Source of the DNA: Bugula neritina
Lineage: Eukaryota > Animalia > Bryozoa
Direction of reading: 5' to 3'
Assembly (NCBI GenBank): GCA_964035545.1
Contig: CAXIUT010000255.1
Coordinates: forward strand, 28,587 to 92,586
DNA: 64,000 bases
Shown here: positions 1 to 64,000 of the stretch, piece by piece
Layout of the letters: every line of letters begins with the position of its first letter
How positions within the stretch are numbered: position 1 is the first letter of the stretch
Program-made: the position numbers and the translations under genes
The notes under the pieces: model-generated
The model's database searches: none
Told to the model about the DNA's origin: nothing
Seen by the model: only the letters and a program-made list of their open reading frames with translations

Positions 1-436
1 TATTCAATAGATTTTAATAAGAAAAGTGAGTATTTGCTTTTATCTGGAGGAGAAGACGGAGATATTTGTTTTTGGGACATCCGTAATCTAAACAAAAAGG
101 TATATTGATACGATAACAAAGCTGAACACGTTTGTGGGTCATAACGATGCAGTAACTACTGTGGCTTGGAGTCCTCATGACAGTTTGAAGTTTATTTCTG
201 GTTCTAGTGATAGGAGAGTGGTGATTTGGGACATTTAGAGGTTGAATTTGAATACAAAGGAGAAGGGTAGTAACTAGATAATGGTATTGATGATGTAATT
301 TAGTTTATTCATGGAGGGCATCGAAGCAAGGTGGTGGATGTGAGTTGGGGCAATGAGAAGGAAATGGTGGCTTCTAGTTAGTAGAATAATACAATGCAGG
401 TGTGGAAGGTTAATGAACATATTTCTTTGGTTTGAT
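1..436 (+). CDS. 3' part of RBBP4/MSI1-like WD40 histone-binding protein (introns 100-121, 284-303)
   Basis: Spliced translation: ...LLLSGGEDGDICFWDIRNL...FVGHNDAVTTVAWSPH...SGSSDRRVVIWDI...FIHGGHRSKVVDVSW...NNTMQVWK; ends at TGA 434-436. FIHGGH is the RBBP4 signature. Confidence 0.85.
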
Positions 437-624
437 TTAATATTATCAAATAATGGATAAATATTTTATTAGCTAATATTCTAGAGGGCAAAACTATAAT
501 TGTTTTTGTTTTGTGAGTATATCTATTAGGTATTAAGATGAGGTTTGATTTTACGAGGTTTTTGTTGATGTTTTTAGTGAGTGGTTCTTGACCACAGAGG
601 ATTTTATATTTAATACACCAGAAG

Positions 625-3600
625 ATGGACTATAGCTAAAAAGTGATCGGACAGGCAAGGAAGACAAGAGGTTATCTTGAAAAGAAATCTTCAGGAATCA
701 TATCTATCTGGCAGAGAAGATACTTCTTGATTCTGGATCATTCAATCACCTATTATGACGATGAAACTCTCCAAGAACAAAAAAAGTGCATCAGTCTTTC
801 TGAAATCAACAGTATCAAGGTGGTCTAGGACACAGAATTCCACCTTGTGACTAAAAAAAGGATATACGAATTAAGAGCAGAAGAAGAAGCTCAAAGAGAT
901 CTATGGGTGGCCAGTCTCAACATTTTAATATCAATAAAATAGGGCAATCACCAGGACTTGACAAAGTCTCTTTTCAGTCATGAGAGTAAGAAAATAATAA
1001 CAGCTATAAATCCTAGGCCACGTTCAAAACCTAAGAAAATAGAAAGGGCAAACTCTCCTCCAGTAATTAGAAAGATGACTTCTATGCACTAAAGAAAAAT
1101 AAAAACAGATTAATTTTCAACTGAGCATTTATTTCTGAAGGTAGGACTGGTGAAGATAGCTAATCGATGGAAAGAGAGTAATATAAAGAATAAGGTGGCC
1201 TTGCTGAGAGAAGGTAAGAAGTGTTTGTTTATTATATCCTGTAAAACACTACTTAAAAGTCACGAGGATTAAGACTTTTTATCTGAAGATCTAGTCCGTC
1301 CTTTGTAGTTCAACACTCTTTATTCTTATGATTTAGCTAGAGAGTAAAATGCAGAGGTTGTTGAGATATGTAAGTGTTGTTAGATCCAGGCTATCTAGGA
1401 AGAACAAAAAAAAATGATAATTGTCCTACCGAAAGATACTCTTACTATCAGTCTAGACTATAACACCATGGAGGTGGGCTAGGTTTTGATGATACCTAAA
1501 AAAATCAATCATGCTATTCAAATAGGAAAAGAGTATCACAATCGGTTGGGAATCAAAATAAAAAGAAATATTGATAAAATGCTTTATAATTATGATTCTA
1601 AGGAGATGTCTTTGGGTTAAATCGTTAAACGGTAGTTTTAGAGGTGTGTGAGGGAGAGTAAAGAAGCGCATTCTAAGCAGTAGTTTAGAAAGACGCTTTA
1701 GAATGTGAGGAGGACTATTAAAGAGGTGGGTAATTGTTGCTAGGTGTTATAGAAATCAAGAGGATAGTTTAAATAAAAATTTACAAAGGAATTTCATTAT
1801 CAGACAGTACACTACGTTCAGAACACTTGGAACGGGCTGCAGAAGGTTTTGACATTAAGCTAGCAGAAAAAGGTGCTTCTTTTGCTTTACTAGATTTGGA
1901 AGTCAATGAGAGAAATAGTGAAAGAGTCAAAAATATTTGATGTGGTGATAGGCATGCACAAGCATTTAATATAGAAGTACCAATAGTAGATAATATCAAA
2001 GATAAATTCTTGTTTTACTTTGAAGTAGCATGAGATATTGGACTAGATCAACATATAGATCAAGGGGTAGACTGAAATAATAGAACAAATGAATACTTTT
2101 TTTTATTCTAATAGCATATATAGACAATTCCACATAGATGTTCGTTTGGTTCTTTATGAGTTTCCTGAGATGCCTGTCAATGAGAAGATCCTACAAGAGT
2201 ATTTGAGTTTATTTAGAAATGTGTTTAAGCATATAGCTGATGAGACTTTTAAGTTTATTGATCGGTGGAGTGATACTAAGTTGATATTGGGGACATGCAA
2301 CTAGATATAATTCATAAAGAATAGTTTGTTTTAATAGATGTATTCTAAATTGGTAAAGGCTTATCCTTCTAATAGCAAGGTGATTCAATATAAGTATTTG
2401 AAGGATTTTTAAAGCGAAATAAGCAATACATAGATTTTACTGGTAAAGAACTTATTTGTGATGACATTTAGTACTATAGATCGATAGGTGTTGAGTAAGA
2501 GTTTTATTTAGTTGAGGATCGAGCAGATATGTGAGATAATTCTGTAGAAGATAAATGGTTTTAGTAAATTGAACAAGTATGTGAAAAGGAATATATTCGA
2601 GGCTAGTTTTGAATAGATATGTTATTTTTACTATAGTAGTATAATAAAGTTTAACAGGAGAGTGAAGGAGTAAAGCGCATAGTATTTTAGCAAAAAGATA
2701 GGTGAGGATATCAATACTATAGGATTGAAATTTGGTGGTTTGATTCACCAGGATAAAATACATGCCCATTTGAAAGATTTGATGTTGATTAGATAGTTTA
2801 TACAAACTGATTTGAGTAATATTAAAAAGTTATGTAGAAACATTAAAAAATAATTTGGTAACTCCTTTACTTAGTATGCCTTGGTTAATTTGCTTAGTCT
2901 TAGAGATATGAACTCATAAACTAGATAAAATTTAGCTCTATAGTGCAACTAAATCGTTAAAAATTCTGCTTAAACTCCTTAAGAAATATCCATGGTGTCG
3001 AGTAGTCGGTAATCTTTTTTGGATAATTGGAATAATGCTAGATCGAGAAAAAGTACATTGACTTTATCGCTTAATGATTTTTATTAAAATCAACATGCTA
3101 TGCAGCAAAATAAATATAGCTGTTCTGTTTGGAAGCAAGGATATCTGATTAAAAAGAAAACTATCAAAAATAATCATAGTTTACCAGAGCTAAAAGCCTT
3201 TTTTAAGGTTAATAATTCAAGACTTGAAGAATATTAGTCAGAAACAACCAAATAGTCAACTACAGCCTATTAATTACATTATGTTAAGAGATGTTACTTG
3301 CACCCAGATAAAGCATACATTTTTATAATTGAATTTAATGAGTTTAAATTGCAATTTAAAGCCTAAACATCTGATTAGGCAAAAGAATGGGTCAAAAATA
3401 TCTATGAAGAAGTTGGTACTTTGACTACTTTGAAGGAAATTCCTTTAGAAAAGTAAAGACACAGCTAGTTGAACATAAAGGAGGTTAAAGATTTGAGTAC
3501 TATGGAGTCATGCAGGTTGATAAAGGAGAGAAGTCAATAGAAAAGTAAAGACTCTCCAATGCTGAAGAAGAAACAGACATCATAAAGAAGTCATTCACCT

Positions 3601-3690
3601 GAAAAAGTGGTCAGGATATTAAAATAAGATAAACAAAAGTAACAAGTCGATGATAACTGTTATCGATGTTCAAAAGGATTTTTTTTCTGA
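625..3690 (+). CDS. Large protein with N- and C-terminal PH domains and a helical middle region (several tiny introns)
   Basis: N-terminal PH: RGYLEKKSSGIISIWQRRYFLILD...YELRAEEEAQRDLWVASL. C-terminal PH near 3130-3410: KQGYLIKK...LQFKAETSDEAKEWVKNI. ATG at 625, TGA at 3688-3690. Internal exon boundaries not fully resolved. Confidence 0.7.
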
Positions 3691-3837
3691 TTTCTTATAT
3701 CTAATAAAGACACTTATCTATCTCTAGTACTTATCTTATATCTATCTCAACTTTTATTTATATCTAATGCTTATCTATATCTAATACACATTTATCATGT
3801 ATAGATAGCTTTGAATAAATTCTAATTATAATTTTAA

Positions 3838-5794
3838 ATGTCGATACACTAACAAGATCTGGGTACATTCTCTTATATTCAGGATAATTCAACGATTCTA
3901 CCGTCCTCATGCAGCCAGTAACATTCAACCCTCGACCTGTTCCTCTTATCAGTCGCCTTCATAACCAGTAGCATGTACTATATATTCTCAGTTAGGTGAA
4001 TTTAGGCATATACGATGAGATTAAGCTATCAGAATATGCATAGAATAAATCAGGAGAGGTGATAGAATTTGTGAGTTATGATTACAATTCGAGAAATACT
4101 TTTTTGACTAAGCCTGCATTATCTTTGTTGTAGAAATATGCGACAGATGAGGTATGTTTTGTGACTGTGATGGGAGATAAGGAGTCGGGCAAAAGTTTTT
4201 TTATTGATAAGGTGTTAAATTTATCAGAAATACGGGGGAATCAGGTATATAGTTATTTTATTTATAGTTTTGTCGTAAAAATAATAAAGGCATCAATATT
4301 TGGTCGACTCCTTATTAAAAATAGTAGCTAAAAATATTCTTTTTGTAAATTAATAATTGTTCTATTTCATCAGAATAATTTAAAATACTATTGACCTATG
4401 CTTTGATGATAAGTTCTGCTTTTATCGTGATCGACCATTTTAAAAATGTGGGCACTAGTTCTATCAAACAGCTGGATAACGTGATTGCTGAAGTGGTGCA
4501 AAAGATAAGTCCTAGCAGAATATAGAAGTAGGTTTAGATGAAAAACAATCAATAGATCTTTATGCCGAAGATGTTTATCAATATAAGTCGAAACAAAAAC
4601 AAGAGAGATAAATAGTACTTGCAGATGATTTCTTAGTATGTATGTGAGTATCTTCCTGACGCGTTGTAGAGAGGGTATGGTGGTAAGAGTTCAGATTTGA
4701 TGCAGTTGCCCTTTTTGGATAAGAAGTGTATCAGTGAAGAGTATATTAGAAACGTGGCTGATGTATTTAGACAATTGCATCTTAAGGTTACAGAGAAGAG
4801 GTATAAGTAGTTGGTTTTGAATGGAAACATCATCGCTAAGGTGTCTAAATATATCTAGAGCTATCTGAATAATGGCTAGGAACTTAATATGGACAGTTTG
4901 TATTTGAAAATAATTGAAGATTTGTATCAGTCGGCTTATAATTATTGCATTCTTAGTTATCATGAAGAAATGCAAAATTAATTTTAGGATTAGCAGCCTA
5001 AATCTTTCTAGTCTCTTCTTTAAACTTTCTAAAAAGTTAGTGATAGTACTTTCGATAAATTCCATTAGTTCAATTTGGACCAAAGTCTCTATGAACACTA
5101 CTAATAAAAACTTTAAAAACACATAAACGATAAGGAGTTGATGTTGATGTAGATCAATAAGCAGAAAACCAAGCAGTTGTTTTTGTAGATGGTAGATGAG
5201 AGGAGGTTGGGAGACATTAGTTATTATAAAATAATGACCTAGAAGATGGAGAGGGAGTTGAAATCTTTAAATCACGGAAAAGCTGAAGCCATTGGATAAA
5301 TTAATGCTAAATTTTATTAGCAAACTCAACATAGTAATAATATTGACTTCCAATTGATGAAATAAATTTAAGGACTAAAATAAAATATTTCTGGAAAGGA
5401 GAATTAACTAAAAGAGATAAAGTAGTTGAAACGGGGTAAACAGAAAGAGCAATCATCGATTGATAAGGAGAGAGAGTCGTATTTATCTGTGCAAAGAAAT
5501 GTTGCAGCAAAGGCAAAGAAGCTTCAAGATTAAATTAACAGTATTATTTTGAATATGAGTGGAACTTTTTCTTCAAATAAAGACGATATCAAAAAGTATG
5601 AGGACAAGGTAGTTGCCAACAAAAAGACAATTTAGGAGTTGAAAGGATCTCATAAAGATCAGAGAGTAACAACTACAGAGGGTAGAATTGAAGAAGTGAG
5701 GAAGAAGATAGTTATGCAGTAGAAGTTGTTGGCTTAACTAAAAGAGGCTAATAATCAGACTGAACCACCAAAGAAGCCAAAAGATCAAAAATGA
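3838..5794 (+). CDS. Guanylate-binding protein (GBP/atlastin)-like protein with degenerate GTPase motifs and coiled-coil tail
   Basis: VCFVTVMGDKESGKSFFIDKVLN (P-loop) and KGINIWSTP (GBP KGIWMW equivalent), followed by a helical Glu/Lys-rich C-terminus. Tiny introns near 3976-4005 and 4245-4267. Confidence 0.65.
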
Positions 5795-5824
5795 TATGAT
5801 ATTGTTTGACATTAAATAACTAAA

Positions 5825-6951
5825 TCAGTAGCCCAACGCTTACATTATTGCATCAGCTATTTTAGGCTTAAAAGAAGATATCTTATTGTTGGAAACGTCT
5901 GGGTGACCTCGATTGTTTAGTACAACGAATACTATCTTTTTTTATTTGTCTGCCCATGCCATTGCTCCTGTAGATCCATCGTGACCAAAGCATTTTGACA
6001 TCTTTGAGGTGGGACATTGAGTGCCAAAACCTAGTCCCATAGTATTGTTATAAGGAAGTCCTTCTACTTTGGTTGTGAATAGATCTACGACAGATTGTGG
6101 CAGGACTCGAGTTGACTCTGTTGGTATTTTACCGCCTGAAACTAGGATTCTCATGAATCTGGTCAGATCATCAGCATTGGTAAACAAGCCAGAATGCCCG
6201 CCGACTCCTCCAAAGAAGTATGCTAATCTTTAATGAGCTTATCCTCTGATGATTCTTTTTCTTATTTCTAGGTTATAAAATTGCTACCTTTGTCATATTA
6301 GGTTGGAGCTATCTTATACCATTCACTTTGGGGAGGACTGAAGTTGGTATTGGACAACCCTGCGAATATTTTGTTTTGTTAGAAATATTTTTAGAAAGTT
6401 TGACGGGAGATGTTGGCGACTATTTTACTTAATAGATGGAAACCTAGGTTTGAATATTGGAATTGCGTGCCTACTGGAAAATCTGGTTTGGCGAAAGTTA
6501 TATATTACCATACATCTTCTGTTGTTTTAGGAAGAGGTCCTGGGTAGTCGTACTTCAGGCCTGAGCTATGAGTCATCAAGTTGGTGATAGTGGTATTTCC
6601 TTTGCGATTGACGTCGTAGTTGGCTATGTACTTCGAAACCAAGTCGCTTGGTTTGATCAAATTGCTTCCAAACAAGTGCATGACTCCGAAAGTGGTGGCC
6701 ATGACTTTGGTGATCGATGCGATGTCGTATTTTGTTTAGTTATTGACTTATACGTCTTGCAGTTGGTAGTTGTAGCTCAAGTGTCCATAGTTTTTTCGAT
6801 AAAGGATGTGGGTTTCGTTGGCAACGGTGACGCTTCCGCCTGGAAAGACTCTGTCTCTGACTGCTTAGTCGAAGAGGTCGTTGACTTTGGTCCAGTCAGC
6901 ACAAAGAGCGGATATTAGGAGAAGACTTGTTAGTAGTATGAAAACTTTCAT
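5825..6951 (-). CDS. Secreted beta-lactamase/serine hydrolase family protein (class C/EstB-like)
   Basis: Signal peptide MKVFILLTSLLLISALCA; YDIASITK (SxxK), LMTHSSGL, YSNLGF (YxN), GHSGLF, FGHDGSTG; 20-nt intron at 6268-6287. Confidence 0.85.
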
Positions 6952-7139
6952 GATAATAATGCTATCAGATCTAATTATAGGCAATTAATGAGCAACTCAC
7001 AAACTATTTAATGATTAATAAGTCAAATACAAGTATGATTGTGGCTTCGTTTGAAGCATTTTATATGAAGTGGATGATTCTGATGGAAGGACTGGTATCA
7101 TGAAGGATAGCAGTGGTTCCGAATCGAGATAGGTGTACA

Positions 7140-7355
7140 GTGGTTAATAGATAGTAAGCCTCCTTGTGTATGGGTTGTATAACTATAACTTCTGAAAAGG
7201 TCGTCCTCTGGTTGATCTCGCCTAGGGTCTTCGACTAAGCCAGAGAAGACAACAGAATCAACTGTGATAGTTTCTATCCTGTTCAGGAGGACTTTCCCCG
7301 AGTATAGCGACCGAAGTCGTTGGTTCAACTCGACAACAAATCAATCTATTAACAC
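7140..7355 (-). ncRNA. RNase MRP RNA
   Basis: On the minus strand: P1 GUGUUAAUAGAU / AUCUAUUAACCAC; P3 CGAGU..CGAC-UUCG-GUCG..ACUCG; CR-I GGGGAAAGUCCUCC pairs as P4 with CR-V AUACACAAGGAGGCUUAC; P8-like hairpin GAUAGAAACUAUC; AUAGUUAU (mCR-IV type). Confidence 0.8.
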
Positions 7356-7486
7356 ATCTCATATCATAATCTCAACACTTATATCAACACTATCGATATC
7401 ATAAACTAACAACAATATTAGTATGAAAAAGTTATAAAATAAATATTAGTATCACAGATTTATAAAATAACATCAATGAAATCAAA

Positions 7487-8747
7487 TCATTCTTCTATTT
7501 CCAATAGCATTGAAGAATTATCTTTTTCTGCCTGTTATTTAATAGGAGGGATAGTGAAGTACTTGATATTTCCTTTGTTCCAATCTTATACTACTAATTT
7601 GGCTCCTTGCTTCATCTAGGGAATTCCTCCTTTTCCTAACTTTCCATAGGCTCTACATATTTTAGCTAAGAAGTCTAGTGGACTCTTGAAAGGTTCTATT
7701 TTGTAGTATTCTAATAGTTGTTGTTCTGATACTTTCTATAGTATAACTTCAACTACTTCTTCAAGGTTGTCTCCATATTTGGCAGTATTTTGTAGAATTA
7801 GTTGATTTCTGGAAAGATCTTTCTAGAATATGACTCCAGGACAATCTAATAATTTAACTTGTTTGTCTAATTTGACTTCTTGAAGGGCCTTCGTGCAGCC
7901 AGGAAGACTAGATACATCACAAGTTTTGCTTCTTTTCAAACTATTAATTACACTACTTTTGCCTACATTAGGATAGCCTATCAGACCAACAGTTACAGCT
8001 CTACTGAACCCATCTAGCTTAGATAGTTGTTTGATAAGTTGCATTAAATGTTCTGTTCCAATAGCTTTAGTAGAATGGATCAAAGTATCAGCCATATCAG
8101 TACTATCAGCGATTGATTTCTTGTATAAGTTGAAAGATGAGAGATTATTTCCTTGCGATTGAAGATTGGCTTTAAACATAACTACTGGGTACTATCTTCT
8201 GAGATATGATTGCCATGCATAGGCATTTTAAATGGGTACTAAGTCGATTTTATTGAGAATAAGGATGATTTTTTTATCAGGCATTGATAGGATCTTTTTT
8301 TAGATGTTTTTGCATCGGCAACTTAAAGGATCTCTTGCGTCTAGCACTTATAAAATTATATCACAACTTTATATGATTTTTTTCATTTCTTTCCAATATT
8401 TTCCTGAATCGAATTCTTTGTTTTATAAGTATTCTTTTTCTTCTGTTTATATCTCGATGTTTTTTTAAACAAAGGAAGATTAAATTATGAGTTAGTTCAT
8501 TGATAGTGTTTTTTACTTCTAAAGATTTTGTACTATCTTATGTCTATCAGCATTTTTATTTTTGAGGGAATCGACTATTTTGTTTTTGATGAAAGATAGA
8601 TTAGGAGGTCGAGATAGATCATTTTTATTGACTAAATTTAATTAAAAAGGTACGTCTTTTGACTGATCCTTGTCCTTTTTGTATTTTGAATTCTTTACGG
8701 TTTTTTCTACTTTCTAATAAGTGTTTCTGATTTTCTTGTTTACCCAT
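7487..8747 (-). CDS. Nucleolar circularly permuted GTPase, NUG1/GNL3 (nucleostemin)-like
   Basis: DIILEVLDARDPLSCRC, ILILNKIDLVP (G4), GLIGYPNVGKSSVINSLKR (G1), LLDCPG (G3); basic N-terminus; 22-nt intron at 8632-8653. Confidence 0.88.
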
Positions 8748-8788
8748 CAACAATGCTTTATTATAATCAGACAAACAACAACAGTCAA

Positions 8789-10863
8789 ATGGAAGCAGAC
8801 GACATCATGATAAACATATCTAGACCGAGCAAAACTCAACCAGAAACCATCAATACTACTCAACAGCAGAAGAGAGACTATTATTCTGGCAGGTTCAAAA
8901 AGAAATAAAAAGGATTCTAAGGAAAATCAGGACTAATATCGAGTGGAAAATAATAATATAAGTAAAAACCTATGAGTAGAAGAGTTGAGGAACGTAGTTC
9001 AACTAATAAATTCAAAAGACCAAGAAACTTTTAAAGATAAGATGCTGGTTTATAAAAGAATAATCTAAGAGGATAAAAAAGAGTGAAATAAAATAATGGA
9101 CAACCTTATAAGAAAACAAGCTAAGTATAAATGATAACACCAAGTGAGTTAAAGTTATAAAATATTGAAGTAAATAAGGAAATCTAACTAACTTCTCTTG
9201 AAACAGTTAAACTTAATTCTTTTCTAAAAGGATCTCTTATCAGCAACAAGATAACAAATCTAACTAAAATTCAATCTAAATGTTTTGAAGATATTGTTAA
9301 TGGTAAAAATGTGATTGCTAAGGCTAACACTGGTAGTGGAAAGACTTTGGCTTATCTGATTCCTTTGATTCAGAACTATCTTTAAAATAAAGTTATTTAG
9401 AATAGAAATTCAGGGACTGTGATGTTAATTATCTGTCCTAATCGATAGCTTTGCATTCAAGGTCAAAACTAGGTGTTGAAGTGTTTGAAGAGGACTCCTT
9501 TTATTGTGCCTGGATCATTGATAGGAGGAGAGCAGACGAACCATGAGAAGAATCGATTGAGAAAAGGAGTAAATATTCTTTTTTCAACTCCTGGAAGACT
9601 AATCTATCATATGAAGAATACGACTTGTTTCAAGATAAACAATTTGAAAACAATAGTCTTCTAATAAGCTGATCGTACACTGGACATGGGTTTTCAGCAG
9701 GACATCGATGTTATTTTAGACTTCATGAAGGAGAAAATAGATGTGGATAGTGTCCAAAAGATCCTAATATCTGCTCATTTCAACTAAAGGGTGTAATCTT
9801 TGATCAGACATTTGAATTTAAATGACGCTAGATATATTGGTTTTGAGGGAGATAGAAACAAGTAAGAGTAAATAATTGGATTAGACGGATAAGAAGTTGA
9901 AATATAAAAGAAATAAGGCAATTAGAAGTTAACTTGGTACAAAGAGATCAATATATCAAACAAATTGAATCAGAGGTATGTGTTGACTACATAATAATAA
10001 AAGCTTCCTTTTTTGATAGCATATTTGCAACTGGTGAAAGAATCGAAGGTGATGATATTTGTTAGTACGATAGATGAGGTGTAATATTTCCATTTTCTTT
10101 TAAATACTCTTCGACACAAAAATGAGAATGGATAATTTAGCGAGCAGTTATTCAAGAGATAGGTTTTTAAGATTCACGGAAGTATGGTTCAGCAAGAAAG
10201 GACTCATAGTTATTTGCAATTTAAACAATAAAAAGTATATTTTCTCTATATTTAGAATGGTATATTGATAAGTACTGAAGTTGCGAGTCGAGGTCTTGAT
10301 TTTCCAGATCTAAATCATATTATTCTTTTTGATGTTCCTCCTACTTTAACTGATTATGGAAATCGAGTGGGAAGATCTGCTCGTTTCGATAGATCTGGAA
10401 TGTCTCTATTGATGTTGAACTATCCCTAATCTGACTATGCTTAACAAATCAGATTTTACTGTCCATCTCTTGGCTTGCTCGAGAAGGAGGTTGTTTTTGA
10501 AGGATATTCTAAATATCTAGACCATCTTAATGTCAGAGAAGATAGTCTTTACTATATTTAAGGTCTGATAAGAAAGATATTGAAAGATGATCAGGATAAG
10601 TTTCAGATGGCTAAGAAAGCATATGTGTCTATGCTTAGAGCGTAAGTATGTGTTGATATAGGTATGCTAGGTTGAAGGATAAGCATATATTTGCGGTAAA
10701 GAAGTTAGATTTGAAACAGTTGAGTCGATCTTTTGGGTTGAATTCTAGTGCTAAATCTAAAACATTGACTTCAAAGACTAAAATATCAACACATATATAG
10801 AATCAACGTAAGAAAAGAAAAGTATAAAGTGTTAAATCTTTACAAGTATCAGAATATTTATGA
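8789..10863 (+). CDS. DEAD-box RNA helicase DBP7/DDX31-like (motif II reads EEAD)
   Basis: AKANTGSGKTLAYLIP, PNRELCIQ, GGEQTNHEKNRLRKGVNILFSTPGRL (DBP7 signature), VFEEADRTLDMGF, STEVASRGLDFP, NRVGRSAR; tiny introns near 10235-10255 and 10642-10661. Confidence 0.85.
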
Positions 10864-10918
10864 TTATATGATTAAATGACTGTTTTGACTATTTTATTAT
10901 ATTTAAATTTAGTTCATT

Positions 10919-12525
10919 ATGAAGGTAGTTGTAAACAAAGTTTCTTCAAGAGGAGCATCACCTCAAGGTTCTCCCAACAAAACTTAAAAGACATCATCAA
11001 CGACTGAACTCAAACAGGCTTTGTAGAAAATAAAGCAGACTCAAGTTGACGTCTTGAGGGTATTGAGAAGTTAGGCCGATAGTTCGAATTTTACTCATGG
11101 CTAGCTCAAACAAATGAGCGACAATATAGAGGTTGTTATTGGCTTATTCAGAGCATCACTAACGTTAATTTATTAAAGATAGCTGAAATAAATAAAATAA
11201 AAAATGAATTTCAGCATGAAAAAGAACAATATCAAAGATAATTAACCAATAAGGCTAAAAGAATCAATCGATTAGAGGAATAATTGGTTTACAAGAATAA
11301 TATTGAAGAATAACTTGGAAAAGAAAATAATAAACTAAAAGAGTAGATGAGAATTTTAGTTTAAGAGAAAAATATAAATAAAAGAAATGATAGTAAAAAT
11401 AATGAGTACTTAAAAGAAGAATTGAATGAAAAGATATAAAGTTTAAACAGATACAAGAAACAGGTATTACATATGGAATAGCTACAAAATCATTTGCAGG
11501 AAAAACTAGGTAGATAATAGAAGAGAACATCTGAGTATCGAAGTAATTATGAGAAAGCATAGAGGTAATCAAAAGAGTTAAAAAGATTATTATCTGAAAT
11601 GTAAAAGTAAAAGACCTAGAATGATATGAAATCAACAGAAAGATAGTATCAGATTCGTTTGGAAGGTTAAGAAGCTCTATCTTAGTCTATGACAAAGGCA
11701 GTTTCTAGTTTAAAGTTTTAAAATTCAAAACTTAAAGAAGATAAAGCTTTACTTCAGAACTATGCTAAAAATCTTTAAGAAAAAATAAAGGAACAGTTTT
11801 ATTCACAAAATTTAAAAGAATAAAAAGGAAATACTGCTTATTGGAATTAGTTTATTAGCTATATGGAATCTTTAGAAAAGGAGAGGAATAAAGTCAACTA
11901 GTAGAAGCTGAAGATATCTTAAATTATAGCTTCTTTCAGGTAAAATACTCAGAAGTCATAAGAGGGAAGAGTTAAACTGCTTCAAGATCAACTAGATTAG
12001 GTTCTAAGGATAAATTTTATTCTAAGAAAAGAGAACGATGAACTAAAGATAACAGTAGACAAACTTAAAATGGATGTTTAGTGCAAAAAGATGTAGAAAA
12101 GATAGATCTAAAGCAAGTTGACTTCTCAAAAGCTATTAATATAAAAAGAATAAAAGATAAACTCAACTTTAAGCTAAGAGTTAAATAAGCACAAAAAGAT
12201 GTGTGAATAGTATGAAAGGTAGAAATATTTATTTGAGTAGAAGTTGGGAGGATTAAAGTTGGTGATATAGAGCAATATGAATGATCACAGAACTGAAATA
12301 AAGCAGATGAATATTGATGCTAGTTCTCATCGTCAGTAGACAGGTCGTCTTTTAATGTAGATTCGAGATTTAAACTAGCGAATTTATAAATTGAACATCG
12401 TTTAGAAGTAAAATGACATGTTACGTAAAAATACAATCCATATGAACTCATCGATATCCCATCTTTGGCAGATAAAATAGGCAGAGTATGCCAATGTCAA
12501 TATGATTCTTGATCAATATAAATGA
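10919..12525 (+). CDS. Hypothetical coiled-coil protein
   Basis: Long Glu/Lys/Gln-rich reading from ATG 10919 to TGA 12523-12525 under TAR=Glu. A frame change implies an intron or an indel. No recognisable domain. Confidence 0.5.
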
Positions 12526-12594
12526 TATTATTCTTCTTCATCTTTTATTATCATCATAATACTATTTCTATTGAATAAATGATATTAGTTATAA

Positions 12595-14292
12595 TCAATA
12601 TTTCCAGAGAGTGATGACTGTATCACTGCCTCCCATGCCAATCTACACGTCTGATAAAAAGGTCATAGTATTGATAGTATGCGAGTAGACATTGTTGTTT
12701 TATAGTCTTAGTAGAGGCTGTTGGAAGTTTCTGATATCGATGACCTTTATTATATTTTTATCGTTGAATATTATTGTATTTTAGTCGTATTTCAATATAC
12801 TTTGAATGCTGTATTCTATGGGATATTTTATCATTGCATTTTTTGTTTTACGGTAATCCCAAATTCTTAGCTATTTTAGTTATCCTCCTGATGCAAAAAA
12901 TTACGGTCTTATTTATGCTAAAGCATGTACTTATTTCTATTGGGTAAATACCTAGTCAAAACTACCTCGTATTACATCCCATATTCTTATGCTGCTATCA
13001 GCACCGCCTGATATAACATTTGGTCCAAATTTGCATAGACAATGCACTTTGCCTGAGGATCCTTTGAGTGTGAGTCTTTAGGAAGCAAAGTTTTTTTACT
13101 GAGGGTCGTGGTTTAGTCCCCAGAGACGAATCGACCAATCATAGGAACAGGTTAAAAAATGATACTAGTCTACTTGTAAAATATCTTTGACTGCTGACTC
13201 GTGGGCATCCATTTCCTTGACTACTTATTTTTAGACATTGATCAACCCGAGTTGTCCATTGGATTTACCAAAGATGAGTATTTATGGGTCTTCTTGTCCT
13301 TGTTCCTGGAAGGTGGACAGGGCGTAGGAGGGGAAGTCTAAAGGATATGATTTTTACGGGTTCATGGACACTCTGGTCCAAATGTTAATGCTTCTCCCGC
13401 CGGAAGTGGCAAAAATATGATTGTTATATCTGATTAGTTTTTATATGTTTTGAAAAGGCTAGTAGATAATTTTAGGATACAGCATTAGTGCTTTCATGTC
13501 TGATCCTATGACTGAGAGTATGCTTTGTTGATCGTCTCTGCTTTACTTGGTTCCTGGCTGTTTGAAGGATGTGATTTTCGGTTGGTTATCGTACCTTTAT
13601 ATGAGTTATTTGAAGGTATCGTGGGGACAGAACTAGTATTTGGGGAAGTCGTATCGTCTTTTGTAGAACCAGCCGAGTATGATTTAATTTTATTTTTTGT
13701 GGTGATTGATTTATTTTTTAAGTTTGTCTAAATTTCTATTGAACCTAAAAAGCAACTCTTCAGAGTAGAGGAAGTTGACTGACTGATCGACGTGGGGATG
13801 TTAGGTCCATAGTCCATTTTTGAAGTGTTAAATGAGTTGTACATATTATTTTTATGAATCTAGGTGTTTTTGAGCTTACTGATTGTATTTTTACCAGTAT
13901 TTTAGAATCTCATTTTCCAGTTAGTCCAGACAAGACGATATGGTGTGATTTACTTTTTCTATGTATAATTAGAAGTTTATTTTTTATTACTAGATTTTGT
14001 TTTTGAGGTATACTCTTTACTAGTTGAATTGGGTGGTTATTTTTTATTTGTAGAGGGATAGTTTGAGACTTTTTACGTTAGTTTTGGTGTAATCTTTTAG
14101 GTGGATTAGTTTATTAGTGACTTATTGTTTTACTTTCGACACTATCTTCTATTTGCATTTGTTGTCTAAATAAAACTTATGGTCGTGCTTGCTTATACAT
14201 AACTAACAGCCTATCCGTTTGTTGCAGTATTCGCCCAAACAAACTATCTATTACAAAAGATTGTGGACTGGACACTTAAGAATGTCGTTCAT
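12595..14292 (-). CDS. B-box-like zinc finger plus C-terminal WD40-repeat protein
   Basis: N-terminus MNDILKCPVH...VCLGEYCNKRIGCELCISKHDH. WD repeats: DAHESAVKD, FLTCSMDWSIRLW, VISGGADSSIRIWD, GMGGSDTVITLWKY. Confidence 0.75.
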
Positions 14293-14365
14293 ATAGCTAT
14301 ATTAATTATATCAATATATCATATCATGTGATATCAACATTATATATGATAGTAAATGATGATAA

Positions 14366-14434
14366 GGGGTTGGGGTTGGGGTTGGGGTTGGGGTTGGGGT
14401 TGGGGTTGGGGTTGGGGTTGGGGTTGGGGTTGGG
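14366..14434 (+). repeat. Internal telomeric tract (GGGGTT)11GGG
   Basis: 69 bp perfect repeat between two minus-strand genes. Confidence 0.95.
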
Positions 14435-14512
14435 ATAATATCAGCTATAATATAAGATACAATATCAGTTATAGTATCAGCTATAATATCAGCTATAACT
14501 ATAAATAACAGT

Positions 14513-16624
14513 TCATTCTTAATAGAAAAGTTAGAATTTGAGTGCGGCCAGTGAATCTGGAGGAAGTCTATGTTGCTATCGAGCAGGATAGTGATTATTG
14601 GGCGGAAGCAGTGGATCAACACAAAACCGGATGGTTTGTTCTATTAGTCCGGGAATGACTCTATCAAGTACGTGTGAGTTATTTTCGAAGCAAGGGTTGT
14701 TATTGATTTAAAGGAGCCAGACTCCGAAATCTTAATCTAGTATAAAATCCAAGCCAAAGAGTTCGAAATTGCAAGCTTTTCTCTCTGGGTCTATTTGTCC
14801 TTTGACTGATTTCAAGACAGACAAAGCGATTTCTTTCATTTTGGGCACTATTCTTTCATAGATAGAATACTCACCATGTTATAAATTTAAATATTTTTGA
14901 AGGTCCCCGTATGATAGCTTATTCCCTGGCTAGTATTTGCTATACTCTTATGATTCGATTTGAATGCGTCGTTGGTCAGGTGGATGTATTTGTTGCTTAG
15001 CCAGGCGTGCTGTTGCTCGTTGAATTGGTTTTTGAATTTCTTTGCTAAAGGGTTTCTGCAAGTTATCTTTGTTACAAAGTTGTATTTCAGGCTGCTCGTG
15101 CGAATATAGCCCTACCTGTACCAAAAAGCTTTGAGGGAGCCGTTGATGCAGGTCAGAAGCATGTAGTGTCTGATATCGAATTTTCTATTGTGATAGAGTA
15201 GAGGATTTTATAGATATGATTGTACTATAAAAGTCCATTTCTAGTGGTTATCTTACCATCTTTATTTTAGCCTTTTGAGAACTTTGCCTCCAGGTAGTAT
15301 CTCTATCCCTTCTGCTCTACAACTTCTCTCTCCTGGCTTTATGATCCATAGCTTTTTTGGATCGACTTCTACGACGTGTTTGAAGAAATCTACTTGATTG
15401 CCTTATAGATTTTAGAAATGGAAACTTCTGGGAATGATGTTGAAGGGATTTTCGTCAATTACGTCTTAATAATAGGTTTGTATATTTTTAAGTAGATGTT
15501 TTTTGGTTGTGAAGGATTGAGTTCCTTGGATGTGGTTGGTTATTAACTAGAAGTGAAAAGGTTTTGCAAATATGGTATGATCTTAGGGTGTGAGTAATTG
15601 TTACACTGTTGATGACTGTTATTCTGTCATTATTTTGCAATTTAGTTTGTGTCGATTGGATGTGAGTTCTTTTCTGAATTAAAATATTTTTGAACAGACC
15701 AAAGATTACCTGTCCATCTTTATCTACTATTTTTTGTTATTTTTATTTTTATCTTTTGATATTGATTTTTGTAGTTAGAAGAGATGTTGATTTTCGAGCT
15801 GGGTCCAATAGAGTTGACAACTTTATTTATCAGAAACAACTTATAGCCAGAATCGTCTTCTTAATAATTATTTTATCAATTAGTGATTATTACCTCTACC
15901 AACATATACTCTATACTTTTTGATTGGTGTTTAAACTGGCAATAAGCTCAAATCGATATATAGTCCATTAGAATAATTTACCTTATAAAGGTAATCTAAA
16001 AATATCTTCAATTTTATCTTATAATCTCCCTAGTAATCGACAGGATTAAAACTCATCACACGATGATGCTATCTCTTGCGGGCAGACACTATTGATCTGT
16101 TTGAATTATTTACATTTGTTCTTGTTGTTTTGGCGCTGTGAATTCTTTTTGGAGTTAGCCTGTTGTCCAGGTCGTAGGCTGTAGAGGGTCGTTTTGATGG
16201 TTGTTAGGCTCTTTTTCCGACTAGACCTTAACATGTTAGATAGTTAAAAATCTTTTATTTTGGGTGGACTTTATCTGCCTGAATATACTACTGTTGCTCT
16301 TCTTTTATCTCTTACATTGTGAGCGCTTTGTGATCTTTTGAAAGTTTTTTCTTTTATGTTTTTTATTTTTATTTTTATTTTTGATTTATCTTTTTATATT
16401 TTACATGGCGACCCAATAAGACTGATTTTTCCATTATTTTAAGTAGATAGCCATTCCTAGACAAGTTATTATTTTGATGGAGTATGCAGATGATGATATC
16501 GAATAGCTGATGGTTCTATATGAGCTTATTGTAAATATTTAGAATATTGTGAAGTAGTTTTGATGGCTTTACCTTTATCTTTTATTACTAGTTATAATCT
16601 ACAAGCTGGTTGTTTGATTTTCAT
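14513..16624 (-). CDS. Tubulin-tyrosine ligase-like (TTLL; glycylase/glutamylase family) protein
   Basis: YVGRGNNHELIK, WIIKPGE, IVQSYLENPLLYHNRKFDIRHY, GYIRTSS, IHLTNDA, FELFGLDFILD, WLLEINNNP. Start position uncertain. Confidence 0.85.
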
Positions 16625-16708
16625 CTTGATCTTTATCTATCTATTTTATATGTTAAAATTATCAAATTATTTATATTCTATGTTATTCATATTGATGATT
16701 ATCTATGC

Positions 16709-18660
16709 TCATATCACTTTTGCACTTAGTATTTTTACGTTTATAAGTGGTTTTTAGGATTTATCGGTCTTTAGTTTGTTTATTTCGCAAGCTGTCTCGA
16801 TCCCTTTGATTACTCGGCCGAAAATTGTGTGTTTGTTGTCTAGCCATGGACAGGCAATCACTGTTATAAAGAATTGAGAGCCATTGGTGTTGTGACCTCG
16901 ATTGGCCATGGCAAGGACATATGGACGGTCAAATCGGTATCTTTATGGCCTGAGTTAGTCTTCAAAAGTGCCTCCCCAAATAGACTATCCTCCTGTTCCA
17001 TCTCCTCTCGGGCAACCACTCTGGATCATGAAGCCTTTGACTGATCGATGGAAGATCATTCCATTGTAGTATCCTTTTTTGGTCAGTTTTATGAAGTTTT
17101 AACATGTTTTTGGACAGTCTTATAGGTAAAGTAGAACATGTATGTCTCCCATAGTTGTTTGAAGGACTACTTAATTTTGTTTTTAGATGATTTTAGGTTG
17201 AGTAACAGTCAATGACTATTCTTTTGTATGTTTTTAGTTGATGATATCTCTGACTACGACAACTTCTGACTCGAGCTAGGGTGTTCTTCTGGAGAAGAGA
17301 TAGAATCTTCCTCTTCTGAAGGCTGTGGCTATTATGAGAGGATCAGAAGCTTTTCTTTATCCATGTATGTTGGCATTTCCATTGGGATTTCTCATTTGTT
17401 TACCTTGGTAGACACAAACTCGAACAAATCTTTCAGTTTATTTTTTACCAATAACTCTTTATATACATTTATTAAAAGTGAATATATTTTAATTCCATGA
17501 AATGAGCTATAAATAACTAATCTTTATGATTAATCGGGGTTGGGGTTGGGGTTGGGGTTGGGGTTGGGGTTGGGGTTGGGGTTGGGGTTGGGGTTGGGTT
17601 TTCTTTTAGTATTCATGTTCGTCTAAACTGAACATGGCGTGTTAAGGATGGGAGCTATCTTATTGAATCTTTATCGTTTATTTTATGTTTTATGATATTT
17701 CGTGTAGTAATTTACCTGTTTTTAAGCTGAATATTCTTATTATTTTATCTTTTAGAAGTACTGCTAGATAGTTTCCTGAAGGACTTATGTTTAATGACAA
17801 AGGGATGCTATTGGCTTTAAGCAATTTGAGAAAATCTGTTTATATTTTGCATTTGTAGGCTAGATGGGTTGGAAAGTCAAATGTATTTGGATTCCATACT
17901 TCAATAAAGGCTCTTTAATCTATTGATATACAAATATTCAAATTCCAATTCATTTTGATAAATCTAATGGGATGCTTATGGAAAGATACCATATTTATTA
18001 CATGAGTATCTTATTTTTTAGTATCAATTTATTCTTTTTCATCGAGTTGGTTGCCTATTATCTCCTAATCATCTTATATCTCTTCAGTAGGAGAAGATTA
18101 AGGATCAATTATCCATATTTTACCTGTCTTCTCTTAACTTATCGCTATTAAAGACCAATCTTTTGATTATTGAGATATAAATTAACAACAACTAGGAACA
18201 AAATTCAACTTTAGCGATAGTTTTAGGTCGCAGTTGAGAATATCAAATATTTTTAAGGTTTTATCCAATCCTACAGTACAAAGTAAATCATGATTTTTAG
18301 ATAAAGAAGAGCCAGTGATAAGACCGCTATGAGCTTTAAAATTTTTAGTAAATTATACAAGGTTGAATACTTTTTTCCAGAACTTGATATGTCCATCAAC
18401 GCTGAAAGTGATCAGCACATCTGTTTTAGAGGAACAAATGACGTTGTTGATAGTTTATCTGTGCATTAAACTGATTTAGTAGAGATCTGAGGAGGGAAGT
18501 CCATCCAAAAGAAGTTCTTGGTAGTCCACTTGATAGCATTAAATATACTTTTTTGGAGTTTACGAGTATCAGGTCCAATGATTTATTCTTCTTATGTTTG
18601 AAGAGGTCTTTTTTTAGACTATGGGTCATTTGGTACCTCTTTCTCTTATTATTTTTGCAT
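16709..18660 (-). CDS. PPWD1: Peptidylprolyl isomerase domain and WD-repeat protein (PPWD1/CYP71), interrupted here by a telomere tract and a 1-nt frameshift near 17475
   Basis: [27 protein letters not shown]; cyclophilin domain [67 protein letters not shown]. Confidence 0.85.
17536..17598 (+). repeat. Internal telomeric tract (GGGGTT)10GGG inside PPWD1
   Basis: 63 bp repeat with PPWD1 coding sequence on both sides. Confidence 0.95.
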
Positions 18661-18727
18661 TAAATAATTACTATCTAAATGATATGAACTAATTGTTTAA
18701 TATTTAACTTATTTATAAAACAAAATA

Positions 18728-19891
18728 TCACTTTTATTACTTGTCTTAACTATTTATCTTTTAATGAGATAGTTTTTAATTTTATTTATATTTTTTTTAT
18801 GGAATTTTGAATTTTATTTTGATGTTTTTCTTTTACTTCAATTTATTTTAATCAATAGCACTATTAACTCTCATATATTCCTATCCAATTTGTCTCTTGC
18901 TACTAGTTATTCTATAATATTCTAAATAATATCACAAATACCTTACTGCATGAGTTGATAATAATATTAGTAATTAGGTCTGCTTTAAAATTACATCTCT
19001 TGAATTGAATCCTTTATTTTTAAGAGACATAATGGTAATTTATCACCTTATTTTATCAAATTTGATATATTAGTTGATGATTTTATTTTGCCTATTTTCT
19101 AATAGGACGTTTCTTTTGATTACTGGGTCTAGTTATCTGGGACATCTTTGCGTAGGACTTGGCTTTCCCATGGTAGCTTTTTCACTAAATAGATTATCAT
19201 ATATATCCAGGACTAGAGATCATCTCTTCTGGATAGTTATAGTCCTTCGTGCATATGGTTGCTGCAAAAGATGGGAGTTCCTACCATTTTTTTATTATTT
19301 TTGAGGTTGATGTGATGATTATCTTTTTTTAGATATTGTTTGCAAAGACCAAGATCAATCATGTATATTTTAGCCCTTTTGTTATCTAGTTACTATTGTT
19401 TCATCATGAAGTTACTTGGTTTTACATCTCTGTAGACATAGCCTATTTGATGTAGTTGTTATATGCACTTTAAGGTGTTGAACATCAAGAGCAGAAGGAC
19501 ATCTTTGGGTATTTTATTTGATAATCTAGCATTGCATAGATCCTCAGTTAATAGAGAGATACTTGTAAGGTGAAGTCTAATTTTTACATTACCATAAATG
19601 AAAAATATTATTTTTAGCAATACTAGTAAACTTTTGGAAAGGCAAATCCAACAAAATTTATTTTTTATTTTAGGTTATTTGTTATATTTTATTGTGCTAG
19701 GGATTTGAAGAGAGAATATTCGAGTGAGATCATTGGTTTTACTGTGGTGATATTTTACTAAATTATTTTAAGGTTACTGTTTTGATTGCATAGATTTGAT
19801 TGCTATTTTATGTCATGAAAATTTTTCCAAATGAGCCTTAACCTATTTTTTATTTTATTTTATATGTGCCGATGTATTCTTCTTACTCCAT
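18728..19891 (-). CDS. Casein kinase 1-like Ser/Thr kinase
   Basis: IGEGSFGKIF, YAIK, YRDVKPSNFMM, MIDLGLCKQY, GTPIFCS, SRRDDLESL. 3' end approximate. Confidence 0.8.
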
Positions 19892-19992
19892 TTTATATAG
19901 TTAAAAATATATATAGAATAACATTCAAATTAAAGATGATTAATATCAATAAATAAGTGATAAAAATATATTAAATGCATTGTGATAGTTGA

Positions 19993-22900
19993 TCATTCAT
20001 TGTACTAAGTCTGGTCTGCGATTTATGCGAATTTGTTGAAGATTTGTTCGACTGAAGCCTGCTTAATAGTATACTGTTGAATTCCGAAAGATTCTTTTTC
20101 TTTCTAGAAGAACGAGAACATCTTCCCGATATTAGGCTTTCCTCTTATCTTTAGTCGAATAAAAGTCTGTAGTCTCTATAACTCTTCAACATCGCCACCT
20201 AGTAGTTTCTTCAACTCGTCTGTTACCTTTCTTAGCATTGCACAAATATGCAGATACTCAACTACGGTGTAGACTTAGATTTATTTTCTTGCCTTAAGAG
20301 TGAAGTAGATGTAATTGCCTGCTCCTTTCTCAGAAATGCCTAACCTATCTTCAGGCTAAGCTTTGTAGGTTTAAAGGAAGTTATCAAGCTGTGAGTCTTT
20401 TATGATCTGAGGCTCTATCCTTCTGGCTCTCATTATCTAAAGTAGATTCCTTTTCTAAGGGTTTTTCAGTTTTAGTTAGACTTCAAGACCTTCTCCATAC
20501 TTGTTCTTTATGTGTTGAGCAGTGCCAATACACTGGAAATTGCCTTTTACCATGATACCTAGTCTTGAAGAAAGAGCTTCAGCTTACTACATTGAGTGAG
20601 TGGTTAGAACAACTGTTGCATCTTTATTCTGAGTGGCTACTCTAGCTATAACTCTCCACATAAAGCGTCTTGCTCGAGGATCCATTCCTGTGGATGGTTC
20701 ATCAAGAAAGACTATCCGAGGATTGCCAATCATAGCCATAGCTACTGACAGTTTACGTTTGTTTCCTCCTGATAAAGTGCCTGATAGCTTGTCAGCGTAT
20801 TAAGTCAAATCGAGTTCTTCTATTTTCCTGTTGATAGCGGCTTAACTGTTCTCTTGAGATAGAGATTTCAAGTCATAGAAGAGTTCTAGTTGTTATTTGA
20901 CTGTCAGATTTTCAATTAAGGCATCGAATTGAGGACAATAGCCTAAGTCTTATCGAACTAGGTCGATGTTATCACTGATTCTCAACCCTTTGAAGTAGCT
21001 TTAGCCTGCAGTCGATGAAACTTAGCCTGCTAGCATCTTGAAAGTAGTTGTTTTGCCTGCTCCATTGATGCCAAGTAAACCAAAAACTTATCCTCTTTTG
21101 ACTCCAAAGGAAAGATTATCAACAGCTACTTTGTGCTTTTTAGGTCCATCAACCAGATATACTTTTCTGAGTTCTTTCGATAAAATTTAGTAGTCAGAAG
21201 GATTGGCAGCAATAGCTGTTTAGTTTTATCTTTTTACATCCTATTCTGCAATAACTTCTGTATCTGTAATTTATGCCTCAGAACGAGAGAGACATCTCAT
21301 GCAAGACTATGTATTTTGTAGCTTTTAGATCACAAGAAGAAGAATAAAGAATAGTACACTTTGTATCGCTAGGAATAATATAGGCGCCAATGCTATTTCA
21401 GTGTCAAATGTTTACATTGTTTTTCCGTTATTTTAATTTTGACCATATATATTAACACTTCCAGTGTTAATGATTCCTTATCCGAAAGCAAAAGAAGGGT
21501 AGATTCGGAAGATCCAAGAAAGAGCTCTTCCGACTGAGTTTGAACTTTAGATAACTCTGAGGACGAAAGTGAAGATAGGTAATAGTCCTCCAAGAGTAAA
21601 AGTGATAAAATAGTAGGCTGCTTGTGCATTTCCATAGTCTTTGTAAATAAAAGCTGCCATATATGTGAAAGAAATATAAGATAGTCCATAAAAAATAAAG
21701 AGAAGCCAAGTCGCTGCAAAGGCTGATCCTTCTGTAATAGATTATATGGCCATAGCTTTTGCTATTCCAATGCCAATAGATGCTACTATGAAATAAAGGA
21801 CAAAATCATAGATGAAGTTTGCTGTCCAGTAAGCAGAAATGCTCATTCCACTAACTATTTGTTGATGTTTCGACCTATCTTATCTTTCTTTGACTATGAA
21901 AGATATGATGGAAGCAAACTTGAAAGCCAAAGCAATTGAGAAGATGAAAGAAGCAAAGAATCCTGAGATAGCGTTATTAATCTGTAGTTGTTGGAATGTT
22001 CTTGGCATTGGATGGTTTGATACTGAGATTGTTACTGATCTGCCAAGATTTTGATTTAAAATAGTTTAAGATGCTAGACTACCTAAGAAAAATGGACTTG
22101 TAGGACTACGAGTATGGACTAGAGTATTGTACTGATAGATAGTGTTTGCCCCACTTGTAGTTGTTGCATCAGCAAAGAAGACACCTCCTTTGAGAGTCGA
22201 TTGAGCTTGTTTTTTTGGGAAAAGAAAGTTCTTATCGAAAGTAGCTGCAGTTGTATCAGTAGTGTCAGCCTGTACTGATATTTTAGATCCATATTTTCCA
22301 TTGAGATATGTTTCTATATTGGTTGCTCTACTAGAAACATCTGCTCCGATAGGTACTACTACTGGATTTTGTTAACCTAGATAAGTGTCCAAGTCCATTG
22401 TTTGTTACGGGTAATCTACAATAAATGATACTCTAAGTAAGAAAAGAGCAAGAAGAATGATGATAAAGGGTAAAACAAGTTCAAAGATAAAGCTTTTGAT
22501 GTCTCTTAAAATTACTCTTAGTCTTTTCAAGAAAGTGGCTTTGAAATGAATCCAGAATTTTAAAAGACAGCCTTCTTATCTTGGTATCCGATCAAAATCA
22601 ACTATTGTTGCTTAACTGTCGATCATCTTCTCATTTGAATATTCCTATTTTTTATTTGATATTAATTGGTTTTATTTGAGTTTCATTGGACTTCCTTGCC
22701 TTCTTGGACTTGATTACTTGCTTTTGACTTAAATGATTTAATTTTCAATGAGTTAGTTAGCCTTTTAATGTTTTTCTTTTCTATTTTGTTCTACTTAAGC
22801 TCCTACATTCAGAAAAACTTCTTCAAGTGTTGTTATACTGATGCCATATTCAAGGTATCTTAGAGTGTTTTTTTTATCATCAAGTTATGCGAACATGTTC

Positions 22901-25234
22901 GGGAAGTGAGATACATCTACGATAGGTAGTTGCATGGCTAGGTCTGTTGCTACATTGGTTAGAACCTAGCAACCAGGCACATGCTTCTTGACTGTTTAGA
23001 TAATTGGTCCTGAGTCTCTATCTGGAGAATCTTTGGTGAAGGTTATTGTGTATCCTACTCCAAACTTATTCTTGAGGAAGATGCTTGAACCGCAGCACAT
23101 CAACTTTCCATCGCCCATAATACCAATCCTATCTCCTAAGTAATCGGCTTCGTCCATGAAGTGAGTAGTTAAAATAACTATTCTATCGTTTTTGTAGCTT
23201 TTAAGTAAGTCCCAGATATAACGTCTAGCAGAAGCATCCATTCCTGAGGTTGGCTCGTCTAAGATGATTACTTTCGATCTCCCTGCAAAGGCAATAGCAA
23301 CTGATAGTCTTCTTTTCTGTCCTCCTGAAAGGTTCTTAGAATACTCTTCTCTTTTCTAGTTAAGGTTGACATCTGCTATTAGTCTCTAGACTTCATCTAT
23401 CAGTTACTGTCCTTAAAGTCCTTTGAAAGAAGAAAATAGCTCAAGGTGCTATTGAACTGTCAGGTCCTAGTAGAGAGTATCATGTTGAGGACAGACTCCT
23501 AGATTCTATCTGATTTTTTGAGTTTAGGTTTATCCTAGAACTGAGAGATACCCATCAGATGGAGATGTCATGCCTGATAGCATAGAAATAGAAGTAGTTT
23601 TTCCTGCTCCATTATGTCCAAGTAAAGCAAATATCTGACCTTGGAACATACTAACAGTCAGGTCATCAACAGCTAGTGTAGAATCTGACCCACTTCCAAA
23701 CTACTTTCTAAGTCCGACTATTTCAATAGCTCTGTTATGTTGTTCTTCTGCTACTAGGGCTTATTCAACTGGCTAGTACTTATCTGAGTAACCTGGTAGT
23801 AACTGCTTTTATCTTTTGCGTCTATTTTTTTATTATACAGAGATGCTGGTGTTGTCTGAATTGCAACAGAAGAGAGGATGACGTTTTGACCCCCATTCAT
23901 TAGGGATGACCTGATCGAGATACCATGTTAGAAATAGATAAAATATAGTATTAAGAACAAAACTTAGGAGTGCATATCCTATGACGTAGTGATTAGTGGT
24001 TGAACTAAAATCTGGAGTTATTTGGAAGCTTTAAGCATAGACCATAGTCTGGAAGGCTAAGACCATGGCTGCATGAGGAACAATACTAAGAGCTCCATTG
24101 ACTCCGATTGAAGGATTATCTGAATTGGTGGCAATAAAGGATAGAATATATTGAACGAGGAAGAAGAGCAAGGAGATGACAACACCTATTTTAGCTCTTG
24201 TAATAAAGACTTGTATGAAGAAGACTTGAACAATAAGGACAATAGCAAAGAAGATATAGAGAATTAAGGGTATCATAATGGGTACATTGCTAAGAGATCG
24301 AACGAATAGAATCGAACAGAGTAAGCCAATTACTAGATAGACCATGAGGTATCGAAAGAACCAGCTGAAGAAGTATGTACTTCCTTTCATGCCCATAATA
24401 TACATACTTTATCTGACTTTGGTCTATGTTATGTTATTTGTACCTCTTTCTAAGTGAGCATGATCGAAGTTTGTCTGAGATAGAGTAATAGAAGAGGCAG
24501 AACTACTAAAAATCCAACAAATCCTCCTAAATTCTCATAGATATTATCCAATGTGAATGTTTATTGGTAGAGTGGTGAGACATCATTTTGAAAATAGTTA
24601 GTATTTGCTGTTTATACTTGAAGAATGGCGTTGTTGACTAGAGTATTAGCTCCTATCATTCCTTTTGATAAAGCTTTCTAATAAATTTCGAGATCAATTC
24701 CTTTATCTTGAGTTAGATCTAGTGTTGGAATCGGTCCATCTGTTCTATCTTCATTTAGACTGACATTAAACCTTAGTTTGTAGTCATAGTTTCCAGATGA
24801 TGAACTCTGAACTGTTATACCGAAACACATTCTGACAGAGTTTTGATAATTTTCACTTCTGATGTAGGTTTAAAAATCAGATTAAGAACTAAAGATATTG
24901 GTAGAATATCCTAGACCAGTTACTAAGCTGTCGATTCTTGTCACTAGAGCATCCCCAGCTGGTGCTAGTCCTATTTATTGATTGGTACAATTTCTTAATG
25001 GTTGAATAGATACTTAAGAAAAGATGAGTTTGCGTCGATACTTGTGATAGCGCGTGAATATTATGCGTTTCCGATGAAGGATTGTTCGTTAGTTGTGGTT
25101 GGAGCATCAATTCCTTTGATCACAGAAACAAAGAGGATGAAGATGACTGGTACTAGTATTTCTAGGATGTTTCCCAAAATTCCTCTTTTATAGAGTAGCC
25201 AGTTTTTGTAAAACAGAGCTGAGAGCTGTCCCAT
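19993..25234 (-). CDS. Full-size ABCA-family ABC transporter
   Basis: [12 protein letters not shown] start and two TMDs. NBD1: [48 protein letters not shown]2: [36 protein letters not shown]. Confidence 0.92.
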
Positions 25235-25683
25235 TATAATTATATTCTTTTTTGTTGGGATAAGACCACTTATATCATGATGAAAATTAATATTTCTGAT
25301 CAGATTAAAAATCTATTAATAAAAATTAAGTTTGAATAATCAAGTGGAACAACTAATAAACTGTCAAAAAATTATTTTAGTTTTGATAAATAACTATTTT
25401 CAGTCATTAAGAGTCATTTTTTTAATCTTTTCTGACCAATAGCATCTATCAATATGGTGTCTTTGTTCTTTTTTACTTACTTTTTTTGCTTTAAATCTTC
25501 AATTATTCTCATTTGCAGATTGAATTCTATCGAATTATGTTTTGATCTATCTGATTTTGAGACATTTTCACTACTTTTTTTGATTCTAAATGATGTTTTT
25601 TGTTCTCTCTATCGATCTATTTTTATATCTAAAGATTAAATATCGCCTATTAAAAAAATAAACTACTTTATTCATGTTTGAAA

Positions 25684-25826
25684 TATAACTATTGATAGAT
25701 GAAACTGTTGATAAGATATAACTATTGATAAGATATAGCTATTAATAAGATGAAACTATTGATAAGATGTAACTGTTGATAATGTATAACTATTAATGAG
25801 ATGCAACTGTTGATAAGATATAGTTG
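25684..25826 (+). repeat. Degenerate ~17-bp minisatellite (AACTATTGATAAGATAT-like); also at ~30008-30150, ~38738-38820 and ~47108-47190
   Basis: About 8 imperfect copies visible in units 1 and 2, about 5 in units 3 and 4. Confidence 0.75.
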
Positions 25827-26758
25827 TCCAAAAGATATATTTGTGATCGATTCTTTACTATAAATATCACAGAAGAAGCTATCAGTCTTCTAAACAAACG
25901 CTTTGTACCTTCTAGTATTGTTTGATAAATCATATTCTTTGGCAACTACCTAAGACAGTTACTATCTTTGTCTAAAATCCTTTTTCTTTATTCTAAATTT
26001 GAGATTGATTTTTTGTTTGAATTTTAATTCTTGGAATATTAAGTTAGTTAGCTGACTAAGTAGGCGGTGTCGACTGTGATAGTTAGCTCTCTTTTGTATC
26101 TCGCTTTGAAAGTATTGAGACCCCATTGATCTCCCAACTGACTAGCCAAGACTGATAACCTTGACTGCATGTTTTTTTTTATCTTTCAAAAGCTTCGAAT
26201 CGATAAGCCAACTCTTTTCGATCTACAAGAAAGCTTTAATCTTGACTATTTGTTTTTATAAGTATCAACTCAATGTCATTGATGATCCTTTCGAAAAATA
26301 GTCTCTTAAAGACATCATCATAGACCAAGATTCTTGATTATCCATTTGTATTAGATAAAATAATTATTGATGGATGGTTCTTCTAGAGCTAGAGTTACTT
26401 CAAACTAGAAGAAAGAACTTGGGATAACTTGAATCGACATCACTCATAATATTTTATGGAACAAATGAAAAAAAAAATAATTTCGACTTTAGAAAATATT
26501 AGAAAAAAAACATTTTATTTGATCAATATTAACTAATCCATCTTGTATCAGTCTTCATCAACAATATATATAAGAAGATAGTCAATGAAAAATCGTTTAA
26601 TTTTACTTTTTCTTTTTTTCTTTTTAAAATCACTCAGTGAAAATAAACATCTTTAGAGCTAAATTTAAACTCCAATTAGGGTCTAGTTCTATATTATGTT
26701 TGAAATATTTATTCCCGATGGTAAATTCTTTTTAGAAACTTAATAAATAAGGTTTTCA

Positions 26759-26846
26759 GAACATTATAACTGATAATTAAAAGCAAGTGATTTTCTTAGA
26801 TAAATGGAAGGTTTATTTAGAATTCTTTACATTTATATTCTTCTAA
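26759..26846 (+). promoter_or_regulatory. Conserved ~88-bp upstream element of the Pro/Arg gene family (also 31084-31170, 39732-39818, 48108-48197, 51186-51271)
   Basis: GAACATTATAAC/TxxTAATTAAAA..AAGTGATTTT..ATAAATGGAAG..TTATTTAGAAT..TTACATTTATATT is kept before all five ATGs, including copies whose farther upstream DNA is unrelated. Confidence 0.6.
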
Positions 26847-29492
26847 ATGAAAGGAATCAAAGTCCTACTTCTGATAGTAGTACTTCTTGGTTCTCTTAAC
26901 GCCTAGATGATCCAACTTGGATCTGATAGCATCTTTAGTAGCATCACGAAGGGATCAGATAACTCCATTTTCGGAAATGGAAATTCCATGGGAGGAAGTC
27001 CCAGTTCAGAAGCTGGAGGTTCTATCCTTGGAATGGGAAATTCCATTGGAGGAAATCCTAGTTTAGAAACTGGAGGATCTAATCTTGGAATGGGAAATTC
27101 CATGGGAGGAAATCCTAGTTTAGAAACTGGAGGATCTAATCTTGGAATGGGAAATTCCATGGGAGGAAATCCTAGTTTAGAAACTGGAGGATCTAATCTT
27201 GGAATTGTTGGCAATGGAAATATGCCAAAAGATAACTTAAATAGTATATTTGGAAATGGAAATAAAGATCCTGGTTCTGCCAACAATATTGATGGATCAA
27301 GTAATAGCCTCTTAGAAGATAGCAGTTCCATTGGTGGAAGTGGAAATATGCTCAGTGGAGATCTAAGTTCTATCTTTGGCAATGAAATTGCAGAAAATAA
27401 TTGTCCAAATCAACCATCACCACCACATCCTTAACCTTAACCTGAACCTCCACTACCACTACCACCACCTCCTTAACCTTAACCACCCCCTCCTTAGCCT
27501 TAACCTTACCCTTAACCTGAACCTTAACCACCACTACCACCACATCCTTAACCTGAACCACCACCACCACCACAACCACCACCTTAACCTTAACCTTAAC
27601 CACCACTACCACCACATCCTTAACCTGAACCACCGCCACCACCACCACCACCACCACCACCATCACCACCACCACCACCACCACCACCACCACCACCACC
27701 ACCACCACCACCACCACCACCACCACCACCACCACCACCACCACCACCACCACCACCACCACCACCACCACCACCACCACCACCACCACCACCACCACCA
27801 CCACCACCACCACCACCACCACCACCACCACCACCTTAACCTTAACCACCACTACCACCACATCCTTAACCTGAACCACCGCCACCACCACCACCACCGC
27901 CACCACCACCACCACCACCACCGCCACCACCACCACCACCACCACCACCACCACCACCACCACCACCACCACCACCACCACCACCACCACCACCACCACC
28001 ACCACCACCACCACCACCACTTCCTTAACCTGAACCACCACTACCACCACCACCACCACCACCACCACCACCACCACCACCACCACCACCACCACCACCA
28101 CCACCACCACCACCACCACCACCACCACCACCACCACCCCCTCCTTAACCTTAACCACCACTACCACCACTTCCACCACTTCCTTAACCTTAACCACCAC
28201 TACCACCACTTCCTTAACCATAACCTGAACCTGAGCCTTCTTTCCCATCAGAACAACCTCCTCTTTAACCTCAACCTCCATCTTAACCGTTTCCCTAACC
28301 ACCTTCACCACCAGGTAGAAGAGGGCCGCCAAGAAGAAAACCACCAGGTAGAAGAGGGCCGCCAAGAAGAAAACCACCAGGTAGAAGAGGGCCGCCAAGA
28401 AGAAAACCACCAGGTAGAAGAGGGCCGCCAAGAAGAAAACCACCAGGTAGAAGAGGGCCGCCAAGAAGAAAACCACCAGGTAGAAGAGGGCCGCCAAGAA
28501 GAAAACCACCAGGTAGAAGAAGGCCGCCAAGAAGAAAACCACCAGGTAGAAGAGGGCCAAGAAGAAAACCTTGTAGAGGAGGAAAATGTAGAAGAGGAGG
28601 AAAACCTAGAAGAGGAGGAAAATGTAGAAGAGGAGGAAAACCTAGAAGAGGAAGAAAACCTAGAAGAGGAAGAAAACCTAGAAGAGGAAGAAAACCTAGA
28701 AGAGGAAGAAAACCTAGAAGAGGAAGAAAACCTAGAAGAGGAAGAAAACCTAGAAGAGGAAGAAAACCTAGAAGAAGACATCCTTATAGAAATAGAAGAC
28801 AACCAAGGAGAAGAAGACATCCTTATAGAAATAGAAGACAACCAAGGAGAAGAAGACATCCTCAAAGGAATAGAAGACAACCAAGGAGAAGAAGACATCC
28901 TCAAAGGAATAGAAGACAACCAAGGAGAAGAAGACATCCTCAAAGGAATAGAAGACAACCAAGGAGAAGAAGACATCCTCAAAGGAATAGAAGACAACCA
29001 AGGAGAAGAAGACATCCTCAAAGGAATAGAAGACAACCAAGGAGAAGAAGACATCCTCAAAGGAATAGAAGACAACCAAGGAGAAGAAGACATCCTCAAA
29101 GGAATAGAAGACAACCAAGGAGAAGAAGACATCCTCAAAGGAATAGAAGACAACCAAGGAGAAGAAGACATCCTCAAAGGAATAGAAGACAACCAAGGAG
29201 AAGACATCCTCAAAGGAATAGAAGACAACCAAGGAGAAGAAGACATCCTCAAAGGAATAGAAGACAACCAAGGAGAAGAAGACATCCTCAAAGGAATAGA
29301 AGACAACCAAGGAGAAGAAGACAACCAAGGAGACATCGACCAGCTCCCAGAAGACACAGATCCTCTCCTAGAAGACACAGACCCTCTCCCAGAAGACATA
29401 GACCAACTTCTAGAAGAGGTGGAGGAAGAAGAGGAGGAAGAAGAGGAGGAGGAAGAAGAAGAGGAGGAGGAGGAAGAAGAAGACGTAGATGA
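26847..29492 (+). CDS. Secreted Gly/Asn-repeat, poly-Pro/PE, Arg-rich protein, paralog 1 (~881 aa, intronless)
   Basis: Signal peptide MKGIKVLLLIVVLLGSLNA; 19-aa GGNPSLETGGSNLGMGNSM repeats; polyPro with PEPEP; (PPGRRGPPRRK)n, (PRRGRK)n and (PQRNRRQPRRRRH)n; RRGGG tail. Open to TGA 29490-29492 with TAR=Glu. Confidence 0.85.
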
Positions 29493-31170
29493 TCTACTAT
29501 CTTTTACTTTTAATCATATATTTTGGAGTCAAATAATACTAGTTAATTATTATTGATTCTTAACTATGAATTTAAAGAATAAAAGTTGATAAGATAATAT
29601 TTATTATTAATAAATCTATATTATATTTGAAAAAAAATCTATTAATAAAAATTAAGTTTGAATAATCAAGTGGAACAACTAATAAACTGTCAAAAAATTA
29701 TTTTAGTTTTGATAAATAACTATTTTCAGTCATTAAGAGTCATTTTTTTAATCTTTTCTGACCAATAGCATCTATCAATATGGTGTCTTTGTTCTTTTTT
29801 ACTTACTTTTTTGCTTTAAATCTTCAATTATTCTCATTTGCAGATTGAATTCTATCGAATTATGTTTTGATCTATCTGATTTTGAGACATTTTCACTACT
29901 TTTTTTGATTCTAAATGATGTTTTTTGTTCTCTCTATCGATCTATTTTTATATCTAAAGATTAAATATCGCCTATTAAAAAAATAAACTACTTTATTCAT
30001 GTTTGAAATATAACTATTGATAGATGAAACTGTTGATAAGATATAACTATTGATAAGATATAGCTATTAATAAGATGAAACTATTGATAAGATGTAACTG
30101 TTGATAATGTATAACTATTAATGAGATGCAACTGTTGATAAGATATAGTTGTCCAAAAGATATATTTGTGATCGATTCTTTACTATAAATATCACAGAAG
30201 AAGCTATCAGTCTTCTAAACAAACGCTTTGTACCTTCTAGTATTGTTTGATAAATCATATTCTTTGGCAACTACCTAAGACAGTTACTATCTTTGTCTAA
30301 AATCCTTTTTCTTTATTTTAAATTTGAGATTGATTTTTTGTTTGAATTTTAATTCTTGGAATATTAAGTTAGTTAGCTGACTAAGTAGGCGGTGTCGACT
30401 GTGATAGTTAGCTCTCTTTTGTATCTCGCTTTGAAAGTATTGAGACCCCATTGATCTCCCAACCGACTAGCCAAGACTGATAACCTTGACTGCATGTTTT
30501 TTTTTATCTTTCAAAAGCTTCGAATCGATAAGCCAACTCTTTTCGATCTACAAGAAAGCTTTAATCTTGACTATTTGTTTTTATAAGTATCAACTCAATG
30601 TCATTGATGATCCTTTCGAAAAATAGTCTCTTAAAGACATCATCATAGACCAAGATTCTTGATTATCCATTTGTATTAGATAAAATAATTATTGATGGAT
30701 GGTTCTTCTAGAGCTAGAGTTACTTCAAACTAGAAGAAAGAACTTGGGATAACTTGAATCGACATCACTCATAATATTTTATGGAACAAATGAAAAAAAA
30801 AATAATTTCGACTTTAGAAAATATTAGAAAAAAAACATTTTATTTGATCAATATTAACTAATCCATCTTGTATCAGTCTTCATCAACAATATATATAAGA
30901 AGATAGTCAATGAAAAATCGTTTAATTTTACTTTTTCTTTTTTTCTTTTTAAAATCACTCAGTGAAAATAAACATCTTTAGAGCTAAATTTAAACTCCAA
31001 TTAGGGTCTAGTTCTATATTATGTTTGAAATATTTATTCCCGATGGTAAATTCTTTTTAGAAACTTAATAAATAAGGTTTTCAGAACATTATAACTGATA
31101 ATTAAAAGCAAGTGATTTTCTTCATAAATGGAAGATTTATTTAGAATTCTTTACATTTATATTCTTCTAA

Positions 31171-33414
31171 ATGAAAGGAATCAAAGTCCTACTTCTGATA
31201 GTAGTACTTCTTGGTTCTCTTAACGCCTAGATGATCCAACTTGGATCTGATAGCATCTTTAGTAGCATCACGAAGGGATCAGATAACTCCATTTTCGGAA
31301 ATGGAAATTCCATGGGAGGAAGTCCCAGTCCAGAAGCTGGAGGTTCTATCCTTGGAATGGGAAATTCCATTGGAGGAAATCCTAGTTTAGAAACTGGAGG
31401 ATCTAATCTTGGAATGGGAAATTCCATTGGAGGAAATCCTAGTTTAGAAACTGGAGGATCTAATCTTGGAATGGGAAATTCCATGGGAGGAAATCCTAGT
31501 TTAGAAACTGGAGGATCTAATCTTGGAATGGGAAATTCCATGGGAGGAAATCCTAGTTTAGAAACTGGAGGATCTAATCTTGGAATTGTTGGCAATGGAA
31601 ATATGCCAAAAGATAACTTAAATAGTATATTTGGAAATGGAAATAAAGATCCTGGTTCTGCCAACAATATTGATGGATCAAGTAATAGCCTCTTAGAAGA
31701 TAGCAGTTCCATTGGTGGAAGTGGAAATATGCTCAGTGGAGATCTAAGTTCTATCTTTGGCAATGAAATTGCAGAAAATAATTGTCCAAATCAACCATCA
31801 CCATCACCATCACCATCACCATCACCATCACCATCACCATCACCATCACCATCACCATCACCATCACCATCACCATCACCATCACCATCACCATCACCAT
31901 CACCATCACCATCACCATCACCATCACCATCACCATCACCATCACCATCACCATCACCATCACCATCACCATCACCATCACCATCACCACCACCATCACC
32001 ATCACCACCACCACCACCACCACCACCACCACCACCACCACCACCACCTTAACCTTAACCACCACTACCACCACTACCACCACTACCACCACATCCTTAA
32101 CCTGAACCACCACTACCACCACTTCCACCACTTCCTTAACCTTAACCTTAACCTTAACCACCACTACCACCACTACCACCACTTCCTTAACCTGAACCTG
32201 AACCTGAACCACCACTACCACCACTTCCACCACTTCCTTAACCTTAACCTGAACCTTAACCTGAACCACCACTACCACCACTACCACCACTTCCACCACT
32301 TCCTTAACCTTAACCTTAACCACCACTACCACCACTTCCTTAACCATAACCTGAACCTGAGCCTTCTTTCCCATCAGAACAACCTCCTCTTTAACTTTAA
32401 CCTCAACCTCCATCTTAACCGTTTCCCTAACCACCTTCACCAGGTAGAGGAGGAGGAGGAGGAGGAGGAGGAGGAGGAGGAAAACGTAGAGGAGGAGGAA
32501 AACGTAGAGGAGGAGGAAAAATGAGAAGAGGAGGAGGAAAACGTAGAGGAGGAGGAAAACGTAGAGGAGGAGGAAAAATGAGAAGAGGAGGAGGAAAACG
32601 TAGAGGAGGAGGAGGAAAAATGAGAAGAGGAGGAGGAGGAAAACGTAGAGGAGGAGGAAAACGTAGAGGAGGAGGAAAAAATGAGAAGAGGAGGAGGAAA
32701 ACGTAGAAGAGGAGGAAAAATGAGAAGAGGAGGAGGAAAACGTAGAGGAGGAGGAAAACGTAGAGGAGGAGGAAAAATGAGAAGAGGAGGAGGAAAACGT
32801 AGAGGAGGAGGAGGAAAAATGAGAAGAGGAGGAGGAAAACGTAGAAGAGGAAGAAAACCTAGAAGAAATAGAAGACAACCTAGAAGAAATAGAAGACAAC
32901 CTAGGAGAAGAAGACATCCTAAAAGAAATAGAAGACAACCAAGGAGAAGAAGACAACCAAGAAGAAGAAGACAACCAAGGAGAAGAAGAAAACCTAGAAG
33001 AAAAAGACAACCAAGAAGAAGAAGACAACCAAGGAGAAGAAGAAAACCTAGAAGAAAAAGACAACCAAGAAGAAGAAGACAACCAAGAAGAAGAAGACAA
33101 CCAAGGAGAAGAAGACAGCCTAGAAGAAAAAGACAACCAAGGAGAAGAAGACAACCAAGGAGAAGAAGACAGCCAAGAAGAAAAGACAACCAAGGAGAAG
33201 AAGACATCCTCAAAGGAATAGAAGACAACCAAGGAGAAGAAGACAACCAAGGAGACATCGACCAGCTCCCAGAAGACACAGATCCTCTCCTAGAAGACAC
33301 AGACCCTCTCCCAGAAGACATAGACCAACTTCTAGAAGAGGTGGAGGAAGAAGAGGAGGAAGAAGAGGAGGAGGAAGAAGAAGAGGAGGAGGAGGAAGAA
33401 GAAGACGTAGATGA
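31171..33414 (+). CDS. Secreted Pro/Arg block protein, paralog 2 (long (SP)n tract; RRGGGK repeats; paired indels near 32680 and 33182)
   Basis: Same signal peptide and N-domain as paralog 1; about 30 copies of (CCATCA) = (PS)n; same C-terminal RRGGG...RRR-TGA; start and stop are in the same frame. Confidence 0.8.
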
Positions 33415-34252
33415 TCTACTATCTTTTACTTTTAATCATATATTTTGGAGTCAAATAATACTAGTTAATTATTATTGATTCTTAACTATGAATTTAAAGA
33501 ATAAAAGTTGATAAGATAATATTTATTATTAATAAATCTATATTATATTTGAAAAAAAATCTATTAATAAAAATTAAGTTTGAATAATCAAGTGGAACAA
33601 CTAATAAACTGTCAAAAAATTATTTTAGTTTTGATAAATAACTATTTTCAGTCATTAAGAGTCATTTTTTTAATCTTTTCTGACCAATAGCATCTATCAA
33701 TATGGTGTCTTTGTTCTTTTTTACTTACTTTTTTGCTTTAAATCTTCAATTATTCTCATTTGCAGATTGAATTCTATCGAATTATGTTTTGATCTATCTG
33801 ATTTTGAGACATTTTCACTACTTTTTTTGATTCTAAATGATGTTTTTTGTTCTCTCTATCGATCTATTTTTATATCTAAAGATTAAATATCGCCTATTAA
33901 AAAAATAAACTACTTTATTCATGTGTTTTAATCAACTTTAGAAAACTTTTCAATATTTAATGATGTATTGATGATCATTTATCTTAAGAAAAATAATATT
34001 TTATTGATATAAAATCATAAGTTAGATTAAATTTCTTCTGACAAACAATTTGATTTATTTTTTTTATAAAAAAATCAAATATTTTTCTTTTTTCGACATC
34101 TGAAAAAGGCATTTAATGTAAATGCTAAAAGCATAAATATGAATTAAATTAAATTAAAAATAATCGAAATATTAGCAATTAGTAGTATAAAAGTAAATAG
34201 GAGAATAATATGTTTATTCAATGATATATTATTTGATTGATCGTATTGATAG

Positions 34253-35068
34253 ATGAATAATCAATTCTAGAAAGCAAGATTAACTATACAAGACTGCTCT
34301 TTCCCTAATTTTTATAAAGAATAACGAAATAAGCAAAAATAAAGTCACAAAAAAGGTATTATTAGTCTTCAGTCATAATCACTTCACAATAAACACAAAT
34401 AACACATTATGAAACATAAATAGAATAGTCGTTAGATAAATGAAATCAAACAGTAATAAAACAAGTTAAAATATCAAAAAGGGAAATCACTTAATGGCTA
34501 TTAGTTTGGTTTGTTGCAGAAATAAATATATTTTCCTAGTTTGCCTTCAAAGAAATAGACAAATAATAATAATTCATAAGAAGGAATAAGATCTTACAGT
34601 TCAACTAAGCTGATCCCAAGTCATCATCATAAGCAGAAAGGCAGAAAGGCAGAAAGCCATATATTTAGGATGCAATAAAACTTATAGAGAGTTTAAAAAA
34701 ACATGAAAAAGATCACAATAAACTAACTAAAGACAACATAATTTTAAAATAAAGAAATAAAAGTGGATCTTAAGTTGAAGAAATTGTCTTCTTTCAAATC
34801 AAAAATGACATCTAATGGTAAAAATCATTTGAACAGGTTGACAAATGGTGTTTTGATACCAGAATAGTTACATAGTTAGAGGTGTTAGTAAAAGTTATAT
34901 GATAATAATAATTTCAATTTACAGATGAAGAACACTGTGAGGTTTTAATTTGATAGCAACCTTCATGTTTAAAAAAACAAATAAAAGTAAATGGAAAAAA
35001 AAAAACAGTATAAAATTTAAGGATGGAAATAGGATAGGTATTTCGTGCCTATAGGATTTTATATGTGA
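34253..35068 (+). CDS. Hypothetical orphan protein (271 aa), copy 1
   Basis: Uninterrupted ATG..TGA frame with TAR=Glu; the second copy differs by an in-frame 3-nt indel. Confidence 0.55.
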
Positions 35069-35107
35069 TTTATCTTAGTTATTTTATTGATTTTATATTC
35101 ATTAATA

Positions 35108-36922
35108 TCATTCCACTTTGTTGGCTGTTGATTTATCGAGTTTGCTTAGCATTTAGACCTGTTTGGCTGGATGTTCAGGTGAATTGATTTTTTAATCTGT
35201 TTATGACTTGAATAATTGTTTAGATGTTTTTTTCTATATTATTTTAGGATGTTAATGTTTTTGTTCACTTTTTTTCATACTCTATAATCCTAAATCTTGT
35301 TATTTAAGCGTTGATCTTTAAGGACCTTTTATTTTACCTGGAATTTTATCTTTGTATTGTTCTTGATGGTTGAACTGAGAAAGATATGATCCATATTTAC
35401 TATCGTTGGCTAGAAATTGTAATCTTATATTTTTTTATATTTATCTTTATCTTTTTATTTTATCTCTTAACTATCTGGCAGTCTATAAATATAGATCGCT
35501 ACTATCAATATGATTTTTAATGGCTATTCCTCTCATATGTTGATACTATGTGCCTTTAGCTATTTATTAGTAATGTTTTTAGTAATACTTTAGACTTCTA
35601 TTTTCCATTTATCTTAAAGATATTTTATTAAGCTGATTATTAATAGAAGAATAGGGATAACTAAGATCGATTCCTATGATATTATTTTTAATATTGGTTG
35701 TATCTTATTGAATGCTGATTCTATGTTATAATCTTTTGAGTCGATCGCTTTATATTTATATTTATGCTGTTTTTCTCATAAATTACTGATATTATTACTA
35801 TACTTTCTTCTTAGCTTGCCATTCTTATCTTTATTTTGCTCTATTATTGGCTTATATCTATTTTTGTAATTGAATATTCCATTTTTACTGTTAGTAGTTT
35901 ATTTTAACCTTTTATAAACTTGCAGATTGCTAGATTAGTAAATTTTAATCTATCTATTTTTATTATTGCTAGATCTATTTTATTTTCTATCTTATCCTTT
36001 GATATTTCTACTACTTATTATATTTTTATTCATATTTATCAATTTTATTATTCTAATTGTTGATATTACTTTTATTATGATTATTACTTTTATTTCGATT
36101 ATTACTTTTACTGTTGATATTGTTTTTATTTGAGAGGTGTTTTTAAAATTCATATCCAAAAGTAATCTGTTTTGGTATTTTTCTTTTGTTGGTTTATTTT
36201 ATTTTATTTTGATATTCTCTATCTTTCCCTTATAATCCTTAAATAGTCCATTTCAATTGATATTAATTGACTTTACCGTCTATTTTGAAATTAAGCACTT
36301 CAACTAACTTCTATACCTGTCTCTGATTGACATCGTAACCGTAATTCTTCATAAATTTATATATATCTTCCCCGCAAATCCAACTATGTCTGTTTTCATC
36401 TATTGCCAGTACTACTCCATGAAGAGAATAATCCTAGTTCCTGAGTAATGTCCTTCTTATCTAGAGTATCTTCATTTATCTACGCATTATCTATAAAATC
36501 AACTATCTGAAGATGTCTAGTTGCTGTAGGATTGTTTGAGGTTGTGAACTTTACAACTCTGGTCTTTATACCCTTTGGGCTACTAACTAACGTAGTTAAA
36601 GGTCGTCTCTGGGTAAAAGAAAAGTAGCAAATTATAGTCTGCTGACTTATCCTGTCTTTAAATTATCAATCCAGCTGAAAGCATAGGTAAGTAGTTTTTT
36701 ATGCGAGGTGCCTATCACTTTTTGAATATCTTTTTCACGAATATATCCTTTTTACTATTTATCAAGGAATCGGAACAATGCTATTGAGTCGAAGTATGGT
36801 GTATCAGCTAGAGCTTATCTAAATGATTAAATAGATTAGTTGAGAAGTAGTAGTTATGCGAATATATTAGCTAGAAGGGTTCTTGATTTGATAGAAAGCA
36901 TGTTTTGTTGATAGTAGGCCAT
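35108..36922 (-). CDS. EF-hand domain protein, copy 1
   Basis: FDSIALFRFLDKEEKGYIREKDI, WIDNLKTGEVSRLEFATFLLP, IDENRHSWICGEDIYKFM; low-complexity C-terminus; end approximate. Confidence 0.65.
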
Positions 36923-36964
36923 GATAGAGTTGTTAACTTATTTTATACTTAAAATTATATTATT

Positions 36965-37075
36965 GATTATATATTATTTGAACAAATCTATTGATGATAT
37001 ACTATTTGAACAAATCTATTGATGATATACTATTTGAACAAATCTATTGATGATAATTATTCTGATAAATCTATC
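36965..37075 (+). repeat. 28-bp intergenic minisatellite (about 3.5 copies); counterpart at 45338-45445
   Basis: Unit ...AACAAATCTATTGATGATATACTATTTG here and ...AATAAATCTATTGATGATATATTATTCT in unit 4. Confidence 0.75.
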
Positions 37076-38722
37076 AAATGGGACCTTATTCTTATTTTTA
37101 TAGCTATTATTTTGTCATTTACTTCTTCGATTATTCATTCTTTATATCATTTTATACTATTTTTTATGTTTTATTCTATTCCTTTATCCTTTCTTTATCA
37201 ACAACCTTTATATTTGATTATTAGTATTTTTAGTTATTTTATAATGATAATTCTGATAGTTTGACTTTATTAGTTTATTTTTTGTATATATTCTTTTATA
37301 GTTATTTGAAGGCTTTTTCTAGTCTTTAGAAGAAAAGAAATATTTATTTATTTTTTGTTCCTACAGCACAAGCAAAGGTAATATAAGGCAAAGAGTCATA
37401 ATTGTTAGAATGTGTTCCATAGTTTTTAAAGCTATTATTCCCTATTTTAGTTATTTTTTATGAAGATGACAAGATACGATGACCCATCACTCTCTTACTA
37501 TACAAAATTGCACCTAATTGAGTAATATCTGCCTATTGTTTGTATTGTGATAAGTACATAGCTATAGATATTGTATTATTTGGTGTTTTTAGAATAGTGC
37601 AGTTGTGTTTTAATGCAAATTTTTATCCTTACTTTAGTAGTTATTTATAGTTATTCTTTCTTTATGTCTTTAGCTATTGGATTGTTGATTTTCCCATTGA
37701 TAAAAGAGTTATAAAAAGGTCTGTAATTGGACTGCCGCTTGCTCTTCCTGGATATTTTGATGAAACTATATGACTAAATTATTACTTTTATCTAATAGAG
37801 AAGATTATTTACAGAAGATGAAGGATCCCCCGACTGGGACCATGAAATTTTTATCTGTGCTTTGAACTACTACTGTGCATTACCCTTTAGACATTCCTTA
37901 CTTGATTAGATGGGCTATTTTAGAACACCAAATGCCGTAAGCATTATTGACTACATGAAATAATTAATATTTTTTTGCCAAAATAGATATCTAATCTACT
38001 CTATCAGGTATCCTAGGAGCAAAACAGCTAGTAGTTGACATAACAGCTAAAACATTTTATATACCGAGTTCTTTGATCTTCTTTTCAATAGCTTAGACAT
38101 CAGAGTAGAGATAGTCTCCTTATTTTTTGAGCTATATTACGATTGGAGTGAGATTTGCACTTATGATTGATTTTAGACATGTTTTTTGGTCGATTCTTGA
38201 CCAAATCACATACTTTTTATCTGGATTTAAAGAGTGTAAGGTTAGTAGTGCTAAAGTTAAAGACATTCCTGTTGCCAGAGGGAGTAAAAGAACATCTTCT
38301 ACAAATTAATATTTCAGTTGATGTAGAGCACTTACAGCTAAGTATCTAGTTAGTTGTAGTAAAAGACTGCTTCCTGCTGCTTTTGGCTGATTTGCCATTA
38401 CATCACCACTACGACCTATATATGATATTATTCTACCTATGCCGTGACCCATGTGAAAATGTCTCTCTGCGACTAATCTAGAGTATATTCTGGATTATCT
38501 CTAGCCAACGCCAACTTTATTGTCGAAGTTATTGCTGTCCATGAGGGCAAAAGAATCGAGGATATAGCGAATGGTGAGCTAGTCGAGAGGTTGGAGGGGA
38601 AGCTGTCGTTGCGAGAGGATTTATTTGAGTACTTTTTATCTTTTGTTAATGGAATTCTGAGCCAGACGTATATAAGAAGGAGTGATGATGTCTTCAGCAA
38701 GTTTGAAGTTTTTATCGTCCAT
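37074..38722 (-). CDS. SEPSECS: O-phosphoseryl-tRNA(Sec) selenium transferase, copy 1
   Basis: [93 protein letters not shown]; 21-nt intron at 38416-38436. Confidence 0.92.
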
Positions 38723-39546
38723 ATTTTATACTAACTAGATGTAACTATTCATTAGATATAACTATTGATATGATATAACTATCAATAAGATGAAACTATT
38801 GATAAGATGTAACTATTGATCGATTCTTTACTATAAATATCACAGAAGAAGCTATCAGTCTTCTAAACAAACGCTTTGTACCTTCTAGTATTGTTTGATA
38901 AAATCATATTCCTTTGGCAACTACCTAAGACAGTTACTATCTTTGTCTAAAATCCTTTTTCTTTATTCTAAATTTGATTGATTTTTTGTTTGAATTTTAA
39001 TTCTTGGAATATTAAGTTAGTTAGCTGACTAAGTAGACGGTGTCGACTGTGGTAGTATACTCTCTTTTTTATCTCACTTTGAAAGTATTGAGACCTCATT
39101 GATCTCCCAACCGACTAGCCAAGACTGATAACCTTGACTGCATGTTTTTTTTATCTTTCAAAAGCTTCGAATCGATAAGCCAACTCTTTTCGATCTACAA
39201 GAAAGCTTTAATCCTTGACTATTTGTTTTTATAAGTATCAACTCAATGTCATTAATGATCCTTTCGAAAAATAGTCTCTTAAAGACAACCATCATAGACC
39301 AAGATTCTTGATTATCCATTTGTTTTAGATAAAATAATTATTGATGGACGGTTCTTCTAGAGCTAGAGTTGCTTCAAACTAGAAGAAAGAACTTGGGATA
39401 ACTCGAATCGACATCACTCATAGTATTTTATGGAACAAATGAGAAAAAAATAACTTCGACTTTAGAAAATATTCAAAAAAAAACATTTTATTTGATCGAT
39501 ATTGACTAATCCATCTCGTATTAATCTTCATCAACAATTTTTATAA

Positions 39547-39621
39547 GGGGTTGGGGTTGGGGTTGGGGTTGGGGTTGGGGTTGGGGTTGGGGTTGGGGTT
39601 GGGGTTGGGGTTGGGGTTGGG
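39547..39621 (+). repeat. Internal telomeric tract (GGGGTT)12GGG
   Basis: 75 bp perfect repeat upstream of paralog 3. Confidence 0.95.
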
Positions 39622-39818
39622 ATCTTTAAAGTCAAATTTAAGCTCCAATTAGGGTCTAGTTCTATATTATGTTTGAAATATTTATTCCCGATGGTAAATT
39701 CTTTTTAGAAACTTAATAAATAAGGTTTTCAGAACATTATAACTGATAATTAAAATCTAGTAATTTTCTTCATAAATGGAAGATTTATTTAGAATTCTTT
39801 ACATTTATATTCTTCTTA

Positions 39819-41612
39819 ATGAAAGGAATCAAAGTCCTACTTTTGATAGTAGTACTGCTTGGTTCTCTCAACGCATAGATGATCCAACTTGGATCTGATA
39901 GCATCTTTAGTAGCATCACGAAGGGATCAGATAACTCCATTTTCGAAAATGGAAATTCCATGGGAGGAAGTCCCAGTTCAGAAGCTGGAGGTTCTATCCT
40001 TGGAATTGGAAATTCTATGGGAAGAAATCCTAGTTTAGAAACTGGAGGATCTAATCTTGGAATGGGAAATTCCATTGGAGGAAATCCTAGTTTAGAAACT
40101 GGAGGATCTAATCTTGGAATGGGAAATTCTATGGGTGGAAGTCCCAGTTCAGAAGCTGGAGGTTCTAATCTTGGAATTGTTGACAATGGAAATATGCCAA
40201 AAGATAACTTAAATAGTATATTTGGAAATGGAAATAAAGATCCTGGTTCTGCCAACAATATTGATGGATCAAGTAATAGCTTCTTAGAAGATAGCAGTTC
40301 CATTGGTGGAAGTGGAAATATACTCAATGGTGATCTAAGTTCTATCTTTGGAAATCAAATTGCAGATAATAATTGTTCAAATCCACCATCACCACCACAT
40401 CCTTAACCTTAACCTGAACCACCACTGCCACCACCACATCCTTAACCTTAACCTGAACCACCACTGCCACCACCACATCCTTAACCTTAACCTGAACCAC
40501 CACTGCCACCACCACATCCTTAACCTTAACCTGAACCACCACTGCCACCACCACATCCTTAACCTTAACCTGAACCACCACTGCCACCACCACATCCTTA
40601 ACCTTAGCCTTAGCCTTAACCTTATCCTTAACCTTAACCTGAGCCACCACTACCACCACTTCCTTAACCTTAGCCTTAACCTTAACCTTAACCTGAGCCA
40701 CCACTACCACCACTTCCTTAACCTTAACCTGAACCTAATTTCCCACCAGAACAACCTCCCCCTCCTTAACCTCAACCTCCATCTTAACCATCTCCTCCAT
40801 CTTAACCACCACCACCTCCTCCTCCTTAACCACCTTCAGCACCAATTCCACCAAGAAAACCACCAGGTAGAAGATTTCCACCTGGAAAAAAACCTTGTAG
40901 AGGAGGAAAATGTAGAAGAGGAGGAAAATGTAGAAGAGGAGGAAGAAAACCTAGAAGAGGAGGAAGAAAACCTAGAAGAGGAGGAAAATGTAGAAGAGGA
41001 GGAAGAAAACCTAGAAGAGGAGGAAGAAAACCTAGAAGAGGAGGAAGAAAACCTAGAAGAGGAGGAAGAAAACCTAGAAGAGGAGGAAGAAAACCTAGAA
41101 GAGGAGGAAAATGTAGAAGAGGAGGAAGAAAACCTAGAAGAGGAGGAAGAAAACCTAGAAGAGGAGGTAGAAAACCTAGAAGAAATAGAAGACAACCAAG
41201 GAGAAAAAGACATCCTAAAAGAAATAGAAGACAACCAAGGAGAAGAAGACAACCAAAAAGAAATAGAAGACAACCAAAAAGAAAAAGACAGCCAAAAAGA
41301 AATAGAAGACAACCAAGGAGAAAAAGACATCCTAAAAGAAATAGAAGACAACCAAGGAGAAGAAGACAACCAAAAAGAAATAGAAGACAACCAAGGAGAA
41401 GAAGACAACCAAAAAGACATCGGCCAGCACCCAGAAGACATCGGCCAGCACCCAGAAGACATCGGCCAGCACCCAGAAGACATCGGCCAGCACCCAGAAG
41501 ACATCGGCCAGCACCCAGAAGACATCGGCCAGCTCCCAGAAGACACAGACCAACTTCTAGAAGAAGTGGAGGAAGAAGAGGAGGAGGAAGAAGATGTAGA
41601 AGACGTAGATGA
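39819..41612 (+). CDS. Secreted Pro/Arg block protein, paralog 3
   Basis: Same signal peptide and N-domain; (PEPEPEPPLPPPH)n, (PRRGGRK)n, (RRHRPAP)n and RRGGGRRCRRRR; TGA at 41610-41612 in frame. Confidence 0.85.
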
Positions 41613-41771
41613 TCTACTATCTTTACTTTTAATTATATATTTTTGAACCAAATAGTAATAATTAATGATTATTGATTCTAAACTATGAATTTAAAGAATA
41701 AAAGTTGATAAGATAATAGTTATTATTGATAAATCGATATTGTTTTTGAAAATAAATCTATGAATAAAAAT

Positions 41772-41840
41772 GGGGTTGGGGTTGGGGTTGGGGTTGGGGT
41801 TGGGGTTGGGGTTGGGGTTGGGGTTGGGGTTGGGGTTGGG
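41772..41840 (+). repeat. Internal telomeric tract (GGGGTT)11GGG
   Basis: 69 bp perfect repeat downstream of paralog 3. Confidence 0.95.
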
Positions 41841-42227
41841 TATTTTCAGTCATTAAGAGTCATTTTTTTAATCTTTTCTGACCAATAGCATCTATCAATA
41901 TGGTGTCTTTGTTCTTTTTTACTTACTTTTTTGCTTTAAATCTTCAATTATTCTCATTTGCAGATTGAATTCTATCGAATTATGTTTTTGATCTATCTGA
42001 TTTTGAGACATTTTCACTACTTTTTTTGATTCTAAATGATGTTTTTTGTTCTCTCTATCGATCTATTTTTATATCTAAAGATTAAATATCGCCTATTAAA
42101 AAAAATAAACTACTTTATTCATGTGTTTTAATCAACTTTAGAAAACTTTTCAATATTTAATGATGTATTGATGATCATTTATCTTAAGAAAAATAATATT
42201 TTATTGATATAAAATCATAAGTTAGAT

Positions 42228-42299
42228 GGGGTTGGGGGGTTGGGGTTGGGGTTGGGGTTGGGGTTGGGGTTGGGGTTGGGGTTGGGGGTTGGGGTTGGG
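42228..42299 (+). repeat. Internal telomeric tract (slightly irregular) flanked by a 43-bp direct duplication
   Basis: 72 bp tract; 42185-42227 equals 42300-42342. Confidence 0.9.
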
Positions 42300-42567
42300 T
42301 AAGAAAAATAATATTTTATTGATATAAAATCATAAGTTAGATTAAATTTCTTCTGACAAACAATTTGATTTATTTTTTTTATAAAAAAATCAAATATTTT
42401 TCTTTTTTCGACCTCTGAAAAAGGCATTAATGTAAATGCTATAAGCATAAATATGAATTGGAATTAAATTAAAAATAATCGAAATATTAGCATATAGTAT
42501 TATTATAGTAAATAGGAGAATAATATGTTTATTCAATGATATATTATTTGATTGATCATATTGATAA

Positions 42568-43386
42568 ATGAATAATCAATTCTAGAAAGCAAGATTAACT
42601 ATACAAGACTGCTCTTTCCCTAATTTTTATAAAGAATAACGAAATAAGCAAAAATAAAGTCACAAAAAAGGTATTATTAGTCTTCAGTCATAATCACTTC
42701 ACAATAAACACAAATAACACATTATGAAACATAAATAGAATAGTCGTTAGATAAATGAAATCAAACAGTAATAAAACAAGTTAAAATATCAAAAAGGGAA
42801 ATCACTTAATGGCTATTAGTTTGGTTTGTTGCAGAAATAAATATATTTTCCTAGTTTGCCTTCAAAGAAATAGACAAATAATAATAATTCATAAGAAGGA
42901 ATAAGATCTTACAGTTCAACTAAGCTGATCCCAAGTCATCATCATCATAAGCAGTAACGCAGAAAGGCAGAAAGCCATATATTTAGGATGCAATAAAACT
43001 TATAAAGAGTTTAAAAAAACATGAAAAAGATCACAATAAACTAACTAAAGACAACATAATTTTAAAATAAAGAAATAAAAGTGGATCTTAAGTTGAAGAA
43101 ATTGTCTTCTTTCAAATCAAAAATGACATCTAATGGTAAAAATCATTTGAACAGGTTGACAAATGGTGTTTTGATACCAGAATAGTTACATAGTTAGAGG
43201 TGTTAGTAAAAGTTATATGATAATAATAATTTCAATTTACAGATGAAGAACACTGTGAGGTTTTAATTTGATAGCAATCTTCATGTTTAAAAAAACAAAT
43301 AAAAGTAAATAGAAAAGAAAAAACAGTATAAAATTTAAGGATGGTAATAGGATAGGTAGTTCGTGCCTATAGGATTTTATATGTGA
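42568..43386 (+). CDS. Hypothetical orphan protein, copy 2
   Basis: Paralog of 34253-35068 with one extra codon. Confidence 0.55.
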
Positions 43387-43425
43387 TTTATCTTAGTTAT
43401 TTTATTTATTTTAAATCTATTAATA

Positions 43426-45291
43426 TCATTCCACTTTGTTGGCTGTTGATTTATCGAGTTTGCTTAGCATTTAGACCTGTTTGGCTGGATGTTCAGGTGA
43501 ATTTATTTTTTAATCTGTTTACTACTTGAATAATTGTTTAGATGTTTTTTTCTATATTATTTTAGGATGTTAATGTTTTATTTCACTTTTTTTCATACTC
43601 TATAATCCTAAATCTTGTTATTTAAGTGTTGATCTTTAAGGACCTTTTATTTTACCTAGAATTTTATCTTTGAATTGTTCTTGATGGTTGAACTGAGAAA
43701 GATATGATCCATATTTACTATCACTAGCTAGAAATTGTAATCTTATATTTTTTTATATTTATCTTTATCTTTTTATTTTATCTCTTAACTATCTGGCAGT
43801 CTATAAATATTGATCGCTACTATCAATATGATTTTTAATGGCTATTCCTCTCATATGTTGATACTATGTGCCTTTAGCTATTTATTAGTAATGTTTTTAA
43901 TAATATTTTAGATTTCTATTTTCCATTTATCTTAAAGATAATTTATTAAGATGATTATTAATCGAAGAATAGGGATAACTAAGATCGATGCCTATGATAT
44001 TATTTTTAATATTGGTTGTATCTTATTGAATGCTGATTCTATGTTATAATCTTTTGAGTCGATCGCTTTATATTTATATTTATGCTGTTTTTCTCATAAA
44101 TTACTGATATTATTACTATACTTTCTTCTTAGCTAGCCATTCTTATCTTTATTTTGCTCTATTATTGGTTTATATTTATTTTTGTAATTGAATATTCAAT
44201 TTTTACTGTTAGTAGTTTATTTTAACCTTTTATAAACTTACAGATTGCTGGATTAGTAAATTTTAATCTATCTATTTTTATTATTCCTAGATCTATTTTA
44301 TTTTCTATCTTATCCTTTGATATTTCTACTACTTATTCTATTTTTGTTCGTATTTATCAATTTTATTATGATTATTGATATTAATCTGATTGTTGATATT
44401 ACTTTTATTATGATTATTATTCTGATTGTTGATATTACTTTTATTATGATTATTATTCCAATTGTTGATATTATTCCAATTGTTGATATTATTCTTATTT
44501 GAGAGGTGTTTTTAAAATTCCTATCCAAAAGTAATCTGTTTTGGTATTTTTCTTTTGTTGGTTTATTTTATTTTATTTTGATATTCTCTATCTTTCCCTT
44601 ATAATCCTTAAATAGTCCATTTCAATTGATATTAATTGACTTTACCGTCTATTTTGAAATTAAGCACTTCAACTAACTTCTATACCTGTCTCTGATTGAC
44701 ATCGTAACCGTAATTTTTCATAAATTTATATATATCTTCCCCGCAAATCCAATTATGTCTGTTTTAATCTATTGCCAGTACTACTCCATGAAGAGAATAA
44801 TCCTAGTTCCTTAGTAATGTCCTTCTTATCTAGACTATCTTCATTTATCTACGCATTATCTATAAAATCAACTATCTGAAGATGTCTAGTTGCTGTAGGA
44901 TTGTTTGAGGTTGTGAACTTTACAACTCTGGTCTTTATACCCTTTGGGCTACTAACTAACGTAGTTAAAGGTCGTCTCTGGGTAAAAGAAAAGTAGCAAA
45001 TTATAGTCTGCTGACTTATCCTGTCTTTAGATTATCAATCCAGCTGAAAGCATAGGTAAGTAGTTTTTTATGCGAGGTGCCTATGACTTTTTGAATATCT
45101 TTTTCACAAATATATCCTTTTTACTATTTATCAAGGAATCGGAACAATGCTATTGAGTCGAAGTATGGAGTATCAGCTAGAGCTTATCTAAATGATTAAA
45201 TAGATTAGTTGAGAAGTAGTAGTTATGCGAATATATTAGCTAGAAGGGTTCTTGATTTGATAGAAAGCATGTTTTGTTGATAGTAGGCCAT
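43426..45291 (-). CDS. EF-hand domain protein, copy 2
   Basis: Paralog of 35108-36922 with an expanded internal low-complexity repeat near 44360-44500. Confidence 0.65.
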
Positions 45292-45443
45292 GATAGAGTT
45301 GTTAACTTATTTTATACTTAAAATTATATTATTGATTATATATTATTCTAATAAATCTATTGATGATATATTATTCTAATAAATCTATTGATGATATATT
45401 ATTCTAATAAATTTATTGATGATATATTATTCTAATAAATCTA

Positions 45444-47092
45444 TCAAATGGGACTTTATTCTTATTTTTATAACTACTATTTTGTCATTTACTTCTTCAA
45501 TTATTCATTCTTTATATCATTTTATCCAATTTTTTATGTCTAATTTTATTCCTTTATAATTTCTTTATCAACAACCTTTTTATTTGATTATTAGTATTTT
45601 TAGTTATTTTATAATGATAATTCTGATAGTTTGATTTTATTAGTTTATTTTTTGTATATATTTTTTTATAATTATTTGAAGGCATTTTCTAGTCTTTAGA
45701 AGAAAAGAAATATTTATTTATTTTTTGTTCCTACAGCACAAGCAAAGGTAATATAAGGCAAAGAGTCATAATTATTAGAATGTGTTCCATAGTTTTTAAA
45801 GCTATTATTCCCTATTTTAGTTATTTTTTATGAAGATGACAAGATACGATGACCCATCACTCTCTTACTATACAAAATTGAACCTAATTGAGTAATATCT
45901 GCCTAATGTTTGTATTGTGATAAGTACATAGCTATAGATATTGTATTATTTGGTGTTTTTAAAATAGTGCAGTTGTGTTTTAATGCAAATTTTTATCCTT
46001 ACTTTAATAGTTATTTATAGTTATTCTTTCTTTATGTTTTTAGCTATTGGATTGTAGATTTTCCCATTGATAAAAGAGTTATAAAAAGGTCTGTAATTGG
46101 ACTGCCGCTTGCTCTTCCTGGATATTTTGATGAAACTATATGACTAAATTATTACTTTTATCTAATAGAGAAGATTATTTACAGAAGATGAAGGATCCCC
46201 CGACTGGGACCATGAAATTTTTATCTGTGCTTTGAACTACTACTGTGCATTACCCTTTAGACATTCCTTACTTGATTAGATGGGCTATTTTAGAACACCA
46301 AATGCCGTAAGCATTATTGACTACATGAAATAATTAATATTTTTTTGCCAAAATAGATATCTAATCTACTCTATCAGGTATCCTAGGAGCAAAACAGCTA
46401 GTAGTTGACATAACAGCTAAAACATTTTATATACCGAGTTCTTTGATCTTCTTTTCAATAGCTTAGACATCAGAGTAGAGATAGTCTCCTTATTTTTTGA
46501 GCTATATTACGATTGGAGTGAGATTTGCACTTATGATTGATTTTAGACATGTTTTTTGGTCGATTCTTGACCAAATCACATACTTTTTATCTGGATTTAA
46601 AGAGTGTAAGGTTAGTAGTGCTAAAGTTAAAGACATTCCTGTTGCCAGAGGGAGTAAAAGAACATCTTCTACAAATTAATATTTCAGTTGATGTAGAGCA
46701 CTTACAGCTAAGTATCTAGTTAGTTGTAGTAAAAGACTGCTTCCTGCTGCTTTTGGCTGATTTGCCATTACATCACCACTACGACCTATATATGATATTA
46801 TTCTACCTATGCCGTGACCCATGTGAAAATGTCTCTCTGCGACTAATCTAGAGTATATTCTGGATTATCTCTAGCCAACGCCAACTTTATTGTCGAAGTT
46901 ATTGCTGTCCATGAGGGCAAAAGAATCGAGGATATAGCGAATGGTGAGCTAGTCGAGAGGTTGGAGGGGAAGCTGTCGTTGCGAGAGGATTTATTTGAGT
47001 ACTTTTTATCTTTTGTTAATGGAATTCTGAGCCAGACGTATATAAGAAGGAGTGATGATGTCTTCAGCAAGTTTGAAGTTTTTATCGTCCAT
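45444..47092 (-). CDS. SEPSECS: O-phosphoseryl-tRNA(Sec) selenium transferase, copy 2
   Basis: Near-identical to copy 1, offset by 8370 bp. Confidence 0.92.
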
Positions 47093-48197
47093 ATTTTATA
47101 CTAACTAGATGTAACTATTCATTAGATATAACTATTGATATGATATAACTATCAATAAGATGAAACTATTGATAAGATGTAACTATTGATCGATTCTTTA
47201 CTATAAATATCACAGAAGAAGCTATCAGTCTTCTAAACAAACGCTTTGTACCTTCTAGTATTGTTTGATAAAATCATATTCCTTTGGCAACTACCTAAGA
47301 CAGTTACTATCTTTGTCTAAAATCCTTTTTCTTTATTCTAAATTTGATTGATTTTTTGTTTGAATTTTAATTCTTGGAATATTAAGTTAGTTAGCTGACT
47401 AAGTAGACGGTGTCGACTGTGGTAGTATACTCTCTTTTTTATCTCACTTTGAAAGTATTGAGACCTCATTGATCTCCCAACCGACTAGCCAATACTGATA
47501 ACCTTGACTGCATGTTTTTTTTATCTTTCAAAAGCTTCGAATCGATAAGCCAACTCTTTTCGATCTACAAGAAAGCTTTAATCCTTGACTATTTGTTTTT
47601 ATAAGTATCAACTCAATGTCATTAATGATCCTTTCGAAAAATAGTCTCTTAAAGACAACCATCATAGACCAAGATTCTTGATTATCCATTTGTTTTAGAT
47701 AAAATAATTATTGATGGACGGTTCTTCTAGAGCTAGAGTTGCTTCAAACTAGAAGAAGAACTTGGGATAACTCGAATCGACATCACTCATTGTGTTTTAT
47801 GGAATAAAAAAAAAAAAAAATAACTTCGACTTTTGAAGATCTTCAAAAAAAAAAACATTTTATTTGATCAATATTGACTAATCCATCTCGTATTAGTTTT
47901 TATTAACAATATTTTTCAAAAGATATTCAATACAAAATTGCTTTAAACCACAATTTATTTGTTTCACCTTTTTTTGGATGAGTAAAAATAAACATAAAAA
48001 TAGCAAAGTAAATTAGTCATTAAAGTTTTAATTTGTTATTTTATTATCAATGTTCTTGCTCTCATTTGTAGTTTTTCTATAGAACACATAGAAAAATATT
48101 TTCTTTAGAACATTATAACTGATAATTAAAAGCAAGTGATTTTCTTAGATAAATAGAAGCTTTTTTTAGAATCCTTATATATATATATTCTTCTTCT

Positions 48198-49265
48198 ATG
48201 AAAAGAATCGAAGTCCTACTTCTGATAGTAGTACTGCTTGGTTCTCTCAATGCCTATATGATCTAGCCTGGATCTAATGACATATTTAGCAACTTCATGT
48301 AGGGATCTGATAACTCTATGAACAACAATATGCTTTTTGAAAATGAAGATTCAATGGTTGGATCAGATAATGGCTTCTTAGAAAATAGCAATTCTATGGA
48401 AGGAAATGGAAATATACCCAATGGAAATCTAAATTCTATCTTTGGTACTGATTAGTGTGAAACAATTCCTCATCCACAACAACCACCTTGCAGTTCTTGC
48501 CCATCAGGGGTTTGTCCAACTCCTGTCTGTTAAAATCCACCAACCCCACCACCACCACCACCACCACCACCACCACCACCACCACCACCACCACCACCGC
48601 CTTAACCTGAACCTTGTGAACCTTATTATCCACCAGAACCACCCTATCCTTAACCTCATGACCCTTATTGTCCACCAGAACCGCCATCTCCTCCACCTCC
48701 TTAGCCACCTTTACCACCAACAAGGCCACCACCTTTGCCACCAACAAGGCCACCACCTTTGCCACCAACAAGGCCACCAATAAGGTGTCCACCAAGAAGA
48801 TGTCCCCCTCCAAGAAGACCTCCAACAAAATGCCCTCCTCGAAGAAGACCCTCACCTCCAAGAAGAGGCGGAGGAAGAAGAGGCGGAGGTAGAAGAGGCG
48901 GAGGAAGAAGAGGCGGAGGAAGAAGAAGACCTCCAAAAAAATGCCCTCCTCGAAGAAGACCCTCACCACCAAGAAGAGGCGGAGGTAGAAGAGGTGGAGG
49001 AAGAAGAGGTGGAGGAAGAAGAGGTGGAGGAAGAAGAAGACCTCCAAAAAAATGCCCTCCTCGAAGAAGACCCTCACCACCAAGAAGAGGCGGAGGTAGA
49101 AGAGGTGGAGGAAGAAGAGGTGGAGGAAGAAGAGGTGGAGGAAGAAGAAGACCTCCAAAAAAATGCCCTCCTCGACGAAGACCTACAAGAAAAAGTCCTC
49201 CTCGAAGAAGACCCTCACCACCAAGAAGAGGCGGAGGAAGAAGAGGGTGTAGAAGACGTAAATGA
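48198..49265 (+). CDS. Secreted Pro/Arg block protein, paralog 4 (short N-domain, Cys-containing)
   Basis: MKRIEVLLLIVVLLGSLNA; CSSCPSGVCPTP; polyPro; (PPTRPPPL)n; (KKCPPRRRPSPPRRGGGRRGGG)n; ends RRGCRRRK-TGA. Confidence 0.85.
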
Positions 49266-49428
49266 TCTACTTGCTTGCTTTACTATTTTTACTTTTAAGA
49301 AGCTAGAGTGTTAGTTTTTTTATTAAAGTCGCATGAATAGAATAAAACATATTTATTGCACTTTATTTAGCTATCTTATAATATCTATCTAAATTTATAT
49401 CTGTAAAAATAATCATTTTTATAATATC

Positions 49429-49503
49429 GGGGTTGGGGTTGGGGTTGGGGTTGGGGTTGGGGTTGGGGTTGGGGTTGGGGTTGGGGTTGGGGTTGGGGTT
49501 GGG
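49429..49503 (+). repeat. Internal telomeric tract (GGGGTT)12GGG
   Basis: 75 bp perfect repeat downstream of paralog 4. Confidence 0.95.
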
Positions 49504-49567
49504 AAAATTAACTTTTTTTGATTAGTGGTCACCAAAGGGACAATATTCGATACTAGGACATTTAGAG

Positions 49568-50670
49568 ATGTCTAATTCCTTATATGAGAGATGGAATATA
49601 TAATCTAATTTAATATTTAGAACAAATGATTCTCATATTTAAAATAATGTTATCTTGGAATATCAATTATCATTGAACAACGATGGAATAGATAGAAATT
49701 TGGCTATTAAACTAGATTTCAACTATCAATAAGTTGCAGATGTAAGATCATCTGATGAATAATTTCTAGTCTTATCAGTTAATGTGGTCTTGTTCGCTAT
49801 CTCTTTTATCTTATTCTTGAACTTTCTTAAATATTCTATTTCATCTGATGTAGTCTTGATGTAATATTTTACCTTATCGCTCCCCTCCAATTTTATCAAT
49901 AACTTAGAATTTTATGAATAACTTTCAAAAATATTTAGTCTAATGCATGTTTATTTTAAGAAGAATCACCACCAGCAAAAAAATAAATAAGAAAAGACTT
50001 ATCATTTTAGCATATCCTTAGATGTTTAAATTATCTTTGAGGTTTATCTTATTCTTATCTTAATAAACTTTGATATCATAATAGATAATAATTTATTTAT
50101 TTGAATTAAAAAGAATAAATAAAGTCTAATATATCTTTAAAAATAATTTCATAAACTTTTCTTATTAATTCGATATTGTTTCTTTACTTGATGCTTGATT
50201 TTTCTATTCTTGTTCCAAAGTAAATTAAGTTTTCTATGATTCTTTTTACCTTATATATTACTTTACCTTTCATTTAGTTACCTTCTTCTTTGTCAGTAGA
50301 TAAAGAAATAATGTTTTTACTGTTATTGAAAAGTACTTTATTGATAATAAATTGTATTAAAAGGAAAAAAGTCAAACTGAAAAGAAAATCAATAAAATAA
50401 CCTTAAAATTAGCTGATAAAATAGATGTTGGGGTAGATAGTTGGTTTTTTGTATCTACTTATGTCGATTTATTCTTAACTCTTCTTTAATAATTATCTAC
50501 TTCTTAGTAACAAGAAAGAAATAGTTGATATAAAAGTGAGTACTGATTAAAAAATAAGTGAAAACAAAAATTAAAAAATAAGTGAAAACAAAAATAAATT
50601 TGAATCTGAATATTCCAAAATGCTAATCAAAGATGATATGAATCAACATTTGATAATAAATGTATATTGA
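49568..50670 (+). other. Possible multi-pass membrane protein gene or gene relic
   Basis: Open hydrophobic stretches (VLSVNVVLFAISFILFLNFL; FLINSILFLYLMLDFSILV) with a frame change near 50100 that I could not assign to an intron. Confidence 0.3.
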
Positions 50671-51271
50671 AAGTTTTATTAATGAAAAAGACAACTATAA
50701 ATGAGAGAAGAGATATGTTCCTGACTTTTTAATGATAATTATCATCAAATAATATAATTGTTACTTATTAATTTTGTAACTATTTTTGTTTGTTACCATT
50801 AAGATAAGATAAGATCGTATTATAATCATCATAGTTATTTAGGTTGGATTGAACATTATCGAGAATATTAGTTGTTCTGAGAAGTATAACTTTATCTTAT
50901 TGATGCAAAATCACACTTTTTATTATGAATAAACAATCAAAAGAACTGATTTCGCAAGTCGAATAGAACTAATGATCACTTCTGTTGTGATCTTGAACTT
51001 ATAATATAGTCAATAAATTGTTTTAATCAACTATTTTCCATCTTTTCTAAAAATCCATCAGTAAAAAGATTATAAGTTTTATCGAAATAAATATATGAAT
51101 CAAGGTTTAGTTTGTTATTAAGGATAAATTTTGTTATTCCCATTTGCAGTTTCGGTATAGAAGCCTTAAAAAATAATATTTGATGGAACATTATAATCTA
51201 TAATTAAAATCAAGTGATTTTAGATGATAAATGGAAGCTTTATTTAGAATATTTTACATTTATATTATTCT

Positions 51272-53623
51272 ATGAAAGGAATCAAAGTTCTACTTCTAAT
51301 AGTAGTACTGCTTGGTTCTCTCAATGCTGATATGATCTCTTCTGGAGCTGATGGCATGTTCAATAACATCATGAAGGGATCAGACAACTTCATGAAGGGC
51401 AACAAAAATCAGCTTTTCGGAAATGAAAATACCATGGTAGGAAATCACAATAAATTTGCAGGAGATGGTAACCTTGGAGTTGGAGATGTCAATACCGTTG
51501 TTGGAAACGGTAATATGTTCAAAGGTAACTACAATAATATCTTTGGGCATGGAAATAAAGGTAAAGGTTCAGCCAACAAGATAGCTGGATCAGGAAATAG
51601 CTTCTTAGGAAACTGTAATACTATTGGAGGAAATGGAAATCTACTCAATGGAAATATAAATTCTATCTTTGGAAATAAAAATGTTGTTAAAGGAGATGGA
51701 AACTTCCTTAAAGGAAATTCTAATCTACTTATAAGTGATAAGTTTGGAAATATTCCTTCAAAACCATAAAAACCAATTTGCAGCTCTTGTCCATCAGGCA
51801 ACTGTCCATCAGGAAACTGTCCATCAGGAAACTGTCCATCAGGAAAATGTCCATCAGGAAACTGTCCATCAGGAAACTGTCCATCAGGAAACTGTCCAAA
51901 TCCCCCACCAGAACCTAAACCTTATGAACCTATTTGTCTACCAGGCAACTGTCCATCAGGCAACTGTCCATCAGGCAACTGTCCAAATCCCCCACCAGAA
52001 CCTAAACCTCATGAGCCTACGTGTCCACCACCACCACCACCACCGCCACTGCCACCTTGTCCTGAACCAGAACCTGAACCTCATGAGCCTACTTGTCCAC
52101 CACCACCACCCCCACCACCACCACCACCACCACCACCACCACCACCACCACCACCACCACCACCACCACCACCACCACCACCACCACCACCACCACCACC
52201 ACCACCGCCACCGCCACCACCACCACCGCCACCTTGTCCTGAACCTGAACCAGAACCTGAACCTCATGAGCCTACTTGTCCACCACCACCACCACCACCA
52301 CCACCACCACCACCACCACCACCACCACCACCACCACCGCCACCACCACCACCGCCACCGCCACCGCCACCTTGTCCTGAACCTGAACCAGAACCTGAAC
52401 CTCATGAGCCTACTTGTCCACCACCACCACCACCACCACCACCACCACCACCACCACCACCACCACCACCACCTTGTCCTGAACCAGAACCTGAACCTCA
52501 TGACCCTTATTGTCCACCACCACCACCTTGTCCAGGACCTTAACCTGAACCTCATGAGCCTTATTGTCCTCCTTCCACACCTCCTCCACCACCGCCACCA
52601 CCACCGCCACCACCACCGCCACCGCCACCACCACCGCCACCACCTCCTCCTTCTTGTCCTGAACCTTAGCCTCAGCCATAACCAGAACCACCAAGAAAAT
52701 GTCCAAGGCCTCCAAAACCACCAAGAAAATGTCCAAGACCACCTATATTTCCACCTAGAAAATGCCCAAGATAACCAAGATGTCCCAGAATACCAAGAAA
52801 ACCCAGATGTCCTAGACGACCTAGAAAACCAAGATGTCCTAGACGACCTAGAAGACCAAGAAGACCTAGAAAACCCAGATGTCCTAGACGACCTAGAAGA
52901 CCAAGAAGACCAAGAAGACCTAGAAAACCCAGATGTCCTAGACGACCTAGGAGACCCAGAAAACCAAGAAGGCCAAGATGTCCTAGAAGACCTAGAAAAC
53001 CAAGATGTCCGAGAAGACCAAGGAGACCCAGAAAACCAAGAAGGCCAAGATGTCCTAGAAGACCTAGAAAACCAAGATGTCCGAGAAGACCAAGGAGACC
53101 CAGAAAACCAAGAAGGCCAAGATGTCCTCGAAGACCTAGAAAACCAAGATGCCCAAGAAGACCAAGGAGACCCAGAAAACCAAGAAGGCCAAGATGTCCT
53201 CGAAGACCTAGAAAACCAAGATGCCCAAGAAGACCAAGGAGACCCAGAAAACCAAGAAGGCCAAGATGTCCTAGAAGACCTAGAAAACCAAGATGTCCGA
53301 GAAGACCAAGGAGACCCAGAAAACCAAGAAGGCCAAGATGTCCTCGAAGACCTAGAAAACCAAGATGCCCAAGAAAACCAAGAAGATGTCTATTCAAAAA
53401 AAGAAGTCAGCCAAGGAGACGACCTCAGCCAAGACGACCTCAGCCAAGACGACCTCAGCAAAGGAGACCTCAGCACAGACGACCTCAGCACAGGAGACCT
53501 AAGTCCAGACGACCTTCGAACCATCAAAGAGGTGGAAGAAGAGGCGGAGGAAGAAGAGGCGGAGGAAGAAGAGGCGGAGGAAGAAGAGGCGGAGGAAGAA
53601 GAGGGTGTAGAAGACGTAGATGA
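51272..53623 (+). CDS. Secreted Pro/Arg block protein, paralog 5 (intact 7-residue GxxNxhx repeats, Cys-rich)
   Basis: Signal peptide; about 17 heptads (e.g. GNKNQLF GNENTMV GNHNKFA GDGNLGV GDVNTVV); (CPSGN)n; (PPCPEPEPEPHEPTC)n; (RCPRRPRKP)n; RRGGG tail; TGA at 53621-53623. Confidence 0.88.
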
Positions 53624-53984
53624 TCTACTTACTTTACTATCTTTACTTTTGATAAGCTAGTTATTATTGATAAACAAGTTATAATTTTGAATAATAGAAA
53701 ATACTATAAAAATAAAGGCATATTATTTTTATCTCTGGCTTATTTATTCATTTTTCTCGATTTAACAATAATAGTTAACTTTCCTTCAATCTTTGGAAAA
53801 GTAATGAGCAAAATAAATATTATTTGACTATCCTCATTATTATTCATCTTACTCTAATTTTTATCTTTCTTAATTAGAAATATTTAAAGTGTATTATTAT
53901 TTATAGTTTATTTTGTGATCATTTGTTCTTTAATCTTATAAATAATCACAAGTAGTCATTAAATAATAAAATATCGAGTCTTGA

Positions 53985-56900
53985 ACCAATATCTAAGCTG
54001 TCAACAGTTAGAAAACAAGTTATTTAATTAGTATAAATTGTATCATCATAAAGCAATTAAGTCAGAAACTTTATTTTGCAAACAATGATTTAGATGTATC
54101 AGATAGTATTCAATAAACTATGGTAAAAACAATGCTTACAAAAGCAAAAGAAGTTAAATTTGAGTTTAAATTAAAAAATCTAATTAAGTTCAGTGTTTCG
54201 AGGAAGAAATAAGTCTAAAAATTACCCAAAAAAGAATACTAAATTACAACTAAATCTTTTTCGATAAGAGAAATAACAAAAACAAAAGATAAAAATTGCT
54301 TTATAACTGTATGTTATATAACTTGAACACAGATTAGATCAAATGATAAGAAATATGGGGAAAAAATATTGATAAAAAAATATACAAAAATACCTATTGT
54401 AGTCTTTGAATGGAACAAAAACCCATAATAATAAATAAGTATCAACAAGAAGCAGTATTGGAAGCACATAAACCATCTGATAATGATCAAAAGTATTCGA
54501 GTAGAAAAGTAAGAGTCAGAAGGAGTTGATTAAGGAAGATTGATGACTCTAAAATATCTTAAAAGACGGGACAAGGATGAGATTTATAACTTGAAATAAT
54601 TATTTTAGCAAAAGTTGGATATTTCAATGAAGAAGTGATATTTTTATGGAACTACATAATTATGATAAACAAGCTGATAACTGACTCAATAAATTTGATA
54701 ATTTATGAGGTAGAATTAGATTAATTGAATCATGATAGTTTCATTAGTCTGAGAGCCATTGAATACCTGAGTCCTAGCTTTTAAAGAACATATCTATTTG
54801 TTCAGGGTAGGTGCAACCTATCTTTTCGACTAAACCATCTAAAGTCTCTTGAATTCTATCGTCTTTATAATATCTCCTTCCGATATCTCTCATGCTCAGG
54901 TCTTCAAATTAAAAATCAAACTTAAGTTCTTTTGAAGTTGGAAGCAAATCAGCATTATTGCAATATTCTTACTGATGGTTCAGTATTTTCTATTCTATCT
55001 TCTATATTTAATTTCTATCTCTGTATTTATTTAATGGCATAGGAAATAGTTTGCTATCTCTTTATTTTTAATCTTCGTCCTCTTCTTCAATTTTTATATA
55101 ATTTTGTTAATTATAATGAGGTTGACAAAGTTCTTAAAGTTTCTAAAGAAGTTTTTATTCTACTTCTTTAATATTTGATAATTGAAACTATCTCTTCCAT
55201 CTGTTCATCATAGAGTAATATCGGTTTTTTACCATATTTTAAGTTCTGCTTCCGTTAAAGAATTTTGCCAATTAAGCCCATTTTGTTCCTATTTCTTTTA
55301 TTTTTTGCATTAGTAAGTATTCTTCTTCCTTTTTCCATTCATCTCTTTTGATATTAGGGTTAAGATGGTTCATCCATCTCTATCGACATTGAGCATTGTT
55401 CTTAAAAAATCTTCCCTATGAAACATAAAACAATTCATAAGACACTGCCTTCCACTAGAACTTCTATTTCTTCAAATTTTTTGTTTTTAGTATCTTTTAA
55501 AGCAGATTAATTTCTTAGTTTTTCCATGATTGTTTGGATGTTGATTTGGAAGGAGTCAAACACTTGATTTAGAATCTAATTCTCCATAGAGATTGTCTTT
55601 GAAAGATTCTTTGTAGAAATTAGAAGTCTTTATCAGTCTAAATAACTCAAAAAATACCAATTTATCAACAGTCAGTTAGTAGGTAAAGCAAAAATAAGCC
55701 AAAGTCCATAGAAATAGCTTAAATTAACTTTTTTTCCAAGGTAGGAAAGATATTTGGGCTACTTTTTCTTCTTACATTGTTGTAGGATCTTACTTTTAGT
55801 TTATTTTAGCAAGTAGTTTATGCATTTTTATTCCATCCATGACTTTGGATCCAAGATAGTTTTTTAGCTAGCAAGTACTTAAGTAGGCATCAAACTAGGA
55901 GCTAGTAGGAGTTTCTAAGATTAAGGAGTTGAAATATTCAAAGTTGATGAAGTTCATTGACTTTTTTATTGATAAGATTCAATTATAAAAACACCCTCAG
56001 CAATAGATAAAGATAAAATTAGGAATAAATATTTTGATTATGAAGGTTTTTGGTGCTTGAAAGCACTATCTAAATTGTTTTAGATATAAAATATAGCTAA
56101 ATAAAAAAATACGCTTCTTCAACTGTTTAACTGTTTGGTAGTGCTTTGGATTTTCAAAATAATGAAAAACAACAATGTACTGAGAATTGTTTAATTGTAT
56201 CAGTAAAAGTAGTTTTTAGGTATTCAACTTAGTTAGAAATGACTATTTCATTAGCTGAAAACGATCCTACTTTTAACTATAATTAATTAATATTATAATT
56301 AAAAAAATGAAATAAGAAATTGTTTGTTGTAGAGATGAAATAAACAAATAATTTAGATTCCAATAAGGAAAGTAAAGCCAGGAGATATTATATTTAATGG
56401 TTTATTGAAAATATTAATCAAAAGATAGTTGTTACCTTTGAAACAAATATTGATATTAATCAATAAGAAAATATTCAAAAACTATTAAAAAAATATATTA
56501 AAAAATAAAAAATATTCTTCTTTAGATTAAATATCGATTTATCTTTTATTATTCATATAAGTTTGAATAATTTCATTACTATCCATCGAAAAACAATAAT
56601 ATTGAATTCCCAACCAATACCTAAACTGTCAATAGTTAGAAAACAAGTCATTCAATCAGTATCAATTAAATCATCATTTAATTATGGAGCTAGAAGCTTT
56701 ATTTTCAAAAAAGTCACCCAGATGAATCAAATAATTTACATTAAACTTTGGTAAAAAAATGTTTACAAAAGCATAAGAAGTAAAATTTTGGTTTAAATTA
56801 AAAAATTTAATTAGAATTTAGTGTTTAAAGTGAGAAATAAGTCTAAAACTAACTCGAAAAAGAATAAAAAATCACAACTAAACTTTTAATTATAAGAGAA

Positions 56901-57085
56901 ATAACAAAAACAATCGATACAAAATGCTTATTTGATTGTATCCTACAACATTAAAAGTTAATAAAAACAAATGATAAGAAATATGGGTCTAAAATATTAA
57001 CAAAGAAGATGCTAGACTGCCTTTTTAGTTCATAAAAGCAACAAAAAATTATAAAAATAAATAAGTATCATCTACAAGCAAAAGT
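53985..57085. repeat. Diverged direct repeat pair (~53985-54460 and ~56612-57085), possibly paralogous minus-strand membrane-protein genes or relics
   Basis: Shared blocks include CTGTCAAxAGTTAGAAAACAAGT, AAATAAGTCTAAAA, ATAAGAGAAATAACAAAAACAA, AAATGATAAGAAATATGGG and AAATAAGTATCA. Confidence 0.55.
54742..55957 (-). CDS. Myb DNA-binding domain protein
   Basis: KNNAQCRERWMNHLNPNIKRDEWKKEEEYLLMQKIKEIGTKWAELAKFFNGSRTENMVKNRYY (about 55210-55410); TGA at 54742; start and 5' exons uncertain. Confidence 0.75.
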
Positions 57086-57358
57086 TAAAGCAGATTTAGG
57101 TGATAATTTTAATCTAATAAAACAATAAATCTCTTCAATAAGTCGAAACTTGATCGTCATGAACTAGAATTAAAATATCATCAAAAACAACCATAATGGG
57201 TTCATTCAGGAGAAGAATATTAAGTATATGATTTTTATTCATTAAAAACAGAAACAAATACAATTGATTTTTAATAATTCATTCATGATTTTTATTTTAA
57301 AGAACTTTCATTTAATTGATTGAAATAGAGTGGTAGTTATGATAGATATTTTATTTTT

Positions 57359-58590
57359 ATGTAAAAGTAGTCATAACAAACGAAAGCATAGATAAGAAAA
57401 TCTAGGTTTGCCTCTATTAGACAAAGTTTAGCATGCAATAGTGCTATCTTGGCCAATGGTAAACGACTCTAAGAAAAGTTATAAAAAAGACAAAGAAAAA
57501 ATAACAATCCAGTTGATAAATAGATAACTCTTTAATATGCGTATAGCGATATCAGTTCTGATGATTAATAGAAATTCAAATCTCTGTTTAATGATAAGTA
57601 TGAAATAGGATAAAAAGCAGGAGAAGGAGCTCATGGGGTAGTTAGGAAATGCTATGATAAAAAAAATAGATAAACATGTGCAGTCAAAACCATCATACTT
57701 GAACATTAACATACTCTTTTTCTTAAAAAAAACTTTACAGCCATTAAAGCTCTCAAACATCCAAACGTTCTCATCTATAAAGCTCTCTTCCTTGAACCAC
57801 AACTCTCAAGATGCTACTTAGTTATGGAATATTTTCCCTTCCCAGAACTGAATTAAGTGGGAGTTGATTCATAGGAAGAACTTAAGACAGTCGTTTATCA
57901 AATTTTGAAGACTCTAAAATACATCCATCTCAAACAAATATGCCACAGAGATATAAAGCCATAGAATATTTTGTATGACAAAGTCAACCAAACGATAAAG
58001 TTAATTGATTTCGGTATTAGTAAAAAGACGCAGTAAAGGTCTATTAAGAGAGAGATGCTGACACCAACTGGAACTCCTTATTATCGTGCTCCTGAGATGT
58101 TAGAAGGAGGAGGTTATGATGAAATGGTTGACCTTTGGGCACTAGGAGTTACTATATTCAAACTGATGACTGGTATACTCCTTTTGAAGCAGAATATCAC
58201 ATAGATACAATAGCTAATATTTTGAAAGGAGAGATTGATTTTCCCAAAAAGATGAAGTTTTAATGTTCCCAGGTAGCTAAAAATTTAGTGAAAAGGTTAC
58301 TAAGAAAGGATCCTAGAGAAAGACTGTCAGCTGAGATGGCTCTCAAAGATGTGTGTTTCCTAAGTACGAATATGGAAAAATAGATATCATAAGATTTATC
58401 AAGATCGTTGCATTATGATAAAAATTTAAATGAAATGGATTTGCATTTGTCTGTACCGTTTTGTCTTGAAGAGAAAAGACATAAGGCTGGTTCTTCGAAA
58501 AAAGAGATCAAGGAGATATTGGAATAAAGTTAAAGTAGTATTTTTGGAATGGAAGAAACAGTCATCATTTCTTTGCCATCTCCAATCTGA
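57359..58590 (+). CDS. CAMK-group Ser/Thr protein kinase (1-nt frameshift near 58175)
   Basis: GEGAHGVV, AVK, HRDIKPENIL, LIDFG, GTPYYRAPE, VDLWALG; the GYTPF motif needs one extra base. Confidence 0.85.
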
Positions 58591-58920
58591 TATCAGTGTT
58601 TGTTATTCGTGATTTACATACATAAAATAGTTCTTAGTCTAAATAGTTAGAAATGATAGTTAATTTTTATAGAGAAATCTATGAGTACTTTTTCAAGTAG
58701 TTTTATTCTTATTTAAGAAACAAGTTATCTGTAATTAAGCGTAAATAAGATATATTTTATACATTGTTATCTATCTATCTATAATTTAGTTAGTAATTAT
58801 CACTCTTCTATTTTGAATTGATTAATTCTAATACTGGAAGTTGATTAAAAATAATGCTAGAATTGGTATTAAATAAGTTGATTTTTTTGATAATAGAAAT
58901 TAATTATATTTATTTCTTCT

Positions 58921-59590
58921 ATGATGTTAAGATCACCAAAGGTGCAACGTATGTTAATCGACAACGATATTTAGCAGGGTCATTATTCTTTGGTAGTATC
59001 TTTGAAAGCAATAATTTCTTAGTTGCAGAACACGATATCAACTCAGAAAAGGACAATAGATGATTTGAAGAGATGCCACAAAAATACAAAAATAAACGAA
59101 ATGGAGATATAAATTCAACATCTAAATGACTAGAATAAAAGATTGTTGCTTTTAAATCAATAAAACAGGCTAAGAAGGAGAACAAATGTTAACATATAGA
59201 TATGTAAATAGAAGACTAATGTATTGAAAAATAAAAAAAGATAACATTTACTGACAGAGTATAAGATCTAGAACAAGACGAGTTAAATATTGAAAGAAAA
59301 TCAAATGCTTAGAAAAGAAATAGTCAATATGAAAATGAAGGGAGGGAGTTGCTATGGAAGGAAAAAGAGCTCAAAAGATAAAGGCTTGTGCTTTTATGAA
59401 AGAAGTATCCTTTAGAGTCAATAAATTGCACAGAAAAAGATGGAAATGGAAATTGAGAATCAGCATTTGGTTTAAAAAATTACTAAAATGTAAAAGAAAA
59501 TTAATATGTTGCTTGAGAGGAATTAGTAGTTATAGCAAATCAATTTAGAAATGCCATTTATACTCCTGGGTAGCAAAACAACTGATGCAT
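58921..59590 (+). CDS. Hypothetical coiled-coil protein (boundaries uncertain)
   Basis: Open frame LVVSLKAIISELQNTISTQKRTIDDLKRCHKNTKINEMEIEIQHLNDENKRL... under TAR=Glu. Confidence 0.4.
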
Positions 59591-59702
59591 ATTCTTTTTA
59601 CTATCTTTTTATCTTATATCTTATATATATCAAACATAATTAATATAGCACTTTAATTGACTAGCATATATTATGATTATTATTATTGAGTAAATGAAGT
59701 AA

Positions 59703-62224
59703 TCATTCTAGAACTTTAGGTTTGACGAAGTTGGTGTTGGTGACATCTTGGACTTAATCTTCTGAGAGTCCTGTATTTTAGATGCTGTTTAGTTTTCTGA
59801 TAGCATTTTTATAAAATCTAATTCCAGTACATGCTCCACAGCAGATAGCAAATAACATGCCAAATGATGCACATCCGATAGCTATCCTTGAAAAGTATGT
59901 TATTGTAAAAAATGACTGGCACATCGTATTGCTAAATGTATTGAAATCTTCACCGATTAATCGACAATTCAAACCAGCCACTAATCCGTATTTGCCATCT
60001 GTTACACTTGCAGCCACTGCGTCCATAGAGTTGGTGGCAGTTGTGAAAGTTGAATTGAGAGTATTGGTGATGTTGACAGAAAATTGGTTGATACTTGTTG
60101 TTGCTGTTGCCAATCTGGTTGATATGGGGGAAAAACTATTGCTTTTTATTTAGTAGTAATTTGACCACATGTTTGCTAGTTCGTTGTTGAAGGTGGAACA
60201 ACCTGCATCTGAATATCTGTTGTTCAAAGCAGTTAGAACGCTTGCTTGAGTGGAATAGGTTGCTGTGTTGAGAATGCTTGTGGCATCCATACAGCCATCG
60301 CATCCTCCAGATGCTGAAGCAAAGTTGGCGCCTCCGCATTCAGTATTAGTAGCATTATTTCCTCCACTTATCTGACATGATACGTATACTGAATTTTGTT
60401 GAGTTGAAGGTATCCAACTATCAGTACTGAAAGAAGCAGTAGTGCAGCCAGCATAATTGGAAGCTTGTGATATTTGTGTTAGATAGTTGATGCTGGTGCT
60501 ATCAGTTATATCAACTATTGCTCCTGATTGATAGTAGTTGATAGAGTTGGTTAGACTATTGAGATCAGTTTGGATTAAATTTGACTTTTAAGTGCTATTA
60601 AAGCTGTTAATGCTAGTAAGAGTTGCTGAAAGGTTGTTGACTGCATTAACTGCATTGGTGCCTAAAGAACCAAGCAAATCACCACTTTCTGAAGGCAGAC
60701 AGGTAGATACATAGTTACGGATAGTTGAATCAGTAATAACACTACCAAAATTATCTAAATAATAATTGATTTACTATTGAAGTTAGCTGCAGAAGAAAAG
60801 GAAGTGGTCATAAATTGACAACCAAAGTAGATGATTGGCGAGACAATACTGAAGAAGAAACTGAGTAGGAATCCAAGAAGACCAAGGAAGAACATGAGAA
60901 CGCAAGTAGTATAGAGCAAATATCTACAGTTGACTTTATCACAAAAAGCTACAAGAAGAGTAGCTAGTAACATTACACTAGCAATACCAATTGTTAGTCC
61001 ATATACTAATCTAACTCCTAGATGGACATCACTACTACTAGATGATAGACTTGATAGAGTACTGTATTGAGAGTTGTCTAAGTCGGTGATAAAAGAGGTA
61101 AAATTTTGAACTGTAGTTCTTAAAGTGCCCACTGACGATTGGAAGTTGCTTACTTATGATACGAAGTTATCGGCTGATGCTGATATTCCACTTATTTCTG
61201 TTTTATCGTATCGATAGTTGAGTAGAGAGTGCCGATTAGTCCTCCGGTGTTTGATGATCCTAAAACTGTTGGGAAGGTGGAAGTGATTGTTCCGGTGGTG
61301 GAAGAAGCAGTTAGAGGGGTATTGTAAGTAATATCGTTCATGTTTCCTCCAGCATCGACATTATTAGGAACTTTAGCTGTGTTCGTAAGTGCGGTAGAAG
61401 CAGATGTATCGACTGCACTCATATTAGCTGATCCTGATTTTAAATTACTCATGGAAGAGTTGATCGTTGAAAGATTGCTATCTAGATTGCCCAGTTGAGT
61501 ATCTAGTTGTTTGAGACCAACGAAGAATTAACTACCGTCAGTGGTTACATTTCCATTGAGGAGGTCATCGAATATGATAGAACCAGCGCAACTCACGCTT
61601 GAAATAGAACTAGTTATCAATTAACTTTGAGAAAAGCCTTTATCGATAGAAATATACCTGCTATACATGCTCCAATGCAAAGAAGAAGGGCCAAGACCAA
61701 TGCAGCAACCGGCCAGTAAAGCTAGCATTTGGTGTATTGTTAATCTTAATTCTTTCTGCAACATTTGGGAGGACAGGCTGAAGGACAAGCACAGCAGCAG
61801 AGGATAAAAGGAGAGAGTAAGAGTGTGAGAATCAAGCCGATAAAGAAAGGAGCAACAAAGAAAGCAAACTAAGACCCGCTATTTTGTGCCTACGAGTATG
61901 CTTCTGAAGTTTGTCCGTTGAGAAGTTGGTTGATGAGTGTATTTCTAAATAGATCAGTAAATACCCGTTGATTGAAAACATTGACTCCATTTGTGAGTTA
62001 AAAAAGTCGTATTGAGTGGCGAGAGATGAGTCGATTAGGGTAGATCTGGTGATTCCTGTGCAGTGTTAGTCAACTGATGTGGTTCTATCTGAAGTTGTGG
62101 TGTAGGTGGTGATGAGGAGACGTTCGATGGCTGTGAGAGGTTCTTCTGAGGTGTACTGATAGACTCCTATTGAGAGGATGAAGCAGGCAAGGAGAGTGAG
62201 GACTTGTTTTCTTGATATATTCAT
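59703..62224 (-). CDS. Five-TM prominin/tweety-like membrane glycoprotein
   Basis: N-terminal hydrophobic leader; TM1 followed by the Cys cluster LCCCACPSACPPKCC; TM2; large Ser/Thr/Asn loop; TM3-4 (LVYGLTIG...FCDKVNCRYLLY); second large loop; TM5; tiny introns near 60758-60777, 61637-61657 and 61946-61963. Confidence 0.65.
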
Positions 62225-62333
62225 AGAAATTTTATAAGTTATTTGGAAGAATTCAGAATAACTACTTAGTTTATTTCAATAGAAGAAAGTCATAATAATT
62301 TTTTATTCTATATAATATTATGAACCCTAAATA

Positions 62334-63115
62334 TCATTTTATTTATTTTTGATTATTTTTATTGGAAATGATCTCTTGTATGGTTTGATGTTCTGTAAAA
62401 TCGAATTCCCACTTGGACATAAGGTGTTATCTGACTTATCCTTTGTAGATTTTTAGGCTGGCTATTTGTTGCCAGAAGGGATGATTGAGTTTTTACTGTA
62501 TTTTAAGTTTGACTTAAATAATGGGAAATTTCTTTGTTTTTATTTATAATTTTTAATAAACTTATAAATGCTGGGGATATTTTAGGCTTTGTCGATTGCT
62601 GAATATCCATATTTATTTTTTATATCTGTCTTGCATCCGTTTTTAATTAAAGAGTGAATAGCTTAATGATTTTGGTTGACAATTGCATGGTGTAAGGGAG
62701 TATTACCCAATCGATCTTTCTAGTTGATATTCGCTCCTCTTAGTAATAAAATTTCTATCAAAGGGTAGTGATTATTTATAGCTGCTATTTGTAGTGAGTT
62801 GTATCCGTATTTGTTTTAAATTGACTGGTTGATGGGAAATCCTTGTTCTAGAAGTTGCACTACTTATTGCATATTGTTGGTTGATATTGCATGAAGCATT
62901 CTGTATTTATGGGAGTGAGGGTAGACAGTTGTGAAGTGATTGTGCCAGGCAGTGTTAACGTAAAAGAAAGATAGAGGAGACATGAGGAATGGATTAGGTG
63001 AAAAGCGTGGAAATTTAGGAAACCAATCGTAAAGAGTAAAAGGTAGCCATTGACTGGGACTGAAGATAGTTGCATTGGTTATTATCTGTAACTAGTCGTA
63101 GTTATGTTTCAGCAT
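62334..63115 (-). CDS. Ankyrin-repeat protein
   Basis: KYGYNSLQIAAINNHYPLIEILLLRGANINEKDRLGNTPLHHAIVNQNHEAIHSLIKNGCKTDIKNKYG. Confidence 0.8.
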
Positions 63116-63209
63116 CTTTATTATCTTATCAATCAAATATATTCAAATGAATTTATCTGAGCAACTATTCGATAGATACTGTTGATTAATGATTATTTAA
63201 AGTTTCTTA

Positions 63210-63545
63210 TCATGAAGCTTTGAAGATGAGATATCTGCGTTCCATGAACTAAAAGGTGAAATCGTAGTATTGGTATCCTGAGTTGTTGACTAGAGCCGGA
63301 GTGTAGTGGATGTTGAAGGTTTTTTGATCTGAAGGACAAATAATAACAGTCCAGTTGCCTCCAATCATTGTCTACAGTTGTACTTTTATCATCTTGGATT
63401 GCTCATATTGATTATCTCCAAACCTCTACGCTGATGAAGTTAAAATAGATATGATAATATCTTCTATATATTATGGAACTTTTGGCCAGTCGATCGGGTT
63501 GATCTTTGATGCTTTTAATTTTGGCTGTATAGTTTGTTTCTACAT
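63210..63545 (-). CDS. Dynein light chain (LC8-fold)-like small protein, 111 aa
   Basis: Intronless ATG..TGA frame; SKMIKVQLETMIGGNWTVII and FTFEFMERRYLIFKAS resemble the DLC pattern IKxxhdxxxGxxWHxIV...hLhFK. Confidence 0.55.
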
Positions 63546-63920
63546 TTATTTAATTAAAACAAGATATCGGGACGGCGCTAGCACCTTTTCTTCTGCAGAG
63601 TAGAATTATTTTGATTTATTAAACAGTATTAAAAATTAAAAAGTTTAATTATATTTAAGATTCTAAATATTATTTTTAAAGCTGATTTTAATTACAAAGC
63701 AGACTCTTTTATCAGATATTAGTTTATTTTATTTCCAGGACTGATAAATTAATTTTAGTTTACTTTTGTCAATCAAAAAGATAAGTTTTAGTTGATTATT
63801 CTGATACAACATTAACTATGTTGTTTTTATCACTCGAATTCAAAACTCAATTATTAGTTATAGTTGGGAATGTTTTCATTATAAGACTGTTAAAGAACTT
63901 AATTTATTAATATTTAAAAA

Positions 63921-64000
63921 GGGGTTGGGGTTGGGGTTGGGGTTGGGGTTGGGGTTGGGGTTGGGGTTGGGGTTGGGGTTGGGTTGGGGTTGGGGTTGGG
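63921..64000 (+). repeat. Terminal telomeric repeat (GGGGTT)n, probable chromosome end
   Basis: Runs to the end of the window after an AT-rich subtelomeric spacer. Confidence 0.9.

Follow-up and report, generated by a model that had tools for sequence, protein, structure and literature searches.

Results

Nine genes on a ciliate chromosome

The window, a stretch of 64,000 nucleotides from the Bugula neritina assembly, contains five open reading frames on the plus strand (p1 to p5), starting at positions 26847, 31171, 39819, 48198 and 51272, which were found exactly where the preliminary description had placed them, with TGA as the only stop codon. The contig is a ciliate chromosome of 92.6 kb, co-assembled with the animal genome and running telomere-to-telomere with C4A2/G4T2 telomeres at both ends. 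It bears the whole of a family that amounts not to the five genes originally counted but to nine, since four further paralogs (u1 to u4) precede the window on this contig.

The peritrich-type nuclear code (NCBI table 30), in which TAA and TAG encode Glu and TGA is the sole stop, fits this chromosome, and TGA terminates all of its long ORFs. TAR codons are found at the Glu of a kinase HRDxKPEN loop, in GGESIWG/FEDE of a cyclophilin domain and in HSMEE of an ABCA NBD2. In tblastn comparisons with the ABCA and cyclophilin exons of the co-assembled animal, they align with E (20), D (16) and Q (3), counts that include repeated sites. As TAR sits at conserved Glu or acidic positions in kinase, cyclophilin and ABCA, the reading of these codons as Glu, on which the five ORFs had been proposed, is borne out. 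The standard-code list does hide the genes, as had been stated, showing only a head piece (26907-27434) and an off-frame poly-His/poly-Glu ORF (27376-29556). The analysis as a whole supports p1 to p5 as genuine coding genes in the TGA-only frame and code.

All five proteins have the three-block plan first described for them, in which a signal-like start is followed by a Gly/Asn/Ser-rich head, a Pro/Glu spacer and an Arg tail. The N-terminus is MKGIKVLLLIVVLLGSLNA in p1, p2, p3 and p5, and MKRIEV... in p4; judged by eye, it presents a charged n-region, 12-13 hydrophobic residues and Ala at -1 in all five, in line with the common signal peptide suggested earlier, and a conserved hydrophobic signal-like N-terminus is common to all nine paralogs. 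This putative secretory start speaks against a protamine or nuclear basic protein, which was also considered. The spacers consist of 54-78% Pro with 8-36 regularly placed Glu, encoded by GAA as well as TAA/TAG, and 0-4 Tyr each, and the longest Pro runs reach 57 residues in p1 and 46 in p5. PolyPro and PEPEP motifs are thus family-wide, as claimed, but (SP)n is restricted to p2. The tails are 156-391 aa long with 60-187 Arg (40-50% Arg/Lys), and acidic residues are absent from those of p1, p3 and p4, with one in p5 and 26 Glu in the frame-shifted tail of p2. Cys residues are regularly spaced in the tails of p3-p5, and the C-terminal end RRGGG...RRRR(R/K), immediately 5' of TGA, is kept in all five.

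In p1 (26847-29492, 881 aa), the signal peptide (26847-26903) is followed by a head (26904-27401) that includes four 57-bp/19-aa repeats of the GGSNLGMGNSMGGNPSLET type, a spacer (27402-28316) with 237 Pro and 35 Glu, and a tail of 391 residues (28317-29489) with 187 Arg and 19 Lys, net +206, up to the TGA at 29490-29492. The second gene (p2, 31171-33414, 747 aa) has five 57-bp head repeats, about 35 (SP)n units (31794-32091) after which the Pro/Glu spacer runs to 32481, and a basic tail (32482-33411). Judging from its 99.6% identity to p1 across the upstream region plus head, p2 is a recent duplicate of p1. Over ~500 nt of its tail (~32678-33185) the annotated frame is Lys/Thr/Glu-rich (KRRK-T-E/KKTT-type), because the homologous DNA sits in a different frame than in p1; Arg counts per frame place the Arg-rich, p1-like reading in frame +1, and the annotated frame is restored near 33185. 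This change is either an A-run assembly error or a real compensated frameshift. We note that p2 indicates tolerance of the tail to a change of frame.

In p3 (39819-41612, 597 aa), which is 92-95% identical to p1 and p2 in upstream region and head, the signal peptide and head extend to 40373, followed by a PEPEP-rich spacer (40374-40853; 94 Pro, 36 Glu) and an Arg tail (40854-41609; 109 Arg, 27 Lys, 6 Cys). The fourth gene (p4, 48198-49265, 355 aa) has a short head (87 aa, to 48515) carrying the CSSCPSGVCPTPVC motif, a spacer (48516-48794) and a tail (48795-49262) of three 111-bp units with RRGGG repeats. In p5 (51272-53623, 783 aa), the signal peptide (51272-51328) and a head with a heptad GNxNxhx beta-roll (to ~51766) are followed by 15-bp CPSGN repeats (51788-51985), a Cys-punctuated polyPro/PEPEP spacer (to 52756; 199 Pro, 19 Cys) and a tail (52757-53620) of 72-bp CPRRPRKPR-type units with 134 Arg and 20 Cys. 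In the paralogs u1-u4 the head is long and the Arg/Gly/Cys/Tyr tail short or missing, and u2 stops directly after the head.

A module of ~95 bp, CAAGTGATTT ... ATAAATGGAAG ... ATG, precedes p1 (26752-26846), and further copies of it lie on the same strand upstream of p2 (31076-31170), p3 (39724-39818), p4 (48103-48197) and p5 (51177-51271), identified by alignment in all cases and also by motif-pattern match for p1, p2 and p5. Alignment of the upstream regions reveals the motif in all nine genes, and its pattern occurs five times in the 216-Mb assembly, each time upstream of a family member. The module is likely a shared promoter or 5' UTR. Since the motif is kept in nine genes although head dS between subfamilies is ~1, and is absent elsewhere in the assembly, the family would appear to be co-regulated.

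A left-handed beta-roll in the head

Three heads score above the curated gathering cutoff (30 bits) of PF21300 (LbR_Ice_bind, the beta roll of grass ice-recrystallisation-inhibition proteins), namely those of p5 (34.3 bits), u3 (49.5) and u1 (72.1). For p1, p2 and p3, the head pieces gave no Pfam match at E <= 1, and the scan left out the p4 head, which in-frame TAR codons split into short pieces. Scans of heads and tails found no Pfam domain besides PF21300. The head consensus GxxNxxx, from 34 sequences, fits the heptad xxNxVxG repeat of this family, and the top PDB sequence match is the ice-binding protein of Lolium perenne, 3ULT (phmmer, 3e-9). The AF2 model of the p5 head (pLDDT 89.7) shows a 3-residue strand every 7 residues, and its best structural match in VIA-align is again 3ULT (Z 14.9, 29% identity), but with a high rmsd of 8 Å, followed by UspA1 (Z 13.9), AtaA (12.1), BpaC (12.0), CbpF (11.7) and YadA (9.9).

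In the heads of p1-p3, only the last ~65 residues model as a beta-roll (pLDDT ~70-79; residues ~95-160 of the head piece in p1), and the first 90 residues have a pLDDT of ~33. These heads appear partly degenerate. The beta-solenoid head of the preliminary description is thus upheld for p5, and for p1-p3 it holds in the last third only. For p5 and the upstream paralogs, we can firmly identify the head as a known module, a heptad left-handed beta-roll of the PF21300/YadA-like-head kind.

The sequence and structural matches to the Lolium perenne protein raise the question of whether the family binds ice or inhibits its recrystallisation, as do the grass proteins on which PF21300 is based. We consider this very improbable, as the same fold and repeat are found in many non-antifreeze surface proteins, and an antifreeze role leaves the +200 tail unexplained. 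Furthermore, ice-binding faces are typically arrays of Thr, Ser, Val or Ala, whereas Lys, Asn, Asp and Phe predominate, by a reading of the sequences, at the variable repeat positions of the ciliate heads. A search of 1.84 billion proteins recovered the same repeat module in extracellular and surface proteins, including autotransporters with ESPR and YadA_anchor domains. The combination of spacer and tail found no relative in any database searched. We came across neither RNA evidence for the genes nor a characterised relative, the sequencing runs that contain the locus being contigs of unspecified library type. The statement that the combination was not recognised therefore stands for the whole protein but not for the head, which belongs to an already described domain family.

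Selection and reading frame

Head dN/dS values are 0.22-0.45, with 0.42 for p1 versus p3 and 0.23-0.30 for p5 versus the upstream paralogs, and reach 0.7 for the p1-p3 heads versus p5. Judging from these ratios, the heads are under purifying selection. For the tail, an open frame alone is little evidence, because under the TGA-only code CCA-rich and purine-rich repeats are open in several frames. The tandem-repeat periods (TRF) are nevertheless all multiples of 3 within the genes (57, 36, 3, 33, 18, 39, 21 and 15 in p1), and the intergenic ones are 17, 28 and 51. The Arg frame is kept across 470-1170 nt of repeat turnover in four of the five genes (p1, p3, p4, p5), and the RRGGG repeats of p4 and p5 differ by four synonymous and no non-synonymous changes in this frame.

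These data bear on a view, which we regard as unlikely, that only the head and a short basic Cys-rich C-terminus are functional, the polyPro and polyArg stretches being largely neutral micro-/minisatellite expansions, tolerated because the TGA-only code keeps CCA-rich/AGA-rich repeats open, with some copies (p1-p3) drifting. In its favour, long spacers and tails are missing from the upstream paralogs, the arrays are very young (units 93-99% identical) and wholly different in unit type and number between paralogs, and p2 may have a compensated frameshift. The partly non-canonical p1-p3 heads, with low model confidence and the higher dN/dS values, agree with it, as does the p4 head in a related strain, where seven differences in 311 nt are split 2/3/2 over the codon positions. 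However, the in-gene periods divisible by 3, the Arg frame held over up to 1.2 kb in 4/5 genes, the RRGGG...C/G-RRRR-stop end kept in 5/5 and head dN/dS values still below 1 count against it.

Charge balance

Across p1-p5 the negative charge is 12-47 and the positive 69-206 (in p1, about -47 for head and spacer versus +206 for the tail), so that the positive exceeds the negative 4-5 fold. These numbers are at odds with the self-coacervating diblock polyampholyte proposed earlier: with charges this unbalanced, condensation would need an external anionic partner. Furin/kexin-like dibasic sites are present throughout the tail, which might therefore not pass the secretory pathway intact.

The main rival to the explanation that we favour is that the tails are precursors of cationic Pro/Arg-rich peptides with an antibacterial or prey-handling role, cut at the dibasic sites, with the acidic Pro/Glu region as neutralising pro-piece. 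The tails repeat short units almost perfectly in tandem (98% matches) and abound in PR, RP and RRP, with 14 units of 13 aa (RRRRHPQRNRRQP-type) in p1 and 8 of 24 aa (CPRRPRKPR-type) in p5 as candidate peptides, which could serve a bacterivorous filter feeder. Known Pro/Arg-rich peptides include Bac5/Bac7, PR-39 and the apidaecins, the last of which are made from genes for multi-peptide precursors, and an acidic X-Pro/X-Ala pro-piece (EAEP, APEP) is found in promelittin, cecropins and apidaecin. Against this, the negative charge is merely ~1/5 of the positive, and the Pro runs of up to 57 residues are unlike any pro-piece that we know of. In addition, the regularly spaced Cys of p3-p5 are atypical of Pro/Arg antimicrobial peptides, and neither cathelin nor another known pro-domain was found in the Pfam scan. 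Finally, tails are tiny or absent in the upstream paralogs and their heads are conserved, indicating that the conserved unit of function is the head rather than the tail. On balance, we judge a peptide precursor improbable.

Discussion

The explanation that we prefer, tentatively and at a little less than an even chance, is a co-regulated family of secreted proteins that work in the extracellular matrix or in adhesion and carry a polycationic anchor. The head would be the binding module, since no other part occurs in all nine paralogs and since it stands alone in u2. The polyPro region would act as an extended, rigid PPII rod that varies in length, and the polycationic tail may fix the protein electrostatically to polyanions. 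Its partner could be an acidic polysaccharide in the matrix of a stalk, scopula, lorica or cyst, or else the surface of a substrate, a host or bacteria. Cys, together with Tyr in the upstream paralogs, could provide covalent cross-links.

A more specific and quite doubtful proposal is that the p-type proteins are a new protein cement, with a beta-roll head, a tunable rigid polyPro rod and +70 to +200 of polyArg with spaced Cys, which would undergo complex coacervation with anionic polysaccharide and set by disulfides, fixing the stalk or holdfast of a sessile or epibiotic peritrich to surfaces or hosts.

To our knowledge, the stalk, holdfast, lorica and cyst-wall secretions of peritrichs have hardly been characterised at the protein level, and in the literature searched we found no characterised peritrich-specific secreted protein family. 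The locus offers a compact, co-regulated candidate set with a known and expressible head domain. It also illustrates how a TGA-only stop lets extreme coding repeats expand, and even shift frame, without truncation, up to 57 Pro in a row or 187 Arg in 391 residues. Polycationic anchors or cements, if that is what the tails are, would represent a novel principle of underwater adhesion; as peptide precursors, the tails would give the first Pro/Arg-rich host-defence-like peptides described in a ciliate. Should neither be true, the family would remain a clear example of a PF21300/YadA-like beta-roll module in alveolates.

Comparison with known systems

The grass IRI proteins (PF21300, 3ULT) share the heptad xxNxVxG and are secreted, as is predicted for the ciliate family. 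However, the grass beta-rolls are small, in some cases joined to an LRR domain, and lack a polyPro spacer and polycationic tail, and the exposed repeat positions of the ciliate heads are charged or aromatic. The trimeric autotransporters (UspA1, AtaA, BpaC, CbpF, EibD, YadA; structural Z 10-14) carry a left-handed beta-roll head on an extended stalk outside the cell, as proposed here. The ciliate family differs in its eukaryotic host, its export by a putative signal peptide and its polyPro "stalk"; Pfam scans of heads and tails found no YadA_anchor, ESPR, stalk or neck domain, and the C-terminus is polyArg. The coiled-coil stalk, neck and beta-barrel membrane anchor of a trimeric autotransporter adhesin are absent.

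The hydroxyproline-rich glycoproteins (HRGPs) of plants and volvocine algae (extensins, GP1, pherophorins) likewise combine a signal peptide, long polyPro rods next to globular domains and fast-evolving repeats. The HRGP-type module present here, (SP)n in p2 and the long Pro runs, is a compositional resemblance only, and the Pfam scans found no pherophorin or extensin domain or motif. The ciliate rods, in contrast, are Glu-punctuated with very few Tyr, and we know of no plant or algal HRGP with a polyarginine block.

The Pro/Arg antimicrobial precursors (Bac5/Bac7, PR-39, apidaecin, and the melittin and cecropin pro-pieces) are alike in PR/RP repeats, an upstream acidic Pro/Glu segment and identical tandem units, whereas the ciliate proteins have no cathelin, unbalanced charges and Cys-containing tails ten times longer. 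A cathelicidin-type precursor was rejected on the lack of a cathelin match in Pfam and on tails of 156-391 aa instead of one short peptide.

Giardia cyst wall protein 2 is secreted and has a solenoid LRR domain, a Cys-containing region and a basic Arg-rich C-terminal tail of ~120 aa, with no polyPro. We found no sequence relationship between it and the ciliate family, and it differs in its LRR solenoid and shorter tail, but it is a protist wall protein with the same succession of solenoid, Cys and Arg-rich tail.

Origin of the locus and its genetic code

The contig carrying the genes (C264, 92,586 bp, the window being its positions 28587-92586) starts with (CCCCAA)n (contig 1-95) and ends with (GGGGTT)n (window 63921-64000), and since it is capped by these repeats it is a complete macronuclear ciliate chromosome, telomere to telomere. 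Apart from it, the 216-Mb assembly is made up of contigs of several megabases whose genes are of animal type and contain introns; C4A2 repeats also open many other small contigs. The ciliate was thus co-assembled with the animal genome, having come with the sequenced animal as its epibiont or symbiont or as a contaminant. The same 6-kb stretch is present in contigs from three studies, under three organism labels, one of these contigs belonging to a strain about 3.5% divergent in the intergenic spacer. The C4A2 telomeres are compatible with an oligohymenophorean.

TGA ends every long ORF on C264, and in-frame TAA and TAG (TAR) make up 4-11% of the codons in its ordinary genes. TAR falls on textbook Glu positions, namely in the kinase catalytic loop (HRDIKP-E-N), in cyclophilin (GG-E-SIWGG and FED-E) and in NBD2 of ABCA (HSM-EE-AEAL). 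In a tblastn comparison with the ABCA and cyclophilin exons of the co-assembled animal, TAR sites, masked as X, aligned to E 20, to D 16 and to Q 3 times, a trend rather than a statistic, as sites were recounted across paralogous exons. Both observations bear out the preliminary description, which had read TAR as Glu; with TGA as stop this is NCBI table 30, the peritrich code. The acidic reading of the PEPEP motifs is thereby justified, and TAR was translated as Glu in our local selection and composition tallies. There are no tRNA genes on C264 and hence no suppressor-tRNA support for the code, the TAR substitutions between duplicated blocks are too few to distinguish Glu from Gln, and one family member, u3 (see below), contains zero in-frame TAA/TAG. 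Protein pieces free of such codons, or u3, served as queries in the database searches.

Architecture and coding status of the window genes

Under this code the five plus-strand ORFs p1 to p5 (starting at 26847, 31171, 39819, 48198 and 51272) are as previously described, with a signal-like start, a head, a Pro/Glu spacer and an Arg tail. A standard-type track does hide them: the table-11 ORF listing gives only a piece of the head and a long off-frame poly-His/poly-Glu ORF. In p1, a head of 166 aa (charge -12) is followed by a spacer of 305 aa (237 Pro, 35 Glu, longest Pro run 57) and a tail of 391 aa (187 Arg, 19 Lys, +206). The p3 head has the same length and charge (166 aa, -12), with a spacer of 160 aa (94 Pro, 36 Glu) and a tail of 252 aa (109 Arg, 27 Lys, +136). 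p4 has a head of 87 aa (-13), a spacer of 93 aa (59 Pro, 8 Glu) and a tail of 156 aa (60 Arg, 9 Lys, +69), while p5 combines a head of 184 aa (+6) with a spacer of 292 aa (199 Pro, 28 Glu, 19 Cys) and a tail of 288 aa (134 Arg, 21 Lys, +154, 20 Cys). The (SP)n region formerly attributed to the family is present in p2 (about 35 units), this array being the only one. Cys residues are regularly spaced in p3-p5.

An open frame alone proves nothing here: where TGA is the sole stop, DNA rich in CCA or AGA remains open in several frames of either strand. The heads are under purifying selection, with dN/dS of 0.42-0.43 for p1/p2 versus p3, 0.23-0.30 for p5 versus the upstream paralogs described below and 0.22-0.40 among the latter, dS reaching about 1.1 in head comparisons. 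The spacer and tail arrays are fast-evolving yet frame-preserving. All in-gene tandem-repeat periods, from 3 to 222, are multiples of three, whereas intergenic arrays have periods of 17, 28 and 51, plus a 6-bp telomere-like unit. The Arg-rich reading is the ATG frame along the whole tail in p1, p3, p4 and p5, despite wholly different repeat units, and the RRGGG repeats common to p4 and p5 show 4 synonymous and 0 non-synonymous differences in this frame; per-frame dN/dS on the p1/p3 tails was hampered by repeat misalignment. How little an open frame says is illustrated by p2, where the DNA homologous to the p1 tail (about 32678-33185) is shifted by one frame and reads as KRRK-T-E and KKTT-type sequence, the normal frame being restored ahead of the common C-terminus; the change is either an assembly error or real. 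It is one of the points, with the youth of the arrays and the partly degenerate heads of p1-p3, that would favour an expansion of repeats that is largely neutral, under a code that seldom truncates, an explanation that we consider unlikely in view of the strict triplet periodicity and of the Arg frame being held.

All four runs in which the locus occurs consist of contigs whose library type is unknown. The contigs of one run cover p4 and p5 and not the 49.6-51.0 kb spacer, which could hint at RNA, but they also extend 400 nt beyond the p5 stop, and the pattern is therefore not taken as a sign of expression.

Extent and expansion of the family

The family had been counted as five genes, whereas searching the assembly in six frames with the N-terminus of p5 raises it to nine, four more paralogs (u1-u4) lying outside the window on the same chromosome, at C264 positions 10775, 12863, 16121 and 17935 (+). 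All nine genes are on the plus strand, a secretory-type N-terminus is conserved across the family, and the signal sequence of u1-u4 is of the same kind. Their heads are long, built of regular heptads (GNxNxhx; about 40 in u1, more than 70 in u2), and are followed by a short Pro-containing linker (PPLPRRPRC in u1) and a tail of 60-90 residues rich in Arg, Gly, Cys and Tyr, with RGG, GYR and CRGGRC motifs; u2 ends directly after the head. With 60-67% identity to u1, u3 and u4 across the first 135 residues, p5 can be regarded as the bridge between the two subfamilies.

Judging from sequence comparison, the locus expanded by segmental duplication of a cassette comprising about 1.1 kb of upstream sequence and the gene. 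Identity is 99.6% over 1.9 kb between p1 and p2, 92-95% for p3, and 86% for the upstream region of p4. In all five window genes the last ~95 bp ahead of the start codon are conserved, and the upstream blocks CAAGTGATTT and ATAAATGGAAG are kept also in u1-u3; synonymous sites are near saturation between the subfamilies, yet these blocks are retained. The 216-Mb assembly has five occurrences of the joined CAAGTGATTT/ATAAATGGAAG pattern, all of them 5' of a family member, and a second short motif, (A/G)ATGATCTAC, is found at the stop codon or directly after it in eight of the nine genes. The family-specific upstream blocks together with the stop-codon motif suggest common regulation of the family. 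The cassette 5' of p1 and p2 (25509-26773 and 29834-31098) also contains overlapping minus-strand ORFs of 200-205 aa and one plus-strand ORF of 166 aa.

Other features of the chromosome

Interstitial (GGGGTT)10-12 arrays, with the G-strand on the plus strand, are found at window positions 14366-14431, 17536-17595, 39547-39621, 41771-41840, 42236-42299 and 49429-49503, and 60-70 bp 3' of u1 and u4 (C264 ~12040 and ~18970). All are oriented like the right telomere, and other small contigs likewise have a C4A2 end and several internal arrays. These arrays are possibly sites of alternative fragmentation or of telomere addition, or a mobile microsatellite. At the array 5' of p3, about 75 bp of repeat stand in place of about 74 bp of shared cassette, without length gain. 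The array at 17536-17595 lies in frame within a PPWD1-like gene (16709-18466, minus strand), encoding about ten Pro-Gln units between the WD40 and cyclophilin domains; it is either an insertion that is tolerated or an intron that has gone unrecognised.

A 5.6-kb segmental duplication (33985-39542 and 42300-47915, 96.5-97.7% identity) carries in each copy a 600-aa ORF, a 270-aa ORF and a SepSecS-like ORF (37487-38752 and 45857-47122, minus strand), whose product, judged by eye from the translation, is probably O-phosphoseryl-tRNA(Sec) selenium transferase. Two copies of a putative selenocysteine-pathway gene, where TGA is the only stop, are perhaps noteworthy.

The head domain and its relatives

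The head matches Pfam PF21300 (LbR_Ice_bind, "grass antifreeze beta roll"; cutoff 30 bits) with 34.3 bits for p5, 49.5 for u3 and 72.1 for u1, and phmmer with the u1 head against PDB sequences returned as sole match 3ULT (3e-9), the Lolium perenne ice-recrystallisation-inhibition protein. The AlphaFold2 model of the p5 head (34-sequence alignment, pLDDT 89.7) has a three-residue strand each seven residues. Foldseek found no match in the PDB at E <= 0.001, and the beta-roll fold was detected, of the two structural searches, by VIA-align only: its exhaustive search placed 3ULT on top (Z 14.9, 29% identity), followed by the trimeric autotransporter heads of UspA1, AtaA, BpaC, CbpF, BoaA, EibD and YadA (Z 9.9-13.9), an agreement in fold class and no close superposition, as the rmsd is high (~8 Å). 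Ice binding as the function of these proteins appears very improbable to us. The beta-solenoid head proposed earlier thus holds for p5 and is weaker for p1-p3, whose heads have no match in Pfam. In the AlphaFold2 model only the last ~65 residues of the head form a beta-roll (pLDDT 70-79), and the first ~90, including 19-aa GGSNLGMGNSMGGNPSLET-type repeats, have a pLDDT of ~33.

With u3 as query, exhaustive HMMER searching among 1.84 billion representatives yielded 534 matches of at most 39% identity, covering the repeat head only. Among the best are proteins in which PF21300 occurs with ESPR and YadA_anchor, a transglutaminase-like domain or FecR, and others from the algae Closterium and Amorphochlora; no Pro-rich or Arg-rich block is present in the best 150 of the 534. 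Relatives of the spacer or tail were found neither there nor via Pfam, PDB sequences (u1 head only) or the ESM Atlas, where neither u3 nor the p1 tail yielded a usable match in feature searches. The p5 N-terminus (165 aa) has no homologue at E <= 1e-5 among proteins of 90-290 aa, and metagenome scans with the p5 head and with a p5, u1 and u3 alignment found no relative. As neither the u3 HMMER search nor the p5 N-terminus search returned a self match, the collections searched appear to be without this ciliate's proteins, and absence from them consequently says little more than "not yet sampled". In the literature we found nothing relevant on proteins with these features from peritrich stalks or cyst walls.

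Head and tail matches on the large contigs C1-C8 were rejected as animal 21-bp minisatellite or purine-rich satellite, some with TGA stops. One of them, C5:12237339-12240503, is more than 3 kb of 21-bp animal minisatellite, open in all frames, which mimics the heptad head; it adjoins thiolase-like exons.

Proposed function and comparison with known systems

We tentatively view the nine products as putative extracellular matrix or adhesion proteins, a reading that we place slightly short of an even chance. The head would be the binding unit, being the sole part that all nine genes share and having adhesin heads and surface proteins as its relatives. The polyproline stretch may act as a stiff spacer, of about 70-90 nm for 240-300 residues, a PPII helix rising ~3.1 Å per residue, and the tail as a polycation that anchors to anionic polymers or condenses them, possibly fixed in place by disulfides. 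A self-coacervating diblock polyampholyte, as first proposed, is a misfit: because the negative charge is one fifth or less of the positive, condensation would need an external polyanion.

The charges being out of balance also counts, with the Cys pattern and the existence of head-only and short-tail paralogs, against the proteins being precursors of Pro/Arg-rich cationic peptides. Such a role, which we judge to have a low probability, could draw on a likeness to known precursors: apidaecin is made from multi-peptide precursors, and melittin and cecropin have acidic X-Pro pro-pieces, which the tandem arrays of near-identical units and the Pro/Glu segment may resemble.

As regards the putative matrix or adhesion proteins, the combination that the preliminary description did not recognise, a PF21300 head with a polyproline/Glu spacer of 90-300 residues and a polyarginine tail of 150-390 residues in a putative secreted protein, was as a whole not found elsewhere. 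The head, in contrast, already belongs to a known family, and, given its matches to PF21300, to 3ULT, to autotransporter heads and in HMMER, it is a widely used extracellular repeat module rather than a new fold.
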